IMG/VR virus record: IMGVR_UViG_3300005856_000048
Span: 1 to 14,966 of that record
Length of the DNA: 14,966 bases
Reading direction: 5' to 3' (one strand)
Shown: piece after piece, positions 1 to 14,966 of the stretch
Layout of the letters: each line of letters begins with the position of its first letter
Position numbering within the stretch: position 1 is the stretch's first letter
Translations under genes and position numbers: made by a program
Notes under the pieces: model-generated
Seen by the model: the letters and a program-made list of their open reading frames with translations, nothing else
Database searches by the model: none
What the model was told of the DNA's origin: nothing

Positions 1-1898
1 CGTGTGAACCACCTGATGTATGCCCTTATTGCCACGTAGTCTTCCCACAGTTTAGCCCAGTCGTTGGGTATCCTCATTAATTGTATTATTTGCGGTAGCT
101 TATCCATGAATTGGGGTAAGTATTCACTTAACACGGGCATTTCTAAAATGGTGGGGTAGTATGGTGGGGAGTATGCCTTAACTAGGGCATTGGCGAAATC
201 AACGTCTATCCCGTTTGCTAACAATACCTGTAACGCATTCTCAGGTGTTGTTGCATGCCTACCTAGCCATATGCGGGCATAGGTTTCAAAGTTCCTTAGT
301 AAATATCTATGGTAGACTAGATTGGCTATGAATAGGAAGACTTCCCTTGCTTGCGGTGTTTCTCTCATTAACGTTGTTAATTCATCAATGTACTTGGGGA
401 TCTCTGTCTTTGGAATAAGCCCCATGCCTATTATACCCAGGATCCTATACAACGCATACCTTGCGTAGTACCTTATCCTACGGAATGTACCAATCAGTTG
501 CTCTACCTCAAAGTATTTGGCTATGGCGTCGTTGAATGCTGAATCCCAAGTTAGGTGCATTTCCGCACCTGTAATGGATTTGTACAGTGGTGCGTAGTAT
601 TTGTCTAACACAGTTGTGACGTAGCCAACCATATCGTTTATTGAGTCACTGATACCGATCAAGTAGTCTCTGACTCCTGCTAGTAATGCCCTAAACATGT
701 TGCTCATATACGTGTTCACCTTATCCATTAATGCCCTTAGCATTAGTAACTTAGATTCTGGTTCAATGTACCTCACGGGTGCGTTTAACCAACCCGTCAC
801 CCATTTCTGATTATACATGTCAAAGTAGGCTACGTGGACTGATACGGGGAACATGTTGTTCATCATTTGCAATGTGACGGGTATTAACTCTATGTTTTCT
901 CTAATTAGATTCAGCAATCCTGTCCTTAGTAGGGTTTTTGATGCTGTAGTGACGTCAAAGACGGCTCTTAGGGCTATTAATGGGGCTACGTATGGGTGGA
1001 AGCCCCTGGCCATTAACACGTTTGTGACGTAATCAGTGTATATTTGGATTGGTGACGTGGCTTGGGGTTCCACAACCTTACCCAGCACGTCATACATTGT
1101 TGTCTCGTTTGTGATCTTATACTCACGTTCATAGTAGTCCCATATACCATGCCTAACCAGGTGTTCAATGTCGGTTCTGTCTAATAGGTGTGCTGATTGG
1201 TCTATGATTAACCATGCATCGGATGTGTATGATTGACCTGTCCTTGGGTCGTTGATCCATGCAAAGTGAGCTCTACCATGCCATTTCTGATATTCCGCTA
1301 GGGCTAGCAGGGCTAGGTTGTATTGGAAGTTGAGTTTAGCGGGTACCTGTGGGGTGAATGCGTTGATGATTTTAGCTTCAGCTTCCGCAAAGGTTTGGAC
1401 TTCAGGTGGTGGGACATACCAGGCGAATCCCGATAATGCACGCATTGTAAAGTCCCATACCTGGGTTGCTGATGGCAATTCATAAGCCCTTAGGTAGTAC
1501 ATGTAGGCTACGTCGGGTGGAACACCCCTGGCCCACATTGCCTTGACAAACGACTGATATGCTAATGCGGGTTGCTGATTAGGTGGTGCTGATGCAGGTA
1601 GGAATAAGTCCCTTAGCATGAATTCAACCAGGTCGTGGGTAGTGGGTAATTCGAATAGTGGGGCAACAGGTAGGTATCTTACGTTGCCGAATTTATCAAC
1701 CACGGTGATTAAATTGTTTTGTATTTCCTTCCTGTAGTCACTTAATGCCTGGTTGGCAACGTCTATGGATGTGAATGCTGATGGTAATGCTATTGTCTTT
1801 GCAATGAACCAGTATGGGAAGCCTCTATAAATCATTGTATTTGCCACGTTGTTAATGTTCTGTGTGATATCAAACCTACGGGCTATGTCAAGTAATTC
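1..1898 (-). CDS. C-terminal part of the giant minor structural protein (alpha-helical repeats); runs off the left edge
   Basis: Manual translation gives a frame open from 1913 to base 1 (~630 codons): ELLDIARRFDITQNINNVANTMIYRGFPYW...LFELPTTHDLVEFMLRD...YELPSATQVWDFTMR...AIRAYIRWFT. Not in the ORF track, probably because it has no stop in the window. Independent starts are possible (GTG 1847, ATG 1835), but it more likely continues the 774-aa ORF via a -1 shift. Confidence 0.85.
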
Positions 1899-4207
1899 GT
1901 ATGTGACGGTAGTTCAAAGGGCATGTTGCCCATTCCCATTGAGTAGAATGTTAGCCACCACACGTAGCGCCACAGGTAGCGTAGCGGTTCCATGAATGCT
2001 AATGTTCCGCTTAGCGCCATGCCTCTTCCCAATTCATCGCCTAGTTTACCCAATAGATCACCGATTGGTTGTAGTAGTTTCCCTAGTTCTAAACGGATCT
2101 TTAGACCTATGCCTAATGGTGTTAAATCAACTTCCTGTGTCCCAGTTGCTGACCCTATTTTCTCGATTAGTTTCCCTAGGAAGTATATGGATGATGCTAT
2201 TGCGGTTGATATAATAGCCACCGCACCGAATGCGCCTGTTAGGTTTGGTATTGCTACTTTAACGGGGTCTACACCTGACTTTATTACGATGTATGGTTCA
2301 TTTTTGAACACGTCACGTGACATCATAGCGGGTATTTCGGTAATCATCACAGGTAGGAAGATGGCTTTCATTGCACCGTCCACAATACCCTTTGCGAAAT
2401 CCGTTATTCCACTTCCCAAGTTGCCTAAGCCACCTGCTAGCGTTTGCGCTAGTTTAATGAAACCTGAGCCTAGTCCCTGGATTTCATTGACTATCCAGTT
2501 GAATATGTCCTTTAGCGTGTCGTAGAATGACTTAAACGCATTCTCAAACCCCTTGCCGATTGACTCAAATAATTTGATTATTTGTTGCACTACTGGGTTT
2601 TTGCCTAGATTCTCAAAGAACTTGGCTACGTTGCTGAAGAAATCGGTGATTGCCTTGATGTTGATTGTTTTTAGGAAGTCCATGAATGCCTTATACACGG
2701 CGTCAAAGACTTCCTTGGGTATTTGGGATATTGTTTTTGGTAGGTTTTCTATTGCCTTTATGAATCCCTGGAATGACTTATTGATATCATTGAATAGTGT
2801 TTCAAACCCTGAACCTATGGTTCCCAAGTTGCTTACAATTGAACCACTGATTGACGTGAATGTTGCGGTTAATGCATTTGCGAATCCCTGGGCTTCCTTT
2901 ATGAATTTCTCAAAGTTTGACTCAATGCCTTTAACAAATCCCTCAATGTCCTTGCCTAGGGTTGTGAAAAAGCCCGTTACCTTACTGTATGCTTCCTTTC
3001 CGAAATTCTCAATGTCTTTGCCTATTGTTGTAAAGAATGATTCAACGTCTTTAATGAATCCTTGGATGTACTTGCCTGCATCTGTTAATGCACCGTATAT
3101 CATCTTGCCGAATGATTCAACGTCACTGATGAATTGTTTGAAATACTTGCCTGCTGTGTCTATGAAATCGCTAATGTACTTGCCGATTGCCGTGAATGTG
3201 TTCCTTATGTCGTTGCCTATGGTGGTGAACACATTGCTTAACGTGGATGCGAATGACTCAATGCCGTGTAGAATATCCGTTGCTATGTGGGTGAATGTTG
3301 ATTGGACTGTGGATGCGAATGACGTTATTGCGTTGATTGCCGTGGTTATGAATGACTCGATGCGTGGGAATACTATGGATTGTAATACGTGTGCGAATTG
3401 GGATAGTGCGTTTTGTATGGTTGATCCGATTGAGGTTATTGCGTTGATGATACTCGATACTGCATTTTGCACTACACCGCTGATCTGTGTTATGATGCCA
3501 CTTAGCGTTGATGTGAATGATGCGAATGCGGTTTGGATTGTTGATGCAATGCTTGATATTGTTGAAATCACACCTGATAGTGCGTTTTGGATTGATGAAA
3601 CTATGCTTGTTATTGTTGATACTATGCCCGATAGTGTTGATTGGATTGTTGATGATAATTGTGTGGCTAAGCCACCGATTGCCGATGCCAGGTTACTGAA
3701 TTGGCTTGATATTGTCGTTGCAATGCTACTTAAGCTTGATGCCAAGTTACTGAGCCCTGAGCTAACGGTTGATGCAATGCCTGATAATGCCGATGTTATG
3801 CTTGATGCCACGGATTGGAACGTGTTAGCTAAGTTACCTAACCCTGATTGGATTCCGCTTAATGCGCTTGATAATGATGAACTCAATGAGTTTAAAGCCG
3901 ATTGGACTGTTGATGATAGTGTTGATATTCCACTTGATACGTAACTCACGACACTGTTGATTGCGTTTATAACGGGCTGTAGCAATTGCTGAATCCCAGT
4001 TGTAATGTAGTTTGCTAGGTTTGTTAATTGTTGCGCTAGCCAATTTTCTAATTGCCCGATTGGATCAGTTAAGCCACCATATTCAACAATCGCATTGTTG
4101 ATGTCTTCCATTGTTAATTGTGATAATGCCTTCTCAATGATGCCGTTGTTTAGGTTGTTTTGGATTAGGATGCGTATTTCATCGGGATTAAAGAATGGGG
4201 TGTCCAT
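1883..4207 (-). CDS. N-terminal part of giant tape-measure-like / terminal filament protein (774 aa up to the frameshift)
   Basis: Long amphipathic S/T/A/G-rich, then F/K/D/E-rich quasi-repeats (TAGKYFKQFISDVESF / DAGKYIQGFIKDVESF; TIGKDIENFGK / TLGKDIEGFVK), followed by hydrophobic segments. ATG overlaps the upstream stop (TAATG). Confidence 0.8.
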   Translation of the reverse strand: MDTPFFNPDEIRILIQNNLNNGIIEKALSQLTMEDINNAIVEYGGLTDPIGQLENWLAQQLTNLANYITTGIQQLLQPVINAINSVVSYVSSGISTLSSTVQSALNSLSSSLSSALSGIQSGLGNLANTFQSVASSITSALSGIASTVSSGLSNLASSLSSIATTISSQFSNLASAIGGLATQLSSTIQSTLSGIVSTITSIVSSIQNALSGVISTISSIASTIQTAFASFTSTLSGIITQISGVVQNAVSSIINAITSIGSTIQNALSQFAHVLQSIVFPRIESFITTAINAITSFASTVQSTFTHIATDILHGIESFASTLSNVFTTIGNDIRNTFTAIGKYISDFIDTAGKYFKQFISDVESFGKMIYGALTDAGKYIQGFIKDVESFFTTIGKDIENFGKEAYSKVTGFFTTLGKDIEGFVKGIESNFEKFIKEAQGFANALTATFTSISGSIVSNLGTIGSGFETLFNDINKSFQGFIKAIENLPKTISQIPKEVFDAVYKAFMDFLKTINIKAITDFFSNVAKFFENLGKNPVVQQIIKLFESIGKGFENAFKSFYDTLKDIFNWIVNEIQGLGSGFIKLAQTLAGGLGNLGSGITDFAKGIVDGAMKAIFLPVMITEIPAMMSRDVFKNEPYIVIKSGVDPVKVAIPNLTGAFGAVAIISTAIASSIYFLGKLIEKIGSATGTQEVDLTPLGIGLKIRLELGKLLQPIGDLLGKLGDELGRGMALSGTLAFMEPLRYLWRYVWWLTFYSMGMGNMPFELPSHTNYLT

Positions 4208-4434
4208 TATCTTCCACCCCTGGCGATTTGCTTACCGTAGTTTGCCTTGGCTAACTCATACAGCATGATTTCCTGCATTATCTTTTTTTCTAATTCCTTG
4301 GTGTTGTGGAAGTCCAGGGGGAATGCGTTTGATACCCAATTATCATCATCATCAATAATTTGCACTGAGGCTATGTAGTGCGGATCCCATGGTACATTGG
4401 CTTTATGGATCTCTCTAATGATTACCTTAACCAC
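4207..4434 (-). CDS. Small hypothetical protein (75 aa) translationally coupled to the giant protein
   Basis: GTG start 24 nt downstream of the conserved 13-mer; its TAA overlaps the next ATG at 4207. Confidence 0.8.
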   Translation of the reverse strand: MVKVIIREIHKANVPWDPHYIASVQIIDDDDNWVSNAFPLDFHNTKELEKKIMQEIMLYELAKANYGKQIARGGR

Positions 4435-4457
4435 GGTTTTGAGAATTAATAAAGTTC

Positions 4458-4470
4458 AATTTATTTTTAA
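4458..4470 (-). promoter_or_regulatory. Conserved promoter motif TTAAAAATAAATT
   Basis: Exact consensus copy, 24 nt upstream of GTG 4434. Confidence 0.75.
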
Positions 4471-4493
4471 TGACAGGTGGGGTTAGTATTCGA

Positions 4494-5180
4494 TTATTTG
4501 GATGATCCAGTTGTCGTTTGACCTTGGCTTGGTTGCTGTGTTGGGAAAGGGGATGATGCTGGGGCTATGGTTGTTACTTCCACCTCAGGTGGCTTGGCGT
4601 ATTGTGCAAGTGTAGCCTTTAGTCTATCGCTCATTAATTGACGGATGTCATTATTAACTAACTGGAGACCGTAAAGTGACAGTAGCGTATTCATAAAGTA
4701 AATATTGTTATCAACCTGCTTATTGTAAATGTTTAAGTACCTGTCCTCAGTATAATGCCTATGCATAGTATCCTGTTGAATAAGTGAGAAATACTTATTA
4801 TCCATATCCATAGTGTGACGGGTTGATTCAGCATTGAGAGCCGTGGCTACGTTAAGAGCCGTGGTGGTAGCGGCCACCAACTGATTCATGTTATTAGTCT
4901 GTGAGTTTAGTGCTTGGATTTGGGCTTGGGTTAGCTGGGTTTGGTTGTTTGTGGTGTTGATGGACATGAATATGTAGACACCCAGTGCTATCACCACGGC
5001 TAGGATTAGTATGATGATGCCAGCTGTTATGGGGTCTATGTAGATAACATACCCATTGGATGTTGTTGTGGATTGTGCAAACACTATGTGTGGGTTAGCC
5101 ACCATTAACATGGCTATTATTGACATTACTACCGCTAACTTGCGCTTATCCATGCTTAGGAGACCTGTGAGTGGGTTCAT
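4494..5180 (-). CDS. Membrane protein (228 aa): signal-peptide-like N-terminus, TM helix, Q/N-rich helical region
   Basis: MDKRKLAVVMSIIAMLMVANPHIVFA|QS signal-like segment; hydrophobic ITAGIIILILAVVIALGVYIFMSI; P/T/Q/S-rich tail. Confidence 0.8.
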   Translation of the reverse strand: MNPLTGLLSMDKRKLAVVMSIIAMLMVANPHIVFAQSTTTSNGYVIYIDPITAGIIILILAVVIALGVYIFMSINTTNNQTQLTQAQIQALNSQTNNMNQLVAATTTALNVATALNAESTRHTMDMDNKYFSLIQQDTMHRHYTEDRYLNIYNKQVDNNIYFMNTLLSLYGLQLVNNDIRQLMSDRLKATLAQYAKPPEVEVTTIAPASSPFPTQQPSQGQTTTGSSK

Positions 5181-5206
5181 ATCGTTTTTAATTGACTGTG
5201 TTGTGT

Positions 5207-5219
5207 AATTTATTTTTAA
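5207..5219 (-). promoter_or_regulatory. Conserved promoter motif TTAAAAATAAATT
   Basis: Exact copy, 27 nt upstream of ATG 5180. Confidence 0.75.
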
Positions 5220-5228
5220 TCTGGGTAA

Positions 5229-6005
5229 CTATGGTTTGTTTAGCGGTGTTGGGTAGACCATTGAGCCACTGCACCCTGGGATTCCTGCTTTATCTATGAA
5301 CTGTATTAATAATGCGGGTTCTAGGAGGGCATACTTATCATCACCGTAATTGACAAAGGACTTCCCAACGTCTAAGCCGATTGCGTGTGTTACATAACCC
5401 CAGTATGTGCAATTTAACGTGAGTTTAACATTAACAAGCGCCTTCAAGTCATCCTCAGGCATGTTGGGTGTTGCTAACGCTATGCCTAGGCAATTTTGTT
5501 GGTTAGCGTATAGACAGTTGCCTGCAACGTAGATGGCTCTGGGGTATGGTTCATCGGTTTGGAAGTTGATTGGCGTTGGTGCTTGGAATGTGGCGTAGCC
5601 GTAGTCGTATGGTGACGGTATTTCAATGTTGAAAAAGAGTAGGATGTTCCATATCCATTGTGGGAAGGTGATGGGGTATGTGATTTGAATGTTGCTTAGC
5701 CTGTATGTTGCGTTGCCGTATTGTAAAGTGTCTACGCATTTCATGACATGCCCAGCACTAACAACCGTGTTATTCATTATTTCATAAACTGAGCCACCGC
5801 ATGAACCAGTCAATTTTGGGTATTCACCGTTTGCGTGAAAAAAATCACTCTCACTAATAATAACCTTCCTTCCCTTTTTATCATAGAGTCCATCGGCTTT
5901 TTGAATGAATATTCCCTTGGTTACTAGGTCTTGGATTGTTATGCCGTCCTTAAGCTGAATAACTATGGTTTTGTCTCCTTGGAATAGGGTTTTGAACCGT
6001 GGCAT
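5229..6005 (-). CDS. Chymotrypsin/trypsin-like serine protease (258 aa)
   Basis: SCGGS, VVSAGHV (His86), YDYGY (Asp134) and PGCSGSMVY (Ser246) occur in canonical order and spacing. GGTGA SD at 6009-6013. Confidence 0.75.
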   Translation of the reverse strand: MPRFKTLFQGDKTIVIQLKDGITIQDLVTKGIFIQKADGLYDKKGRKVIISESDFFHANGEYPKLTGSCGGSVYEIMNNTVVSAGHVMKCVDTLQYGNATYRLSNIQITYPITFPQWIWNILLFFNIEIPSPYDYGYATFQAPTPINFQTDEPYPRAIYVAGNCLYANQQNCLGIALATPNMPEDDLKALVNVKLTLNCTYWGYVTHAIGLDVGKSFVNYGDDKYALLEPALLIQFIDKAGIPGCSGSMVYPTPLNKP

Positions 6006-6028
6006 GGTTCACCTTACCCATGCCGTGT

Positions 6029-6041
6029 AATTTATTTTTAA
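6029..6041 (-). promoter_or_regulatory. Conserved promoter motif TTAAAAATAAATT
   Basis: Exact copy, 24 nt upstream of ATG 6005. 6025-6042 is identical over 18 nt to 5203-5220. Confidence 0.75.
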
Positions 6042-6068
6042 TTAAACAATACTACTTGGCTTAACGTT

Positions 6069-7112
6069 TTAATCAATAAGTGATAATGCAATTGTTGGCA
6101 TGATACCGCTTGGTGGTGCGTCGTAAAAGGCAATTGTGTATGTTGTGTAGCTTGATGTTCCACTGCTTGGGTGTCCCGTATAAAATGATACCTGTGTTAA
6201 TGTTGATAATGTAAATGTACTATCTGTGGCTGAGAGAGACTTCCCAGTGAGTGATTCATATGTATACAGGTTTGATGTAGTTGTGTAGTTCCACATGAAA
6301 TAGCCGTAGAATAATTTATTCAGTATGGCGCTGTCACTTACGCTAACTATGCCATTCCATGAGCCATTAACAATCTTTGCCAAGCCATCAGCTGTATTTC
6401 CTACCCCCCACCAGTATGCTTGATATACATTCATGCTACTTGTGTTAATATTATTACCATAGAGGAATCCATATTCAGCGCCACCATTTGTTCCTACACT
6501 GTTTACAAGTGCCCATGTGCGTCCTATGATACCTGTTGATGGTACATTGGATGGTGTTGCTATGAGACCAGTAGAATTCTGGCTACTGGTTACTGTCATT
6601 GTTATCCCGTTGTTTACGCTTATTGTGCCATTACCGTACGTAGTCCATATGCTTGATAGTGTTGTTCCCTTGAAATTATCATAGATTAGGAATACGTTTT
6701 TGCCGTTGTCAAGTTGCCCGTAGGATAAGCCTAGGTAGTTTTGCCCGTAGATTGCGTTAATGCCTGCTATGTTGCCGTCTACTAGTTGTTGCATGGTGTC
6801 TATGATCATGTAAAGCGTGTAGGTGGAATTAGCACCAATGGATGGTGTCTTAACGAACCACCTGTGGTATGCCCCATCATACCCATCATACCATGAGTAT
6901 GCCTGGGTATTTGCCTGTGGGTCATAGAAAATAGTGTTTAGCGGTACCGCATAGGGGTCAATACCAACACCAAGTAGTGAAAGCAAGTAACTATGGTCTA
7001 TTTTGATTTCCTGGACATGTGGGTTTACGGTTGCAGTTGATTGACCGTTTGATATAGTTACCTTGATTACACGCTTCCTAACAGGTAGTATGGTGTATTC
7101 TAGGTCTGGCAT
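6069..7112 (-). CDS. DUF2341-like protein with ConA-like beta-sandwich; putative receptor-binding protein (347 aa)
   Basis: FYDPQANTQAYSWYDG...WFVKTPSIGANSTYTLYM fits the DUF2341 pattern. DNGKNVFLIYDNFKGTTLSSIW is a typical linker into a lectin-like domain. C-terminal PPSGIMP. Confidence 0.7.
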   Translation of the reverse strand: MPDLEYTILPVRKRVIKVTISNGQSTATVNPHVQEIKIDHSYLLSLLGVGIDPYAVPLNTIFYDPQANTQAYSWYDGYDGAYHRWFVKTPSIGANSTYTLYMIIDTMQQLVDGNIAGINAIYGQNYLGLSYGQLDNGKNVFLIYDNFKGTTLSSIWTTYGNGTISVNNGITMTVTSSQNSTGLIATPSNVPSTGIIGRTWALVNSVGTNGGAEYGFLYGNNINTSSMNVYQAYWWGVGNTADGLAKIVNGSWNGIVSVSDSAILNKLFYGYFMWNYTTTSNLYTYESLTGKSLSATDSTFTLSTLTQVSFYTGHPSSGTSSYTTYTIAFYDAPPSGIMPTIALSLID

Positions 7113-7134
7113 TGTGTTTAGTTGATTGGTGATG

Positions 7135-7147
7135 TATTTGTTTTTAA
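7135..7147 (-). promoter_or_regulatory. Promoter motif variant TTAAAAACAAATA
   Basis: 2 mismatches to consensus, 23 nt upstream of ATG 7112. Confidence 0.65.
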
Positions 7148-7151
7148 CCCG

Positions 7152-8933
7152 TCACTGTATGAATCCCTGGGTTAGTGTTGTTGATGGCATGTAGCCCTTG
7201 GGTACAAACTTGGCGTGGTATAGGTTCAGTGGGTTGTTGAACCACACCATTAATGCGTCCTGTGGTGCATCAACGTTAGCGTAGTGTAGGTCAAACCTGT
7301 GGGTTCCGAATGGTATGGTTGCCGTGTATGGTGTTGATTGCATGCTTTGATTTGTCCATGAGCTTAAAATGTTGCTTCCGCCTGATGCCCAATTAGCCCC
7401 ATCACTACCTAACTCACCTGTTAGGCTTAGCCACACGTTGATTGCATCATCAACAAGGACATACATTGTTGATTGTTTACTTGCCTGTACCCAACCGATG
7501 AATTTAGCTAGCCACGTGTAATTGGGGCTTATAGGTGAACCTACACCGCATGAATAGCCTGCTTCCCATGCACTTAACATGTTGGCTTGGCTTGTGCATG
7601 AACTTGATCTACAGTTTGAGTATGAGCCACCGCTTACGGTGCATGGTATTGTGGATGTGAATAGTGATGGTACTGTTTCACAACATTGTTGTAATGTAAC
7701 TGTGAGCGTCCACCCAGTTGAGCTAAACGTAAAGGATTGCGTATTCAAACTTGTTCCAAGCAATGGTTCAACTGTTGGTGAATACGCTACAGGAGGAACG
7801 GTTTGTGATGTGTTAGCCCATATGCTGTATAACAACCCCTGATCCATAATGTTACCGATGTTATCAGTGCTCAATGAACCAGTGATTGTTGAATTAATAC
7901 CGTAATTAACACCGTCAATTGTTGTTGTGTTAGTGGGTATCATGTATATTTGTGTTGATCCACTGTTAAGTTGATTAATCATTGTGTCCGTTGCCTTTAA
8001 CCAAACCACAGCTGTGCCATTGTTGTTTTTTGCATCAACCTCAACCCAGAATGGTACCTTATTCCCACTTGCATCTAGGATGTAAACGTTGCTTAAATCC
8101 TCATTAACGTTAATGTAATTTGACGGTTGAATGGCTATGGGTATTTGCTGGCCACTGGGGTATGTGTAGCCTGGGTTAGTTAATTTAATGACTATGGGTA
8201 GCCACTGTGTCATTGAATTAAGCATTTCATCAATTGCAAGTAGCGCCTCAGTGAGTTTATTCCAATCATGACTAGTCACAATATCGAAAGCTAACTTTCC
8301 GCTCATTTGCATGGGAACGTAGGCAATGGGGTTGAATATGCCTTGTAATTGGGTTGGAACCGTGTAATTGTAGCCGTAAAGGTATGTGAAATAGTAAATG
8401 AACGTGTTGTATGCAAGTAGAATGTGGTTCCAAATTGCATTGTAATGGTCGTGGCTAACTGGGTCACCTACCGTGACGGGTTTAAGCGTGTTCAACATGT
8501 CCATTATCACATTGTACTTTGACGTGAGGTACATTCCCGTGTTTTGATTAACCAGGTTGATTAATTGAATCAGTTGGTAAAGGTATTTGAGTTGGTTAAG
8601 CAGTATGGTGCGCCTATTGTTCCACACGGATGGTGGAATTGTTTGATTGGGGCAATGTGAATAGACTGTTACCCCACCTGAGAGTTGCGAGAAAATGTAG
8701 GGTATTGGGATGCAGACGGGTAGACTAAATGTGATTTTTGAACCAGGGGTTATGACACTCGATAGTGATGGTGGGAGTAGGGATGGTGGTATTGACGTTA
8801 CTACCTGCCTGGTTGGTGTTATTAATGTTTCACTTCCCACTCCTGAATCGCTTAGTGAGAATGCCGTGATTGTGACGCTTACACCACCGCTCGATGCGTC
8901 ACTTGTTACTACTGGATACGCTACGGTGCTCAT
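7152..8933 (-). CDS. Multidomain fibre/adhesin (593 aa): helical repeats, DUF2341, Cys-rich segment, PA14-like domain
   Basis: EDLSNVYILDASGNKVPFWVE...AVVWLK...IYM (DUF2341). AKFIGWV...MYVLVDDAINVWL...GTHRFDLHY...LMVWF (PA14-like, DD at 495-496). Start overlaps the upstream stop (ATGA). Confidence 0.75.
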   Translation of the reverse strand: MSTVAYPVVTSDASSGGVSVTITAFSLSDSGVGSETLITPTRQVVTSIPPSLLPPSLSSVITPGSKITFSLPVCIPIPYIFSQLSGGVTVYSHCPNQTIPPSVWNNRRTILLNQLKYLYQLIQLINLVNQNTGMYLTSKYNVIMDMLNTLKPVTVGDPVSHDHYNAIWNHILLAYNTFIYYFTYLYGYNYTVPTQLQGIFNPIAYVPMQMSGKLAFDIVTSHDWNKLTEALLAIDEMLNSMTQWLPIVIKLTNPGYTYPSGQQIPIAIQPSNYINVNEDLSNVYILDASGNKVPFWVEVDAKNNNGTAVVWLKATDTMINQLNSGSTQIYMIPTNTTTIDGVNYGINSTITGSLSTDNIGNIMDQGLLYSIWANTSQTVPPVAYSPTVEPLLGTSLNTQSFTFSSTGWTLTVTLQQCCETVPSLFTSTIPCTVSGGSYSNCRSSSCTSQANMLSAWEAGYSCGVGSPISPNYTWLAKFIGWVQASKQSTMYVLVDDAINVWLSLTGELGSDGANWASGGSNILSSWTNQSMQSTPYTATIPFGTHRFDLHYANVDAPQDALMVWFNNPLNLYHAKFVPKGYMPSTTLTQGFIQ

Positions 8934-9295
8934 GAACTGAGCACCTGTGTGACAAAGTAATACGGGTAGGATCTTGGTGTGCCACTAATCTGATTGATAG
9001 TTACTTTGATGCCCATGCCTGGTGGGATTTGCAACGTGTGGATTCTTAGGATTGCATTATTAACTGGTCCTGCGAATGTGCGTTGTAGGAACACGTAATA
9101 ATTCGTTCCATCCACTGTAACATAAACCGTGATGGTTGTTATGTCACCGTTTTGCATGTTTTGCAATGATAACCAACCCTCGATGATTGCGTCCGTTTGC
9201 CCACCGCTATATGTGAACACCGTAGTCTCAGTGTTTAAACTACTTAGTGATAATGTTCCGTTGGAATAACTGATTGAGTTTATTACAACTGGCAT
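8930..9295 (-). CDS. Beta-strand-rich hypothetical structural protein (121 aa)
   Basis: GGTGGTGA SD at 9299-9306; alternating hydrophobic beta pattern; coupled to the adhesin gene. Confidence 0.8.
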   Translation of the reverse strand: MPVVINSISYSNGTLSLSSLNTETTVFTYSGGQTDAIIEGWLSLQNMQNGDITTITVYVTVDGTNYYVFLQRTFAGPVNNAILRIHTLQIPPGMGIKVTINQISGTPRSYPYYFVTQVLSS

Positions 9296-9305
9296 GGTTC
9301 ACCAC

Positions 9306-9773
9306 CTATGAGATGCTTAGCGTCATTGTTACTTGCCATGTTTCACCAGGTTGCTTAATACCCATGTTTGCAACTAACCTATCGATCGGTATGTATCCGC
9401 AATTTTGCCCAACGTAGTTTGTAATGGCAACTGCTATTTCGTTCCATTGGAAGTTAGCCATTGTGTCCGTGAATGTTGCCGTGACGGATAGTTGATTATT
9501 GTTTATTGAAACTTGCCCAGGGCTTGAGCATGATTGGATTGAGCCCTGGAGACATGTTTGACTTGCCGATGCGGGTGTTGAACCGTTCCCAACGCATATG
9601 CCCAACGTGACGTTTGTTATGCTACCCACAACAATGTACCAAATTATTTCAACACCGTATGTGAGGAAGATATTACCCTCATAATGCTCAATTGACTTTA
9701 CTACACCGTTCCTATCCTTTTTAACAATGGTTACCTTTGCGGTTCCTTTACCGCTTTCACTATGGCTTACCAT
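9306..9773 (-). CDS. Protein resembling phage tail-collar/baseplate fibre-attachment domain (DUF3751-like), 155 aa
   Basis: Motif series NIFLTYG...ICVGNGSTPASASQTCL...ATFTDTMANFQWNEIAV...DRLVANMGIKQPGETWQVTMTLSI. GGTGA SD at 9780-9784. Confidence 0.6.
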   Translation of the reverse strand: MVSHSESGKGTAKVTIVKKDRNGVVKSIEHYEGNIFLTYGVEIIWYIVVGSITNVTLGICVGNGSTPASASQTCLQGSIQSCSSPGQVSINNNQLSVTATFTDTMANFQWNEIAVAITNYVGQNCGYIPIDRLVANMGIKQPGETWQVTMTLSIS

Positions 9774-9784
9774 TACCCGTCACC

Positions 9785-10426
9785 TCAGTTGCATGTTGAT
9801 GAATTTGTTAATTCCAACAATGCCCTAACGTAGCTGTAGTTCTCTGATCTCAGATAGATCTGGATGGCATCGCAAACGTCTATTTCAATTTGTGTTCCTG
9901 GGAAGATTGGGAAGTGTTGCCCACTTGCCCCACCCACGTAGACCACATAGGTCGTGTCCTGTGTGACATACAGTAGTGCACGCTTGATGGGTGTGCTTGT
10001 ACTTACTAACGATGTTGCCGTGGATAACACGGGTACTACAATGCTCATTAATGCGGTTGGTGAAACATACAGTTTAATTTTCTGAACCGTTTGCTGTACC
10101 TGTTGGACTGTGTTTTGAATGTTAATCAAATAGACTGAAATGTAATTGTAGATTTGATTGATTGCACCCTGCAAAAATTGAGCAATGTAGATGGGATCCA
10201 GGTCATGCAATACCTTATACCCTTCCACGTAAATCTCGTTTCCAAAGAATGCTGATCCAGCTGTGTATAATTCATCAAAGTATGGTGTGAATTGACCGTT
10301 TGTTAGGATGATGTTTGTGTAGTAATTCATTGTGTAGAGTTGATCCACGGCTGACACTAATGCATTCCAATCCGATGAACGCAATACCTGGAATGGCTGT
10401 TTGAATGGTACTCCGAATACGCTCAT
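9785..10426 (-). CDS. Hypothetical fibre-like structural protein (213 aa): SSDWNAL motif, short coiled coil, C-terminal beta domain
   Basis: First gene of a 4-gene unit with the 13-mer 25 nt upstream; INIQNTVQQVQQTVQKIK heptad segment. Confidence 0.75.
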   Translation of the reverse strand: MSVFGVPFKQPFQVLRSSDWNALVSAVDQLYTMNYYTNIILTNGQFTPYFDELYTAGSAFFGNEIYVEGYKVLHDLDPIYIAQFLQGAINQIYNYISVYLINIQNTVQQVQQTVQKIKLYVSPTALMSIVVPVLSTATSLVSTSTPIKRALLYVTQDTTYVVYVGGASGQHFPIFPGTQIEIDVCDAIQIYLRSENYSYVRALLELTNSSTCN

Positions 10427-10450
10427 AGCGTTGTAAAATTGAATAAAACT

Positions 10451-10463
10451 AATTTATTTTTAA
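10451..10463 (-). promoter_or_regulatory. Conserved promoter motif TTAAAAATAAATT
   Basis: Exact copy, 25 nt upstream of ATG 10426. Confidence 0.75.
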
Positions 10464-10478
10464 CCAGAATGAGGGGTG

Positions 10479-10784
10479 TTACTTAGCCCCTAACACATCC
10501 CTCAGTTCCTTAACCTTTTGGACTATTTTGCGTGCTTGCTTAACTACAGGGTGGTTAAGTAGATTGGGGTCATCTAGTGATGCTAATTCCAGGGATAAGT
10601 TGTATGCCTCAGTGACTAATTCCATTAGTTTATCTGTGAATGCCTTGGCTTTGGGGTCTATTGTTTGTTGTTGTAGTGATACATTGGGGATGACTGGGGT
10701 TGTTGTTGGTGTTGGTGGTGTTGTTATGGTGGGTGTCACAATGGACTGTCCTGTCCCTTGAACCCTGGTATCGGACTCAGACAT
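10479..10784 (-). CDS. Hypothetical protein (101 aa): T/P-rich N-terminus and helical hairpin
   Basis: TPTITTPPTPTTTP followed by two amphipathic helices; overlaps the 439-aa gene by 49 nt; TATA box 26 nt upstream. Confidence 0.75.
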   Translation of the reverse strand: MSESDTRVQGTGQSIVTPTITTPPTPTTTPVIPNVSLQQQTIDPKAKAFTDKLMELVTEAYNLSLELASLDDPNLLNHPVVKQARKIVQKVKELRDVLGAK

Positions 10785-12055
10785 ACCGTGCTAAGTAGAT
10801 TAAGCAGGGTATTTAAAGTACTCGGATCTAAACCAAAATTAACCCATTTACTTAGCCATGCCTGGTTGAATGCCTGTAATCCTATGCCTTCCCATGCCCT
10901 GTACCTAACCCTATCGTGATTGTGGTGGAATGCCATGCAGTATTCTACACCTGCATCCTCATATGCGTTAATCAAAAATGGGTTAGCCACCTTGTTCATC
11001 AACATGTTTCTGATTGTTTTTCTAATTGTTTTGATTAATTCCATTGCCCTACCCCACCTTTCCGCACGTGCTGTCAATGGTGCGAATGGTGCGTTTTCAA
11101 TAATGCCTGGGAATGCTTCCTGGAATAATTCCACTAAACTTGGTGGAATAGGTATGTTGGGTATTGCTGGGTCTATGAATGCCGTCTTAATCGCCGTTTG
11201 CAATGGTGAATAATTGTTTTGGACGGCTTCACCAATGCGCCCCACTAACCGTGCGAAATTGAGATTAACCATTGGAACGGGTTCATCAATGAAATACTCA
11301 CCATCCAGGGGGTTCCAATCCAGGACAGTACCCCATAATGCCTGGTCTATCACGGCAAAATGCGGGTATGCGGTTTTTCCGTTTAGTTCACTGATTGTTG
11401 TTAGCCATTGATAAGGCAACACAACATACAGTGGGTTGGTTACGGATTCTGGGGCGAATTGCGAGAAATCAAGTATCATGACGTCCATTGGTGTGGATTT
11501 CTCAATAATCTGCATCACAGTGTTCAACATCTTATTAGCGTAGATGGAAAATCCCTGGTTCACATCCACACCTTGCAAAAATGATGGGGTTGTCATGTTG
11601 CGTGAAACCTTGTTGATTGCTGAACGTAACCATTGCTTAATGTTCACTACCGTGAGCCCTGGATCATAGTAACTATAATCGAATACTGATTGACCGAATA
11701 TAGCCTTTGTGATTTGAGTCTGACTGTAGTTGCTTTGAGCTTCTGGGGCTACAACCGTGATGTTTGGAATGCTAAATGGTGAAATGTTTAGGCTTTGCAG
11801 GTAGTTTGAGAAATCTGGGAATGTGATGTTTATGCCCTGCCACGTGAAATCATCAAACTGGATTGGTACACCTAATGAGATTGCGAATAGGAAGTCTAAC
11901 AATAGTGATGTTTCCATTTCAAAGTTGAATGGGAAGAATTGTATCGTGACACGGCTTGGTAGTACCGTGACGTCTTGCTTATTATTCAGGGTAACCTTAG
12001 CCTGGTGTACACCACCCGTCCCAAAGAGATTATAACTTTGGACTGGGGTGGCCAT
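10736..12055 (-). CDS. Minor virion protein (439 aa) with probable C-terminal MCP-like helical domain
   Basis: Starts 3 nt after the glycosyltransferase stop; AIFGQSVFDYSYYDP motif; C-terminus aligns by eye with the MCP (FGLDPSTLNTL vs YGANPTILQAI). Confidence 0.7.
   Translation of the reverse strand: MATPVQSYNLFGTGGVHQAKVTLNNKQDVTVLPSRVTIQFFPFNFEMETSLLLDFLFAISLGVPIQFDDFTWQGINITFPDFSNYLQSLNISPFSIPNITVVAPEAQSNYSQTQITKAIFGQSVFDYSYYDPGLTVVNIKQWLRSAINKVSRNMTTPSFLQGVDVNQGFSIYANKMLNTVMQIIEKSTPMDVMILDFSQFAPESVTNPLYVVLPYQWLTTISELNGKTAYPHFAVIDQALWGTVLDWNPLDGEYFIDEPVPMVNLNFARLVGRIGEAVQNNYSPLQTAIKTAFIDPAIPNIPIPPSLVELFQEAFPGIIENAPFAPLTARAERWGRAMELIKTIRKTIRNMLMNKVANPFLINAYEDAGVEYCMAFHHNHDRVRYRAWEGIGLQAFNQAWLSKWVNFGLDPSTLNTLLNLLSTVCLSPIPGFKGQDSPL
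10810..10817 (-). promoter_or_regulatory. Canonical archaeal TATA box TTTAAATA inside the 439-aa gene
   Basis: 26 nt upstream of ATG 10784, the same spacing as the other promoters. Confidence 0.45.
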
Positions 12056-12058
12056 TGG

Positions 12059-13108
12059 CTACTCGATGTATTTAACTATTTTAGAGTATAAATTTGTAAT
12101 CGTCATGTCTTTCACGGTATCGTAAGCACGCTTAGCCCTTTCCTCATATTCACCGCTCTTAGCCATATCCACGGCATTAACTATGGCATCGGCTAGGTAC
12201 TGTGGGTCATAGTCATGTAACTCGAATTCTACACCGTTATCAACAATTTCCTTAATGTTATCCCATGGGAAGGTAATGTTGGCTTTAACATCAGCAAACT
12301 CATTGAATGGTTCCATGTTCACGAAAATGGCTAATCTACCTAATGAGTTTGCTTCCAAGACGGGTAGTCCAAATCCTTCCGCAAGCGATGGAACTAGTAC
12401 ATAATCCGCTAGTTTGAATAAGGCAAGGACTTGTTTCCTTGCCATTTGCCCGAATTGCCCCACAACGTAAATTGAATCCTTTGGGGCGTTGGGTAGGACT
12501 TTTTCCATGGTGGGTTTGTCGGCTATGGCAAGTACAATAAACTTTGACCTAACATTCTCGGGTATTTTGTTTAATGCATCAACTAGTTTATGCCAACCCT
12601 TGCGTAGGTGGGATCCTTCCGCTATTGCGAAAATTACCTTGCCTGGGAAGTCACGTTCAATCTTTTTCCTTAGGAATTCGGCATACTCGGTGGCTTCCCT
12701 GTTTTCATCGGGATCATATGCATGGTGGACAATATCCAAAACGTGGTAACCCACCTCACTTAGCTTGTTTGCTGTGTACATCGAGTTTGCGATAAAGTCA
12801 ATGTTGTACCACACGGGGTATCGGGATGGTTCACCATAGGGTGTACCTTCCGTTGTCCCATACCATGCTTGTTTAAGTGATTTTGCGTAGATTTTGTTTG
12901 TTGAATATTGCCCAGCATACCTACCACTCATGGTGGTATTGACAGGGAAAATCCATAGGATGGCGTTTGGACGGTAGAAAAGGAAGTCCTGGTGGATGTA
13001 GTCACTCGATACTTTCACGTCATGCCCCATTGCCCTTGCCACTTTGGCGATGTGTGAGGCTACTATGCTTAGGCTTGGTGCTTTAGCGTGTACAATCATT
13101 AATTTCAT
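12059..13108 (-). CDS. GT4 (GT-B fold) glycosyltransferase (349 aa)
   Basis: FIANS, LRKGW and ADYVLVPSLAEGFGLPVLEA (EX7E signature); adjacent to the MCP gene. Confidence 0.93.
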   Translation of the reverse strand: MKLMIVHAKAPSLSIVASHIAKVARAMGHDVKVSSDYIHQDFLFYRPNAILWIFPVNTTMSGRYAGQYSTNKIYAKSLKQAWYGTTEGTPYGEPSRYPVWYNIDFIANSMYTANKLSEVGYHVLDIVHHAYDPDENREATEYAEFLRKKIERDFPGKVIFAIAEGSHLRKGWHKLVDALNKIPENVRSKFIVLAIADKPTMEKVLPNAPKDSIYVVGQFGQMARKQVLALFKLADYVLVPSLAEGFGLPVLEANSLGRLAIFVNMEPFNEFADVKANITFPWDNIKEIVDNGVEFELHDYDPQYLADAIVNAVDMAKSGEYEERAKRAYDTVKDMTITNLYSKIVKYIE

Positions 13109-13131
13109 GATTGTGGAAGGAAAAAAGGATG

Positions 13132-13144
13132 AATTAATTTTTAA
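13132..13144 (-). promoter_or_regulatory. Promoter motif variant TTAAAAATTAATT
   Basis: 1 mismatch to consensus, 24 nt upstream of ATG 13108. Confidence 0.7.
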
Positions 13145-13168
13145 CTGTTTGATTAGGCTATTGGCTCA

Positions 13169-13555
13169 TTAGTATGATAGACCGCTAACACCCAATGCCT
13201 GGGCAATGGCCTGTAGTATGGTTGGGTTAGCACCGTAAGCGGTCTGGAAGTAAGACGTGAGACCGTTCACCTCATTGGCAAGTGCTGGACCTGTGATACG
13301 TTGTGTCGCATGCCAAACCTTTTCACCAAAGGCTATGTAAACGGCTCTAGTTGGGCCAGCTACACCATACTGATCGAGTATGCCACCTACCAGGAACTGT
13401 ACATTTGCAACGCTTACTATACCCTCCTGTGCCCTGCTTACGGCAACTGGCTGTACTTCAGTGAACCTGGTTTGAACTACTGTAGGGTCGTATTTGGCCT
13501 GCCACTTAGCGAGCCTTGCATTTCCTGGCTTGGGTAAGCCCCTACCCCTGGCCAT
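13169..13555 (-). CDS. Major capsid protein, SIRV2-type alpha-helical fold (128 aa from ATG 13555)
   Basis: MARG...RLAKWQAKY-DPTV...ILDQYGVAGPTRAVYIAFGEKV...GPALANEVNGL...AYGANPTILQAI parallels the recalled SIRV coat protein (RYAKWQAKF...VLTQYGITGPNRAIYQGFGLKV...GPALVNMINGL...AFNANPQVL). ATG 13555 is preferred over the track's TTG 13564. Confidence 0.93.
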   Translation of the reverse strand: MARGRGLPKPGNARLAKWQAKYDPTVVQTRFTEVQPVAVSRAQEGIVSVANVQFLVGGILDQYGVAGPTRAVYIAFGEKVWHATQRITGPALANEVNGLTSYFQTAYGANPTILQAIAQALGVSGLSY

Positions 13556-13580
13556 ATTGGTCAAAAACCTTATCCGCCAT

Positions 13581-13593
13581 GTTTTATTTTACT
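13581..13593 (-). promoter_or_regulatory. Degenerate promoter motif AGTAAAATAAAAC upstream of MCP
   Basis: AAAATAAA core 26 nt upstream of ATG 13555. Confidence 0.5.
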
Positions 13594-13740
13594 GTTATTC
13601 TTTTACACTGTGCTTAATGCTCAATATTACTTACAATTACTTATGATTAATGCTAATCATTCATTATGTATTGGGATTACATGCTTTCATGGGTTGTGTT
13701 GGGGCTTGTAACAGGGGTTATGTGTACATTGTTTGCGTGA

Positions 13741-13753
13741 TTAAAAATAAAAT
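13741..13753 (+). promoter_or_regulatory. Promoter motif variant TTAAAAATAAAAT
   Basis: 1 mismatch, plus strand, 23 nt before in-frame GTG 13776. Confidence 0.65.
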
Positions 13754-13784
13754 ACTGACTGTGTGTGTTTCCCAGGTGGTGTAT

Positions 13785-13994
13785 GTGAGTGATGGGGATG
13801 CAAGGAATAGGCGCATAATGATACTTTCGAATGTGGAAACACGACCATCGAAACTTGTTAGTGGGCTTGTTTCCTACATATCGAAATACCTCATTAGTGT
13901 TGATTATGAGATTCATCAACGTTATGATGGGAATGATGTAGTGATTGAGGTTAGGATTAAGAATCTTGCCGAAATGATCAATAAGTATGGTTAA
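13785..13994 (+). CDS. Small alpha/beta hypothetical protein (~69 aa; start GTG 13785 or 13776, not 13650)
   Basis: Promoter motif at 13741 and GGTGGTG SD-like sequence at 13775-13781 place the start here. Apparent paralog of the next gene. Confidence 0.7.
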   Translation: MSDGDARNRRIMILSNVETRPSKLVSGLVSYISKYLISVDYEIHQRYDGNDVVIEVRIKNLAEMINKYG

Positions 13995-14003
13995 AAATAA
14001 ATA
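13991..14003 (+). promoter_or_regulatory. Promoter motif variant TTAAAAATAAATA
   Basis: Overlaps the upstream stop codon; 25 nt before ATG 14028. Confidence 0.7.
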
Positions 14004-14027
14004 GATGCTTACGTTTTTTAAAACGCT

Positions 14028-14255
14028 ATGAGTGTGGATTTGAGTAGTGTGATAAATGAAATGCACGTCAATATGGTGGCTAGCTTCCTAGCTAACATCT
14101 TCCGTTTAAAGACTGGGTACATCTACATTAAGCTTGATGGTGTTGATCCGCAAAAGTTAGGGAGTGCTTTACAAAGTATGCTTGGGAGTGACTTTGATAT
14201 CAAGATGCAGGTGGAAAAGGGTGGATTGGCCGTAATGGTTAGTTTAAAGAAATAG
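14028..14255 (+). CDS. Small alpha/beta hypothetical protein (75 aa)
   Basis: ATG at the expected distance from the promoter motif; shares PxKLxSxLxS and a C-terminal beta-hairpin pattern with the upstream protein. Confidence 0.75.
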   Translation: MSVDLSSVINEMHVNMVASFLANIFRLKTGYIYIKLDGVDPQKLGSALQSMLGSDFDIKMQVEKGGLAVMVSLKK

Positions 14256-14297
14256 TGACGGTTATAGAGTTAAATAGTTTTGTTTAAAATTAAAATC

Positions 14298-14966
14298 ATG
14301 GTTATTGATGCGGGTACTGTCTACTACATGTACCCGATGAAACGTAGAATGTCATTCAGCTACATAGCTGAGAAACACGTGGAAATACTAAGAGAAAGAT
14401 TCAATGTTGAGCCGATTCACCTGACGGCTTTTGCGTCAATCGTGAATTATAGGCGATTTAGGGGTTATATTCATCCATATTTCTATCCTTTGACAACTAA
14501 TGGGGAGATTAAGGATGCTGTGTTGAAACGTAGATCCGATATGATTGAGACGTTGATTGGTGTTGATGTTGCCGATAGTAATCATATGTCTAAGTGGGCT
14601 GTGGATATGGCTAACTATGCCACGGCTTTCATCGTTAATTCGAAATGGTCTTATGATGCTTATGTTCAAAGTGGCATTAAGGTGCCTGTTCATATTGTCC
14701 CACATGGTTTAGAGATGGAGTGGTTTAGGGATAGACAGAGACCTGTGCATCCCGTGATTAGGTTCATTGAGGAGGTTAAGCGTAAGCAGGGGTTGTTTGT
14801 GATACTGTACTTCCTGTGGCATAGTGGATGGCGTAAGGGTGCTGACTTAGCGTATAAGTTGATGGATTGTGTTGAAAGGAATCACATTAACTATGTGCTT
14901 GTTGTTAAGAAAATGGATATTACTGATCCAGGTCTTAAACTATTTTCACGTTTTAGGACGTTTATT
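14298..14966 (+). CDS. Second GT4-like glycosyltransferase, truncated at the right edge
   Basis: Manual translation, 223 open codons: MVIDAGTVYYMYP...IGVDVADS...FIVNSKWSYDAYVQSGIKVPVHIVPHG...FLWHSGWRKGADL. The IVNS, IVPHG and RKG motifs are GT-B/GT4 features. Absent from the ORF track. Confidence 0.85.
   Translation, partial: MVIDAGTVYYMYPMKRRMSFSYIAEKHVEILRERFNVEPIHLTAFASIVNYRRFRGYIHPYFYPLTTNGEIKDAVLKRRSDMIETLIGVDVADSNHMSKWAVDMANYATAFIVNSKWSYDAYVQSGIKVPVHIVPHGLEMEWFRDRQRPVHPVIRFIEEVKRKQGLFVILYFLWHSGWRKGADLAYKLMDCVERNHINYVLVVKKMDITDPGLKLFSRFRTFI

What the first reader, a model, noticed from the sequence alone, without database searches (positions are those of the whole stretch)
1..13555. Helical-capsid archaeal virus with a tailed-phage-like adsorption module
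Seen: one co-oriented cluster sharing a promoter motif joins a SIRV2-type MCP to a tape-measure-like giant protein, a tail-collar/baseplate-like protein, two lectin-bearing DUF2341 adhesins, a serine protease and a membrane protein. Known: the SIRV2-type MCP defines Adnaviria, which coat A-form DNA in helical virions; Sulfolobales rudiviruses have simple ends with three fibres made from a few minor proteins. Inference: this is a divergent Tokiviricetes lineage with a more complex, chimeric terminal organelle, partly built from domains typical of Caudoviricetes tails. AGG-rich codons and moderate GC would fit a Thermoproteales host, but that is a weak inference.
Basis: partly seen in the sequence, partly recalled or inferred. 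Interest (0 to 1): 0.85.

Follow-up and report, generated by a model that had tools for sequence, protein, structure and literature searches.

The report
Rudivirus-like virion gene cluster
This is the particle-building gene block of an uncultivated rod-shaped archaeal virus from Yellowstone hot springs, a distant cousin of the Sulfolobus rudiviruses. Nearly all of its supposedly phage-tail-like parts are ordinary rudivirus end-fibre genes, and only one small gene is truly shared with tailed phages.

Summary
The window is the whole IMG/VR contig 3300005856_000048. Its minus-strand cluster is real: 14 tightly packed genes, and a 12-nt motif (TTAAAAAYWAAT) sits upstream of six of them (7 hits in the window, 0.02 expected).

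The SIRV2-type capsid protein is confirmed. It is only 34-44% identical to Rudiviridae capsid proteins, which share 61-94% among themselves.

The "tailed-phage-like" reading mostly fails. Profile and transitive searches show the cluster is the standard rudiviral virion set:
- capsid protein and glycosyltransferase;
- homologues of P488, ORF269, ORF309, P564 (DUF2341) and P1070.

The "tape-measure-like" giant is the P1070 tail-fibre orthologue. A 1-nt deletion breaks it here and the contig end cuts it; relatives have 1438-1856 aa. SIRV2 P1070 hits tape-measure profiles too, so that feature is ancestral and has expanded here.

The protease has a chymotrypsin-like fold with a His-Asp-Ser triad. 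Its nearest structural relatives are in lipothrixviruses and tristromaviruses (AFV3 ORF267b, PFV1 VP3), not phages.

Only g09 (155 aa) belongs to a family from tailed-phage tail modules, where it sits beside LamG/DUF2341 proteins. It lies in a cassette that is swapped among relatives.

A 26.8-kb relative has 589-bp terminal inverted repeats and no detectable rudiviral replication genes. This is a new lineage of a known kind.

The parts
1..1898 (-). g01: C-terminal part (more than 632 aa) of the giant P1070-type fibre protein. It is in another frame from g02 because of a 1-nt deletion, and the contig end truncates it.
   Evidence: This frame has no stops. Relatives carry it in frame with g02, at 85-94% identity. 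The C-terminal region of the relatives' giant aligns to the C-terminus of the rudiviral P1070 family: hhalign 98.4%, E 6e-15.
1883..4207 (-). g02: N-terminal 774 aa of the giant P1070-type protein. It has about 560 aa of Ser/Thr-rich helical repeats and a hydrophobic segment at residues 656-681.
   Evidence: PHROG tape-measure families hit at up to 2.9e-37, and phrog_7334 (the SIRV P1070 family) at 1.8e-30. Local tblastn to the SIRV2 ORF1070 N-terminus gives 1e-8. Repeats show 11/18/29/40/58-residue periodicity.
4207..4434 (-). g03: 75-aa protein specific to this lineage, first gene of the promoter-led unit with the giant gene.
   Evidence: Conserved in relatives at 64-93% identity. No family hit.
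4494..5180 (-). g04: 228-aa membrane protein with a signal-like segment, one transmembrane helix and a Ser/Thr/Pro-rich tail.
   Evidence: Hydrophobic segments at residues 15-33 and 54-72. Conserved at 38-92% identity in relatives.
5229..6005 (-). g05: 258-aa chymotrypsin-fold serine protease with an N-terminal domain of about 60 aa.
   Evidence: AF2 model has pLDDT 89. PDB fold hits are all chymotrypsin-type proteases. Best viral fold hits are a Betalipothrixvirus 267-aa protein (1.8e-6), PFV1 VP3 (3.3e-5) and a TTV1 20-kDa protein. His86, Asp134 and Ser246 are invariant in 19 homologues and align with the triad of AFV3 ORF267b.
6069..7112 (-). g06: 347-aa P564-type (DUF2341) protein, a candidate receptor-binding protein.
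   Evidence: hhalign to the rudiviral P564 family gives 98.8%, E 7e-17. phrog_7548 hits at 8e-13. It is present only in the cassette variant shared with 3300033781 and WOZZ01003805.
7152..8933 (-). g07: 593-aa protein. It has a conserved helical N-domain (residues 75-245, ORF309-like) and a variable DUF2341/lectin-like C-part.
   Evidence: hhalign of the N-part to the SIRV2 ORF309 family gives 84%, E 8e-6. Pfam DUF2341 gives E 0.002. The best Foldseek hit is the SBRV1 DUF2341 protein, 1.2e-5. Relatives with the other cassette keep only the N-domain, as proteins of 206-226 aa.
8930..9295 (-). g08: 121-aa beta-rich protein with no detectable relatives, part of the variable cassette.
   Evidence: Found only with the cassette, at 93% identity in 3300033781. 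No match in phage records or family libraries.
9306..9773 (-). g09: 155-aa member of a protein family from tailed-virus tail modules (phrog_23653).
   Evidence: phrog_23653 hits at 2.9e-19. Full-length homologues occur in phages SP-15, LIS04, PhiF1 (two copies) and REQ1. The family has more than 2200 members. In tailed-phage contigs the gene lies directly upstream of Laminin_G_3/DUF2341 proteins.
9785..10426 (-). g10: 213-aa homologue of SIRV2 ORF269 (gp42), a conserved rudiviral protein.
   Evidence: hhalign gives 99.3%, E 1.4e-20. phrog_7221 hits at 1e-23.
10479..10784 (-). g11: 101-aa protein with a Thr/Pro-rich N-part and a helical C-part, specific to this lineage.
   Evidence: Conserved at 60-95% identity in relatives. 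No family hit.
10736..12055 (-). g12: 439-aa distant homologue of the rudiviral minor structural protein P488.
   Evidence: Direct hhalign is weak: 25%, E 8e-4, with shared LDWNPLD and W..KW motifs. A profile search found 51 relatives. The intermediates hit the P488 HMM at 1e-10, and SMRV1 orf20, annotated 'structural protein', at 4e-11.
12059..13108 (-). g13: GT4-type glycosyltransferase, orthologue of SIRV2 ORF335.
   Evidence: Pfam Glycos_transf_1 gives 3.9e-11. hhalign gives 99.9%.
13169..13552 (-). g14: SIRV2-type major capsid protein, 127 aa from the ATG. The ORF extends to 13564 if a TTG start is used.
4459..13144 (-). Six copies of the promoter motif TTAAAAAYWAAT, at 4459-4470, 5208-5219, 6030-6041, 7136-7147, 10452-10463 and 13133-13144. 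A seventh copy lies on the plus strand at 13991-14002.
   Evidence: 7 hits against 0.02 expected. The motif is conserved in relatives.
13650..14966 (+). Divergently transcribed genes outside the finding: g15 (114 aa), g16 (75 aa) and g17, a partial glycosyltransferase orthologous to SIRV2 ORF356.

Best explanation
The cluster is the virion (late) gene block of an uncultivated, probably non-enveloped, rod-shaped virus. The virus belongs to a new lineage of Ligamenvirales outside the present Rudiviridae.

Shown:
- A single SIRV2-type capsid protein, two glycosyltransferases (one in the cluster and one divergently transcribed beside it), and homologues of every rudiviral minor virion protein (P488, P564, P1070) and of conserved ORF269 and ORF309. 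In the window these lie in five or six short transcription units led by a lineage-specific TATA-like motif.
- Relatives have a linear genome with terminal inverted repeats and a replication module unrelated to that of rudiviruses.

Inferred mechanism:
- Capsid dimers coat the DNA into a rod.
- The two ends are closed by a complex of g12, g10 and the helical N-domain of g07.
- The giant P1070-type protein forms the terminal fibres. Its hendecad-based helical region is about 3-4 times longer than in SIRV2, so longer fibres are predicted.
- The cassette g09-g08-g07C-g06 carries the receptor-binding domains (DUF2341/LamG-like) and sets host specificity. Close relatives carry a different cassette.
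- g09 is a partner protein of such adhesins and is shared with tailed viruses.
- g05 is a serine protease of a type shared with lipothrixviruses and tristromaviruses. It may process virion proteins or be packaged, as PFV1 VP3 is.
For: - Capsid protein.
- Homology to the rudiviral virion set. ORF269 scores 99.3%, P564 98.8%, ORF309 84%, and the glycosyltransferases 99.9-100%. The P1070 C-terminus scores 98.4%, E 6e-15, and the P1070 HMM hits relatives' giants at 1e-24 to 1e-46. P488 is linked through intermediates.
- Promoter motif.
- The synteny recurs in six independent assemblies.
- Cassette replacement between g10 and g05.
- g09 family and its adjacency to LamG/DUF2341 proteins in tailed phages.
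- Protease.
- Terminal inverted repeat of 589 bp at 98% identity.
- No rudiviral replication genes.
- Literature: ORF1070 is the SIRV2 tail-fibre protein, which binds type IV pili (PMC7911016).
Against: - No particle, proteomic or host data exist, so every structural role is transferred from SIRV2 by homology.
- The giant gene is frameshifted and truncated in this contig. This particular genome may be defective, or the assembly may be wrong at that base.
- The g12-P488 link is weak when tested directly (25%).
- The ORF309 link covers only about 145 residues.
- Six genes (g03, g04, g08, g09, g11 and the protease g05) have no rudiviral counterpart, so the end structure may differ from SIRV2.
- The membrane protein, and a protease related to the PFV1 sheath protein VP3, leave room for an envelope or sheath.
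Confidence: 0.8

Rival explanations
1. One reading: a helical-capsid virus whose ends carry a chimeric adsorption organelle built largely from tailed-phage tail components (tape measure, collar or baseplate, adhesins).
For: g02 hits many tape-measure PHROGs, best E 2.9e-37. g09 is a true member of a tailed-virus family that sits next to baseplate or tail-fibre genes. DUF2341/LamG and PA14-like domains are common in phage fibres.
Against: The tape-measure-like region is a property of the whole rudiviral P1070 family, and the giant is colinear with P1070 at both ends. The relatives have no portal, terminase, HK97-type capsid, tail tube, baseplate or collar family. Six of the putative organelle proteins have rudiviral orthologues. 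The protease is of the lipothrixvirus/tristromavirus type.
Confidence: 0.12
2. It is simply a new genus within Rudiviridae, and nothing here lies beyond family-level variation.
For: There is a single capsid gene, terminal inverted repeats, a full set of rudiviral virion proteins and both glycosyltransferases. One relative shares a PAPS reductase with SBRV1.
Against: Capsid identity is 34-44%, against 61-94% within the family. ORF131b, ORF436, the ORF207 Cas4 nuclease, the ORF121 resolvase, the ORF158a methyltransferase, DUF1874 and others were not detected in the relatives, which include a 26.8-kb contig bounded by terminal repeats and two further contigs of about 26 kb. The promoter motif is not shared.
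Confidence: 0.25
3. The virion is an enveloped or sheathed filament of the lipothrixvirus or tristromavirus type rather than a naked rod.
For: g05 shares its fold with PFV1 structural protein VP3 and with a betalipothrixvirus protein. g04 is a membrane protein.
Against: There is only one capsid gene per genome. From general knowledge, enveloped Adnaviria use two paralogous capsid proteins (see also PMC10848311). The capsid protein matches only rudiviral structures and records.
Confidence: 0.08
4. The cluster is an assembly chimera.
For: There is a single-base frameshift in the giant gene.
Against: The same gene order appears in five other independent assemblies from different samples. GC content is uniform at 0.40-0.46.
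Confidence: 0.02

Closest known systems
Rudiviridae virion module (SIRV2 P134, ORF335, P488, ORF269, ORF309, P564, P1070, ORF356)
   Same: All eight have homologues here. There is a single SIRV2-type capsid protein, and relatives have a linear genome with terminal inverted repeats. P1070-type giant proteins carry N-terminal helical repeats, a hydrophobic segment and a conserved C-terminal domain.
   Different: Capsid identity is only 34-44%. The genes are gathered in one co-oriented block, whereas in SIRV2 they are scattered on both strands. The giant protein is 1438-1856 aa, against 1064-1115 aa. Additional genes are present: a protease, a membrane protein, g09, g08, g11 and g03. No rudiviral replication or repair genes were detected. 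The promoter motif differs.
Betalipothrixvirus ORF267b (AFV3), PFV1 structural protein VP3, and the TTV1 20.2-kDa protein
   Same: These are the best structural matches of g05 among viral proteins. The His-Asp-Ser triad aligns with AFV3 ORF267b, including the C-terminal IPGxSGxxVY motif.
   Different: No sequence similarity is detectable by BLAST. The triad was not checked for PFV1 VP3 or the TTV1 protein. Those viruses are enveloped and have two capsid proteins.
Tail tape measure proteins of Caudoviricetes
   Same: Both have long Ser/Thr/Ala-rich helical repeats with 11-residue-based periodicity and a hydrophobic segment. HMM hits to many tape-measure families are significant.
   Different: The tailed-phage gene context is absent. 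Both ends of the protein are homologous to rudiviral P1070, an external fibre protein. The similarity is confined to the repetitive region and may reflect composition or convergence.
phrog_23653 family (Bacillus phage SP-15 gp058, Listeria phage LIS04_80, Methanothermobacter virus PhiF1 ORF44 and ORF46)
   Same: g09 aligns over its full length at 28-32% identity with conserved motifs. As in tailed phages, it lies just upstream of DUF2341/LamG-type proteins.
   Different: Here the host genome is an adnavirus. The family's function is unknown, and it has no Pfam or PDB relative.
Recently proposed metagenomic Ligamenvirales families (Chiyouviridae, Demeterviridae, Gaiaviridae)
   Same: All are uncultivated hot-spring rod-shaped viruses with SIRV2-like capsid proteins. 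Chiyouvirus also has a P1070 homologue (PMC10848311).
   Different: Chiyouvirus and Demeterviridae encode two or more capsid proteins, and the two Demeterviridae genomes listed are 30-40 kb. None of the contig ids of this clade appears in the stored supplement of the Demeterviridae preprint, although those files were cut when stored. Identity with any of these families was not established.

Membership tests
Adnaviria / SIRV2-type major capsid protein | Sequence membership of Pfam PF12193 (Sulf_coat_C) above the curated cut-off | tested here: met
   E 1.3e-25, 90.5 bits against a cut-off of 25.2.
Adnaviria / SIRV2-type major capsid protein | Homology to capsid proteins with solved helical-virion structures | tested here: met
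   6WQ0 at 2.2e-23, 3J9X at 3.9e-23 and 3F2E at 2.8e-16. The alignment is colinear, with one 4-residue gap.
Adnaviria / SIRV2-type major capsid protein | Capsid dimers wrap A-form dsDNA in a helical virion | not testable with these tools
   This needs cryo-EM of particles.
Rudiviridae | A single capsid protein (homodimeric capsomer), with no second virion capsid paralogue | tested here: met
   The capsid HMM, which includes the SSRV1 paralogue, hits exactly one ORF per related genome.
Rudiviridae | Linear dsDNA genome with long terminal inverted repeats | tested here: met
   A 589-bp repeat at 98% identity reaches both ends of the 26,805-bp relative. The window itself lacks genome ends.
Rudiviridae | Minor virion proteins P1070, P564 and P488 | tested here: met
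Rudiviridae | Conserved replication and repair core (ORF131b, ORF436 ATPase, ORF207 Cas4 nuclease, ORF121 resolvase, ORF158a methyltransferase, DUF1874) | tested here: not met
   Neither HMMs of these families nor tblastn finds a hit in the relatives: one complete 26.8-kb genome and large parts of two contigs of about 26 kb.
Rudiviridae | Capsid protein identity within the range seen among genera of the family | tested here: not met
   34-44% to all six genera sampled, against 61-94% among them.
Caudoviricetes tail tape measure protein | Significant match to tape-measure profiles | tested here: met
   phrog_58 at 2.9e-37 and more than 15 other tape-measure families. Pfam Tape_meas_lam_C falls just below its cut-off, 22.3 against 23 bits. 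The matches are confined to the repeat region.
Caudoviricetes tail tape measure protein | Encoded within a tail module of a virus with an HK97-type capsid, portal and terminase | tested here: not met
   None of these genes occurs in the window or its relatives. The protein is colinear with rudiviral P1070.
Chymotrypsin-like (PA clan) serine protease | Double beta-barrel fold | tested here: met
   The model has pLDDT 89. All top PDB hits are proteases of this fold, with probability about 1.0, although E-values are only about 4e-4 and TM-scores 0.3-0.44.
Chymotrypsin-like (PA clan) serine protease | His, Asp, Ser in that order, with Ser in a G-x-S-G motif, conserved across homologues | tested here: met
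   His86, Asp134 and Gly244-Cys-Ser246-Gly-Ser248 are invariant in 19 sequences. They align with TAWH, LDYD and GDSGG of AFV3 ORF267b.
Chymotrypsin-like (PA clan) serine protease | Proteolytic activity | not testable with these tools
   This needs expression and an assay.
DUF2341 (PF10102) proteins / rudiviral P564 family | Pfam DUF2341 above the curated cut-off | tested here: inconclusive
   g07 scores 19.0 bits and g06 14.4 bits against a cut-off of 23.4. Six of 12 family members hit at E 0.05 or better, the best at 7.6e-5.
DUF2341 (PF10102) proteins / rudiviral P564 family | Homology to SIRV2 P564 | tested here: met
   g06 hhalign gives 98.8%. The best Foldseek hit of g07 is the SBRV1 DUF2341 protein at 1.2e-5.
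Phage tail-collar / baseplate proteins (PF07484, PF12571, baseplate J and similar) | Match of any window protein to these families | tested here: not met
   There are no hits even at E of 5 or less. Only one of 40 g09-family members touches PF12571, at E 0.07.
phrog_23653 (small protein of tailed-virus tail modules) | Full-length profile match and conserved motifs | tested here: met
   E 2.9e-19. The alignment with the phage proteins is A6.

The most novel reading that the evidence does not exclude
A host-recognition cassette has been exchanged across virus realms. It consists of a small phrog_23653-type protein followed by DUF2341/LamG adhesins, and it would have moved between tailed viruses (Duplodnaviria) and a rod-shaped adnavirus. 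It now plugs into a conserved rudivirus-type end complex through the ORF309-like N-domain of g07. In addition, the hendecad-repeat region of P1070-type fibre proteins would be a true relative of phage tape measures, and its 3-4-fold expansion here would set fibre length.
Probability: 0.25. Interest if true: 0.65.

Novelty: new member of a known kind. Interest (0 to 1): 0.4.

Why it matters
- It adds a family-level or genus-level branch to the archaea-specific realm Adnaviria. The branch joins a complete rudivirus-type virion module to a replication module unrelated to that of rudiviruses. This shows that the virion module moves as a unit.
- It gives annotations that seem to be missing from public records:
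  - g12-type proteins are P488 homologues.
  - AFV3 ORF267b and its relatives look like chymotrypsin-like proteases with an intact triad. They may be related to the PFV1 sheath protein VP3.
  - A family of more than 2200 small proteins is a regular neighbour of LamG/DUF2341 fibres in tailed phages.
- The swapped cassette marks where host range is probably decided in these viruses.

Tried and rejected
- Megablast of the whole window against 50,697 phage and archaeal-virus records found nothing.
- tblastn of g12, g01, g05 and g08 against the same records found nothing.
- Lenient Pfam scans of all unassigned proteins gave no tail-collar, baseplate or protease family.
- PDB sequence searches with the g05 and g09 profiles found nothing useful.
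- Scans of GTDB genomes for a host clue failed. The protease profile found nothing. The capsid profile found only rudivirus contamination in bacterial assemblies.
- No tRNA genes were found.
- The sigma-70 promoter and terminator scans gave fewer hits than chance, so they do not apply.
- g08 shows no similarity to the small genes next to g09 homologues in phages.
- g06 and g07 show no direct similarity to the phage LamG proteins.
- Programmed frameshifting in the giant gene was considered and rejected. There is no slippery run at the site, and all four relatives are in frame.
- Identity with Demeterviridae or Gaiaviridae was considered. No contig id of this clade occurs in the stored supplements, but those files are truncated.
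- PFV1 could not be fetched under the two accession numbers tried, so the triad of VP3 was not examined.
- The g07 model has confidence only for residues 75-335, so the lectin assignment of its C-terminus was not pursued.

Full report
**What is there**

The window is the complete IMG/VR contig IMGVR_UViG_3300005856_000048. From position 1 to 13564 all real genes lie on the minus strand and cover 97% of the sequence. I number them from the left:

| Gene | Coordinates | Size |
|---|---|---|
| g01 | 1-1898 | open frame running off the contig end |
| g02 | 1883-4207 | 774 aa |
| g03 | 4207-4434 | 75 aa |
| g04 | 4494-5180 | 228 aa |
| g05 | 5229-6005 | 258 aa |
| g06 | 6069-7112 | 347 aa |
| g07 | 7152-8933 | 593 aa |
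| g08 | 8930-9295 | 121 aa |
| g09 | 9306-9773 | 155 aa |
| g10 | 9785-10426 | 213 aa |
| g11 | 10479-10784 | 101 aa |
| g12 | 10736-12055 | 439 aa |
| g13 | 12059-13108 | 349 aa |
| g14 | 13169-13552 | 127 aa |

To the right, three genes run the other way. They include a second glycosyltransferase that is cut by the contig end.

Long plus-strand ORFs inside g02, for example 2553-3944, are by-products of its repetitive sequence. The antisense ORFs in the relatives' giant genes are fragmented, and the coding-strand protein is the one conserved.

**The promoter motif is real**

TTAAAAAYWAAT occurs seven times against 0.02 expected from shuffles. Every copy is intergenic, with 22-38 nt between it and the start codon. 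The copies precede g03, g04, g05, g06, g10, g13 and plus-strand g16.

Genes without the motif abut or overlap the gene before them. This gives the transcription units g13-g12-g11, g10-g09-g08-g07, g06, g05, g04 and g03-giant.

The motif sits at the homologous positions in every related contig, and in two relatives it also precedes the capsid gene. It is essentially absent from six rudivirus genomes. It looks like an archaeal TATA/BRE element. Sigma-70-type sites are fewer than chance.

**The capsid protein and the lineage**

g14 is a SIRV2-type capsid protein:
- Pfam PF12193 gives E 1.3e-25.
- PDB 6WQ0 and 3J9X match at about 1e-23.
- It is colinear with rudiviral capsid proteins apart from a 4-residue gap.
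- In annotated virus records it matches only Rudiviridae, 42 records.

Its identity to six rudiviral genera is 34-44%. Those genera share 61-94% with each other, and the five members of the new clade share 90-97%.

Five further independent assemblies carry the same gene order:
- four Yellowstone-type IMG/VR contigs;
- GenBank WOZZ01003805.1.

This excludes a chimera.

One relative, 3300026625_000003, is 26,805 bp long. It has a 589-bp inverted repeat at 98% identity reaching both ends, with short tandem repeats inside. That marks a complete linear genome of rudiviral architecture. According to the supplement of preprint 10.1101/2025.08.23.671958, metagenome 3300026625 is a virus-fraction sample from a Yellowstone microbial mat, labelled BED_Mat_virus_6_15.

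HMMs of twenty rudiviral gene families and tblastn with all ORFs of six rudiviruses and AFV3 find only these in the relatives: the capsid protein, two glycosyltransferases, P1070, P564, ORF269, weakly ORF309, and a PAPS reductase in one relative. They find no rudiviral ssDNA-binding protein, ATPase, Cas4 nuclease, resolvase, methyltransferase or DUF1874. Each genome has a single capsid gene.

So the clade has a rudivirus-type virion module on a different replication backbone.

**The "tape-measure-like giant"**

g02 and g01 are one gene. An alignment with four relatives shows a single missing base near window position 1890. All relatives read through in frame. Their proteins are 1856 aa in two contigs, with a duplicated C-terminal domain of about 270 aa, or 1438 aa. 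There is no slippery sequence at the site. I take the deletion to be an error or a defective variant, not programmed frameshifting.

g02 does hit many tape-measure PHROGs (best 2.9e-37), and also phrog_7334, the SIRV P1070 family (1.8e-30). The relatives' full-length proteins align to the rudiviral P1070 family at both ends. The C-terminal 270 residues score 98.4%, E 6e-15, and the P1070 HMM hits them at 1e-24 to 1e-46.

SIRV2, SSRV1 and SBRV1 P1070 themselves hit the same tape-measure families through their N-terminal 30-230 residues, at 1e-6 to 1e-12. The repeat region of g02 covers about residues 60-620. It is Ser/Thr/Ala/Ile-rich with periodicities of 11, 18, 29, 40 and 58 residues, which are hendecad-based helices. 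A hydrophobic segment follows.

The tape-measure likeness is therefore an inherited feature of P1070-type proteins that has expanded 3-4-fold here. ORF1070 is the SIRV2 tail-fibre protein, which binds type IV pili (PMC7911016). I infer that the fibres are proportionally longer, about 0.15 nm per helical residue, which gives several tens of nm.

**The other "organelle" genes**

- g10 is the homologue of SIRV2 ORF269 (99.3%).
- g06 matches the C-terminal two-thirds of P564, which RefSeq annotates as a DUF2341 protein (98.8%).
- The confident helical domain of g07 (residues 75-245, pLDDT 85-96) matches the ORF309/ORF379 family, which lies next to P1070 or P564 in rudiviruses (84%, E 8e-6).
- The middle of g07 carries a weak DUF2341 signal. 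The best Foldseek hit of its model is the SBRV1 DUF2341 protein, at 1.2e-5. PA14, GLEYA and ConA-like phage domains follow at marginal E-values.
- g12 matched P488 only weakly in a direct comparison. An exhaustive profile search then found 51 relatives. The intermediates, for example P0150 at 1.8e-132 to g12 and P0153, hit the P488 HMM at 1e-10. They also hit SMRV1 orf20, annotated "structural protein", at 4e-11.

All known rudiviral virion proteins are thus represented.

**The protease**

g05 has 20 metagenomic homologues with invariant His86, Asp134 and Gly-Cys-Ser246-Gly-Ser. The AF2 model has pLDDT 89.

Every top PDB match is a chymotrypsin-fold protease: NAL1, MarP, DegQ/HtrA and 3C proteases.

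Against predicted viral structures the best matches are not phage proteins:
- a 267-aa Betalipothrixvirus protein (1.8e-6);
- PFV1 structural protein VP3 (3.3e-5);
- a TTV1 20-kDa protein (4.6e-4).

AFV3 ORF267b aligns with g05 at all three triad positions and ends in IPGDSGGAVY, against IPGCSGSMVY in g05. This is a protease type shared among filamentous archaeal viruses. It may be virion-associated.

**The one tailed-virus gene**

g09 (phrog_23653, 2.9e-19) has full-length homologues in annotated records only in tailed viruses:
- Bacillus phage SP-15;
- Listeria phage LIS04, directly after the Vgr/PAAR/baseplate-J genes;
- Methanothermobacter virus PhiF1, two copies among the large tail genes;
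- Rhodococcus phage REQ1.

The family has more than 2200 members and no Pfam or PDB relative.

On two metagenomic tailed-phage contigs the gene lies directly upstream of proteins of about 950-970 aa carrying Laminin_G_3 domains. One of these also has DUF2341 and is followed by a PHROG "tail protein". The window shows the same adjacency, with g09 upstream of the DUF2341 proteins g07 and g06. I found no direct sequence similarity between those phage proteins and g06 or g07.

g09, g08, the C-part of g07 and g06 form a cassette present in three assemblies. In the other three, two unrelated shorter genes replace it, and only the ORF309-like N-domain of g07 is kept. This is the pattern expected of an exchangeable receptor-binding module on a conserved anchor.

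**Verdict**

The adsorption module is the ordinary rudiviral one with three changes:
- an enlarged fibre protein;
- a lipothrixvirus/tristromavirus-type protease;
- one small gene, with perhaps a domain cassette, shared with tailed viruses.

The host remains unknown. AGG-rich Arg codons (47%) and 42% GC are confirmed, but no genome or spacer evidence was obtainable. I found no published description of this clade in the papers searched. I could not exclude that it is covered by a recent metagenomic survey.

Noticed in passing
L026 (NZ_BAAAUT010000071.1, Planomonospora alba JCM 9373, 31,951-bp contig); L024, L025, L027: Rudivirus-type capsid genes sit on contigs of bacterial isolate assemblies: two Streptomyces, Planomonospora and Paenochrobactrum. 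One contig is the size of a rudivirus genome. This looks like library cross-contamination with a Sulfolobus rudivirus.
   Followed up: no
window 1880-1900: A single-base deletion relative to four relatives splits the giant fibre gene into two frames. There is no slippery sequence at the site.
   Followed up: yes
L033 21710-22513 (AFV3 ORF267b): This gene is annotated 'conserved hypothetical protein', but it ends in a canonical GDSGG serine-protease motif, and its His and Asp align with g05. Betalipothrixviruses probably encode an unrecognised chymotrypsin-like protease. The PFV1 sheath protein VP3 has a similar predicted fold.
   Followed up: partly
L014 11906-12709: In the 1856-aa version of the giant protein, the C-terminal domain of about 270 aa is duplicated. 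The copies are 29% identical, E 1e-30.
   Followed up: partly
L005 1-589 and L014 16950-17538: The terminal inverted repeat of the 26.8-kb relative contains arrays of degenerate units of about 12 nt (TAATCTTGATGT-like), reminiscent of rudiviral termini.
   Followed up: partly
L022 (WOZZ01003805.1): This more distant relative has 35% GC, against 41-42% in the others. Its protease gene lies before the P564-like gene rather than after it. It also carries a PAPS reductase 38% identical to that of SBRV1.
   Followed up: no
L005 1969-2781: Relatives encode a Methyltransf_23 protein (E 9.5e-10). UbiG-like methyltransferases were reported for the proposed Demeterviridae. The relationship was not checked.
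   Followed up: no
L032 (Thermosphaera sp. MAG contig JBRCNI010000021.1): One of the closest g09 homologues outside the clade (39% identity) lies on a 5-kb contig binned with a hyperthermophilic archaeon. A 571-aa repeat protein follows it. None of the neighbouring genes hits any PHROG, so the kind of element is unknown.
   Followed up: partly
window 2553-3944 (+): A 463-aa antisense ORF lies inside g02. It is an artefact of the low-complexity repeat region, not a gene.
   Followed up: yes

What the first reader, a model, noticed from the sequence alone, without database searches (positions are those of the whole stretch)
4458..14003. Virus-specific 13-mer promoter TTAAAAATAAATT defines the transcription map
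Seen: exact copies at 4458, 5207, 6029 and 10451 (-); 1-2 mismatch copies at 7135, 13132 (-), 13741 and 13991 (+); a degenerate copy at 13581 (-). Each is oriented with the downstream gene and lies 23-27 nt from a start codon. Genes without it are mostly coupled by overlap, a 3-nt gap or a GGTGA SD (4207, 8933, 9295, 9773, 12055). Known: archaeal TATA boxes sit at about this distance from leaderless starts. Inference: the TATA position reads AATAAATT rather than TTTAWATA, and near-invariance over 13 nt suggests a late promoter or a viral activator site. Implied units: MCP | GT-439aa | 101aa | 213-155-121-593aa | 347aa | protease | 228aa | 75aa-giant.
Basis: partly seen in the sequence, partly recalled or inferred. 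Interest (0 to 1): 0.65.

Follow-up and report, generated by a model that had tools for sequence, protein, structure and literature searches.

The report
Lineage-specific promoter word of rudivirus-like viruses
A 13-base word repeated in front of ten gene blocks of a hot-spring archaeal rod-virus fragment is almost certainly its core promoter; related viruses keep it at the same place but each lineage has its own version, a new variant of something already known in rudiviruses.

Summary
TTAAAAATAAATT occurs 4 times exactly and 5 times with 1-2 mismatches, against 1.5 expected. It is the most repeated 11-13-mer in the window. All copies lie in the 4.7% of non-coding DNA, point towards the next gene and end 22-26 nt before its start codon (31 nt for one). 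The window is a whole IMG/VR record from a divergent rudivirus-like virus: its coat protein is about 40% identical to those of all known Rudiviridae. More than 80 related hot-spring contigs keep a word at the same place before the same genes, while flanks and spacers diverge. The word is lineage-specific: ...AAT... here, ...AAC... in a sister lineage (9 of 10 orthologous promoters), TAAAAAATAAA in low-GC lineages, and GATAGAGAWATT-like in 56-60% GC lineages. Genes without it are overlapped, 3 nt apart or carry GGTG-type ribosome sites. Best reading: a BRE/TATA-position core promoter driving leaderless mRNAs of the conserved virion/core module. It resembles the SIRV "TATA+GTC" promoters but lacks GTC. 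Not shown: transcription start sites (no RNA runs hold the virus), the host and its consensus, and which 8 bases TBP binds. A dedicated viral or host factor is not excluded. Verdict: new variant of a known kind, moderate interest.

The parts
4458..4470 (-). exact 13-mer; 23 nt before GTG 4434; starts the unit 75-aa gene + giant tape-measure-like/terminal-fibre-like gene
   Evidence: kept before the orthologous gene in lineages A, B, C, E and H
5207..5219 (-). exact 13-mer; 26 nt before ATG 5180 (228-aa membrane/coiled-coil protein)
6029..6041 (-). exact 13-mer; 23 nt before ATG 6005 (258-aa protein with chymotrypsin-like GxCGG/GCSGS motifs)
   Evidence: the 18 bases 6025-6042 are identical to 5203-5220
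7135..7147 (-). TTAAAAACAAATA variant; 22 nt before ATG 7112 (347-aa protein, phrog_7548)
10451..10463 (-). exact 13-mer; 24 nt before ATG 10426; starts the unit 213-155-121-593 aa, whose internal genes have GGTGA/AGGTG sites or overlap
13132..13144 (-). TTAAAAATTAATT; 23 nt before ATG 13108; starts the unit GT (349 aa) - 439 aa (- 101 aa)
13581..13593 (-). degenerate copy AGTAAAATAAAAC (8/13); 25 nt before ATG 13555 of the major capsid protein
   Evidence: Lineage B carries an exact TTAAAAATAAATT before its MCP gene, 28 nt before the ATG against 25 nt here
13741..13753 (+). TTAAAAATAAAAT; 25 nt before GTG 13779 (71-aa gene, divergent from the MCP gene)
13991..14003 (+). TTAAAAATAAATA; 24 nt before ATG 14028 (75-aa protein conserved across the clade)
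14284..14296 (+). TTAAAATTAAAAT (2 mismatches); 31 nt before ATG 14328 of the second glycosyltransferase; the weakest member
7152..10426 (-). four-gene operon (213, 155, 121, 593 aa) with no internal copy of the word; coupled by SD-like GGTGA/AGGTG sites and a 4-nt overlap
13169..13555 (-). major capsid protein gene (128 aa from ATG 13555), rudivirus type
   Evidence: Pfam Sulf_coat_C E=1.3e-25; about 40% identity to all Rudiviridae MCPs

Best explanation
The word (consensus R-TTAAAAAYAAATW) is the core promoter element of the conserved virion/core gene module of a new rudivirus-like virus clade from hot springs. It occupies the place of the archaeal BRE plus TATA box, about -37 to -24 from the start codon. 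It is read in one orientation by the host's TBP/TFB/RNA polymerase and starts leaderless or nearly leaderless mRNAs at, or a few bases before, the start codon. Downstream genes of each unit are translated through SD-type sites or coupling. In the favoured register, R-TTAAA is the BRE and AAYAAATW sits at the TATA place. Shown: enrichment, orientation, spacing, intergenic confinement, conservation before orthologous genes, and lineage-specific versions. Inferred: binding by TBP/TFB, the start sites, the register, and any timing (middle/late).
For: Enrichment is 9 matches against 1.47 expected, and the word is the top repeated 11-13-mer. All ten sites lie in the 4.7% non-coding DNA, are co-oriented with the next gene, and nine of ten end 22-26 nt before the start codon. 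Phylogenetic footprint: in relatives of 75-89% nucleotide identity, and in more than 80 metagenome contigs, the word is kept before the same genes while flanks and spacers diverge. In the complete 26.8-kb relative G002 (558-bp ITRs), 12 unit starts carry it: one at 2.8 kb and the rest in the 7.7-16.7 kb core. Coupled genes do not carry it. SD-like sites precede 4 of 6 genes without the word and 2 of 10 genes with it; in crenarchaea, first genes of units are commonly leaderless and internal genes carry an SD. Place: in SIRV2 the A/T box that precedes GTC ends 20-25 nt before the start codon in 14 of 22 promoters, which is the place of the last 8 bases of this word. BRE rule (purine at -6 and A at -3 from the TATA start; PMC11065993): the base before the word is a purine in 29 of 30 copies, and position 3 is always A.
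Against: No transcription start is mapped: no public RNA run holds the virus. The host is unknown and no archaeal genome could be reached, so 'different from the host consensus' is untested. The sister lineage has C at what would be TATA position 3 (AACAAATT), and the high-GC lineages have G-containing words (GATAGAGAWATT). Both are poor TBP sites by textbook criteria. The first 8 bases, TTAAAAAT, equal the TATA box of MRV1 and SIRV2 promoters, which suggests the other register with 4-9-nt leaders. The most expressed gene expected, the MCP gene, has only a degenerate copy in the window's lineage. The 258-aa gene has a GGTGA in its spacer that a leaderless mRNA would not contain.
Confidence: 0.75

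Rival explanations
1. The word is mainly the binding site of a dedicated sequence-specific factor, virus-encoded or a host activator like Sta1. The factor overlaps or replaces a weak TATA box and switches on the core/virion module together. Promoter word and factor co-evolve, which would explain the 13-nt invariance and the lineage-wide changes.
For: The invariance is much stronger than in SIRV2, ARV1 or MRV1, where no promoter word is among the top repeated 11-13-mers. There is a concerted switch: lineage B has C at position 8 in 9 of 10 orthologous promoters where lineages A, C, D and E have T. High-GC lineages use GATAGMGAW at the same place although the MCP stays 72-74% identical. Lineages with different words occur in the same samples (contig names). 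The arms of the same genomes use other A/T boxes. Candidate regulators exist: RHH_1 proteins in G002 and G003. Precedents: Sta1 binds the SIRV1 core promoter (PMC1635249), and MRV1 encodes a TFB homologue.
Against: No factor is identified. No TFB or TBP homologue was found by tblastn or Pfam in any genome of the clade. The word is not a palindrome, as dimeric RHH or wHTH sites usually are. Its place and A/T richness are fully explained by BRE+TATA. Different words could reflect different hosts.
Confidence: 0.25
2. The word is simply the ordinary strong BRE-TATA consensus of the unknown host. Each virus lineage mirrors its own host, and nothing is virus-specific.
For: Virus GC content tracks the word type: 35-42% for A/T words and 56-60% for GATAG words. 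Strong viral promoters in Sulfolobales viruses share their BRE/TATA with highly expressed host genes (PMC11065993). Binning hints point to different hosts: a Thermoproteus sp. MAG for a high-GC contig and a Cand. Nanopusillus acidilobi MAG for lineage D.
Against: Lineages A, B and C have the same GC content (41-42%) and occur in the same springs, yet differ by the concerted T/C change. In G002 and G003 the arm genes use other boxes, such as TATATAAAAT, CTTATAAA, TTTATAAA and ATTTAAAAACC. Textbook crenarchaeal TATA consensus (TTTAWATA; PMC11065993) differs from both registers. The host was not examined, so this rival is weakened, not excluded.
Confidence: 0.2
3. The word is a non-transcriptional repeat: a terminator, a packaging or replication signal, or a recombination site.
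For: Its reverse complement is T-rich (AATTTATTTTTAA), and short intergenic repeats can serve several roles.
Against: The word has a strict orientation with the downstream gene on both strands. It keeps a fixed 22-26 nt distance to start codons rather than to stop codons. It is absent from the ITRs. On the coding strand it is A-rich, not the oligo-T of archaeal terminators.
Confidence: 0.03

Closest known systems
SIRV1/SIRV2 promoters: BRE + TATA box + virus-specific GTC element (Kessler et al. 2004, as summarised in PMC1635249 and PMC5569661)
   Same: Same virus kind (rudivirus-type MCP). An A/T box sits at the same distance from the start codon: 20-25 nt in 14 of 22 SIRV2 promoters against 22-26 nt here. 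A virus-wide extra conserved element joins the TATA box. Transcripts are mostly leaderless.
   Different: There is no GTC: the bases after TTAAAAAT are AAATT. The conserved block is 13-14 nt and nearly invariant, whereas the SIRV2, ARV1 and MRV1 promoters are too variable to appear among repeated 11-13-mers. Here the word is confined to the central core module.
Per-virus consensus regulatory sequences of early/anti-defence genes in archaeal viruses (PMC11065993)
   Same: Each virus has its own highly conserved sequence around the BRE/TATA of a set of genes, and it can be found by motif search within a single genome.
   Different: Those carry a canonical TTTAWATA box with a purine-rich BRE and 30-75 bp of conserved flanks, and they precede small variable genes at the genome ends. 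This word is about 14 nt, non-canonical, and precedes conserved structural/core genes (MCP, two GTs, giant fibre-like protein) in the genome centre.
Sta1-activated SIRV1 promoters and the virus-encoded TFB homologue of MRV1
   Same: Both are precedents for factor-assisted or re-targeted initiation at rudiviral core promoters (PMC1635249; annotation of NC_074633.1).
   Different: No Sta1-type 16-bp inverted repeat (ATNT-N8-WNAT) was examined or is evident in the 13-mer. No TFB homologue is detectable in this clade (and the Pfam calls).

Membership tests
Archaeal BRE/TATA core promoter | A/T-rich 8-bp box centred about 26-27 nt upstream of the transcription start | tested here: inconclusive
   The word ends 22-26 nt before the start codon in 9 of 10 sites. 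This fits if the mRNAs are leaderless. No start sites are available.
Archaeal BRE/TATA core promoter | Purine-rich BRE directly upstream that sets orientation (purine/G at -6 and A at -3 from the TATA start, PMC11065993) | tested here: met
   With the TATA box taken as the last 8 bases, -6 is a purine in 29 of 30 copies and -3 is always A. This is not met in the other register.
Archaeal BRE/TATA core promoter | Co-orientation with the downstream gene, and location in intergenic DNA at unit starts | tested here: met
   10 of 10 sites in the window; 12 unit starts in G002.
Archaeal BRE/TATA core promoter | Binding of TBP and TFB, and accurate initiation in vitro | not testable with these tools
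   Needs biochemistry with the proteins of the (unknown) host.
Rudiviral TATA+GTC promoter (SIRV type) | GTC trinucleotide directly after the TATA box | tested here: not met
   0 of 10 sites have GTC after either candidate box. SIRV2 has 22 such promoters, ARV1 has TGTCC, and MRV1 has TGTAA.
Rudiviral TATA+GTC promoter (SIRV type) | Present in the majority of the virus's promoters | tested here: inconclusive
   In G002 it is found at 12 unit starts, against about 13 unit starts in the arms that lack it.
Early/anti-defence-gene regulatory sequence (PMC11065993) | Canonical strong TATA (TTTAWATA) with long conserved flanks, before small variable terminal genes | tested here: not met
   The word is non-canonical. 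Conservation is limited to 14-18 nt. The genes served are the conserved core genes.
Rudiviridae-like virus (for the window itself) | SIRV-type major capsid protein; linear genome with inverted terminal repeats; glycosyltransferases and a giant terminal protein | tested here: met
   Sulf_coat_C E=1e-25. About 40% identity to all Rudiviridae MCPs. ITRs of 558 bp in the 26.8-kb relative. Two GT4 genes and an 1856-aa protein in G002. Family rank was not assessed.

The most novel reading that the evidence does not exclude
The word is the target of a lineage-specific initiation-specificity factor: a virus-encoded protein, or a virus-modified host TFB/TBP. The factor would commit the host polymerase to the virion module. 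Promoter word and factor would then have co-evolved across the clade, from TTAAAAATAAATT to TTAAAAACAAATT, TAAAAAATAAA and GATAGAGAAATT, giving at least 8 parallel substitutions in one lineage. That would be an archaeal-virus counterpart of phage late-promoter switching.
Probability: 0.2. Interest if true: 0.8.

Novelty: new variant of a known kind. Interest (0 to 1): 0.5.

Why it matters
Archaeal viruses rely on host TBP/TFB/RNA polymerase. How they direct it to their own genes is known only in fragments: the SIRV GTC element, Sta1, SvtR, and the early-gene consensus sequences. This clade offers an unusually clean natural experiment. Ten orthologous promoters per genome keep one short word at a fixed place, and the word changes in concert between lineages that share 72-92% identical coat proteins and the same springs. 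That makes promoter-factor co-evolution in archaea directly testable by swapping single bases in vitro. It also gives a simple rule for annotating gene starts and operons in uncultivated rudivirus-like genomes. The clade itself, more than 80 contigs spanning 35-60% GC and possibly infecting hosts outside Sulfolobales, widens the known range of rudivirus-type viruses.

Tried and rejected
- RNA evidence: the look-up of sequencing runs found 24 DNA holders, all hot-spring, aquatic or synthetic metagenomes, and no RNA run.
- Host genome, MCP route: the MCP scan of genome contigs found nothing.
Loci from NCBI MAG contigs gave no handle.
- Host genome, GT route: the GT-alignment scan returned 80 loci with no Thermoproteota among them. 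The host promoter consensus and CRISPR-spacer matching therefore could not be done.
- Viral TFB: the MRV1 TFB has no tblastn match in G000-G004. Pfam scans of about 65 ORFs of the window, G002 and G003 gave only MCP, GT4, a methyltransferase, RHH_1 and a weak LSM match.
- Genome-wide 8-mer enrichment was uninformative, because coding repeats dominate. Counting 11-13-mers worked.
- Literature: no paper holds any of the words in a relevant context. Kessler 2004 (PMC524901) is not held, so it is cited through PMC1635249 and PMC5569661.
- Rfam: no RNA family in the window.
- Terminator, packaging or replication-signal readings were rejected on orientation and spacing.
- No alternative genetic code was used. 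No complex or structure job was run, because no binding claim is made.
Full report
**What the window is.** The 14,966-base window is a complete IMG/VR record, a linear fragment. ORF 13169-13555 (-) matches Pfam Sulf_coat_C at E=1.3e-25. It is 38-44% identical to the major capsid proteins of all 42 rudivirus records in the phage collection. The rest of the window encodes:
- two GT4 glycosyltransferases;
- a tape-measure-like/coiled-coil giant protein;
- a weak DUF2341 match in the 593-aa protein;
- otherwise ORFans.

Four IMG/VR relatives exist. G002 is 26.8 kb, about 89% identical in nucleotides, and has perfect 558-bp inverted terminal repeats, so it serves as a near-complete reference. G003 is 26.2 kb and 75-78% identical. 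The window is therefore part of a divergent rudivirus-like virus from hot springs. All 24 sequencing runs that hold it are DNA metagenomes, mostly from hot springs.

**The observation.**
- TTAAAAATAAATT occurs exactly at 4458, 5207, 6029 and 10451 (-).
- It occurs with 1-2 mismatches at 7135 and 13132 (-) and at 13741, 13991 and 14284 (+).
- That is 9 matches against 1.47 expected, and no shuffle of 200 reached 9.
- Without any prior, it is the most repeated 11-, 12- and 13-mer of the window, of G002 and (as TTAAAAACAAATT) of G003.
- A tenth, degenerate copy (8/13) lies before the capsid gene.
- After three start codons are corrected by comparison with relatives (MCP ATG 13555, 71-aa gene GTG 13779, second GT ATG 14328), only 710 nt (4.7%) of the window is non-coding. 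All ten sites lie there.
- Every site points towards the next gene. The bases between word and start codon number 23, 26, 23, 22, 24, 23, 25, 25, 24 and 31.
- The base before the word is a purine in 29 of 30 copies across G000, G002 and G003.
- Genes without the word are overlapped (4207, 8933), 3 nt apart (12055), or preceded by GGTGA/AGGTG/GGTGG (4207, 8933, 9295, 9773).

**Comparative evidence that it is functional.** In the two sub-clades (G000/1/2 and G003/4) the word is kept before the orthologous 75-aa, 228-aa, 258-aa, 347-aa, 213-aa, GT349, 71-aa, 75-aa(b), second-GT and MCP genes. The sequences on either side, including the spacer to the start codon, are largely different.

A word search with the GT and a metagenome scan with an MCP alignment brought in more than 80 further contigs. 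A word at the same place precedes the same genes in all of them.

In the complete relative G002, 12 unit starts carry the word: one at 2.8 kb and the rest in the 7.7-16.7 kb core. About 13 unit starts in the two arms use other A/T boxes. Tightly coupled genes have none.

**Lineage-specific versions.** One version dominates each contig.
- The window's lineage A, and lineages C and E, have T at position 8.
- Lineage B (G003-like) has C at position 8 in 9 of 10 orthologous promoters. Only its MCP promoter keeps T.
- Lineages D and F (GC 37-41%) use TAAAAAATAAA.
- Lineages of 56-60% GC use GATAGMGAW. Examples are GATAGAGATAT and GATAGAGAAATT, ending 21-24 nt before the start codon. Their MCPs remain 72-74% identical to the window's.
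- Because the outgroups have T, lineage B must have acquired at least 8 parallel T-to-C changes.
- Contigs of several lineages come from the same samples, as the contig name prefixes show.

**How it most likely works.** Place, A/T richness, strict orientation and the leaderless/SD dichotomy are those of a crenarchaeal BRE+TATA core promoter.

For calibration I used SIRV2. Its promoters have a TATA box followed by the virus-specific GTC (Kessler 2004, cited through PMC1635249 and PMC5569661). There the 8-bp A/T box ends 20-25 nt before the start codon in 14 of 22 cases. The last 8 bases of the present word (AAYAAATW) occupy exactly that place. The preceding R-TTAAA then satisfies the BRE rule of a purine at -6 and A at -3 (PMC11065993).

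Three points argue against that register:
- C at TATA position 3 in lineage B, and G-rich words in the high-GC lineages, are poor TBP sites.
- The first 8 bases, TTAAAAAT, are identical to the TATA box of MRV1 and of several SIRV2 promoters. That would imply 4-9-nt leaders.
- The AAATT would then be an element standing where SIRV has GTC.

Only mapping of transcription starts can decide, and no RNA run holds the virus.

**Rivals.** A dedicated factor, viral or host, remains possible. It is the best explanation for the 13-nt invariance and the concerted changes. Both complete relatives encode RHH_1 regulators. The rudivirus MRV1 even encodes a TFB homologue, but none is detectable in this clade (and all Pfam scans).

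The reading 'ordinary host consensus' could not be tested, because no archaeal genome handle could be obtained. It is weakened by other box types within the same genomes and by co-occurring lineages of equal GC content that use different words. Binning labels (a Thermoproteus sp. MAG and a Cand. Nanopusillus acidilobi MAG) are weak hints that hosts may lie outside Sulfolobales.

Non-transcriptional roles are excluded by orientation and spacing.

**Comparison with what is known, and novelty.** Conserved virus-specific promoter elements are established in rudiviruses: the GTC element, Sta1 sites and the early/anti-defence consensus sequences.
- This word fails the defining feature of the SIRV type, because it has no GTC.
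- It fails those of the early-gene type, because it has no TTTAWATA box, no long conserved flanks, and serves core rather than terminal genes.
- It works like both.

It is therefore a new variant of a known kind, in an apparently undescribed clade. No paper contains the words in a relevant context.

The 101-aa ORF has no copy. 'Protease' for the 258-aa protein rests only on GxCGG/GCSGS-type motifs, without a family hit.

**Limits.** There are no start sites and no host. Gene calls in relatives are simple ORF calls. Lineage labels A-H are mine, based on MCP identity, GC content and word type, not on a tree. No referred steps.

Noticed in passing
window 1847-1910 (-): The giant gene is one 1856-aa ORF in G002 (16958-22528). 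In the window it is split into 774-aa and 615-aa ORFs by a net 1-nt indel (2-nt gap plus 1-nt insertion against G002). This is either a real frameshift or an assembly error.
   Followed up: partly
window 13121-13126 (-), inside the GT349 promoter spacer: A T6 run lies between the promoter word and the GT start, just downstream of the MCP gene. T-rich runs occur at or next to this promoter in all lineages. It may be a terminator for the abundant MCP mRNA, nested in the next promoter.
   Followed up: no
window 5229-6005 (-): The 258-aa protein has GSCGGSVY...GHV and GIPGCSGSMVY motifs that resemble a chymotrypsin-like serine/cysteine protease, but it has no Pfam or PHROG hit.
   Followed up: partly
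window 6000-6013 and 9290-9303: An identical 14-nt translation-start context, GGTGAACCATGCCA (read on the - strand), precedes the 258-aa gene (which has the promoter word) and the internal 121-aa gene. The SD before the 258-aa gene would only be used on read-through transcripts.
   Followed up: no
window 13594-13740: A 147-nt stretch without ORF or word lies between the divergent MCP and 71-aa promoters. It is the longest non-coding stretch of the window and could hold regulator sites, as upstream of the SIRV1 MCP promoter.
   Followed up: no
window 10479-10784 (-): The 101-aa ORF overlaps the end of the 439-aa gene by 49 nt. It has TTTAAATA 25 nt before its ATG instead of the word, and it is conserved in all lineages (89-101 aa). 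It may have an internal canonical promoter, or be translated by coupling.
   Followed up: partly
window 2660-4100 (-): The N-terminal part of the giant protein contains diverged direct repeats about 111-120 nt apart (families D1-D6). This is the source of the over-represented 8-mer CAATCAAC on the coding (-) strand, found as GTTGATTG on the + strand.
   Followed up: no
G003 (L011) 2828-2849: Two copies of the word on opposite strands overlap to form the palindrome TTAG[GA]AACAAATTTGTT[TC]CTAA between divergent genes (an LSM-like 72-aa protein and a methyltransferase). This looks like a back-to-back promoter pair.
   Followed up: no
L173 and L174 (high-GC relatives), e.g. L173 732, 6615, 10839, 14687: The perfect palindrome GATGTATACATC, flanked by GGGGG and A/T-rich sequence, recurs four times per contig. 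It is distinct from the promoter word and its role is unknown.
   Followed up: partly
L017 (MRV1, NC_074633.1) 19288-20136 (-): Metallosphaera rod-shaped virus 1 is annotated with a 282-aa TFB homologue at its right end. Its own promoters read TTAAAAATGTAA. This is relevant to how rudiviruses might retarget initiation.
   Followed up: partly

What the first reader, a model, noticed from the sequence alone, without database searches (positions are those of the whole stretch)
5229..6005. Stand-alone chymotrypsin-like protease with atypical GCSGS nucleophile motif among adsorption genes
Seen: His86 (5748-5750), Asp134 (5604-5606) and Ser246 (5268-5270); G-C-S-G-S in place of GDSGG; six Cys; a ~65-aa basic N-terminal extension; no signal peptide; its own copy of the promoter. 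Known: clan PA proteases use H-D-S in this order. I do not recall such a protease as a standard rudivirus gene, and helical capsids need no scaffold-cleaving protease. Inference: it matures fibre or giant proteins, or is virion-borne and cuts the host S-layer during entry or exit.
Basis: partly seen in the sequence, partly recalled or inferred. Interest (0 to 1): 0.7.

Follow-up and report, generated by a model that had tools for sequence, protein, structure and literature searches.

The report
Divergent serine protease in rod-virus
A gene in the structural-gene block of a hot-spring archaeal rod-shaped virus encodes a very divergent chymotrypsin-fold serine protease. Standard rudiviruses lack it. 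Its only detectable relatives are virion proteins of other filamentous archaeal viruses, so it is a testable candidate for a particle-borne enzyme.

Summary
ORF 5229-6005 (-) encodes 258 aa with His86, Asp134, Ser246 in G-C-S-G-S, six Cys, no N-terminal hydrophobic segment, and its own TATA-like box.

- **Conservation:** the three catalytic residues and the motif are invariant in 17 metagenomic homologues down to 26% identity.
- **Sequence searches:** Pfam, PHROG, NCBIfam and PDB sequence searches do not recognise the protein.
- **Fold:** an AlphaFold2 model (pLDDT 89) gives clan PA proteases for all 50 Foldseek PDB hits listed.
- **Viral relatives:** the best viral matches are an AFV6 protein, PFV1 virion protein VP3 and a TTV1 protein. 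Profile comparison links the family (70%, E 4e-5) to the betalipothrixvirus ORF267b/ORF269 "virion structural protein", which carries a canonical GDSGG.
- **Distribution:** classic rudiviruses lack the gene. So do 185,579 representative prokaryotic genomes.
- **Unusual features:** Cys precedes the nucleophile. A folded N-terminal domain of about 55 aa is present. The chain ends 7-18 residues after the Ser in most members, so the C-terminal barrel cannot have the canonical strand order.

Protease identity is well supported. Triad geometry could not be measured because no coordinates are returned. Virion association and the substrate are inferences. I rate it a new, divergent variant of a known kind, of moderate to high interest.

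The parts
5229..6005 (-). Complete ORF, 258 aa plus stop codon: divergent clan PA serine protease
   Evidence: About 25 homologue clusters at 26-95% identity.
6025..6041 (-). TATA-like promoter box TTAAAAATAAATTACAC, ending 19 nt upstream of the ATG
   Evidence: identical copy at 5203-5219, and 5 matches against 0.21 expected; conserved at the same spacing upstream of the orthologues in L002, L004, L018 and L019.
5841..6005 (-). N-terminal domain, residues 1-55 (strand-strand-helix-strands); function unknown, possibly a pro-domain or docking domain
   Evidence: pLDDT 77-93, E4-9 E13-18 H24-29 E34-36 E39-41 E47-50. Conserved across the family. The AFV6 ORF267b model starts with a similar strand-strand-helix-strand pattern.
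5817..5840 (-). Variable, low-confidence linker, residues 56-63
   Evidence: pLDDT below 50 at residues 56-60. This is the most indel-rich region of alignment A2.
5232..5816 (-). Protease domain, residues 64-258: two groups of six strands
   Evidence: secondary structure. Foldseek hits are clan PA proteases.
5790..5801 (-). C69-G-G-S72 motif on the strand before the catalytic His. G71 and S72 are invariant. C69 co-varies with C90.
   Evidence: hhalign aligns GSV...TNWHV with the E. coli DegP/Q/S His-motif region.
5748..5750 (-). His86, predicted general base
   Evidence: Invariant in 17 of 17 sequences. Aligns with the TAWH His of the AFV family and with the TNxHV motif of DegP/Q/S.
5604..5606 (-). 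Asp134, predicted third triad member, immediately before strand 135-139
   Evidence: Invariant in 17 of 17 sequences. Aligns with DYDVAI of the AFV family.
5262..5276 (-). G244-C-S-G-S248 nucleophile motif; Ser246 = 5268-5270
   Evidence: Invariant in 17 of 17 sequences. Aligns with PGDSGG of AFV6 ORF267b.
5232..5267 (-). Very short C-terminal tail: 12 residues and one strand (249-252) after the nucleophile
   Evidence: 7-18 residues after the Ser in 13 of 17 members. E. coli DegS has about 50 residues of protease domain after its Ser (sequence printed).

Best explanation
The ORF encodes an active, highly divergent chymotrypsin-fold (clan PA) serine endopeptidase.

**Predicted catalytic machinery**
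- Ser246 is the nucleophile, His86 the base, and Asp134 orients the His.
- The backbone NH groups of Gly244 and Ser246 would form the oxyanion hole.

**Architecture**
- The protein is made without a signal peptide from its own TATA promoter, of the same type as its neighbours in the structural and terminal-protein gene block.
- It consists of an N-terminal domain of about 55 aa, a flexible linker and the protease domain.
- The protease domain is stabilised by conserved cysteines. C69-C90 is a likely 'histidine-loop' disulfide.

**Most likely role**
It is assembled into the virion as a minor component, like its remote relatives in betalipothrixviruses. There it would cleave either a viral structural protein (possibly itself, at the linker) or a host envelope protein at entry.

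**Shown:** gene, motif conservation, fold class, remote homology, gene neighbourhood, promoter box.

**Inferred:** catalytic activity, disulfides, virion packaging, substrate.
For: **Conservation.** H86, D134 and GCSGS are invariant down to 26% identity.

**Fold.**
- The AF2 model has pLDDT 89.3 and pTM 0.74, with two sets of six strands. His86 opens a short helix and Asp134 precedes a strand, which from my knowledge matches chymotrypsin.
- All 50 Foldseek PDB hits listed are clan PA proteases. They include NAL1 (4e-4), Rv3671c (9e-4), 3C proteases, HtrA/DegQ and kallikrein.

**Viral relatives.**
- The top viral hits are AFV6 A7WKJ8 (1.8e-6), PFV1 VP3 (3.3e-5) and the TTV1 20.2 kDa protein (4.6e-4).
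- hhalign against the AFV6 ORF267b family gives 69.8% probability, E 4.1e-5, with all three catalytic motifs in register and PGCSGS aligned to PGDSGG.
- That family weakly matches Pfam Trypsin_2 in 6 of 13 members and streptogrisins A and B.
- Its own model again hits NAL1, streptogrisins and alpha-lytic protease.
- AFV3, AFV6, AFV8 and AFV9 homologues are annotated as virion structural proteins.

**Cysteines.** C69 and C90 are both present in 11 sequences and both absent in 6, and never occur singly.

**Context.**
- The gene order MCP, GT..., DUF2341 proteins, protease, TM protein, giant protein is conserved in L002, L004 and L005.
- The neighbouring 347-aa protein is homologous to SIRV2 ORF564.
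- The promoter box is conserved upstream of the orthologues.
Against: - No sequence-profile library recognises the protein. Pfam, PHROG, NCBIfam and PDB give nothing significant. Across the 17 members, one weakly hits Trypsin (E 0.06) and one Trypsin_2 (E 0.26).
- Foldseek scores are modest: E around 1e-3 to 1e-4 against the PDB, TM 0.3-0.45, and high rmsd.
- Triad geometry was not measured.
- The chain ends 12 residues after Ser246, so the canonical last strands and the C-terminal helix are missing. My hhalign tests of a circular permutation were inconclusive.
- Virion association rests on remote homologues only. The homology call is 70%, not above 95%.
- PFV1 VP3 is a major matrix or sheath protein. 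A purely architectural role for this fold in filamentous archaeal viruses is therefore possible.
- No substrate evidence exists.
Confidence: 0.6

Rival explanations
1. It is a cytoplasmic maturation protease. It is not packaged, and it trims the giant tape-measure-like protein or the DUF2341 terminal proteins during assembly.
For: It sits between the DUF2341 genes and the giant-protein gene, and it shares their promoter box. It has no signal peptide.
Against: Neither the tool searches nor the literature searches turned up any evidence of processing of rudiviral structural proteins. The remote homologues are themselves virion components. Distant family members occur in contigs of quite different gene content, with PolB and a MoxR-type ATPase and without these neighbours.
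Confidence: 0.18
2. It is mainly an architectural virion protein that reuses the protease fold, like the matrix or sheath protein VP3 of PFV1. Catalysis would be lost, or used only once for self-processing.
For: Foldseek similarity to PFV1 VP3, which is a sheath protein. VP3 is 230 aa in BFVD but is reported as 18 kDa in virions, which would fit loss of an N-terminal domain. The window protein has a flexible linker after its N-terminal domain.
Against: Full invariance of the triad, Gly244 and Gly247 over deep divergence argues for retained catalysis. Rudiviruses have no envelope or matrix layer (PMC7189273). The VP3 sequence could not be retrieved to check its triad.
Confidence: 0.1
3. It is a host-directed protease acting inside the cell, degrading host defence, division or envelope-biogenesis proteins, or acting at egress.
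For: It is cytoplasmic by sequence. The family occurs in at least three unrelated types of virus-like contig, as expected for a mobile accessory gene.
Against: The gene lies in the structural block, not the early or accessory regions. The remote homologues are virion proteins.
Confidence: 0.08
4. It is a 3C-like cysteine protease that uses Cys245 (or Cys69 in the GSCGG stretch) as nucleophile.
For: Cys245 is invariant and adjacent to Ser246. The stretch G-S-C-G-G at residues 67-71 superficially resembles a GxCGG motif. 3C proteases appear among the Foldseek hits.
Against: If Cys245 were the nucleophile, the residue two positions before it would be Pro243, which has no backbone NH for the oxyanion hole. 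Alignment with PGDSGG places Ser246 on the Ser and Cys245 on the Asp. Cys69 precedes the His and is absent in 6 of 17 members.
Confidence: 0.03
5. It is not a protease, and the motif match is a chance resemblance.
For: No significant profile hit in any library.
Against: Motif invariance, a uniform list of clan PA structural hits from two independent models, and alignment to a family with a canonical GDSGG.
Confidence: 0.02

Closest known systems
Betalipothrixvirus 'virion structural protein' family (AFV6 ORF267b, AFV3 and AFV8 homologues, AFV9 ORF269/gp40)
   Same: Similar length (266-277 aa). Both have an N-terminal domain with a strand-strand-helix-strand start, then a chymotrypsin-like domain with His, Asp and Ser motifs in register. 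In both, the chain ends a few residues after the nucleophile strand. Both are encoded near the capsid and glycosyltransferase genes of a filamentous archaeal virus.
   Different: Homology is only at profile level: 69.8% probability and about 20% identity. The AFV family has the canonical PGDSGG, where the window family has PGCSGS. AFV9 has Glu at the Asp position. The cysteine pattern differs. Hosts are Acidianus and Saccharolobus, and the virions are enveloped. The AFV family is not annotated as a protease in the records seen.
Bacterial S1 proteases of the streptogrisin / alpha-lytic protease type, and HtrA (DegP/Q/S)
   Same: H-D-S order, a GxSG nucleophile motif, and a GS...TN(W/x)HV histidine motif. 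The 'VNYG...PG(D/C)SG' stretch resembles streptogrisin A as aligned to the AFV family. All are structural hits.
   Different: The window protein reaches no significant sequence score. It lacks about 40-50 residues after the Ser and has about 30 extra residues (two strands plus a helix) between the Asp and the next canonical strand. It has no secretion signal. Cys replaces Asp or Asn before the Ser.
Rice NAL1 (NARROW LEAF 1) trypsin-like protease
   Same: It is the best PDB Foldseek hit for both the window model and the AFV6 model, over more than 300 aligned columns. The alignment may therefore include an N-terminal domain as well as the protease domain.
   Different: TM is only 0.27-0.40 and rmsd 11-20 Å. 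It is a plant protein with no detectable sequence similarity.
PFV1 VP3 (Tristromaviridae matrix/sheath protein) and the TTV1 20.2 kDa protein
   Same: Predicted structures are similar (E 3.3e-5 and 4.6e-4; TM relative to the TTV1 target is 0.52). Both come from filamentous viruses of Thermoproteales.
   Different: VP3 is a major structural layer under an envelope. Its sequences were not retrievable here, so conservation of the triad is unknown.
Putative trypsin-like serine protease of Aeropyrum coil-shaped virus (Spiraviridae)
   Same: It is a precedent for a stand-alone trypsin-like protease gene in a virus of hyperthermophilic Crenarchaeota (PMC7416610).
   Different: That one was recognisable enough to be annotated as a protease, it belongs to a different virus realm, and no relationship was tested here.

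Membership tests
Clan PA (chymotrypsin-fold) peptidases | Two six-stranded beta-barrels | tested here: met
   The AF2 model (pLDDT 89) has strands 64-139 and 157-252 in two groups of six. All 50 Foldseek PDB hits listed are PA-clan proteases, though E-values (4e-4 and weaker) and TM scores (0.3-0.45) are modest.
Clan PA (chymotrypsin-fold) peptidases | Catalytic residues in the order His, Asp, Ser/Cys, with His and Asp in barrel 1 and the nucleophile in barrel 2 | tested here: met
   H86, D134 and S246 are invariant in 17 of 17 sequences and align with the corresponding motifs of the AFV GDSGG family.
Clan PA (chymotrypsin-fold) peptidases | Nucleophile in a G-x-S/C-G turn, with Gly two positions before it for the oxyanion hole | tested here: met
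   G244-C-S246-G247-S is invariant.
Clan PA (chymotrypsin-fold) peptidases | The triad side chains converge at the barrel interface | not testable with these tools
   Structure prediction returns no coordinates, and /data holds only FASTA files.
Clan PA (chymotrypsin-fold) peptidases | Canonical strand order of barrel 2: three strands and a C-terminal helix after the nucleophile | tested here: not met
   Only 12 residues and one strand follow Ser246, and 7-18 residues do so in 13 of 17 members. Two extra strands and a helix (157-162, 173-178, 184-188) lie before the canonical first strand of barrel 2. Tests for a permutation were inconclusive.
MEROPS S1 / Pfam Trypsin (PF00089) and Trypsin_2 (PF13365) | HMM score above the gathering threshold | tested here: not met
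   The window protein gives no hit. Across 17 members, one hits Trypsin (E 0.06) and one Trypsin_2 (E 0.26).
Betalipothrixvirus ORF267b/ORF269 virion protein family | Detectable homology over the protease domain | tested here: inconclusive
   hhalign gives 69.8% probability and E 4.1e-5 over 162 columns. Foldseek to AFV6 A7WKJ8 gives E 1.8e-6, the best viral hit. tblastn and phmmer find nothing.
Betalipothrixvirus ORF267b/ORF269 virion protein family | Presence in purified virions | not testable with these tools
   It is annotated so for AFV3, AFV6, AFV8 and AFV9. No data exist for the window's virus.
3C-like cysteine proteases | Cys nucleophile in G-x-C-G | tested here: not met
   Cys245 is followed by Ser, and the residue two positions before it is Pro243. 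The register with GDSGG puts Ser246 on the nucleophile.
Phage and herpesvirus-type capsid maturation (prohead/scaffold) proteases | Profile match to known prohead protease families | tested here: not met
   No PHROG or Pfam family is matched. The structural hits are PA clan only.

The most novel reading that the evidence does not exclude
A single, ancient family of topologically rearranged chymotrypsin-fold proteins is a shared virion component across Adnaviria: rudivirus-like viruses of Thermoproteales, betalipothrixviruses, and the tristromavirus VP3 matrix protein. In it, the last strands of barrel 2 would be supplied from before the first strand, a circular permutation. In the catalytically intact members it would be the long-sought virion enzyme that opens the archaeal S-layer at entry, activated by self-removal of the N-terminal domain.
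Probability: 0.12. Interest if true: 0.85.

Novelty: new variant of a known kind. Interest (0 to 1): 0.6.

Why it matters
No enzyme that degrades an archaeal S-layer was known for archaeal viruses as of a 2015 review (PMC4456609). The entry and maturation biochemistry of filamentous archaeal viruses is largely unknown.

This work supplies a conserved serine protease with an intact triad, encoded in the structural block of a rudivirus lineage. It is linked by profile and fold to proteins already annotated as virion components of lipothrixviruses and tristromaviruses. That makes it a concrete, expressible candidate for particle-borne proteolysis, whether the target is the host envelope or the virion itself.

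It also shows that a protein annotated as a "virion structural protein" in AFV3, AFV6, AFV8 and AFV9 carries a canonical GDSGG catalytic motif.

Finally, it would add a hyperthermostable PA-clan family that standard profile libraries (Pfam, PHROG, NCBIfam) and sequence searches of the PDB do not recognise, with an unusual chain end directly after the nucleophile.

Tried and rejected
- **Sequence libraries.** Pfam, PHROG and NCBIfam scans, and PDB sequence searches with the single protein and with the profile, gave nothing significant. The Phage_Coat_A hit (E 0.03) and the Mce hit (E 0.04) are noise.
- **Phage and genome collections.** megablast and tblastn against the phage collection found no match. 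A distant member gave only a spurious Streptococcus phage hit. The genome-contig scan found no relatives.
- **Spurious representative hit.** The 2373-aa hit P0033 in the representative search is a bacterial Cys-rich repeat protein.
- **AFV6 ORF267a.** Unrelated.
- **SIRV2 ORF309, the positional analogue.** Unrelated, with hhalign probability below 1%.
- **Circular-permutation hypothesis.** Moving residues of about 147-192 to the C-terminus did not raise hhalign scores against E. coli DegP/Q/S. A rotation scan gave no signal. The segment search gave only 'LGIALATPN' aligned to 'GIGFAIP' (E 0.11). The equivalent AFV segment mapped instead to a pre-Ser HtrA strand. The question is undecided.
- **PFV1, PFV2 and TTV1 sequences.** They could not be fetched by guessed accession.
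- **Primary papers.** Rensen 2016 and Vestergaard 2008 are not held.
- **Literature searches.** Searches for a protease in rudiviruses or lipothrixviruses found nothing pertinent.

Full report
**1. The observation**

The minus-strand ORF 5229-6005 encodes 258 aa.

| Feature | Window coordinates |
|---|---|
| His86 | 5748-5750 |
| Asp134 | 5604-5606 |
| Ser246 | 5268-5270 |
| G244-C-S-G-S248 | 5262-5276 |

- The six cysteines are at residues 69, 90, 164, 172, 199 and 245.
- The N-terminus is hydrophilic, with no signal peptide or TM segment.
- The box TTAAAAATAAATTACAC is found exactly at 6025-6041 (19 nt before the ATG) and at 5203-5219 before the next gene. Near-copies lie before the 75-aa and 213-aa genes. 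That is 5 matches against 0.21 expected.
- The same TATA-like box sits at the same spacing before the orthologous gene in four other contigs. The gene therefore very probably has its own promoter, of the type used by its neighbours.

**2. It is a real, conserved gene of a small virus-only family**

- Searches of about 5.8 billion and 1.8 billion proteins return only about 25 clusters, none with a functional name. One near-identical copy is filed as a hypothetical protein of Vulcanisaeta sp..
- No relative exists in 185,579 representative prokaryotic genomes.
- Across 17 sequences down to 26% identity, the following are invariant: G71, S72, H86, V87, D134, C164, C172, C199 and G244-C-S-G-S248.
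- Cys69 and Cys90 are both present in 11 sequences and both absent in 6, and never occur singly. That is the pattern expected of a disulfide.
- Their positions, before the His strand and four residues after the His, recall the chymotrypsin Cys42-Cys58 bridge. This comparison is from my own knowledge.

**3. What the virus is**

- The window is IMG/VR contig UViG_3300005856_000048.
- ORF 13169-13564 (-) is a rudivirus-type capsid protein, 40-44% identical to those of 42 Sulfolobales rudivirus records.
- It is followed by a GT4 glycosyltransferase and a block of genes in this order: 439, 101, 213, 155, 121, 593, 347, protease, 228 (membrane), 75 and the giant protein.
- Much the same block, with the protease in the corresponding place, recurs in L002, L004 and L005; the 593/347-aa pair is reordered in L002 and replaced in L004/L005.
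- The 347-aa neighbour is homologous to SIRV2 ORF564 (DUF2341). The SIRV3 homologue is annotated as a structural protein.
- The protease therefore lies within the structural and terminal-protein module of a divergent rudivirus lineage.
- Classic rudiviruses lack it. tblastn against 50,697 records finds nothing, and SIRV2 ORF309, which sits in the equivalent position, is unrelated.

**4. What the protein is**

Sequence profiles are blind to it. Across the family, one member hits Pfam Trypsin (E 0.06) and one Trypsin_2 (E 0.26).

The AlphaFold2 model built on 19 sequences is confident, with pLDDT 89.3 and pTM 0.74:
- Residues 1-55 form a small domain of strands plus one helix.
- Residues 56-60 are low-confidence. 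This is also the most indel-rich part of the alignment.
- Residues 64-252 form two groups of six strands.
- His86 opens a short helix and Asp134 immediately precedes a strand.

Foldseek against the PDB lists only clan PA proteases among its 50 listed hits. They include NAL1, Rv3671c, HtrA/DegQ, 3C proteases and kallikrein. Scores are modest, with E from 4e-4 and TM of 0.3-0.45.

Against predicted viral structures, the best matches are:

| Target | Foldseek E-value |
|---|---|
| AFV6 A7WKJ8 | 1.8e-6 |
| PFV1 virion protein VP3 | 3.3e-5 |
| TTV1 20.2 kDa protein | 4.6e-4 |

Picorna-like 3C domains follow these.

**5. The link to lipothrixvirus virion proteins**

- AFV6 ORF267b (L001:22419-23222) ends in ...PGDSGGAVYI and carries TAWH and DYDVAI motifs.
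- A 13-sequence profile of that family aligns with the window family at 69.8% probability and E 4.1e-5. The His, Asp and Ser motifs are all in register.
- Six of its 13 members weakly hit Pfam Trypsin_2, and the profile touches streptogrisins A and B in the PDB.
- Its own AF2 model (pLDDT 74) again retrieves NAL1, streptogrisins and alpha-lytic protease.
- In RefSeq and GenBank, this protein is annotated as a virion structural protein in AFV3, AFV6, AFV8 and AFV9.
- PFV1 VP3 is the matrix or sheath protein of tristromavirus virions.

A chymotrypsin-fold protein is therefore a recurrent virion component of filamentous archaeal viruses. The window protein is a remote member of that group with an intact triad.

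**6. How it probably works**

*Shown:* fold class, motif conservation and gene context.

*Inferred:*
- Ser246 attacks the scissile bond and His86/Asp134 relay the proton. The NH groups of Gly244 and Ser246 form the oxyanion hole.
- Cys245 cannot be the nucleophile. The residue two positions before it is Pro243, and it aligns with the Asp of GDSGG.
- The invariant cysteines probably form disulfides that stabilise the enzyme at high temperature.
- The N-terminal domain plus flexible linker could be a docking module or a removable pro-domain. A weak hint is that VP3 is 230 aa in BFVD but reported as 18 kDa in virions.
- Packaging into the virion is the most likely fate, at about 45%. The substrate is open: self, viral terminal proteins or host envelope.

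**7. What is unusual**

- Cys replaces the usual Asp, Asn or small residue before the Ser.
- The chain stops 12 residues after Ser246, and 7-18 residues after it in most members. DegS, by contrast, has about 50 residues of protease domain after its Ser.
- The Asp-to-next-canonical-strand segment is about 30 residues longer than usual and contains two strands and a helix.
- This arrangement suggests a circular permutation or strand replacement in barrel 2. My sequence-based tests could not decide between these.
- The AFV family shares the abrupt C-terminus.

**8. Distribution**

Divergent members (26-31% identity) lie in contigs of other gene content:
- next to a family B DNA polymerase and a MoxR-type ATPase (L008, L022);
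- next to GT, PDDEXK and ParB genes (L021).

The gene has therefore moved between archaeal virus lineages.

**9. Verdict**

- The reading as a PA-clan serine protease is well supported, at about 0.85. Triad geometry remains unmeasured.
- The functional inferences are untested. The virion-borne option is favoured through remote homologues.
- I found no report of this family, or of the protease nature of the AFV virion protein, in the searchable literature. A putative trypsin-like protease in Aeropyrum coil-shaped virus is a precedent.
- I rate it a new variant of a known kind, with interest 0.6.

Noticed in passing
window 3-4207 (-): The giant tape-measure-like gene is split. ORF 1883-4207 (774 aa) matches residues 1-604 of the 1416-aa protein of L002. 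A second stop-free frame at 3-1898 (632 codons, running off the window) matches residues 607-1237 at 75% identity. The frame changes near 1883-1898. Whether this is a real mutation, programmed frameshifting or an assembly error is unknown.
   Followed up: partly
L001:22419-23222 (AFV6 ORF267b); L011:3001-3810 (AFV9 ORF269): The betalipothrixvirus protein annotated as a 'virion structural protein' carries TAWH, DYD(E)VAI and PGDSGG motifs. Its model hits streptogrisins, alpha-lytic protease and NAL1. It is therefore a serine protease that the records seen do not annotate as one. AFV9 has Glu at the Asp position.
   Followed up: partly
window 4494-5180 (-): The 228-aa protein just downstream has hydrophobic N-terminal segments followed by a Q/N-rich helical region, and only weak Rz-like spanin PHROG hits (E 0.006-0.014). 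It may be a membrane or egress protein.
   Followed up: no
window 4454-4470, 5203-5219, 6025-6041, 10447-10463 (-): A shared TATA-like box TTAAAAATAAATT lies about 20-25 nt upstream of four start codons. This suggests short-leader or leaderless transcripts and a common temporal class. The same box is conserved upstream of the protease orthologues in L002, L004, L018 and L019.
   Followed up: partly
L008:5932-6762, L022:366-1205, L021:1178-2044: Divergent members of the protease family sit in non-rudiviral contigs. In L008 and L022 they lie beside a family B DNA polymerase and DUF2153; L022 also carries a MoxR-type ATPase. In L021 the neighbours are GT, PDDEXK and ParB_N genes. This implies horizontal spread among archaeal viruses. 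Some of these members carry an extra C-terminal tail of 24-45 aa.
   Followed up: partly
window 6069-7112 (-) and 7152-8933 (-): Both large neighbours give weak DUF2341 hits. The 347-aa protein is homologous to part of SIRV2 ORF564. The 593-aa protein has no match in the phage collection. In L002 the protease gene precedes the 360-aa gene, whereas in the window it follows the 347-aa gene; I did not test whether the two proteins are homologues.
   Followed up: partly
BFVD A0A140F3K9 (PFV1 VP3): VP3 is listed as 230 aa but is described as an 18 kDa virion protein. If the masses are accurate, about 60 residues are removed. That equals the size of the N-terminal domain in the window family.
   Followed up: no

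What the first reader, a model, noticed from the sequence alone, without database searches (positions are those of the whole stretch)
6069..8204. Tandem DUF2341 adhesins with exchangeable lectin cassettes between conserved anchors
Seen: both proteins share the DUF2341 core, a linker (DGVNYGIN...DNIGNIM vs DGNIAGIN...DNGKNVF) and a C-terminal motif (VPKGYMPS vs PPSGIMPT). The sequences in between are unrelated: Cys-rich plus PA14-like in one, ConA-like in the other. Inference: a fixed scaffold with a swappable inserted glycan-binding domain, giving dual receptor specificity and a host-range diversification mechanism.
Basis: partly seen in the sequence, partly recalled or inferred. Interest (0 to 1): 0.65.

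Follow-up and report, generated by a model that had tools for sequence, protein, structure and literature searches.

The report
Swappable lectin heads on rudivirus adhesins
Two neighbouring genes of a hot-spring rod-shaped archaeal virus encode probable attachment proteins with the same base domain but different sugar-binding heads, and near-identical viruses carry unrelated versions of one head, as tailed phages do when they change host specificity.

Summary
The window is a 15-kb metagenomic fragment of a rudivirus-like archaeal virus. P0001 (6069-7112, minus strand, 347 aa) and P0002 (7152-8933, minus strand, 593 aa) share a DUF2341 beta-sandwich plus linker (profile-profile E 7e-13). Their heads have different folds. 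In high-confidence AlphaFold models, P0001 has a ConA-like lectin jelly roll (Z 17) and P0002 has a PA14 domain (Z 10-11) with a Cys-rich insertion. Both proteins end in a PxGxMP tail. The same tail closes ConA-type and PA14-type DUF2341 units in SIRV ORF564 proteins and in giant multi-unit metagenomic proteins.

The "swappable cassette" idea is supported for P0001. Contigs about 90% identical to the window lose all DNA similarity across the head only, with sharp junctions next to the conserved linker motifs. Six cassette classes sit on N-domains that reach 99% identity between classes. Alternative cassettes co-occur in the same hot-spring metagenomes.

P0002 exchanges only a segment of about 47 aa. 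ConA and PA14 units already sit side by side in cellular-size proteins, so the ConA/PA14 difference between the two paralogues is probably old.

Receptor binding, dual specificity and the tail packing onto DUF2341 remain inferences. This is a new variant of the modular receptor-binding proteins known from phages.

The parts
7152..8933 (-). P0002 gene, 593 aa: N-terminal domain, DUF2341 sandwich, linker, PA14 head, tail
   Evidence: ORF list and translation; 8 close homologues of 51-95% identity; same gene order in L003-L006 and L010
8208..8933 (-). P0002 N-terminal domain (aa 1-242); not modelled; presumed virion or fibre anchor
   Evidence: Conserved in the family. No Pfam or PHROG hit. No detectable homology to the SIRV ORF564 N-domain. 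No usable Atlas hit. The anchoring role is inference.
7899..8207 (-). P0002 DUF2341 beta-sandwich (aa 243-345)
   Evidence: Pfam DUF2341 19 bits in hmmscan and 22.2 bits in the genome scan, both under the 23.4 cut-off; homologous to P0001 11-173 at E 6.8e-13; strands in the model
7851..7898 (-). P0002 linker (aa 346-361); the conserved motifs DGVNYGIN (340-347) and DNIGNIM (357-363) straddle its two ends
   Evidence: Translation; invariant in the family; conserved in distant relatives
7209..7850 (-). P0002 PA14 head (aa 362-575) with a Cys-rich insertion and an invariant DD at 495-496
   Evidence: VIA Z 9.3-10.9 to PA14 lectins and RsgI3, Foldseek probability 1.0; weak sequence hit to the RsgI3 PA14 domain, E 0.0023; the insertion is specific to the viral family
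7668..7809 (-). P0002 variable mini-cassette (aa about 375-423) inside the PA14 head
   Evidence: P0004 and P0008 are 47-67% identical here against mostly 77-100% in the flanks. Metagenome contigs join 7667 to 7807/7810 with a skipped stretch whose content the tool does not give, in three runs.
7155..7208 (-). P0002 tail (aa 576-593) with VPKGYMPS and a terminal strand at 584-587
6069..7112 (-). P0001 gene, 347 aa: short invariant N-peptide, DUF2341 sandwich, linker, ConA-like head, tail
   Evidence: 56 homologues; phrog_7548 E 8.4e-13; matches SIRV2 ORF564 residues 221-439
6798..7076 (-). P0001 DUF2341 beta-sandwich (aa 13-105)
   Evidence: Model strands at pLDDT above 90; profile link; 60-99% identity across cassette classes
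6693..6797 (-). P0001 linker (aa 106-140) with DGNIAGIN and DNGKNVF; the 5' recombination junctions lie at about aa 118 (just after DGNIAGIN) and about aa 148-150 (a few residues beyond DNGKNVF)
6120..6692 (-). P0001 ConA-like lectin head (aa 141-331)
   Evidence: VIA Z 17.2 to CBM66 and the galactocerebrosidase lectin domain, 16.9 to the phage TM4 gp23 receptor-binding domain; Foldseek probability 1.0 to legume lectins
6117..6662 (-). Cassette replaced in L004 (aa about 151-332)
   Evidence: BLASTN finds 90.6% identity up to 6663, nothing in between, and 90.0% again from 6116. Sliding identity shows the same.
6064..6756 (-). Larger cassette replaced in L005 and L006 (aa about 119 to the stop)
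   Evidence: 90.7% identity up to 6757 and 91% from 6063. Contig loose ends at 6042 and 6805 in hot-spring runs.
6072..6119 (-). P0001 tail (aa 332-347) with PPSGIMPT and a terminal strand at 340-346
   Evidence: kept at 75% identity across the class 1 to class 3 swap

Best explanation
The two genes encode minor virion proteins of a rudivirus-like rod-shaped virus. They are relatives of the SIRV2 ORF564 structural protein and probably act as lectin-type attachment proteins at the virion termini.

Each is built from a conserved DUF2341 beta-sandwich and linker (the base), a distal carbohydrate-binding head, and a short PxGxMP tail. The head is ConA-like in P0001 and PA14 in P0002. The heads probably bind glycans on the host surface, such as glycosylated pili or the S-layer.

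The head of P0001 is replaced as a block of about 550-690 nt. The likely route is ordinary homologous recombination between co-circulating relatives, with crossovers in the conserved linker upstream and in the tail or the next gene downstream. This yields at least six sequence classes on one backbone. P0002 varies only in a patch of about 47 aa in its PA14 head.

Shown here: the architecture, the folds (on predicted models), the cassette replacement and the population polymorphism. Inferred: virion location, glycan binding, any effect on host range, and the recombination mechanism.
For: Virus identity: the window carries a rudiviral major capsid protein (40-44% identity) and glycosyltransferases.

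Family link: P0001 matches phrog_7548 and the C-terminal half of SIRV2 ORF564. The SIRV3 homologue is annotated as a structural protein, and in SIRV3 it lies next to a gene annotated coiled-coil structural protein.

Architecture and folds. The nearest structures include phage receptor-binding and baseplate carbohydrate modules (TM4 gp23, J-1 Dit, Douge), lectins and fungal or bacterial PA14 adhesins.

Cassette exchange: DNA identity of about 90% drops to background only across the head, with sharp edges. P0011 and P0040 are 99% identical in the N-domain, 18% in the cassette and 75% in the tail.

Population level: window-type contigs and contigs that diverge at 6042 or 6805 occur in the same hot-spring runs.

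No dedicated diversifying machinery: no repeats, reverse transcriptase or invertase were found.

Family-wide frame: ConA-type and PA14-type units both end in YPPNGxMPS within single large proteins.
Against: There is no experimental evidence that either protein is in the virion or binds sugar.

ConA-like folds also include lyases and glycoside hydrolases, which score Z 13-15.

Pfam DUF2341 and PA14 models do not reach their thresholds on these two proteins.

P0001 lacks the roughly 240-aa N-terminal domain present in ORF564 and P0002, so how it would be held on the virion is unknown.

The fold of the commonest alternative cassette (class 2) was not determined. It aligns with class 1 only over the first 52 residues.

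The read-laying tool warns against ranking by contig depth. Only contig positions and loose ends were used as evidence.
Confidence: 0.65

Rival explanations
1. There is no exchange relevant to the pair. P0001 and P0002 are simply old paralogues of a family whose units always carry the linker and tail motifs, and the shared anchors are family hallmarks rather than recombination sockets.
For: The shared region shows only about 19% identity in the profile alignment. ConA-type and PA14-type units with the same tail coexist in large metagenomic proteins. The P0002 head is stable in all 8 relatives.
Against: This explains the ConA versus PA14 difference. It does not explain the block replacement in P0001 between genomes that are 90% identical.
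Confidence: 0.3
2. The heads are enzymes, not adhesins. They would be glycan lyases or hydrolases of the ConA-like clan that cut host surface polysaccharide during entry.
For: Alginate, glucuronan and ulvan lyases and GH16 enzymes match the P0001 head at Z 13-15. Tailed phages commonly carry depolymerases, by general knowledge.
Against: The best matches are non-catalytic lectins and carbohydrate-binding modules at Z 16-17. PA14 is a binding module in all top hits. No catalytic motif was examined.
Confidence: 0.12
3. The mosaic pattern is an artefact of metagenome assembly, with chimeric contigs joining different strains or genes.
For: All relatives are metagenomic contigs. Logan contigs are short.
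Against: The same cassette classes recur in independent samples and assemblers: JGI 3300045881, 3300017696 (two contigs) and IMG/VR 3300033781. Eleven class-2 proteins were found. All keep intact frames of 338-350 aa, and junctions fall at the same places.
Confidence: 0.03
4. The variability comes from a dedicated diversifying system, either a diversity-generating retroelement or an invertible shufflon.
For: Such systems are reported in some archaeal viruses (cited in 10.1101/2020.01.16.907410).
Against: The window has no template or inverted repeats touching 6069-8204. No reverse transcriptase or invertase was found in the window or among the ORFs scanned in the 20-kb relative L003. The cassettes are non-homologous blocks, not point-mutated copies.
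Confidence: 0.03

Closest known systems
SIRV2 ORF564 (gp39) and its rudiviral homologues; the SIRV3 homologue is annotated as a structural protein
   Same: DUF2341 followed by a region homologous to P0001 (28-38% identity), with the YDNGxNVF linker motif and a YPPNGVMPS tail. In SIRV3 the gene lies next to one annotated coiled-coil structural protein.
   Different: ORF564 is a single protein of about 565-582 aa with its own N-terminal domain. Here that layout is split: P0001 has no N-domain, and P0002 has an N-domain of similar length, not detectably related, plus a PA14 head. No function or cassette exchange for ORF564 turned up in the papers searched.
Modular receptor-binding proteins of tailed phages (conserved N-terminal anchor, exchangeable C-terminal head)
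   Same: Conserved base, block replacement of the distal head between near-identical genomes, and lectin or carbohydrate-binding-module folds. Structural neighbours include the TM4 gp23 receptor-binding domain, J-1 Dit CBM2 and the Douge baseplate.
   Different: This is an archaeal rod-shaped virus of the realm Adnaviria. The base is DUF2341. In some swaps the replaced block is internal and a C-terminal tail is retained.
ConA1/ConA2 lectin proteins of Thermococcales spindle-shaped viruses (PMC12934983)
   Same: Two lectin-domain proteins per genome, one conserved and one highly variable, with replacement of lectin domains between related viruses.
   Different: A different virus group and different protein architecture: multi-lectin transmembrane proteins with no DUF2341 frame and no PA14. 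Those conclusions rest on predicted structures, as here.
DUF2341-containing proteins of archaea and bacteria (with Laminin_G_3; proposed pilus-tip adhesins, PMC4858521)
   Same: The same unit of DUF2341 plus a ConA/LamG-like head. Archaeal and unassigned metagenomic relatives also carry PA14-type units with the same tail.
   Different: Those are large, often multi-unit proteins. Here the units are single-unit viral proteins that undergo cassette replacement.
PA14 lectin domains (Flo5, Epa1/6/9, Cea1, Marinomonas MpPA14, RsgI3)
   Same: The fold (Z 9-11), the sDDg-like signature with an invariant DD, and adhesin use.
   Different: No Pfam PA14 hit. There is a viral-specific Cys-rich insertion. 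Calcium and sugar site residues were not verified.

Membership tests
Pfam DUF2341 (PF10102) | HMM score at or above the gathering cut-off of 23.4 bits | tested here: not met
   P0001 scores 14.4 bits. P0002 scores 19 bits in hmmscan and 22.2 bits in the genome scan.
Pfam DUF2341 (PF10102) | Homology to bona fide members, shown through profiles or intermediate sequences | tested here: met
   Homologues pass the cut-off: P0017 (precomputed), P0072 28 bits, P0094 33.3 bits, and SIRV/SBRV ORF564 26.7-35 bits. The two family profiles align at E 6.8e-13.
ConA-like lectin/glucanase fold (P0001 aa 141-331) | Two-sheet jelly roll superposable on lectins or LamG | tested here: met
   VIA Z up to 17.2 with 162-190 aligned residues at rmsd 2.9-3.7 among the top hits. 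Foldseek probability 1.0. The test used a predicted model of pLDDT 93.
ConA-like lectin/glucanase fold (P0001 aa 141-331) | Sugar or metal binding site and actual glycan binding | not testable with these tools
   No coordinates or residue-level superpositions are returned. A glycan array or co-crystal is needed.
PA14 domain (P0002 aa 362-575) | Pfam PA14/GLEYA HMM match | tested here: not met
   No PA14 hit in Pfam. A family profile gives only a weak hit to the RsgI3 PA14 domain, E 0.0023.
PA14 domain (P0002 aa 362-575) | PA14 beta-barrel fold | tested here: met
   VIA Z 10.9 (RsgI3), 10.3 (RTX adhesin PA14), 10.2 (Cea1A), 9.9 (MpPA14), 9.5 (Epa6A) and 9.3 (Flo5A). Foldseek probability 1.0.
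PA14 domain (P0002 aa 362-575) | Two-Asp calcium and sugar site of lectin-type PA14 (recalled from the literature, not checked here) | tested here: inconclusive
   DD at 495-496 is invariant in the family and nearly so in distant relatives. It aligns with the TDDG of RsgI3. Structural equivalence to the lectin site was not checked.
Rudiviral ORF564 family (phrog_7548) | Profile match | tested here: met
   P0001 matches at E 8.4e-13 over profile positions 240-580 of 591. P0002 has no PHROG hit.
Rudiviral ORF564 family (phrog_7548) | Presence in purified virions | not testable with these tools
   This is a metagenomic contig without an isolate. The only support is the 'structural protein' annotation of the SIRV3 homologue.
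Modular (cassette-exchanging) viral receptor-binding protein | Conserved anchor, unrelated heads, and sharp breakpoints between near-identical genomes | tested here: met
Modular (cassette-exchanging) viral receptor-binding protein | The head determines adsorption or host range | not testable with these tools
   Needs a cultured virus-host pair.
Diversity-generating retroelement or shufflon target | Reverse transcriptase with template repeat, or invertase with inverted repeats | tested here: not met
   The window and L003 are incomplete genomes.

The most novel reading that the evidence does not exclude
The DUF2341 sandwich, its DGxNxGIN...DNxxN linker and the YPPNGxMPS tail may form a general archaeal 'socket'. 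Unrelated lectin folds (ConA-like or PA14) would sit in it as an inserted domain, with the tail strand folding back onto the base. Because the socket is conserved in protein and DNA, it would also serve as the recombination landing pad that lets cells (pilus-tip adhesins) and several archaeal virus families trade glycan-binding heads.
Probability: 0.3. Interest if true: 0.72.

Novelty: new variant of a known kind. Interest (0 to 1): 0.55.

Why it matters
Little is known about how rod-shaped archaeal viruses recognise their hosts. In the papers read here, the terminal fibres are said to mediate host recognition for SIRV2. SIRV2 P1070 is thought to form the terminal filaments.

One comparative study of rudiviruses suggested that genetic drift, not a dedicated mechanism, diversifies their host-recognition module (10.1101/2020.01.16.907410). 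This locus points to the ORF564 family as lectin-type attachment proteins. It also shows block exchange of the head between co-circulating viruses.

That gives concrete, expressible candidates for glycan-binding tests, and a way to read host-specificity variation in hot-spring viromes. It also assigns a structural role to DUF2341: a base that carries alternative lectin heads.

Tried and rejected
- BLASTN and TBLASTN of the region and of P0002 against the phage collection found nothing.
- BLASTP of P0001 against P0002, and of P0002 against SIRV2 ORF564, gave no significant match.
- The shallow profile comparison A1 against A2 was not significant (E 0.23). Only the deeper profiles worked.
- The P0002 N-domain could not be tied to the ORF564 N-domain (E 0.067 over 25 columns). 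The Atlas feature search on it gave no usable hit.
- Sequence searches of solved structures with the P0001 family and with the class-2 cassette gave nothing meaningful.
- The class-2 cassette aligns with class 1 only over the first 52 residues, so its fold remains undetermined.
- A search with only the P0001 cassette (aa 151-331) found it on no other scaffold.
- The pairing partner of the tail strand could not be read because model coordinates are not exposed. The only hint is that GH38 mannosidase beta-domains align about 100-113 residues spanning model positions 3/5 to 358. I treat this as inconclusive.
- Complex prediction was not used. I make no binding claim between the two proteins.
- Literature searches for SIRV2 P564 or ORF564 returned no paper naming it.
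- A diversity-generating retroelement or shufflon was considered and rejected.
Full report
**What the window is.** The window is a 14,966-bp linear IMG/VR viral contig. Nearly all long ORFs lie on the minus strand. It encodes a rudivirus-type major capsid protein at 13169-13564, 40-44% identical to the capsid proteins of SIRV, ARV and SSRV1 (phrog_7510). It also encodes two GT4 glycosyltransferases. A long coiled-coil protein matches tape-measure-like profiles. It occupies the place that a gene annotated coiled-coil structural protein holds next to the DUF2341 gene in SIRV3.

Close syntenic relatives are L004, L005 and L006, at about 90% DNA identity. L003 is about 71% identical. L010, on a contig labelled as a Thermoproteus sp. 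MAG, is more distant. Public runs that hold the sequence are mainly hot-spring metagenomes. The host is not identified.

**Checking the observation.** Direct comparison is not significant: BLASTP gives E 2.9, and Pfam DUF2341 is below its cut-off in both.

I collected 56 homologues of P0001 and 8 of P0002. An exhaustive profile search added distant P0002 relatives. With these, the family profiles align at probability 97.8% and E 6.8e-13 over P0001 11-173 and P0002 240-405. The alignment ends exactly where the heads begin. The shared core plus linker is therefore real homology, at about 19% identity.

**Folds.** AlphaFold models built on these alignments are confident: P0001 has pLDDT 93.2 and pTM 0.89, and P0002 236-593 has pLDDT 89.7 and pTM 0.89.

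- P0001 has a seven-strand sandwich (13-105), a linker with a short strand and a helix (106-140), a jelly roll of about 15 strands (141-331) and a final strand (340-346).
- The P0001 jelly roll matches legume and L-type lectins in Foldseek (probability 1.0).
- In VIA-align it matches the galactocerebrosidase lectin domain and CBM66 (Z 17.2) and the receptor-binding domain of phage TM4 gp23 (Z 16.9).
- It also matches phage J-1 Dit CBM2 (Z 16.6) and ERGIC-53 (Z 16.2).
- P0002 362-575 matches PA14 domains: RsgI3 Z 10.9, RTX-adhesin PA14 10.3, Cea1A 10.2, MpPA14 9.9, Epa6A 9.5 and Flo5A 9.3. Foldseek gives probability 1.0 to Flo5, Epa and MpPA14.
- A family profile also touches the RsgI3 PA14 sequence weakly (E 0.0023).
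- Compared with distant relatives, the viral P0002 family has an extra Cys-rich segment inside the PA14 domain.

**The anchors across the family.** The tail motif lies near the C-terminus in most members of both families and in the ORF564 proteins of SIRV2, SIRV3, SIRV4 and SBRV1.

Large metagenomic proteins such as P0071, P0076 and P0082 contain several DUF2341 units. Other PA14-type relatives in the same set carry Parvarchaeum and Micrarchaeota MAG names. In the large proteins some units end in W-x-R-x-R-x-YPPNGxMPS, the flavour seen in the ORF564 proteins. Others end in YYH/S-x-x-YPPNGxMPS, the PA14 flavour.

So "DUF2341, then a head of either fold, then the tail" is a family-wide frame. 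It also shows that the ConA/PA14 alternative is old. It does not arise from a recent swap between the two window genes.

**Cassette exchange in P0001.**

- Along the P0001 family, residues 1-150 stay 60-96% identical. Residues about 175-325 fall to 4-28% in several groups of the same total length.
- Clustering the cassette at 35% identity gives six classes. Between classes the N-domain can be 86-99% identical while the cassette is 16-21%. The clearest pair is P0011 and P0040: N-domain 99%, cassette 18%, tail 75%.
- At the DNA level, L004 is 90.6% identical to the window from 13112 to 6663. It shows no similarity from 6662 to 6117, and is 90.0% identical again from 6116 on.
- L005 and L006 are 90.7% identical up to 6757 and 91% from 6063 on, so they replace the tail as well.
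- Sliding 45-nt windows show the drops at about residue 148 (L004) and about residue 118 (L005). These lie a few residues after the DNGKNVF motif and directly after the DGNIAGIN motif.
- Class 1 and class 3 cassettes are still homologous (hhalign E 2e-16). Class 2 aligns only over the first 52 residues.
- The window-type cassette was found on no other scaffold.

**Population evidence.** Contigs from four hot-spring runs were laid on 5000-9000. They include pieces that cover the window-type cassette, for example record 18 of run X3 over 6035-6671. They also include pieces that match the flanks and then run into unlike sequence, at 6042 (X3, X4, X10) and at 6805 (X1, X4). Those are the junctions of the L005 type. 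The tool warns against reading depth, so I rely on contig positions and loose ends only.

**P0002 varies much less.** Its eight relatives are collinear. P0004 and P0008 differ sharply only in residues about 361-420 (47-67% identity against mostly 77-100% in the flanks). Metagenome contigs in three runs join 7667 to 7807/7810 with a skipped stretch whose content the tool does not give. That region is residues about 375-423. P0002 therefore has a small variable patch inside its PA14 head, not whole-head exchange.

**Mechanism.** No direct or inverted repeats touch the region. No reverse transcriptase or invertase appears in the window or in the scanned ORFs of L003. The likeliest mechanism is therefore homologous recombination between co-infecting relatives through the conserved flanks. 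A study of rudiviruses had suggested drift as the main source of diversity in their host-recognition module (10.1101/2020.01.16.907410). Block exchange is an addition to that view.

**Function.** Three things point to attachment proteins at the virion termini:
- the lectin and PA14 folds;
- the resemblance to phage receptor-binding modules;
- the link to the ORF564 family, whose SIRV3 member is annotated as a structural protein and lies beside a gene annotated coiled-coil structural protein.

This is inference. Enzymatic ConA-like relatives score only slightly lower (Z 13-15). P0001 has no N-terminal anchoring domain, only an invariant MPD-x-E start. The P0002 N-domain has no recognisable relatives.

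**What could not be tested.** I could not test whether the tail strand pairs with the DUF2341 sandwich, because model coordinates are not returned. Most ConA and PA14 superpositions end before the tail. GH38 beta-domains align about 100-113 residues spread from the first to the last residue of the P0002 model. Both facts fit the tail belonging to the base, but they do not show it. Glycan binding, dual specificity and host-range effects need experiments.

**Comparison and verdict.** The closest known proteins are the rudiviral ORF564 proteins. They share the unit and the tail, but each is a single gene with its own N-domain, and I found no described function or exchange for them.

The closest known behaviour is head exchange in the receptor-binding proteins of tailed phages. 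A second parallel is the conserved-plus-variable lectin pair recently described in Thermococcales spindle viruses (PMC12934983).

I class this as a new variant of a known kind. Interest is 0.55.

Noticed in passing
window 3-1847 (-) and 1883-4207 (-); L003 14679-18995: The 774-aa and 615-aa ORFs align to residues 8-623 (41% identity) and 642-1255 (86% identity) of a single 1438-aa ORF in L003. In the window they are separated by a stop and a change of frame. This could be a true split, a frameshift or an assembly error. The N-terminal coiled-coil part is far more divergent than the C-terminal part.
   Followed up: partly
window 2550-3930: There are imperfect direct repeats spaced mostly 66-120 nt apart inside the 774-aa coiled-coil gene. 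They suggest repeated helical modules of about 37-40 aa.
   Followed up: no
window 9306-9773 (-): This 155-aa protein (phrog_23653) has homologues of 29-32% identity in Bacillus phage SP-15, Listeria phage LIS04 and Methanobacterium virus PhiF1. That is an unusual spread between bacterial and archaeal viruses.
   Followed up: no
window 5229-6005 (-): The 258-aa protein just downstream of P0001 is conserved in all relatives. It has a weak, sub-threshold Pfam hit to the N-terminal domain of filamentous-phage coat protein A (E 0.03). This was not verified.
   Followed up: no
L010 (JAWDOR010000029.1, labelled Thermoproteus sp. MAG) 10001-12094: In this more distant syntenic relative, the gene after the P0002 homologue (P0067) is not a P0001 homologue. 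The P0001 homologue P0060 carries a locus tag of the same MAG (RXR02) and the same longest-contig length, so it probably lies elsewhere on that contig. Both proteins have degenerate tails.
   Followed up: partly
L004 4579-5961: The P0002 homologue in L004 is called as only 460 aa, although the DNA is collinear with the window at 90% identity. This could be a start-site or frameshift difference in its N-terminal domain.
   Followed up: no
L012 3492-5150, L013 3515-5464, L011 628-2199: SIRV4, SIRV3 and SBRV1 carry a second large ORF (552, 649 and 523 aa) next to their ORF564 homologue, where SIRV2 has ORF309. None has a DUF2341 hit. One has a DUF4097 hit.
   Followed up: partly
L015 626-4138 (AFV9 ORF1170); L014 622-3534 (SMV2 gp11): P0001-like DUF2341 units also sit inside giant proteins of a lipothrixvirus and a bicaudavirus. 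SMV2 keeps the YDNGQNVF linker motif. Neither shows the PxGxMP tail in the part examined.
   Followed up: partly

What the first reader, a model, noticed from the sequence alone, without database searches (positions are those of the whole stretch)
9306..9773. Caudoviricetes-style tail-collar/baseplate domain in an adnavirus
Seen: motif series N-x-x-L-T-x-G / VGNGST...QTCL / ATF...ANFQWNE / DR-x-V...G-x-K...W. From recall, this matches the pattern of tail-fibre-proximal (DUF3751-like) proteins of tailed viruses. The nearby 593-aa protein also starts with SLSDSGVGSE, a short motif type I associate with such tail proteins. Inference: transfer of a fibre-attachment module between realms (Duplodnaviria to Adnaviria). 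It sits in one operon (213-155-121-593 aa) that may encode a discrete end structure.
Basis: partly seen in the sequence, partly recalled or inferred. Interest (0 to 1): 0.65.

Follow-up and report, generated by a model that had tools for sequence, protein, structure and literature searches.

The report
Phage fibre-anchor domain in a rod virus
A small gene in a rod-shaped archaeal virus is a real relative of small proteins that tailed phages use near their baseplates and fibres, and it sits in a swappable gene cassette that probably builds the virus's host-binding end fibres.

Summary
The window is a rudivirus-like (Adnaviria) genome piece.

The nearest relatives outside its own clade are in tailed viruses:
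- Bacillus phage SP-15 and Listeria phage LIS04, where the gene lies just after the baseplate J/I genes.
- Methanobacterium virus PhiF1, with three copies.
- About 500 metagenomic clusters.

The AlphaFold model (pLDDT 94.5) best matches a domain of the HFTV1 baseplate hub (Z 10.1). Next come the phi812 baseplate arm-segment protein (Z 8.1-8.6) and GP4 fibre I gp80 (Z 6.2).

The link to Pfam PF12571 (old DUF3751) is remote and is not membership. The window protein itself fails the model.

The gene belongs to a swappable cassette, 155-121-593-347. This cassette is absent from sister genomes with 97% identical coat protein. The 155+121 pair recurs in more distant filamentous-virus contigs, and betalipothrixvirus ORF164 is a remote homologue. 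So this is not a one-off import.

Most likely function: a subunit or anchor of the terminal fibres. This is inferred, not shown. The direction of cross-realm transfer is plausible but unproven.

The parts
9306..9773 (-). 155-aa stand-alone fibre/baseplate-type domain protein (phrog_23653 family): N-terminal beta-hairpin, one helix, then a beta-sandwich
   Evidence: ORF. phrog_23653 2.9e-19. tblastn to SP-15, LIS04 and PhiF1. Profile search found 528 clusters. AF2 model pLDDT 94.5. HFTV1 gp44 Z 10.1, phi812 gp118 Z 8.1-8.6, GP4 gp80 Z 6.2.
8930..9295 (-). 121-aa eight-stranded jelly-roll protein, the conserved partner gene of the 155-aa gene
   Evidence: AF2 pLDDT 93.1. Generic jelly-roll matches: Ena fibre subunits Z 11.5 and 10.3, C1q/TNF-like and phage cement proteins Z about 8. 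It follows a 155-type gene in L004, L005, L022, L031 and L030. It is 92.6% identical between the window and L022, where the 155-aa protein is only 63% identical.
7152..8933 (-). 593-aa putative receptor-binding protein; its start overlaps the 121-aa gene by 4 nt
   Evidence: Weak DUF2341 hit, E 0.002. ESM-Atlas leads to PA14 and DUF2341 clusters, leads only. The region from about residue 90 is homologous to the 206-aa ORF of L023.
8649..8933 (-). N-terminal extension of the 593-aa protein (about 70-95 aa), containing the conserved F-S-L-S-D-S motif
   Evidence: Present in the window, L022, L005 and L031, which all carry 155+121. Absent from the L023 and L026 homologues, which lack 155+121.
6069..7112 (-). 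347-aa protein related to the C-terminal part of SIRV2 ORF564 (minor virion protein family, DUF2341-like); last gene of the variable cassette
   Evidence: phrog_7548 8.4e-13, matching profile positions 240-580 of 591. SIRV2 ORF564 is itself phrog_7548. tblastn to SIRV2 24445-25101 at 2e-11 and to AFV9 ORF1170 at 9e-9. No match in L023, L024 or L026.
9785..10426 (-). 213-aa conserved rudiviral core protein (SIRV2 ORF269/gp42 homologue); upstream flank of the cassette
   Evidence: BLASTP E 1e-18 over the full length. phrog_7221 1.1e-23. 92% identical in L023 and L024.
5229..6005 (-). 258-aa conserved protein; downstream flank of the cassette
   Evidence: 96% identical in L023 and L024, which lack the cassette.
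13169..13564 (-). Rudivirus-type major capsid protein (context; identifies the realm)
   Evidence: Pfam Sulf_coat_C 1.3e-25. About 40% identity to all Rudiviridae.
3..4434 (-). 75-, 774- and 615+-aa genes, together equivalent to one giant terminal protein in relatives
   Evidence: Collinear with the 1438-aa ORF of L022 and the 1955-aa ORF of L030. Residues 676-767 of the 774-aa protein match SIRV2 ORF1070 at 1e-4.

Best explanation
The 155-aa ORF is an expressed-type gene for a stand-alone member of a widespread virion-appendage domain family. Tailed viruses use this fold at the baseplate/fibre junction in several ways:
- As a domain of the baseplate hub (HFTV1 gp44).
- As arm-segment subunits strung on a scaffold peptide (phi812 gp118).
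- As the subunit of chain-like fibres (GP4 gp80).
- More remotely, as the N-terminal anchor domain of P2 gpH-type fibres (PF12571).

In this rudivirus-like virus the gene is the first gene of a swappable four-gene adsorption cassette: 155, a 121-aa jelly-roll protein, a 593-aa lectin-like protein, and a 347-aa ORF564-like protein. The cassette lies between conserved core genes.

The most likely role is structural. The protein would oligomerise and would link or extend the receptor-binding proteins at the virion tips. It may dock on the N-terminal extension of the 593-aa protein, which occurs only together with it.

What is shown: homology, fold, cassette variability and co-occurrence. What is inferred: virion location, binding partner, oligomeric state, and acquisition from tailed viruses.
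For: Sequence homology:
- tblastn hits only tailed viruses, E 5e-13 to 1e-7, at 83-86% coverage.
- phrog_23653 2.9e-19.
- 528 clusters in the profile search.

Gene context in phages:
- In SP-15 and LIS04 the gene follows baseplate J, tail protein I and baseplate genes and precedes large fibre-like ORFs. This matches the J-I-H order of P2.
- In L008 it lies between large tail proteins.

Fold:
- pLDDT 94.5.
- HFTV1 9h4p_BD: Foldseek E 1.7e-5; Z 10.1, rmsd 3.2, 129 aligned.
- phi812 arm segment: Z 8.6 for 9fko_A and 8.1 for 9euf_b.
- GP4 fibre I: Z 6.2 with 110 aligned.
- BFVD hits include proteins annotated as tail fibre and tail-collar fibre.
- A distant family member in L030 hits phrog_4176 'tail fiber protein' N-terminus at 2.7e-14 and PF23140 Gp80 at 2.2e-5.

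Cassette:
- Absent from L023 and L024 (coat protein 97% identical) and from L026. Present in L022, L031, L004 and L005.
- The 593-aa N-terminal extension co-occurs with 155+121.
- The 155-, 593-, 347- and 258-aa proteins are about 62-63% identical between the window and L022, while the coat protein is 92% identical. This is typical of host-interaction genes.

Literature:
- Subunits of this fold bind a rope or scaffold peptide by beta-sheet augmentation (PMC13730344, PMC13433997).
- Rudiviruses attach to host pili by terminal fibres (PMC10791045).
Against: - There is no direct evidence that the protein is in the virion. No isolate or proteome exists for this virus.
- SIRV2 has no detectable homologue, so the protein is not part of the core rudiviral terminus.
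- In one phage contig (L007) a family member lies directly after the major capsid gene. That suggests some members could be head-associated.
- The fold matches other than HFTV1 are of middling Z.
- The function of the matched HFTV1 hub domain (residues 378-508) is not described in the paper.
- Assigning chain 9h4p_BD to gp44 rests on matching length and annotation only.
Confidence: 0.6

Rival explanations
1. The shared domain is ancient in both realms, or moved from filamentous archaeal viruses (or from cells) into tailed viruses. It would then be a long-standing component of filamentous archaeal virus termini, not a Duplodnaviria-to-Adnaviria import.
For: - Betalipothrixvirus ORF164 is a remote homologue (hhalign 92% probability, E 7.5e-7; Foldseek 3e-10). 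It lies next to the giant ORF1170.
- Other lipothrixvirus proteins share the fold.
- The 155+121 pair occurs in three increasingly distant filamentous-virus lineages: the window clade, L031 and L030.
- The gene's GC content (0.429) equals that of the window (0.425), so there is no foreign signature.
Against: - The adnaviral clade is monophyletic (SH-aLRT 99), sits on a long stem, and is nested in a 24-row clade (98) that contains sequences from tailed-phage contexts.
- Diversity in tailed-virus contexts is far larger (about 500 clusters).
- The window protein is much closer to phage SP-15 (32% identity, E 2e-12) than to lipothrixvirus ORF164.
- The gene is absent from SIRV2, and tblastn found no match in any other catalogued rudivirus record.
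Confidence: 0.2
2. The protein decorates the virion body or a capsid surface, as a cement or decoration protein, and is not a terminal-fibre component.
For: In contig L007 a family member directly follows the Phage_capsid gene, a typical decoration-gene position. The L030 member weakly hits PHROGs annotated as head protein or virion structural protein (phrog_240 at 1.3e-3, phrog_20420 at 3.5e-5).
Against: - The best solved matches are all tail, baseplate or fibre parts.
- The gene travels with lectin-like receptor-binding-type genes, not with the coat protein gene.
- Sister viruses with a 97% identical coat protein do without it.
Confidence: 0.1
3. The protein is non-structural, and the resemblance to phage tail parts reflects only a common beta-sandwich arrangement.
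For: PHROGs lists phrog_23653 and phrog_5417 as 'unknown function'. Structural Z scores below 8 can be common arrangements (notes).
Against: - Homology to the phage proteins is established by sequence, not only by fold.
- The phage homologues lie in structural modules.
- The HFTV1 match covers 129 of 155 residues at Z 10.1 and stands above the rest of the list.
Confidence: 0.1

Closest known systems
phrog_23653 proteins of tailed viruses (Bacillus phage SP-15 SP15_058, Listeria phage LIS04_80, Methanobacterium virus PhiF1 ORF44/ORF46)
   Same: Same family by sequence (29-32% identity over 83-86% of the protein). Similar size (168-182 aa against 155), same conserved motifs, and also stand-alone proteins.
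   Different: These are in tailed viruses (Duplodnaviria) next to baseplate or tail genes, and sometimes in tandem copies. Their function is unannotated. None has a 121-type jelly-roll gene next to it detectable by sequence.
HFTV1 gp44 baseplate hub, residues 378-508 (PDB 9h4p chain BD)
   Same: Best solved structural match: Z 10.1, rmsd 3.2, 129 residues, 18% identity. It comes from an archaeal tailed virus.
   Different: It is an internal domain of a 954-aa hub protein, not a stand-alone protein. Sequence similarity is not significant (hmmsearch E 0.32). The role of that domain is not described.
Chain-like fibre subunits and baseplate arm-segment proteins (GP4 gp80 / PF23140, A1002 gp40 and gp41, phi812 gp118)
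   Same: Small stand-alone proteins of 140-176 aa with a similar beta-sandwich (Z 6.2 and 8.1-8.6). Two members of alignment A2 and the L030 member touch PF23140. Some family members occur as tandem paralogues, like A1002 gp40/gp41.
   Different: The known subunits form dimers strung on a rope or scaffold peptide. Neither dimerisation nor a rope partner is shown here. The window protein gives no PF23140 hit, and the structural alignment to phi812 covers only residues 55-155.
Pfam PF12571 Phage_tail_fib (formerly DUF3751), N-terminal anchor domain of P2 gpH-type tail fibres
   Same: Collinear motifs (helix, then G-V/I-G-D-G ... Q-T-x-L, then a strand with F/W-x-E) in the profile-profile alignment. 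Four of 100 family members hit the model. The gene position after baseplate J/I in SP-15 equals the position of gpH in P2.
   Different: The window protein fails the model, and hhalign probability is only 21%. PF12571 is the N-terminus of long trimeric fibres, whereas this is a separate small protein.
Betalipothrixvirus ORF164 family (AFV3, AFV6, AFV8, AFV9)
   Same: Remote homologue in another Adnaviria family. Same size, and it lies beside the giant terminal-type protein ORF1170.
   Different: Only about 21% identity over 87 aligned columns. No 121-type partner gene. Function unknown.

Membership tests
phrog_23653 (uncharacterised small proteins of tailed viruses) | Significant full-length match to the family profile | tested here: met
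   E 2.9e-19, residues 22-155 against profile positions 28-168 of 168. SP-15 and PhiF1 members score 7e-86 and 3e-49 on the same profile.
Pfam PF12571 Phage_tail_fib (old DUF3751) | Score above the curated cut-off (23 bits) on the Pfam model | tested here: not met
   No PF12571 hit at E<=1. No candidate anywhere in the window at E<=10. P2 gpH scores 193 bits as a positive control.
Pfam PF12571 Phage_tail_fib (old DUF3751) | Profile-profile similarity to bona fide N-terminal fibre domains | tested here: inconclusive
   hhalign of A2 against A3 (10 gpH-type domains): E 1.1e-3, probability 21%, 89 collinear columns. Four of 100 family members hit the model, best E 3e-5.
Pfam PF12571 Phage_tail_fib (old DUF3751) | Located at the N-terminus of a long fibre protein, followed by fibre repeats | tested here: not met
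   It is a stand-alone 155-aa ORF with its own stop codon. The next gene is a separate 121-aa ORF.
Chain-like fibre subunit (GP4 gp80, PF23140) / phi812 arm-segment type | Shared fold with the solved subunits | tested here: inconclusive
   8jou_a Z 6.2 with 110 aligned; 9fko_A Z 8.6 and 9euf_b Z 8.1 with 98-99 aligned. No PF23140 hit for the window protein.
Chain-like fibre subunit (GP4 gp80, PF23140) / phi812 arm-segment type | Binds an extended rope or scaffold peptide by beta-sheet augmentation, as dimers | not testable with these tools
   The one complex prediction gave no verdict (see Tried and rejected). Only co-occurrence of the 593-aa N-terminal extension with the gene is shown.
Rudiviridae-like virus (Adnaviria) as genomic host | SIRV-type major capsid protein plus conserved rudiviral core genes | tested here: met
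   Sulf_coat_C 1.3e-25. About 40% identity to all Rudiviridae coat proteins. Glycosyltransferase, ORF269 homologue and ORF564-like protein.
Conserved rudiviral gene set | The 155-aa gene is present in catalogued rudiviruses | tested here: not met
   No rudivirus record among the tblastn hits. No hit in the six-frame SIRV2 genome with the family profile. Absent from the closest sister contigs.

The most novel reading that the evidence does not exclude
Filamentous archaeal viruses (Adnaviria) build part of their terminal host-binding apparatus from a fibre module that they exchange with tailed viruses. The module is a fibre-anchor or fibre-subunit domain paired with a jelly-roll protein, and it moves as a cassette. 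The hosts are hyperthermophilic Thermoproteota, from which no tailed virus has been isolated (my own knowledge, not tested here). This would mean that host-recognition modules cross realm boundaries, and that an unseen pool of tailed viruses, or other carriers of the module, exists in hot springs.
Probability: 0.35. Interest if true: 0.75.

Novelty: new variant of a known kind. Interest (0 to 1): 0.6.

Why it matters
Apart from the SIRV2-type terminal fibres, the proteins that rod-shaped and filamentous archaeal viruses use to recognise hosts are largely unknown. They have been regarded as unrelated to those of phages.

A sequence-level homologue of a tailed-virus baseplate/fibre protein, inside a swappable cassette of an adnavirus, has three consequences:
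- It gives a concrete candidate for the terminal apparatus.
- It suggests that adsorption modules are shared across virus realms.
- It offers a testable mechanism borrowed from solved phage structures, in which subunits dock on an extended peptide.

It also assigns a likely structural role to phrog_23653 and phrog_5417, two PHROG families with no annotated function, and to the wider set of about 500 clusters found. My paper searches found no report of this link. That is a limited search and does not prove novelty.

Tried and rejected
- blastn of window 7000-13600 against phage records found no match.
- phmmer and profile searches of PDB sequences with the 155-aa protein, A2, P2 gpH 1-151 and A3 found nothing meaningful.
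The distribution in cellular genomes was therefore not surveyed.
- The 121-aa protein shows no similarity to the genes downstream of the phage homologues: SP15_059, LIS04_81, PhiF1 ORF45, the L027 110-aa ORF and the L032 152-aa ORF (BLASTP, tblastn and hhalign).
- tblastn of the 593-aa protein against phages found no match. BLASTP to SIRV2 ORF564 was not significant.
- The 213-aa protein is not similar to AFV9 'ORF269'. The shared ORF number is a coincidence.
- Complex prediction with the 155-aa protein, the 121-aa protein and the 593-aa N-terminal 95 residues gave no verdict (score 0.00). The partner was poorly folded and the controls were not run. This is neither for nor against binding.
- ESM-Atlas feature hits for the 121-aa protein (score 0.97, clusters labelled Uroviricota) may be its own cluster with automatic taxonomy. 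I did not use them as evidence.
- No reads tools and no alternative genetic code were used.
- The big profile search was used once, because the claim depends on the distribution of distant relatives.

Full report
**1. What is in the window**

All substantial genes from 3 to 13564 lie on the - strand in one direction.
- The 131-aa protein at 13169-13564 is a rudivirus-type major capsid protein. It hits Pfam Sulf_coat_C at 1.3e-25 and is about 40% identical to the coat proteins of all catalogued Rudiviridae.
- It is followed by a GT-B glycosyltransferase at 12059-13108.
- The 213-aa protein at 9785-10426 is a full-length homologue of SIRV2 ORF269/gp42 (E 1e-18).
- The 347-aa protein belongs to the SIRV2 ORF564 family (phrog_7548 at 8.4e-13; tblastn 2e-11).
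- The record is an IMG/VR linear contig of 14,966 bases.

The 'adnavirus' setting is therefore confirmed. This is a divergent rudivirus-like virus. One relative of the target gene sits in a MAG labelled Thermoproteus sp..

**2. The observation**

- Six close relatives exist in metagenomes, at 51-96% identity (alignment A1).
- A profile search of 1.8 billion representatives found 528 clusters at E<=1e-3, mostly stand-alone proteins of 150-220 aa.
- In a 100-sequence alignment (A2) the invariant and near-invariant columns are N34, G40, V61, G62, T73, L75, F101, W110, E112, R132, G138, K140 and W146. The motif series is the signature of a real family.

**3. Who the relatives are**

Against 50,697 phage records, tblastn hits only tailed viruses: Bacillus phage SP-15, Listeria phage LIS04 and Methanobacterium virus PhiF1. 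E-values run from 5e-13 to 1e-7, identity is 29-32%, and coverage is 83-86%. No rudivirus record is hit. The family profile finds nothing in the SIRV2 genome.

Gene contexts:
- In SP-15 and LIS04 the homologue lies directly after baseplate J, tail protein I and baseplate genes and before large fibre-like ORFs. That is the position of the tail-fibre gene H in P2 (J-I-H).
- PhiF1 has three copies, ORF40, ORF44 and ORF46.
- Metagenomic members lie between large tail proteins (L008), next to a GH108 endolysin (L028), in an archaeal context with Hjc (L029), and once directly after the major capsid gene (L007).
- Tandem paralogues are seen in PhiF1 (ORF44/ORF46) and in L032. In L027 and L028 a gene of nearly the same length (178 and 181 aa) lies directly upstream, but the family profile did not detect it, so that tandem arrangement is only suggested by length.

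**4. Fold**

With A2 as the alignment, AlphaFold2 gives a confident model (pLDDT 94.5, pTM 0.88). It has an N-terminal beta-hairpin, one helix and a beta-sandwich.

Solved matches, using a Foldseek-independent scan of 48,161 chains plus a second look at Foldseek's list:

| Match | Z | Aligned residues |
|---|---|---|
| HFTV1 tail chain 9h4p_BD, residues 378-508 | 10.1 (rmsd 3.2) | 129 |
| phi812 arm segment, 9fko_A | 8.6 | 99 |
| phi812 baseplate, 9euf_b | 8.1 | 98 |
| GP4 'fiber I', 8jou_a | 6.2 | 110 |
| Klebsiella phage KP1 baseplate | 5.7 | 122 |
| Bxb1 tail tip | 5.2 | 89 |
| phiKZ gp139 | 4.8-5.5 | 118-124 |

- I assign chain BD to gp44, the baseplate hub, by its length (954 aa) and annotation. 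This is an inference.
- Among predicted viral structures, the best hits are uncharacterised Caudovirales proteins (E 4e-11, TM 0.80). Others are archaeal tailed viruses HHTV-1 and HGTV-1, proteins annotated 'tail fiber' and 'tail collar fiber protein', and several lipothrixvirus proteins.
- ESM-Atlas structural neighbours are viral clusters with TM 0.83-0.88.

**5. DUF3751 / PF12571**

- The window protein does not hit it. P2 gpH scores 193 bits as a control.
- Four of 100 family members touch it, best E 3e-5, and two touch PF23140 (GP4 gp80).
- A profile-profile comparison of A2 with ten bona fide gpH-type domains (A3) gives E 1.1e-3 but only 21% probability. The motifs are collinear.
- A distant family member in contig L030 hits phrog_5417 (1e-19), the N-terminus of phrog_4176 'tail fiber protein' (2.7e-14) and PF23140 (2.2e-5).

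My reading is that this is a remote superfamily link, not membership.

**6. The gene is part of a swappable cassette**

IMG/VR holds sister contigs, and their content differs.

| Contig | Coat protein identity to window | Carries 155 and 121? |
|---|---|---|
| L023, L024 | 97% | No |
| L022 | 92% | Yes (155-aa protein 63% identical, 121-aa protein 92.6% identical) |
| L026 | 90% | No |

- In L023 and L024 the flanking 213-aa and 258-aa genes are 92% and 96% identical. Between them lie a 206-aa, a 61-aa and a 301-aa ORF instead of 155-121-593-347. L026 likewise lacks these genes and keeps only a short 593-like ORF.
- Presence therefore does not follow coat-protein relatedness, which points to recombinational exchange.
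- A more distant rudivirus-like contig, L031 (coat protein 74% identical), has 219-153-121-615.
- L030 shares only the giant terminal protein and the 121-aa family with the window. It has a 192-aa family member followed by a 122-aa member of the 121 family, plus a second 121-type gene.
- Betalipothrixvirus ORF164 (AFV3, 6, 8, 9), next to the giant ORF1170, is a remote homologue (hhalign 92% probability, E 7.5e-7).

**7. Partners**

- The 121-aa protein folds confidently (pLDDT 93.1) as an eight-stranded jelly roll. The matches are generic: Ena fibre subunits Z 11.5, phage cement protein 8.6, C1q/TNF-like about 7.5-8.0.
- The 593-aa protein has a weak DUF2341 hit and PA14-like leads.
They are present in the window, L022, L005 and L031, which all carry 155+121. 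They are missing from the L023 and L026 homologues, which lack 155+121. The numbers are small, but the pattern suggests a physical link.

**8. Mechanism**

In solved phages, small proteins of this fold form dimers that dock on an extended 'rope' or scaffold peptide by beta-sheet augmentation. Examples are GP4, VP1 and A1002 (PMC13730344) and the phi812 arm segments (PMC13433997). Alternatively the fold is a domain within a trimeric hub (HFTV1, PMC12494034).

Rudiviruses attach to host pili through terminal fibres (PMC10791045).

I therefore propose that the 155-aa protein is a subunit or anchor of the terminal fibres of this virus, and that it works with the 121-aa jelly roll and the lectin-like 593-aa and 347-aa proteins. 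The location, the partner and the oligomeric state are inferred.

**9. Direction of transfer**

In a maximum-likelihood tree of 105 members, the seven adnaviral sequences form one clade (SH-aLRT 99) on a long stem. This clade sits inside a 24-row clade (98) that contains SP-15, LIS04 and other members from phage contexts. That fits import from tailed viruses.

There are caveats:
- The tree is rooted only at the midpoint.
- Most rows have no genome context.
- L030 and the lipothrixvirus copies were not in the tree.
- The gene shows no compositional anomaly.

Several acquisitions or an old presence remain possible.

**10. Verdict**

This is a tailed-virus fibre/baseplate-type domain used by a non-tailed filamentous virus, inside a mobile adsorption cassette. 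It is a new variant of a known kind, of moderate to high interest.

Noticed in passing
window 6069-9773 versus L023 4636-6399, L024 and L026: Sister genomes with a 90-97% identical coat protein replace the whole 155-121-593-347 block with a shorter, mostly unrelated set (206, 61 and 301 aa). The flanking genes stay 92-96% identical in L023 and L024. This is a hypervariable locus of the host-range type.
   Followed up: yes
window 3-4434 (-); L022 15504-19820; L030 10333-16200: The 75-, 774- and 615+-aa genes of the window are collinear with a single 1438-aa ORF in L022 and a 1955-aa ORF in L030. The giant terminal protein is therefore split here or fused there. The C-terminus of the 774-aa protein weakly matches SIRV2 ORF1070, which as I recall is the SIRV2 tail-fibre protein.
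   Followed up: partly
window 1992-3944 (+): Long + strand ORFs of 177 and 463 aa lie antisense to the 774-aa gene. They are most likely shadows of its Ser/Thr/Ile-rich repetitive coding region. A 54-nt tandem repeat lies at 3527-3654.
   Followed up: partly
window 13169-13564: The coat protein gene has 51% GC against 42.5% for the whole window. It is the only gene checked that departs from the genome's composition.
   Followed up: no
window 7152-8933, 9785-10426; L010 (SIRV2) ORF564 and ORF269: The 213-aa protein, the region after the N-terminal extension of the 593-aa protein, and the N-termini of SIRV2 ORF564 and ORF269 all carry a similar '...S/Q-D-W-N...' helix motif. This hints that the ORF269-type and ORF564-type proteins share an N-terminal module.
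   Followed up: partly
P0001 (96% identical relative, JGI contig of 16,683 bases): JGI names this relative 'GTP cyclohydrolase III'. Nothing here supports that name, and it looks like an annotation error.
   Followed up: no
L003 (PhiF1) 4263-4646, 7845-8393, 8734-9267; L032 1036-1945; also L027 266-1362 and L028 127-1262: Family members occur as two or three paralogues in one tail region (profile hits in PhiF1 and L032). This recalls the two-protein chain-like fibre of phage A1002. In L027 and L028 the upstream neighbour has nearly the same length but was not detected by the family profile.
   Followed up: partly
P0012 (4676 aa) and P0061 (1245 aa): Two very long proteins match only profile positions of about 13-54, 13-14 times each. 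The N-terminal beta-hairpin region resembles a repeat unit of giant proteins.
   Followed up: no
window 10736-10784: The 439-aa and 101-aa genes overlap by 49 nt in different frames. The arrangement is conserved in L023.
   Followed up: no
window 13565-14280: An AT-rich stretch (GC about 0.38) separates the - strand structural gene string from a + strand gene that starts near 14280. It is probably a divergent promoter region. The ORFs of 114-129 aa inside it have no family hits.
   Followed up: no
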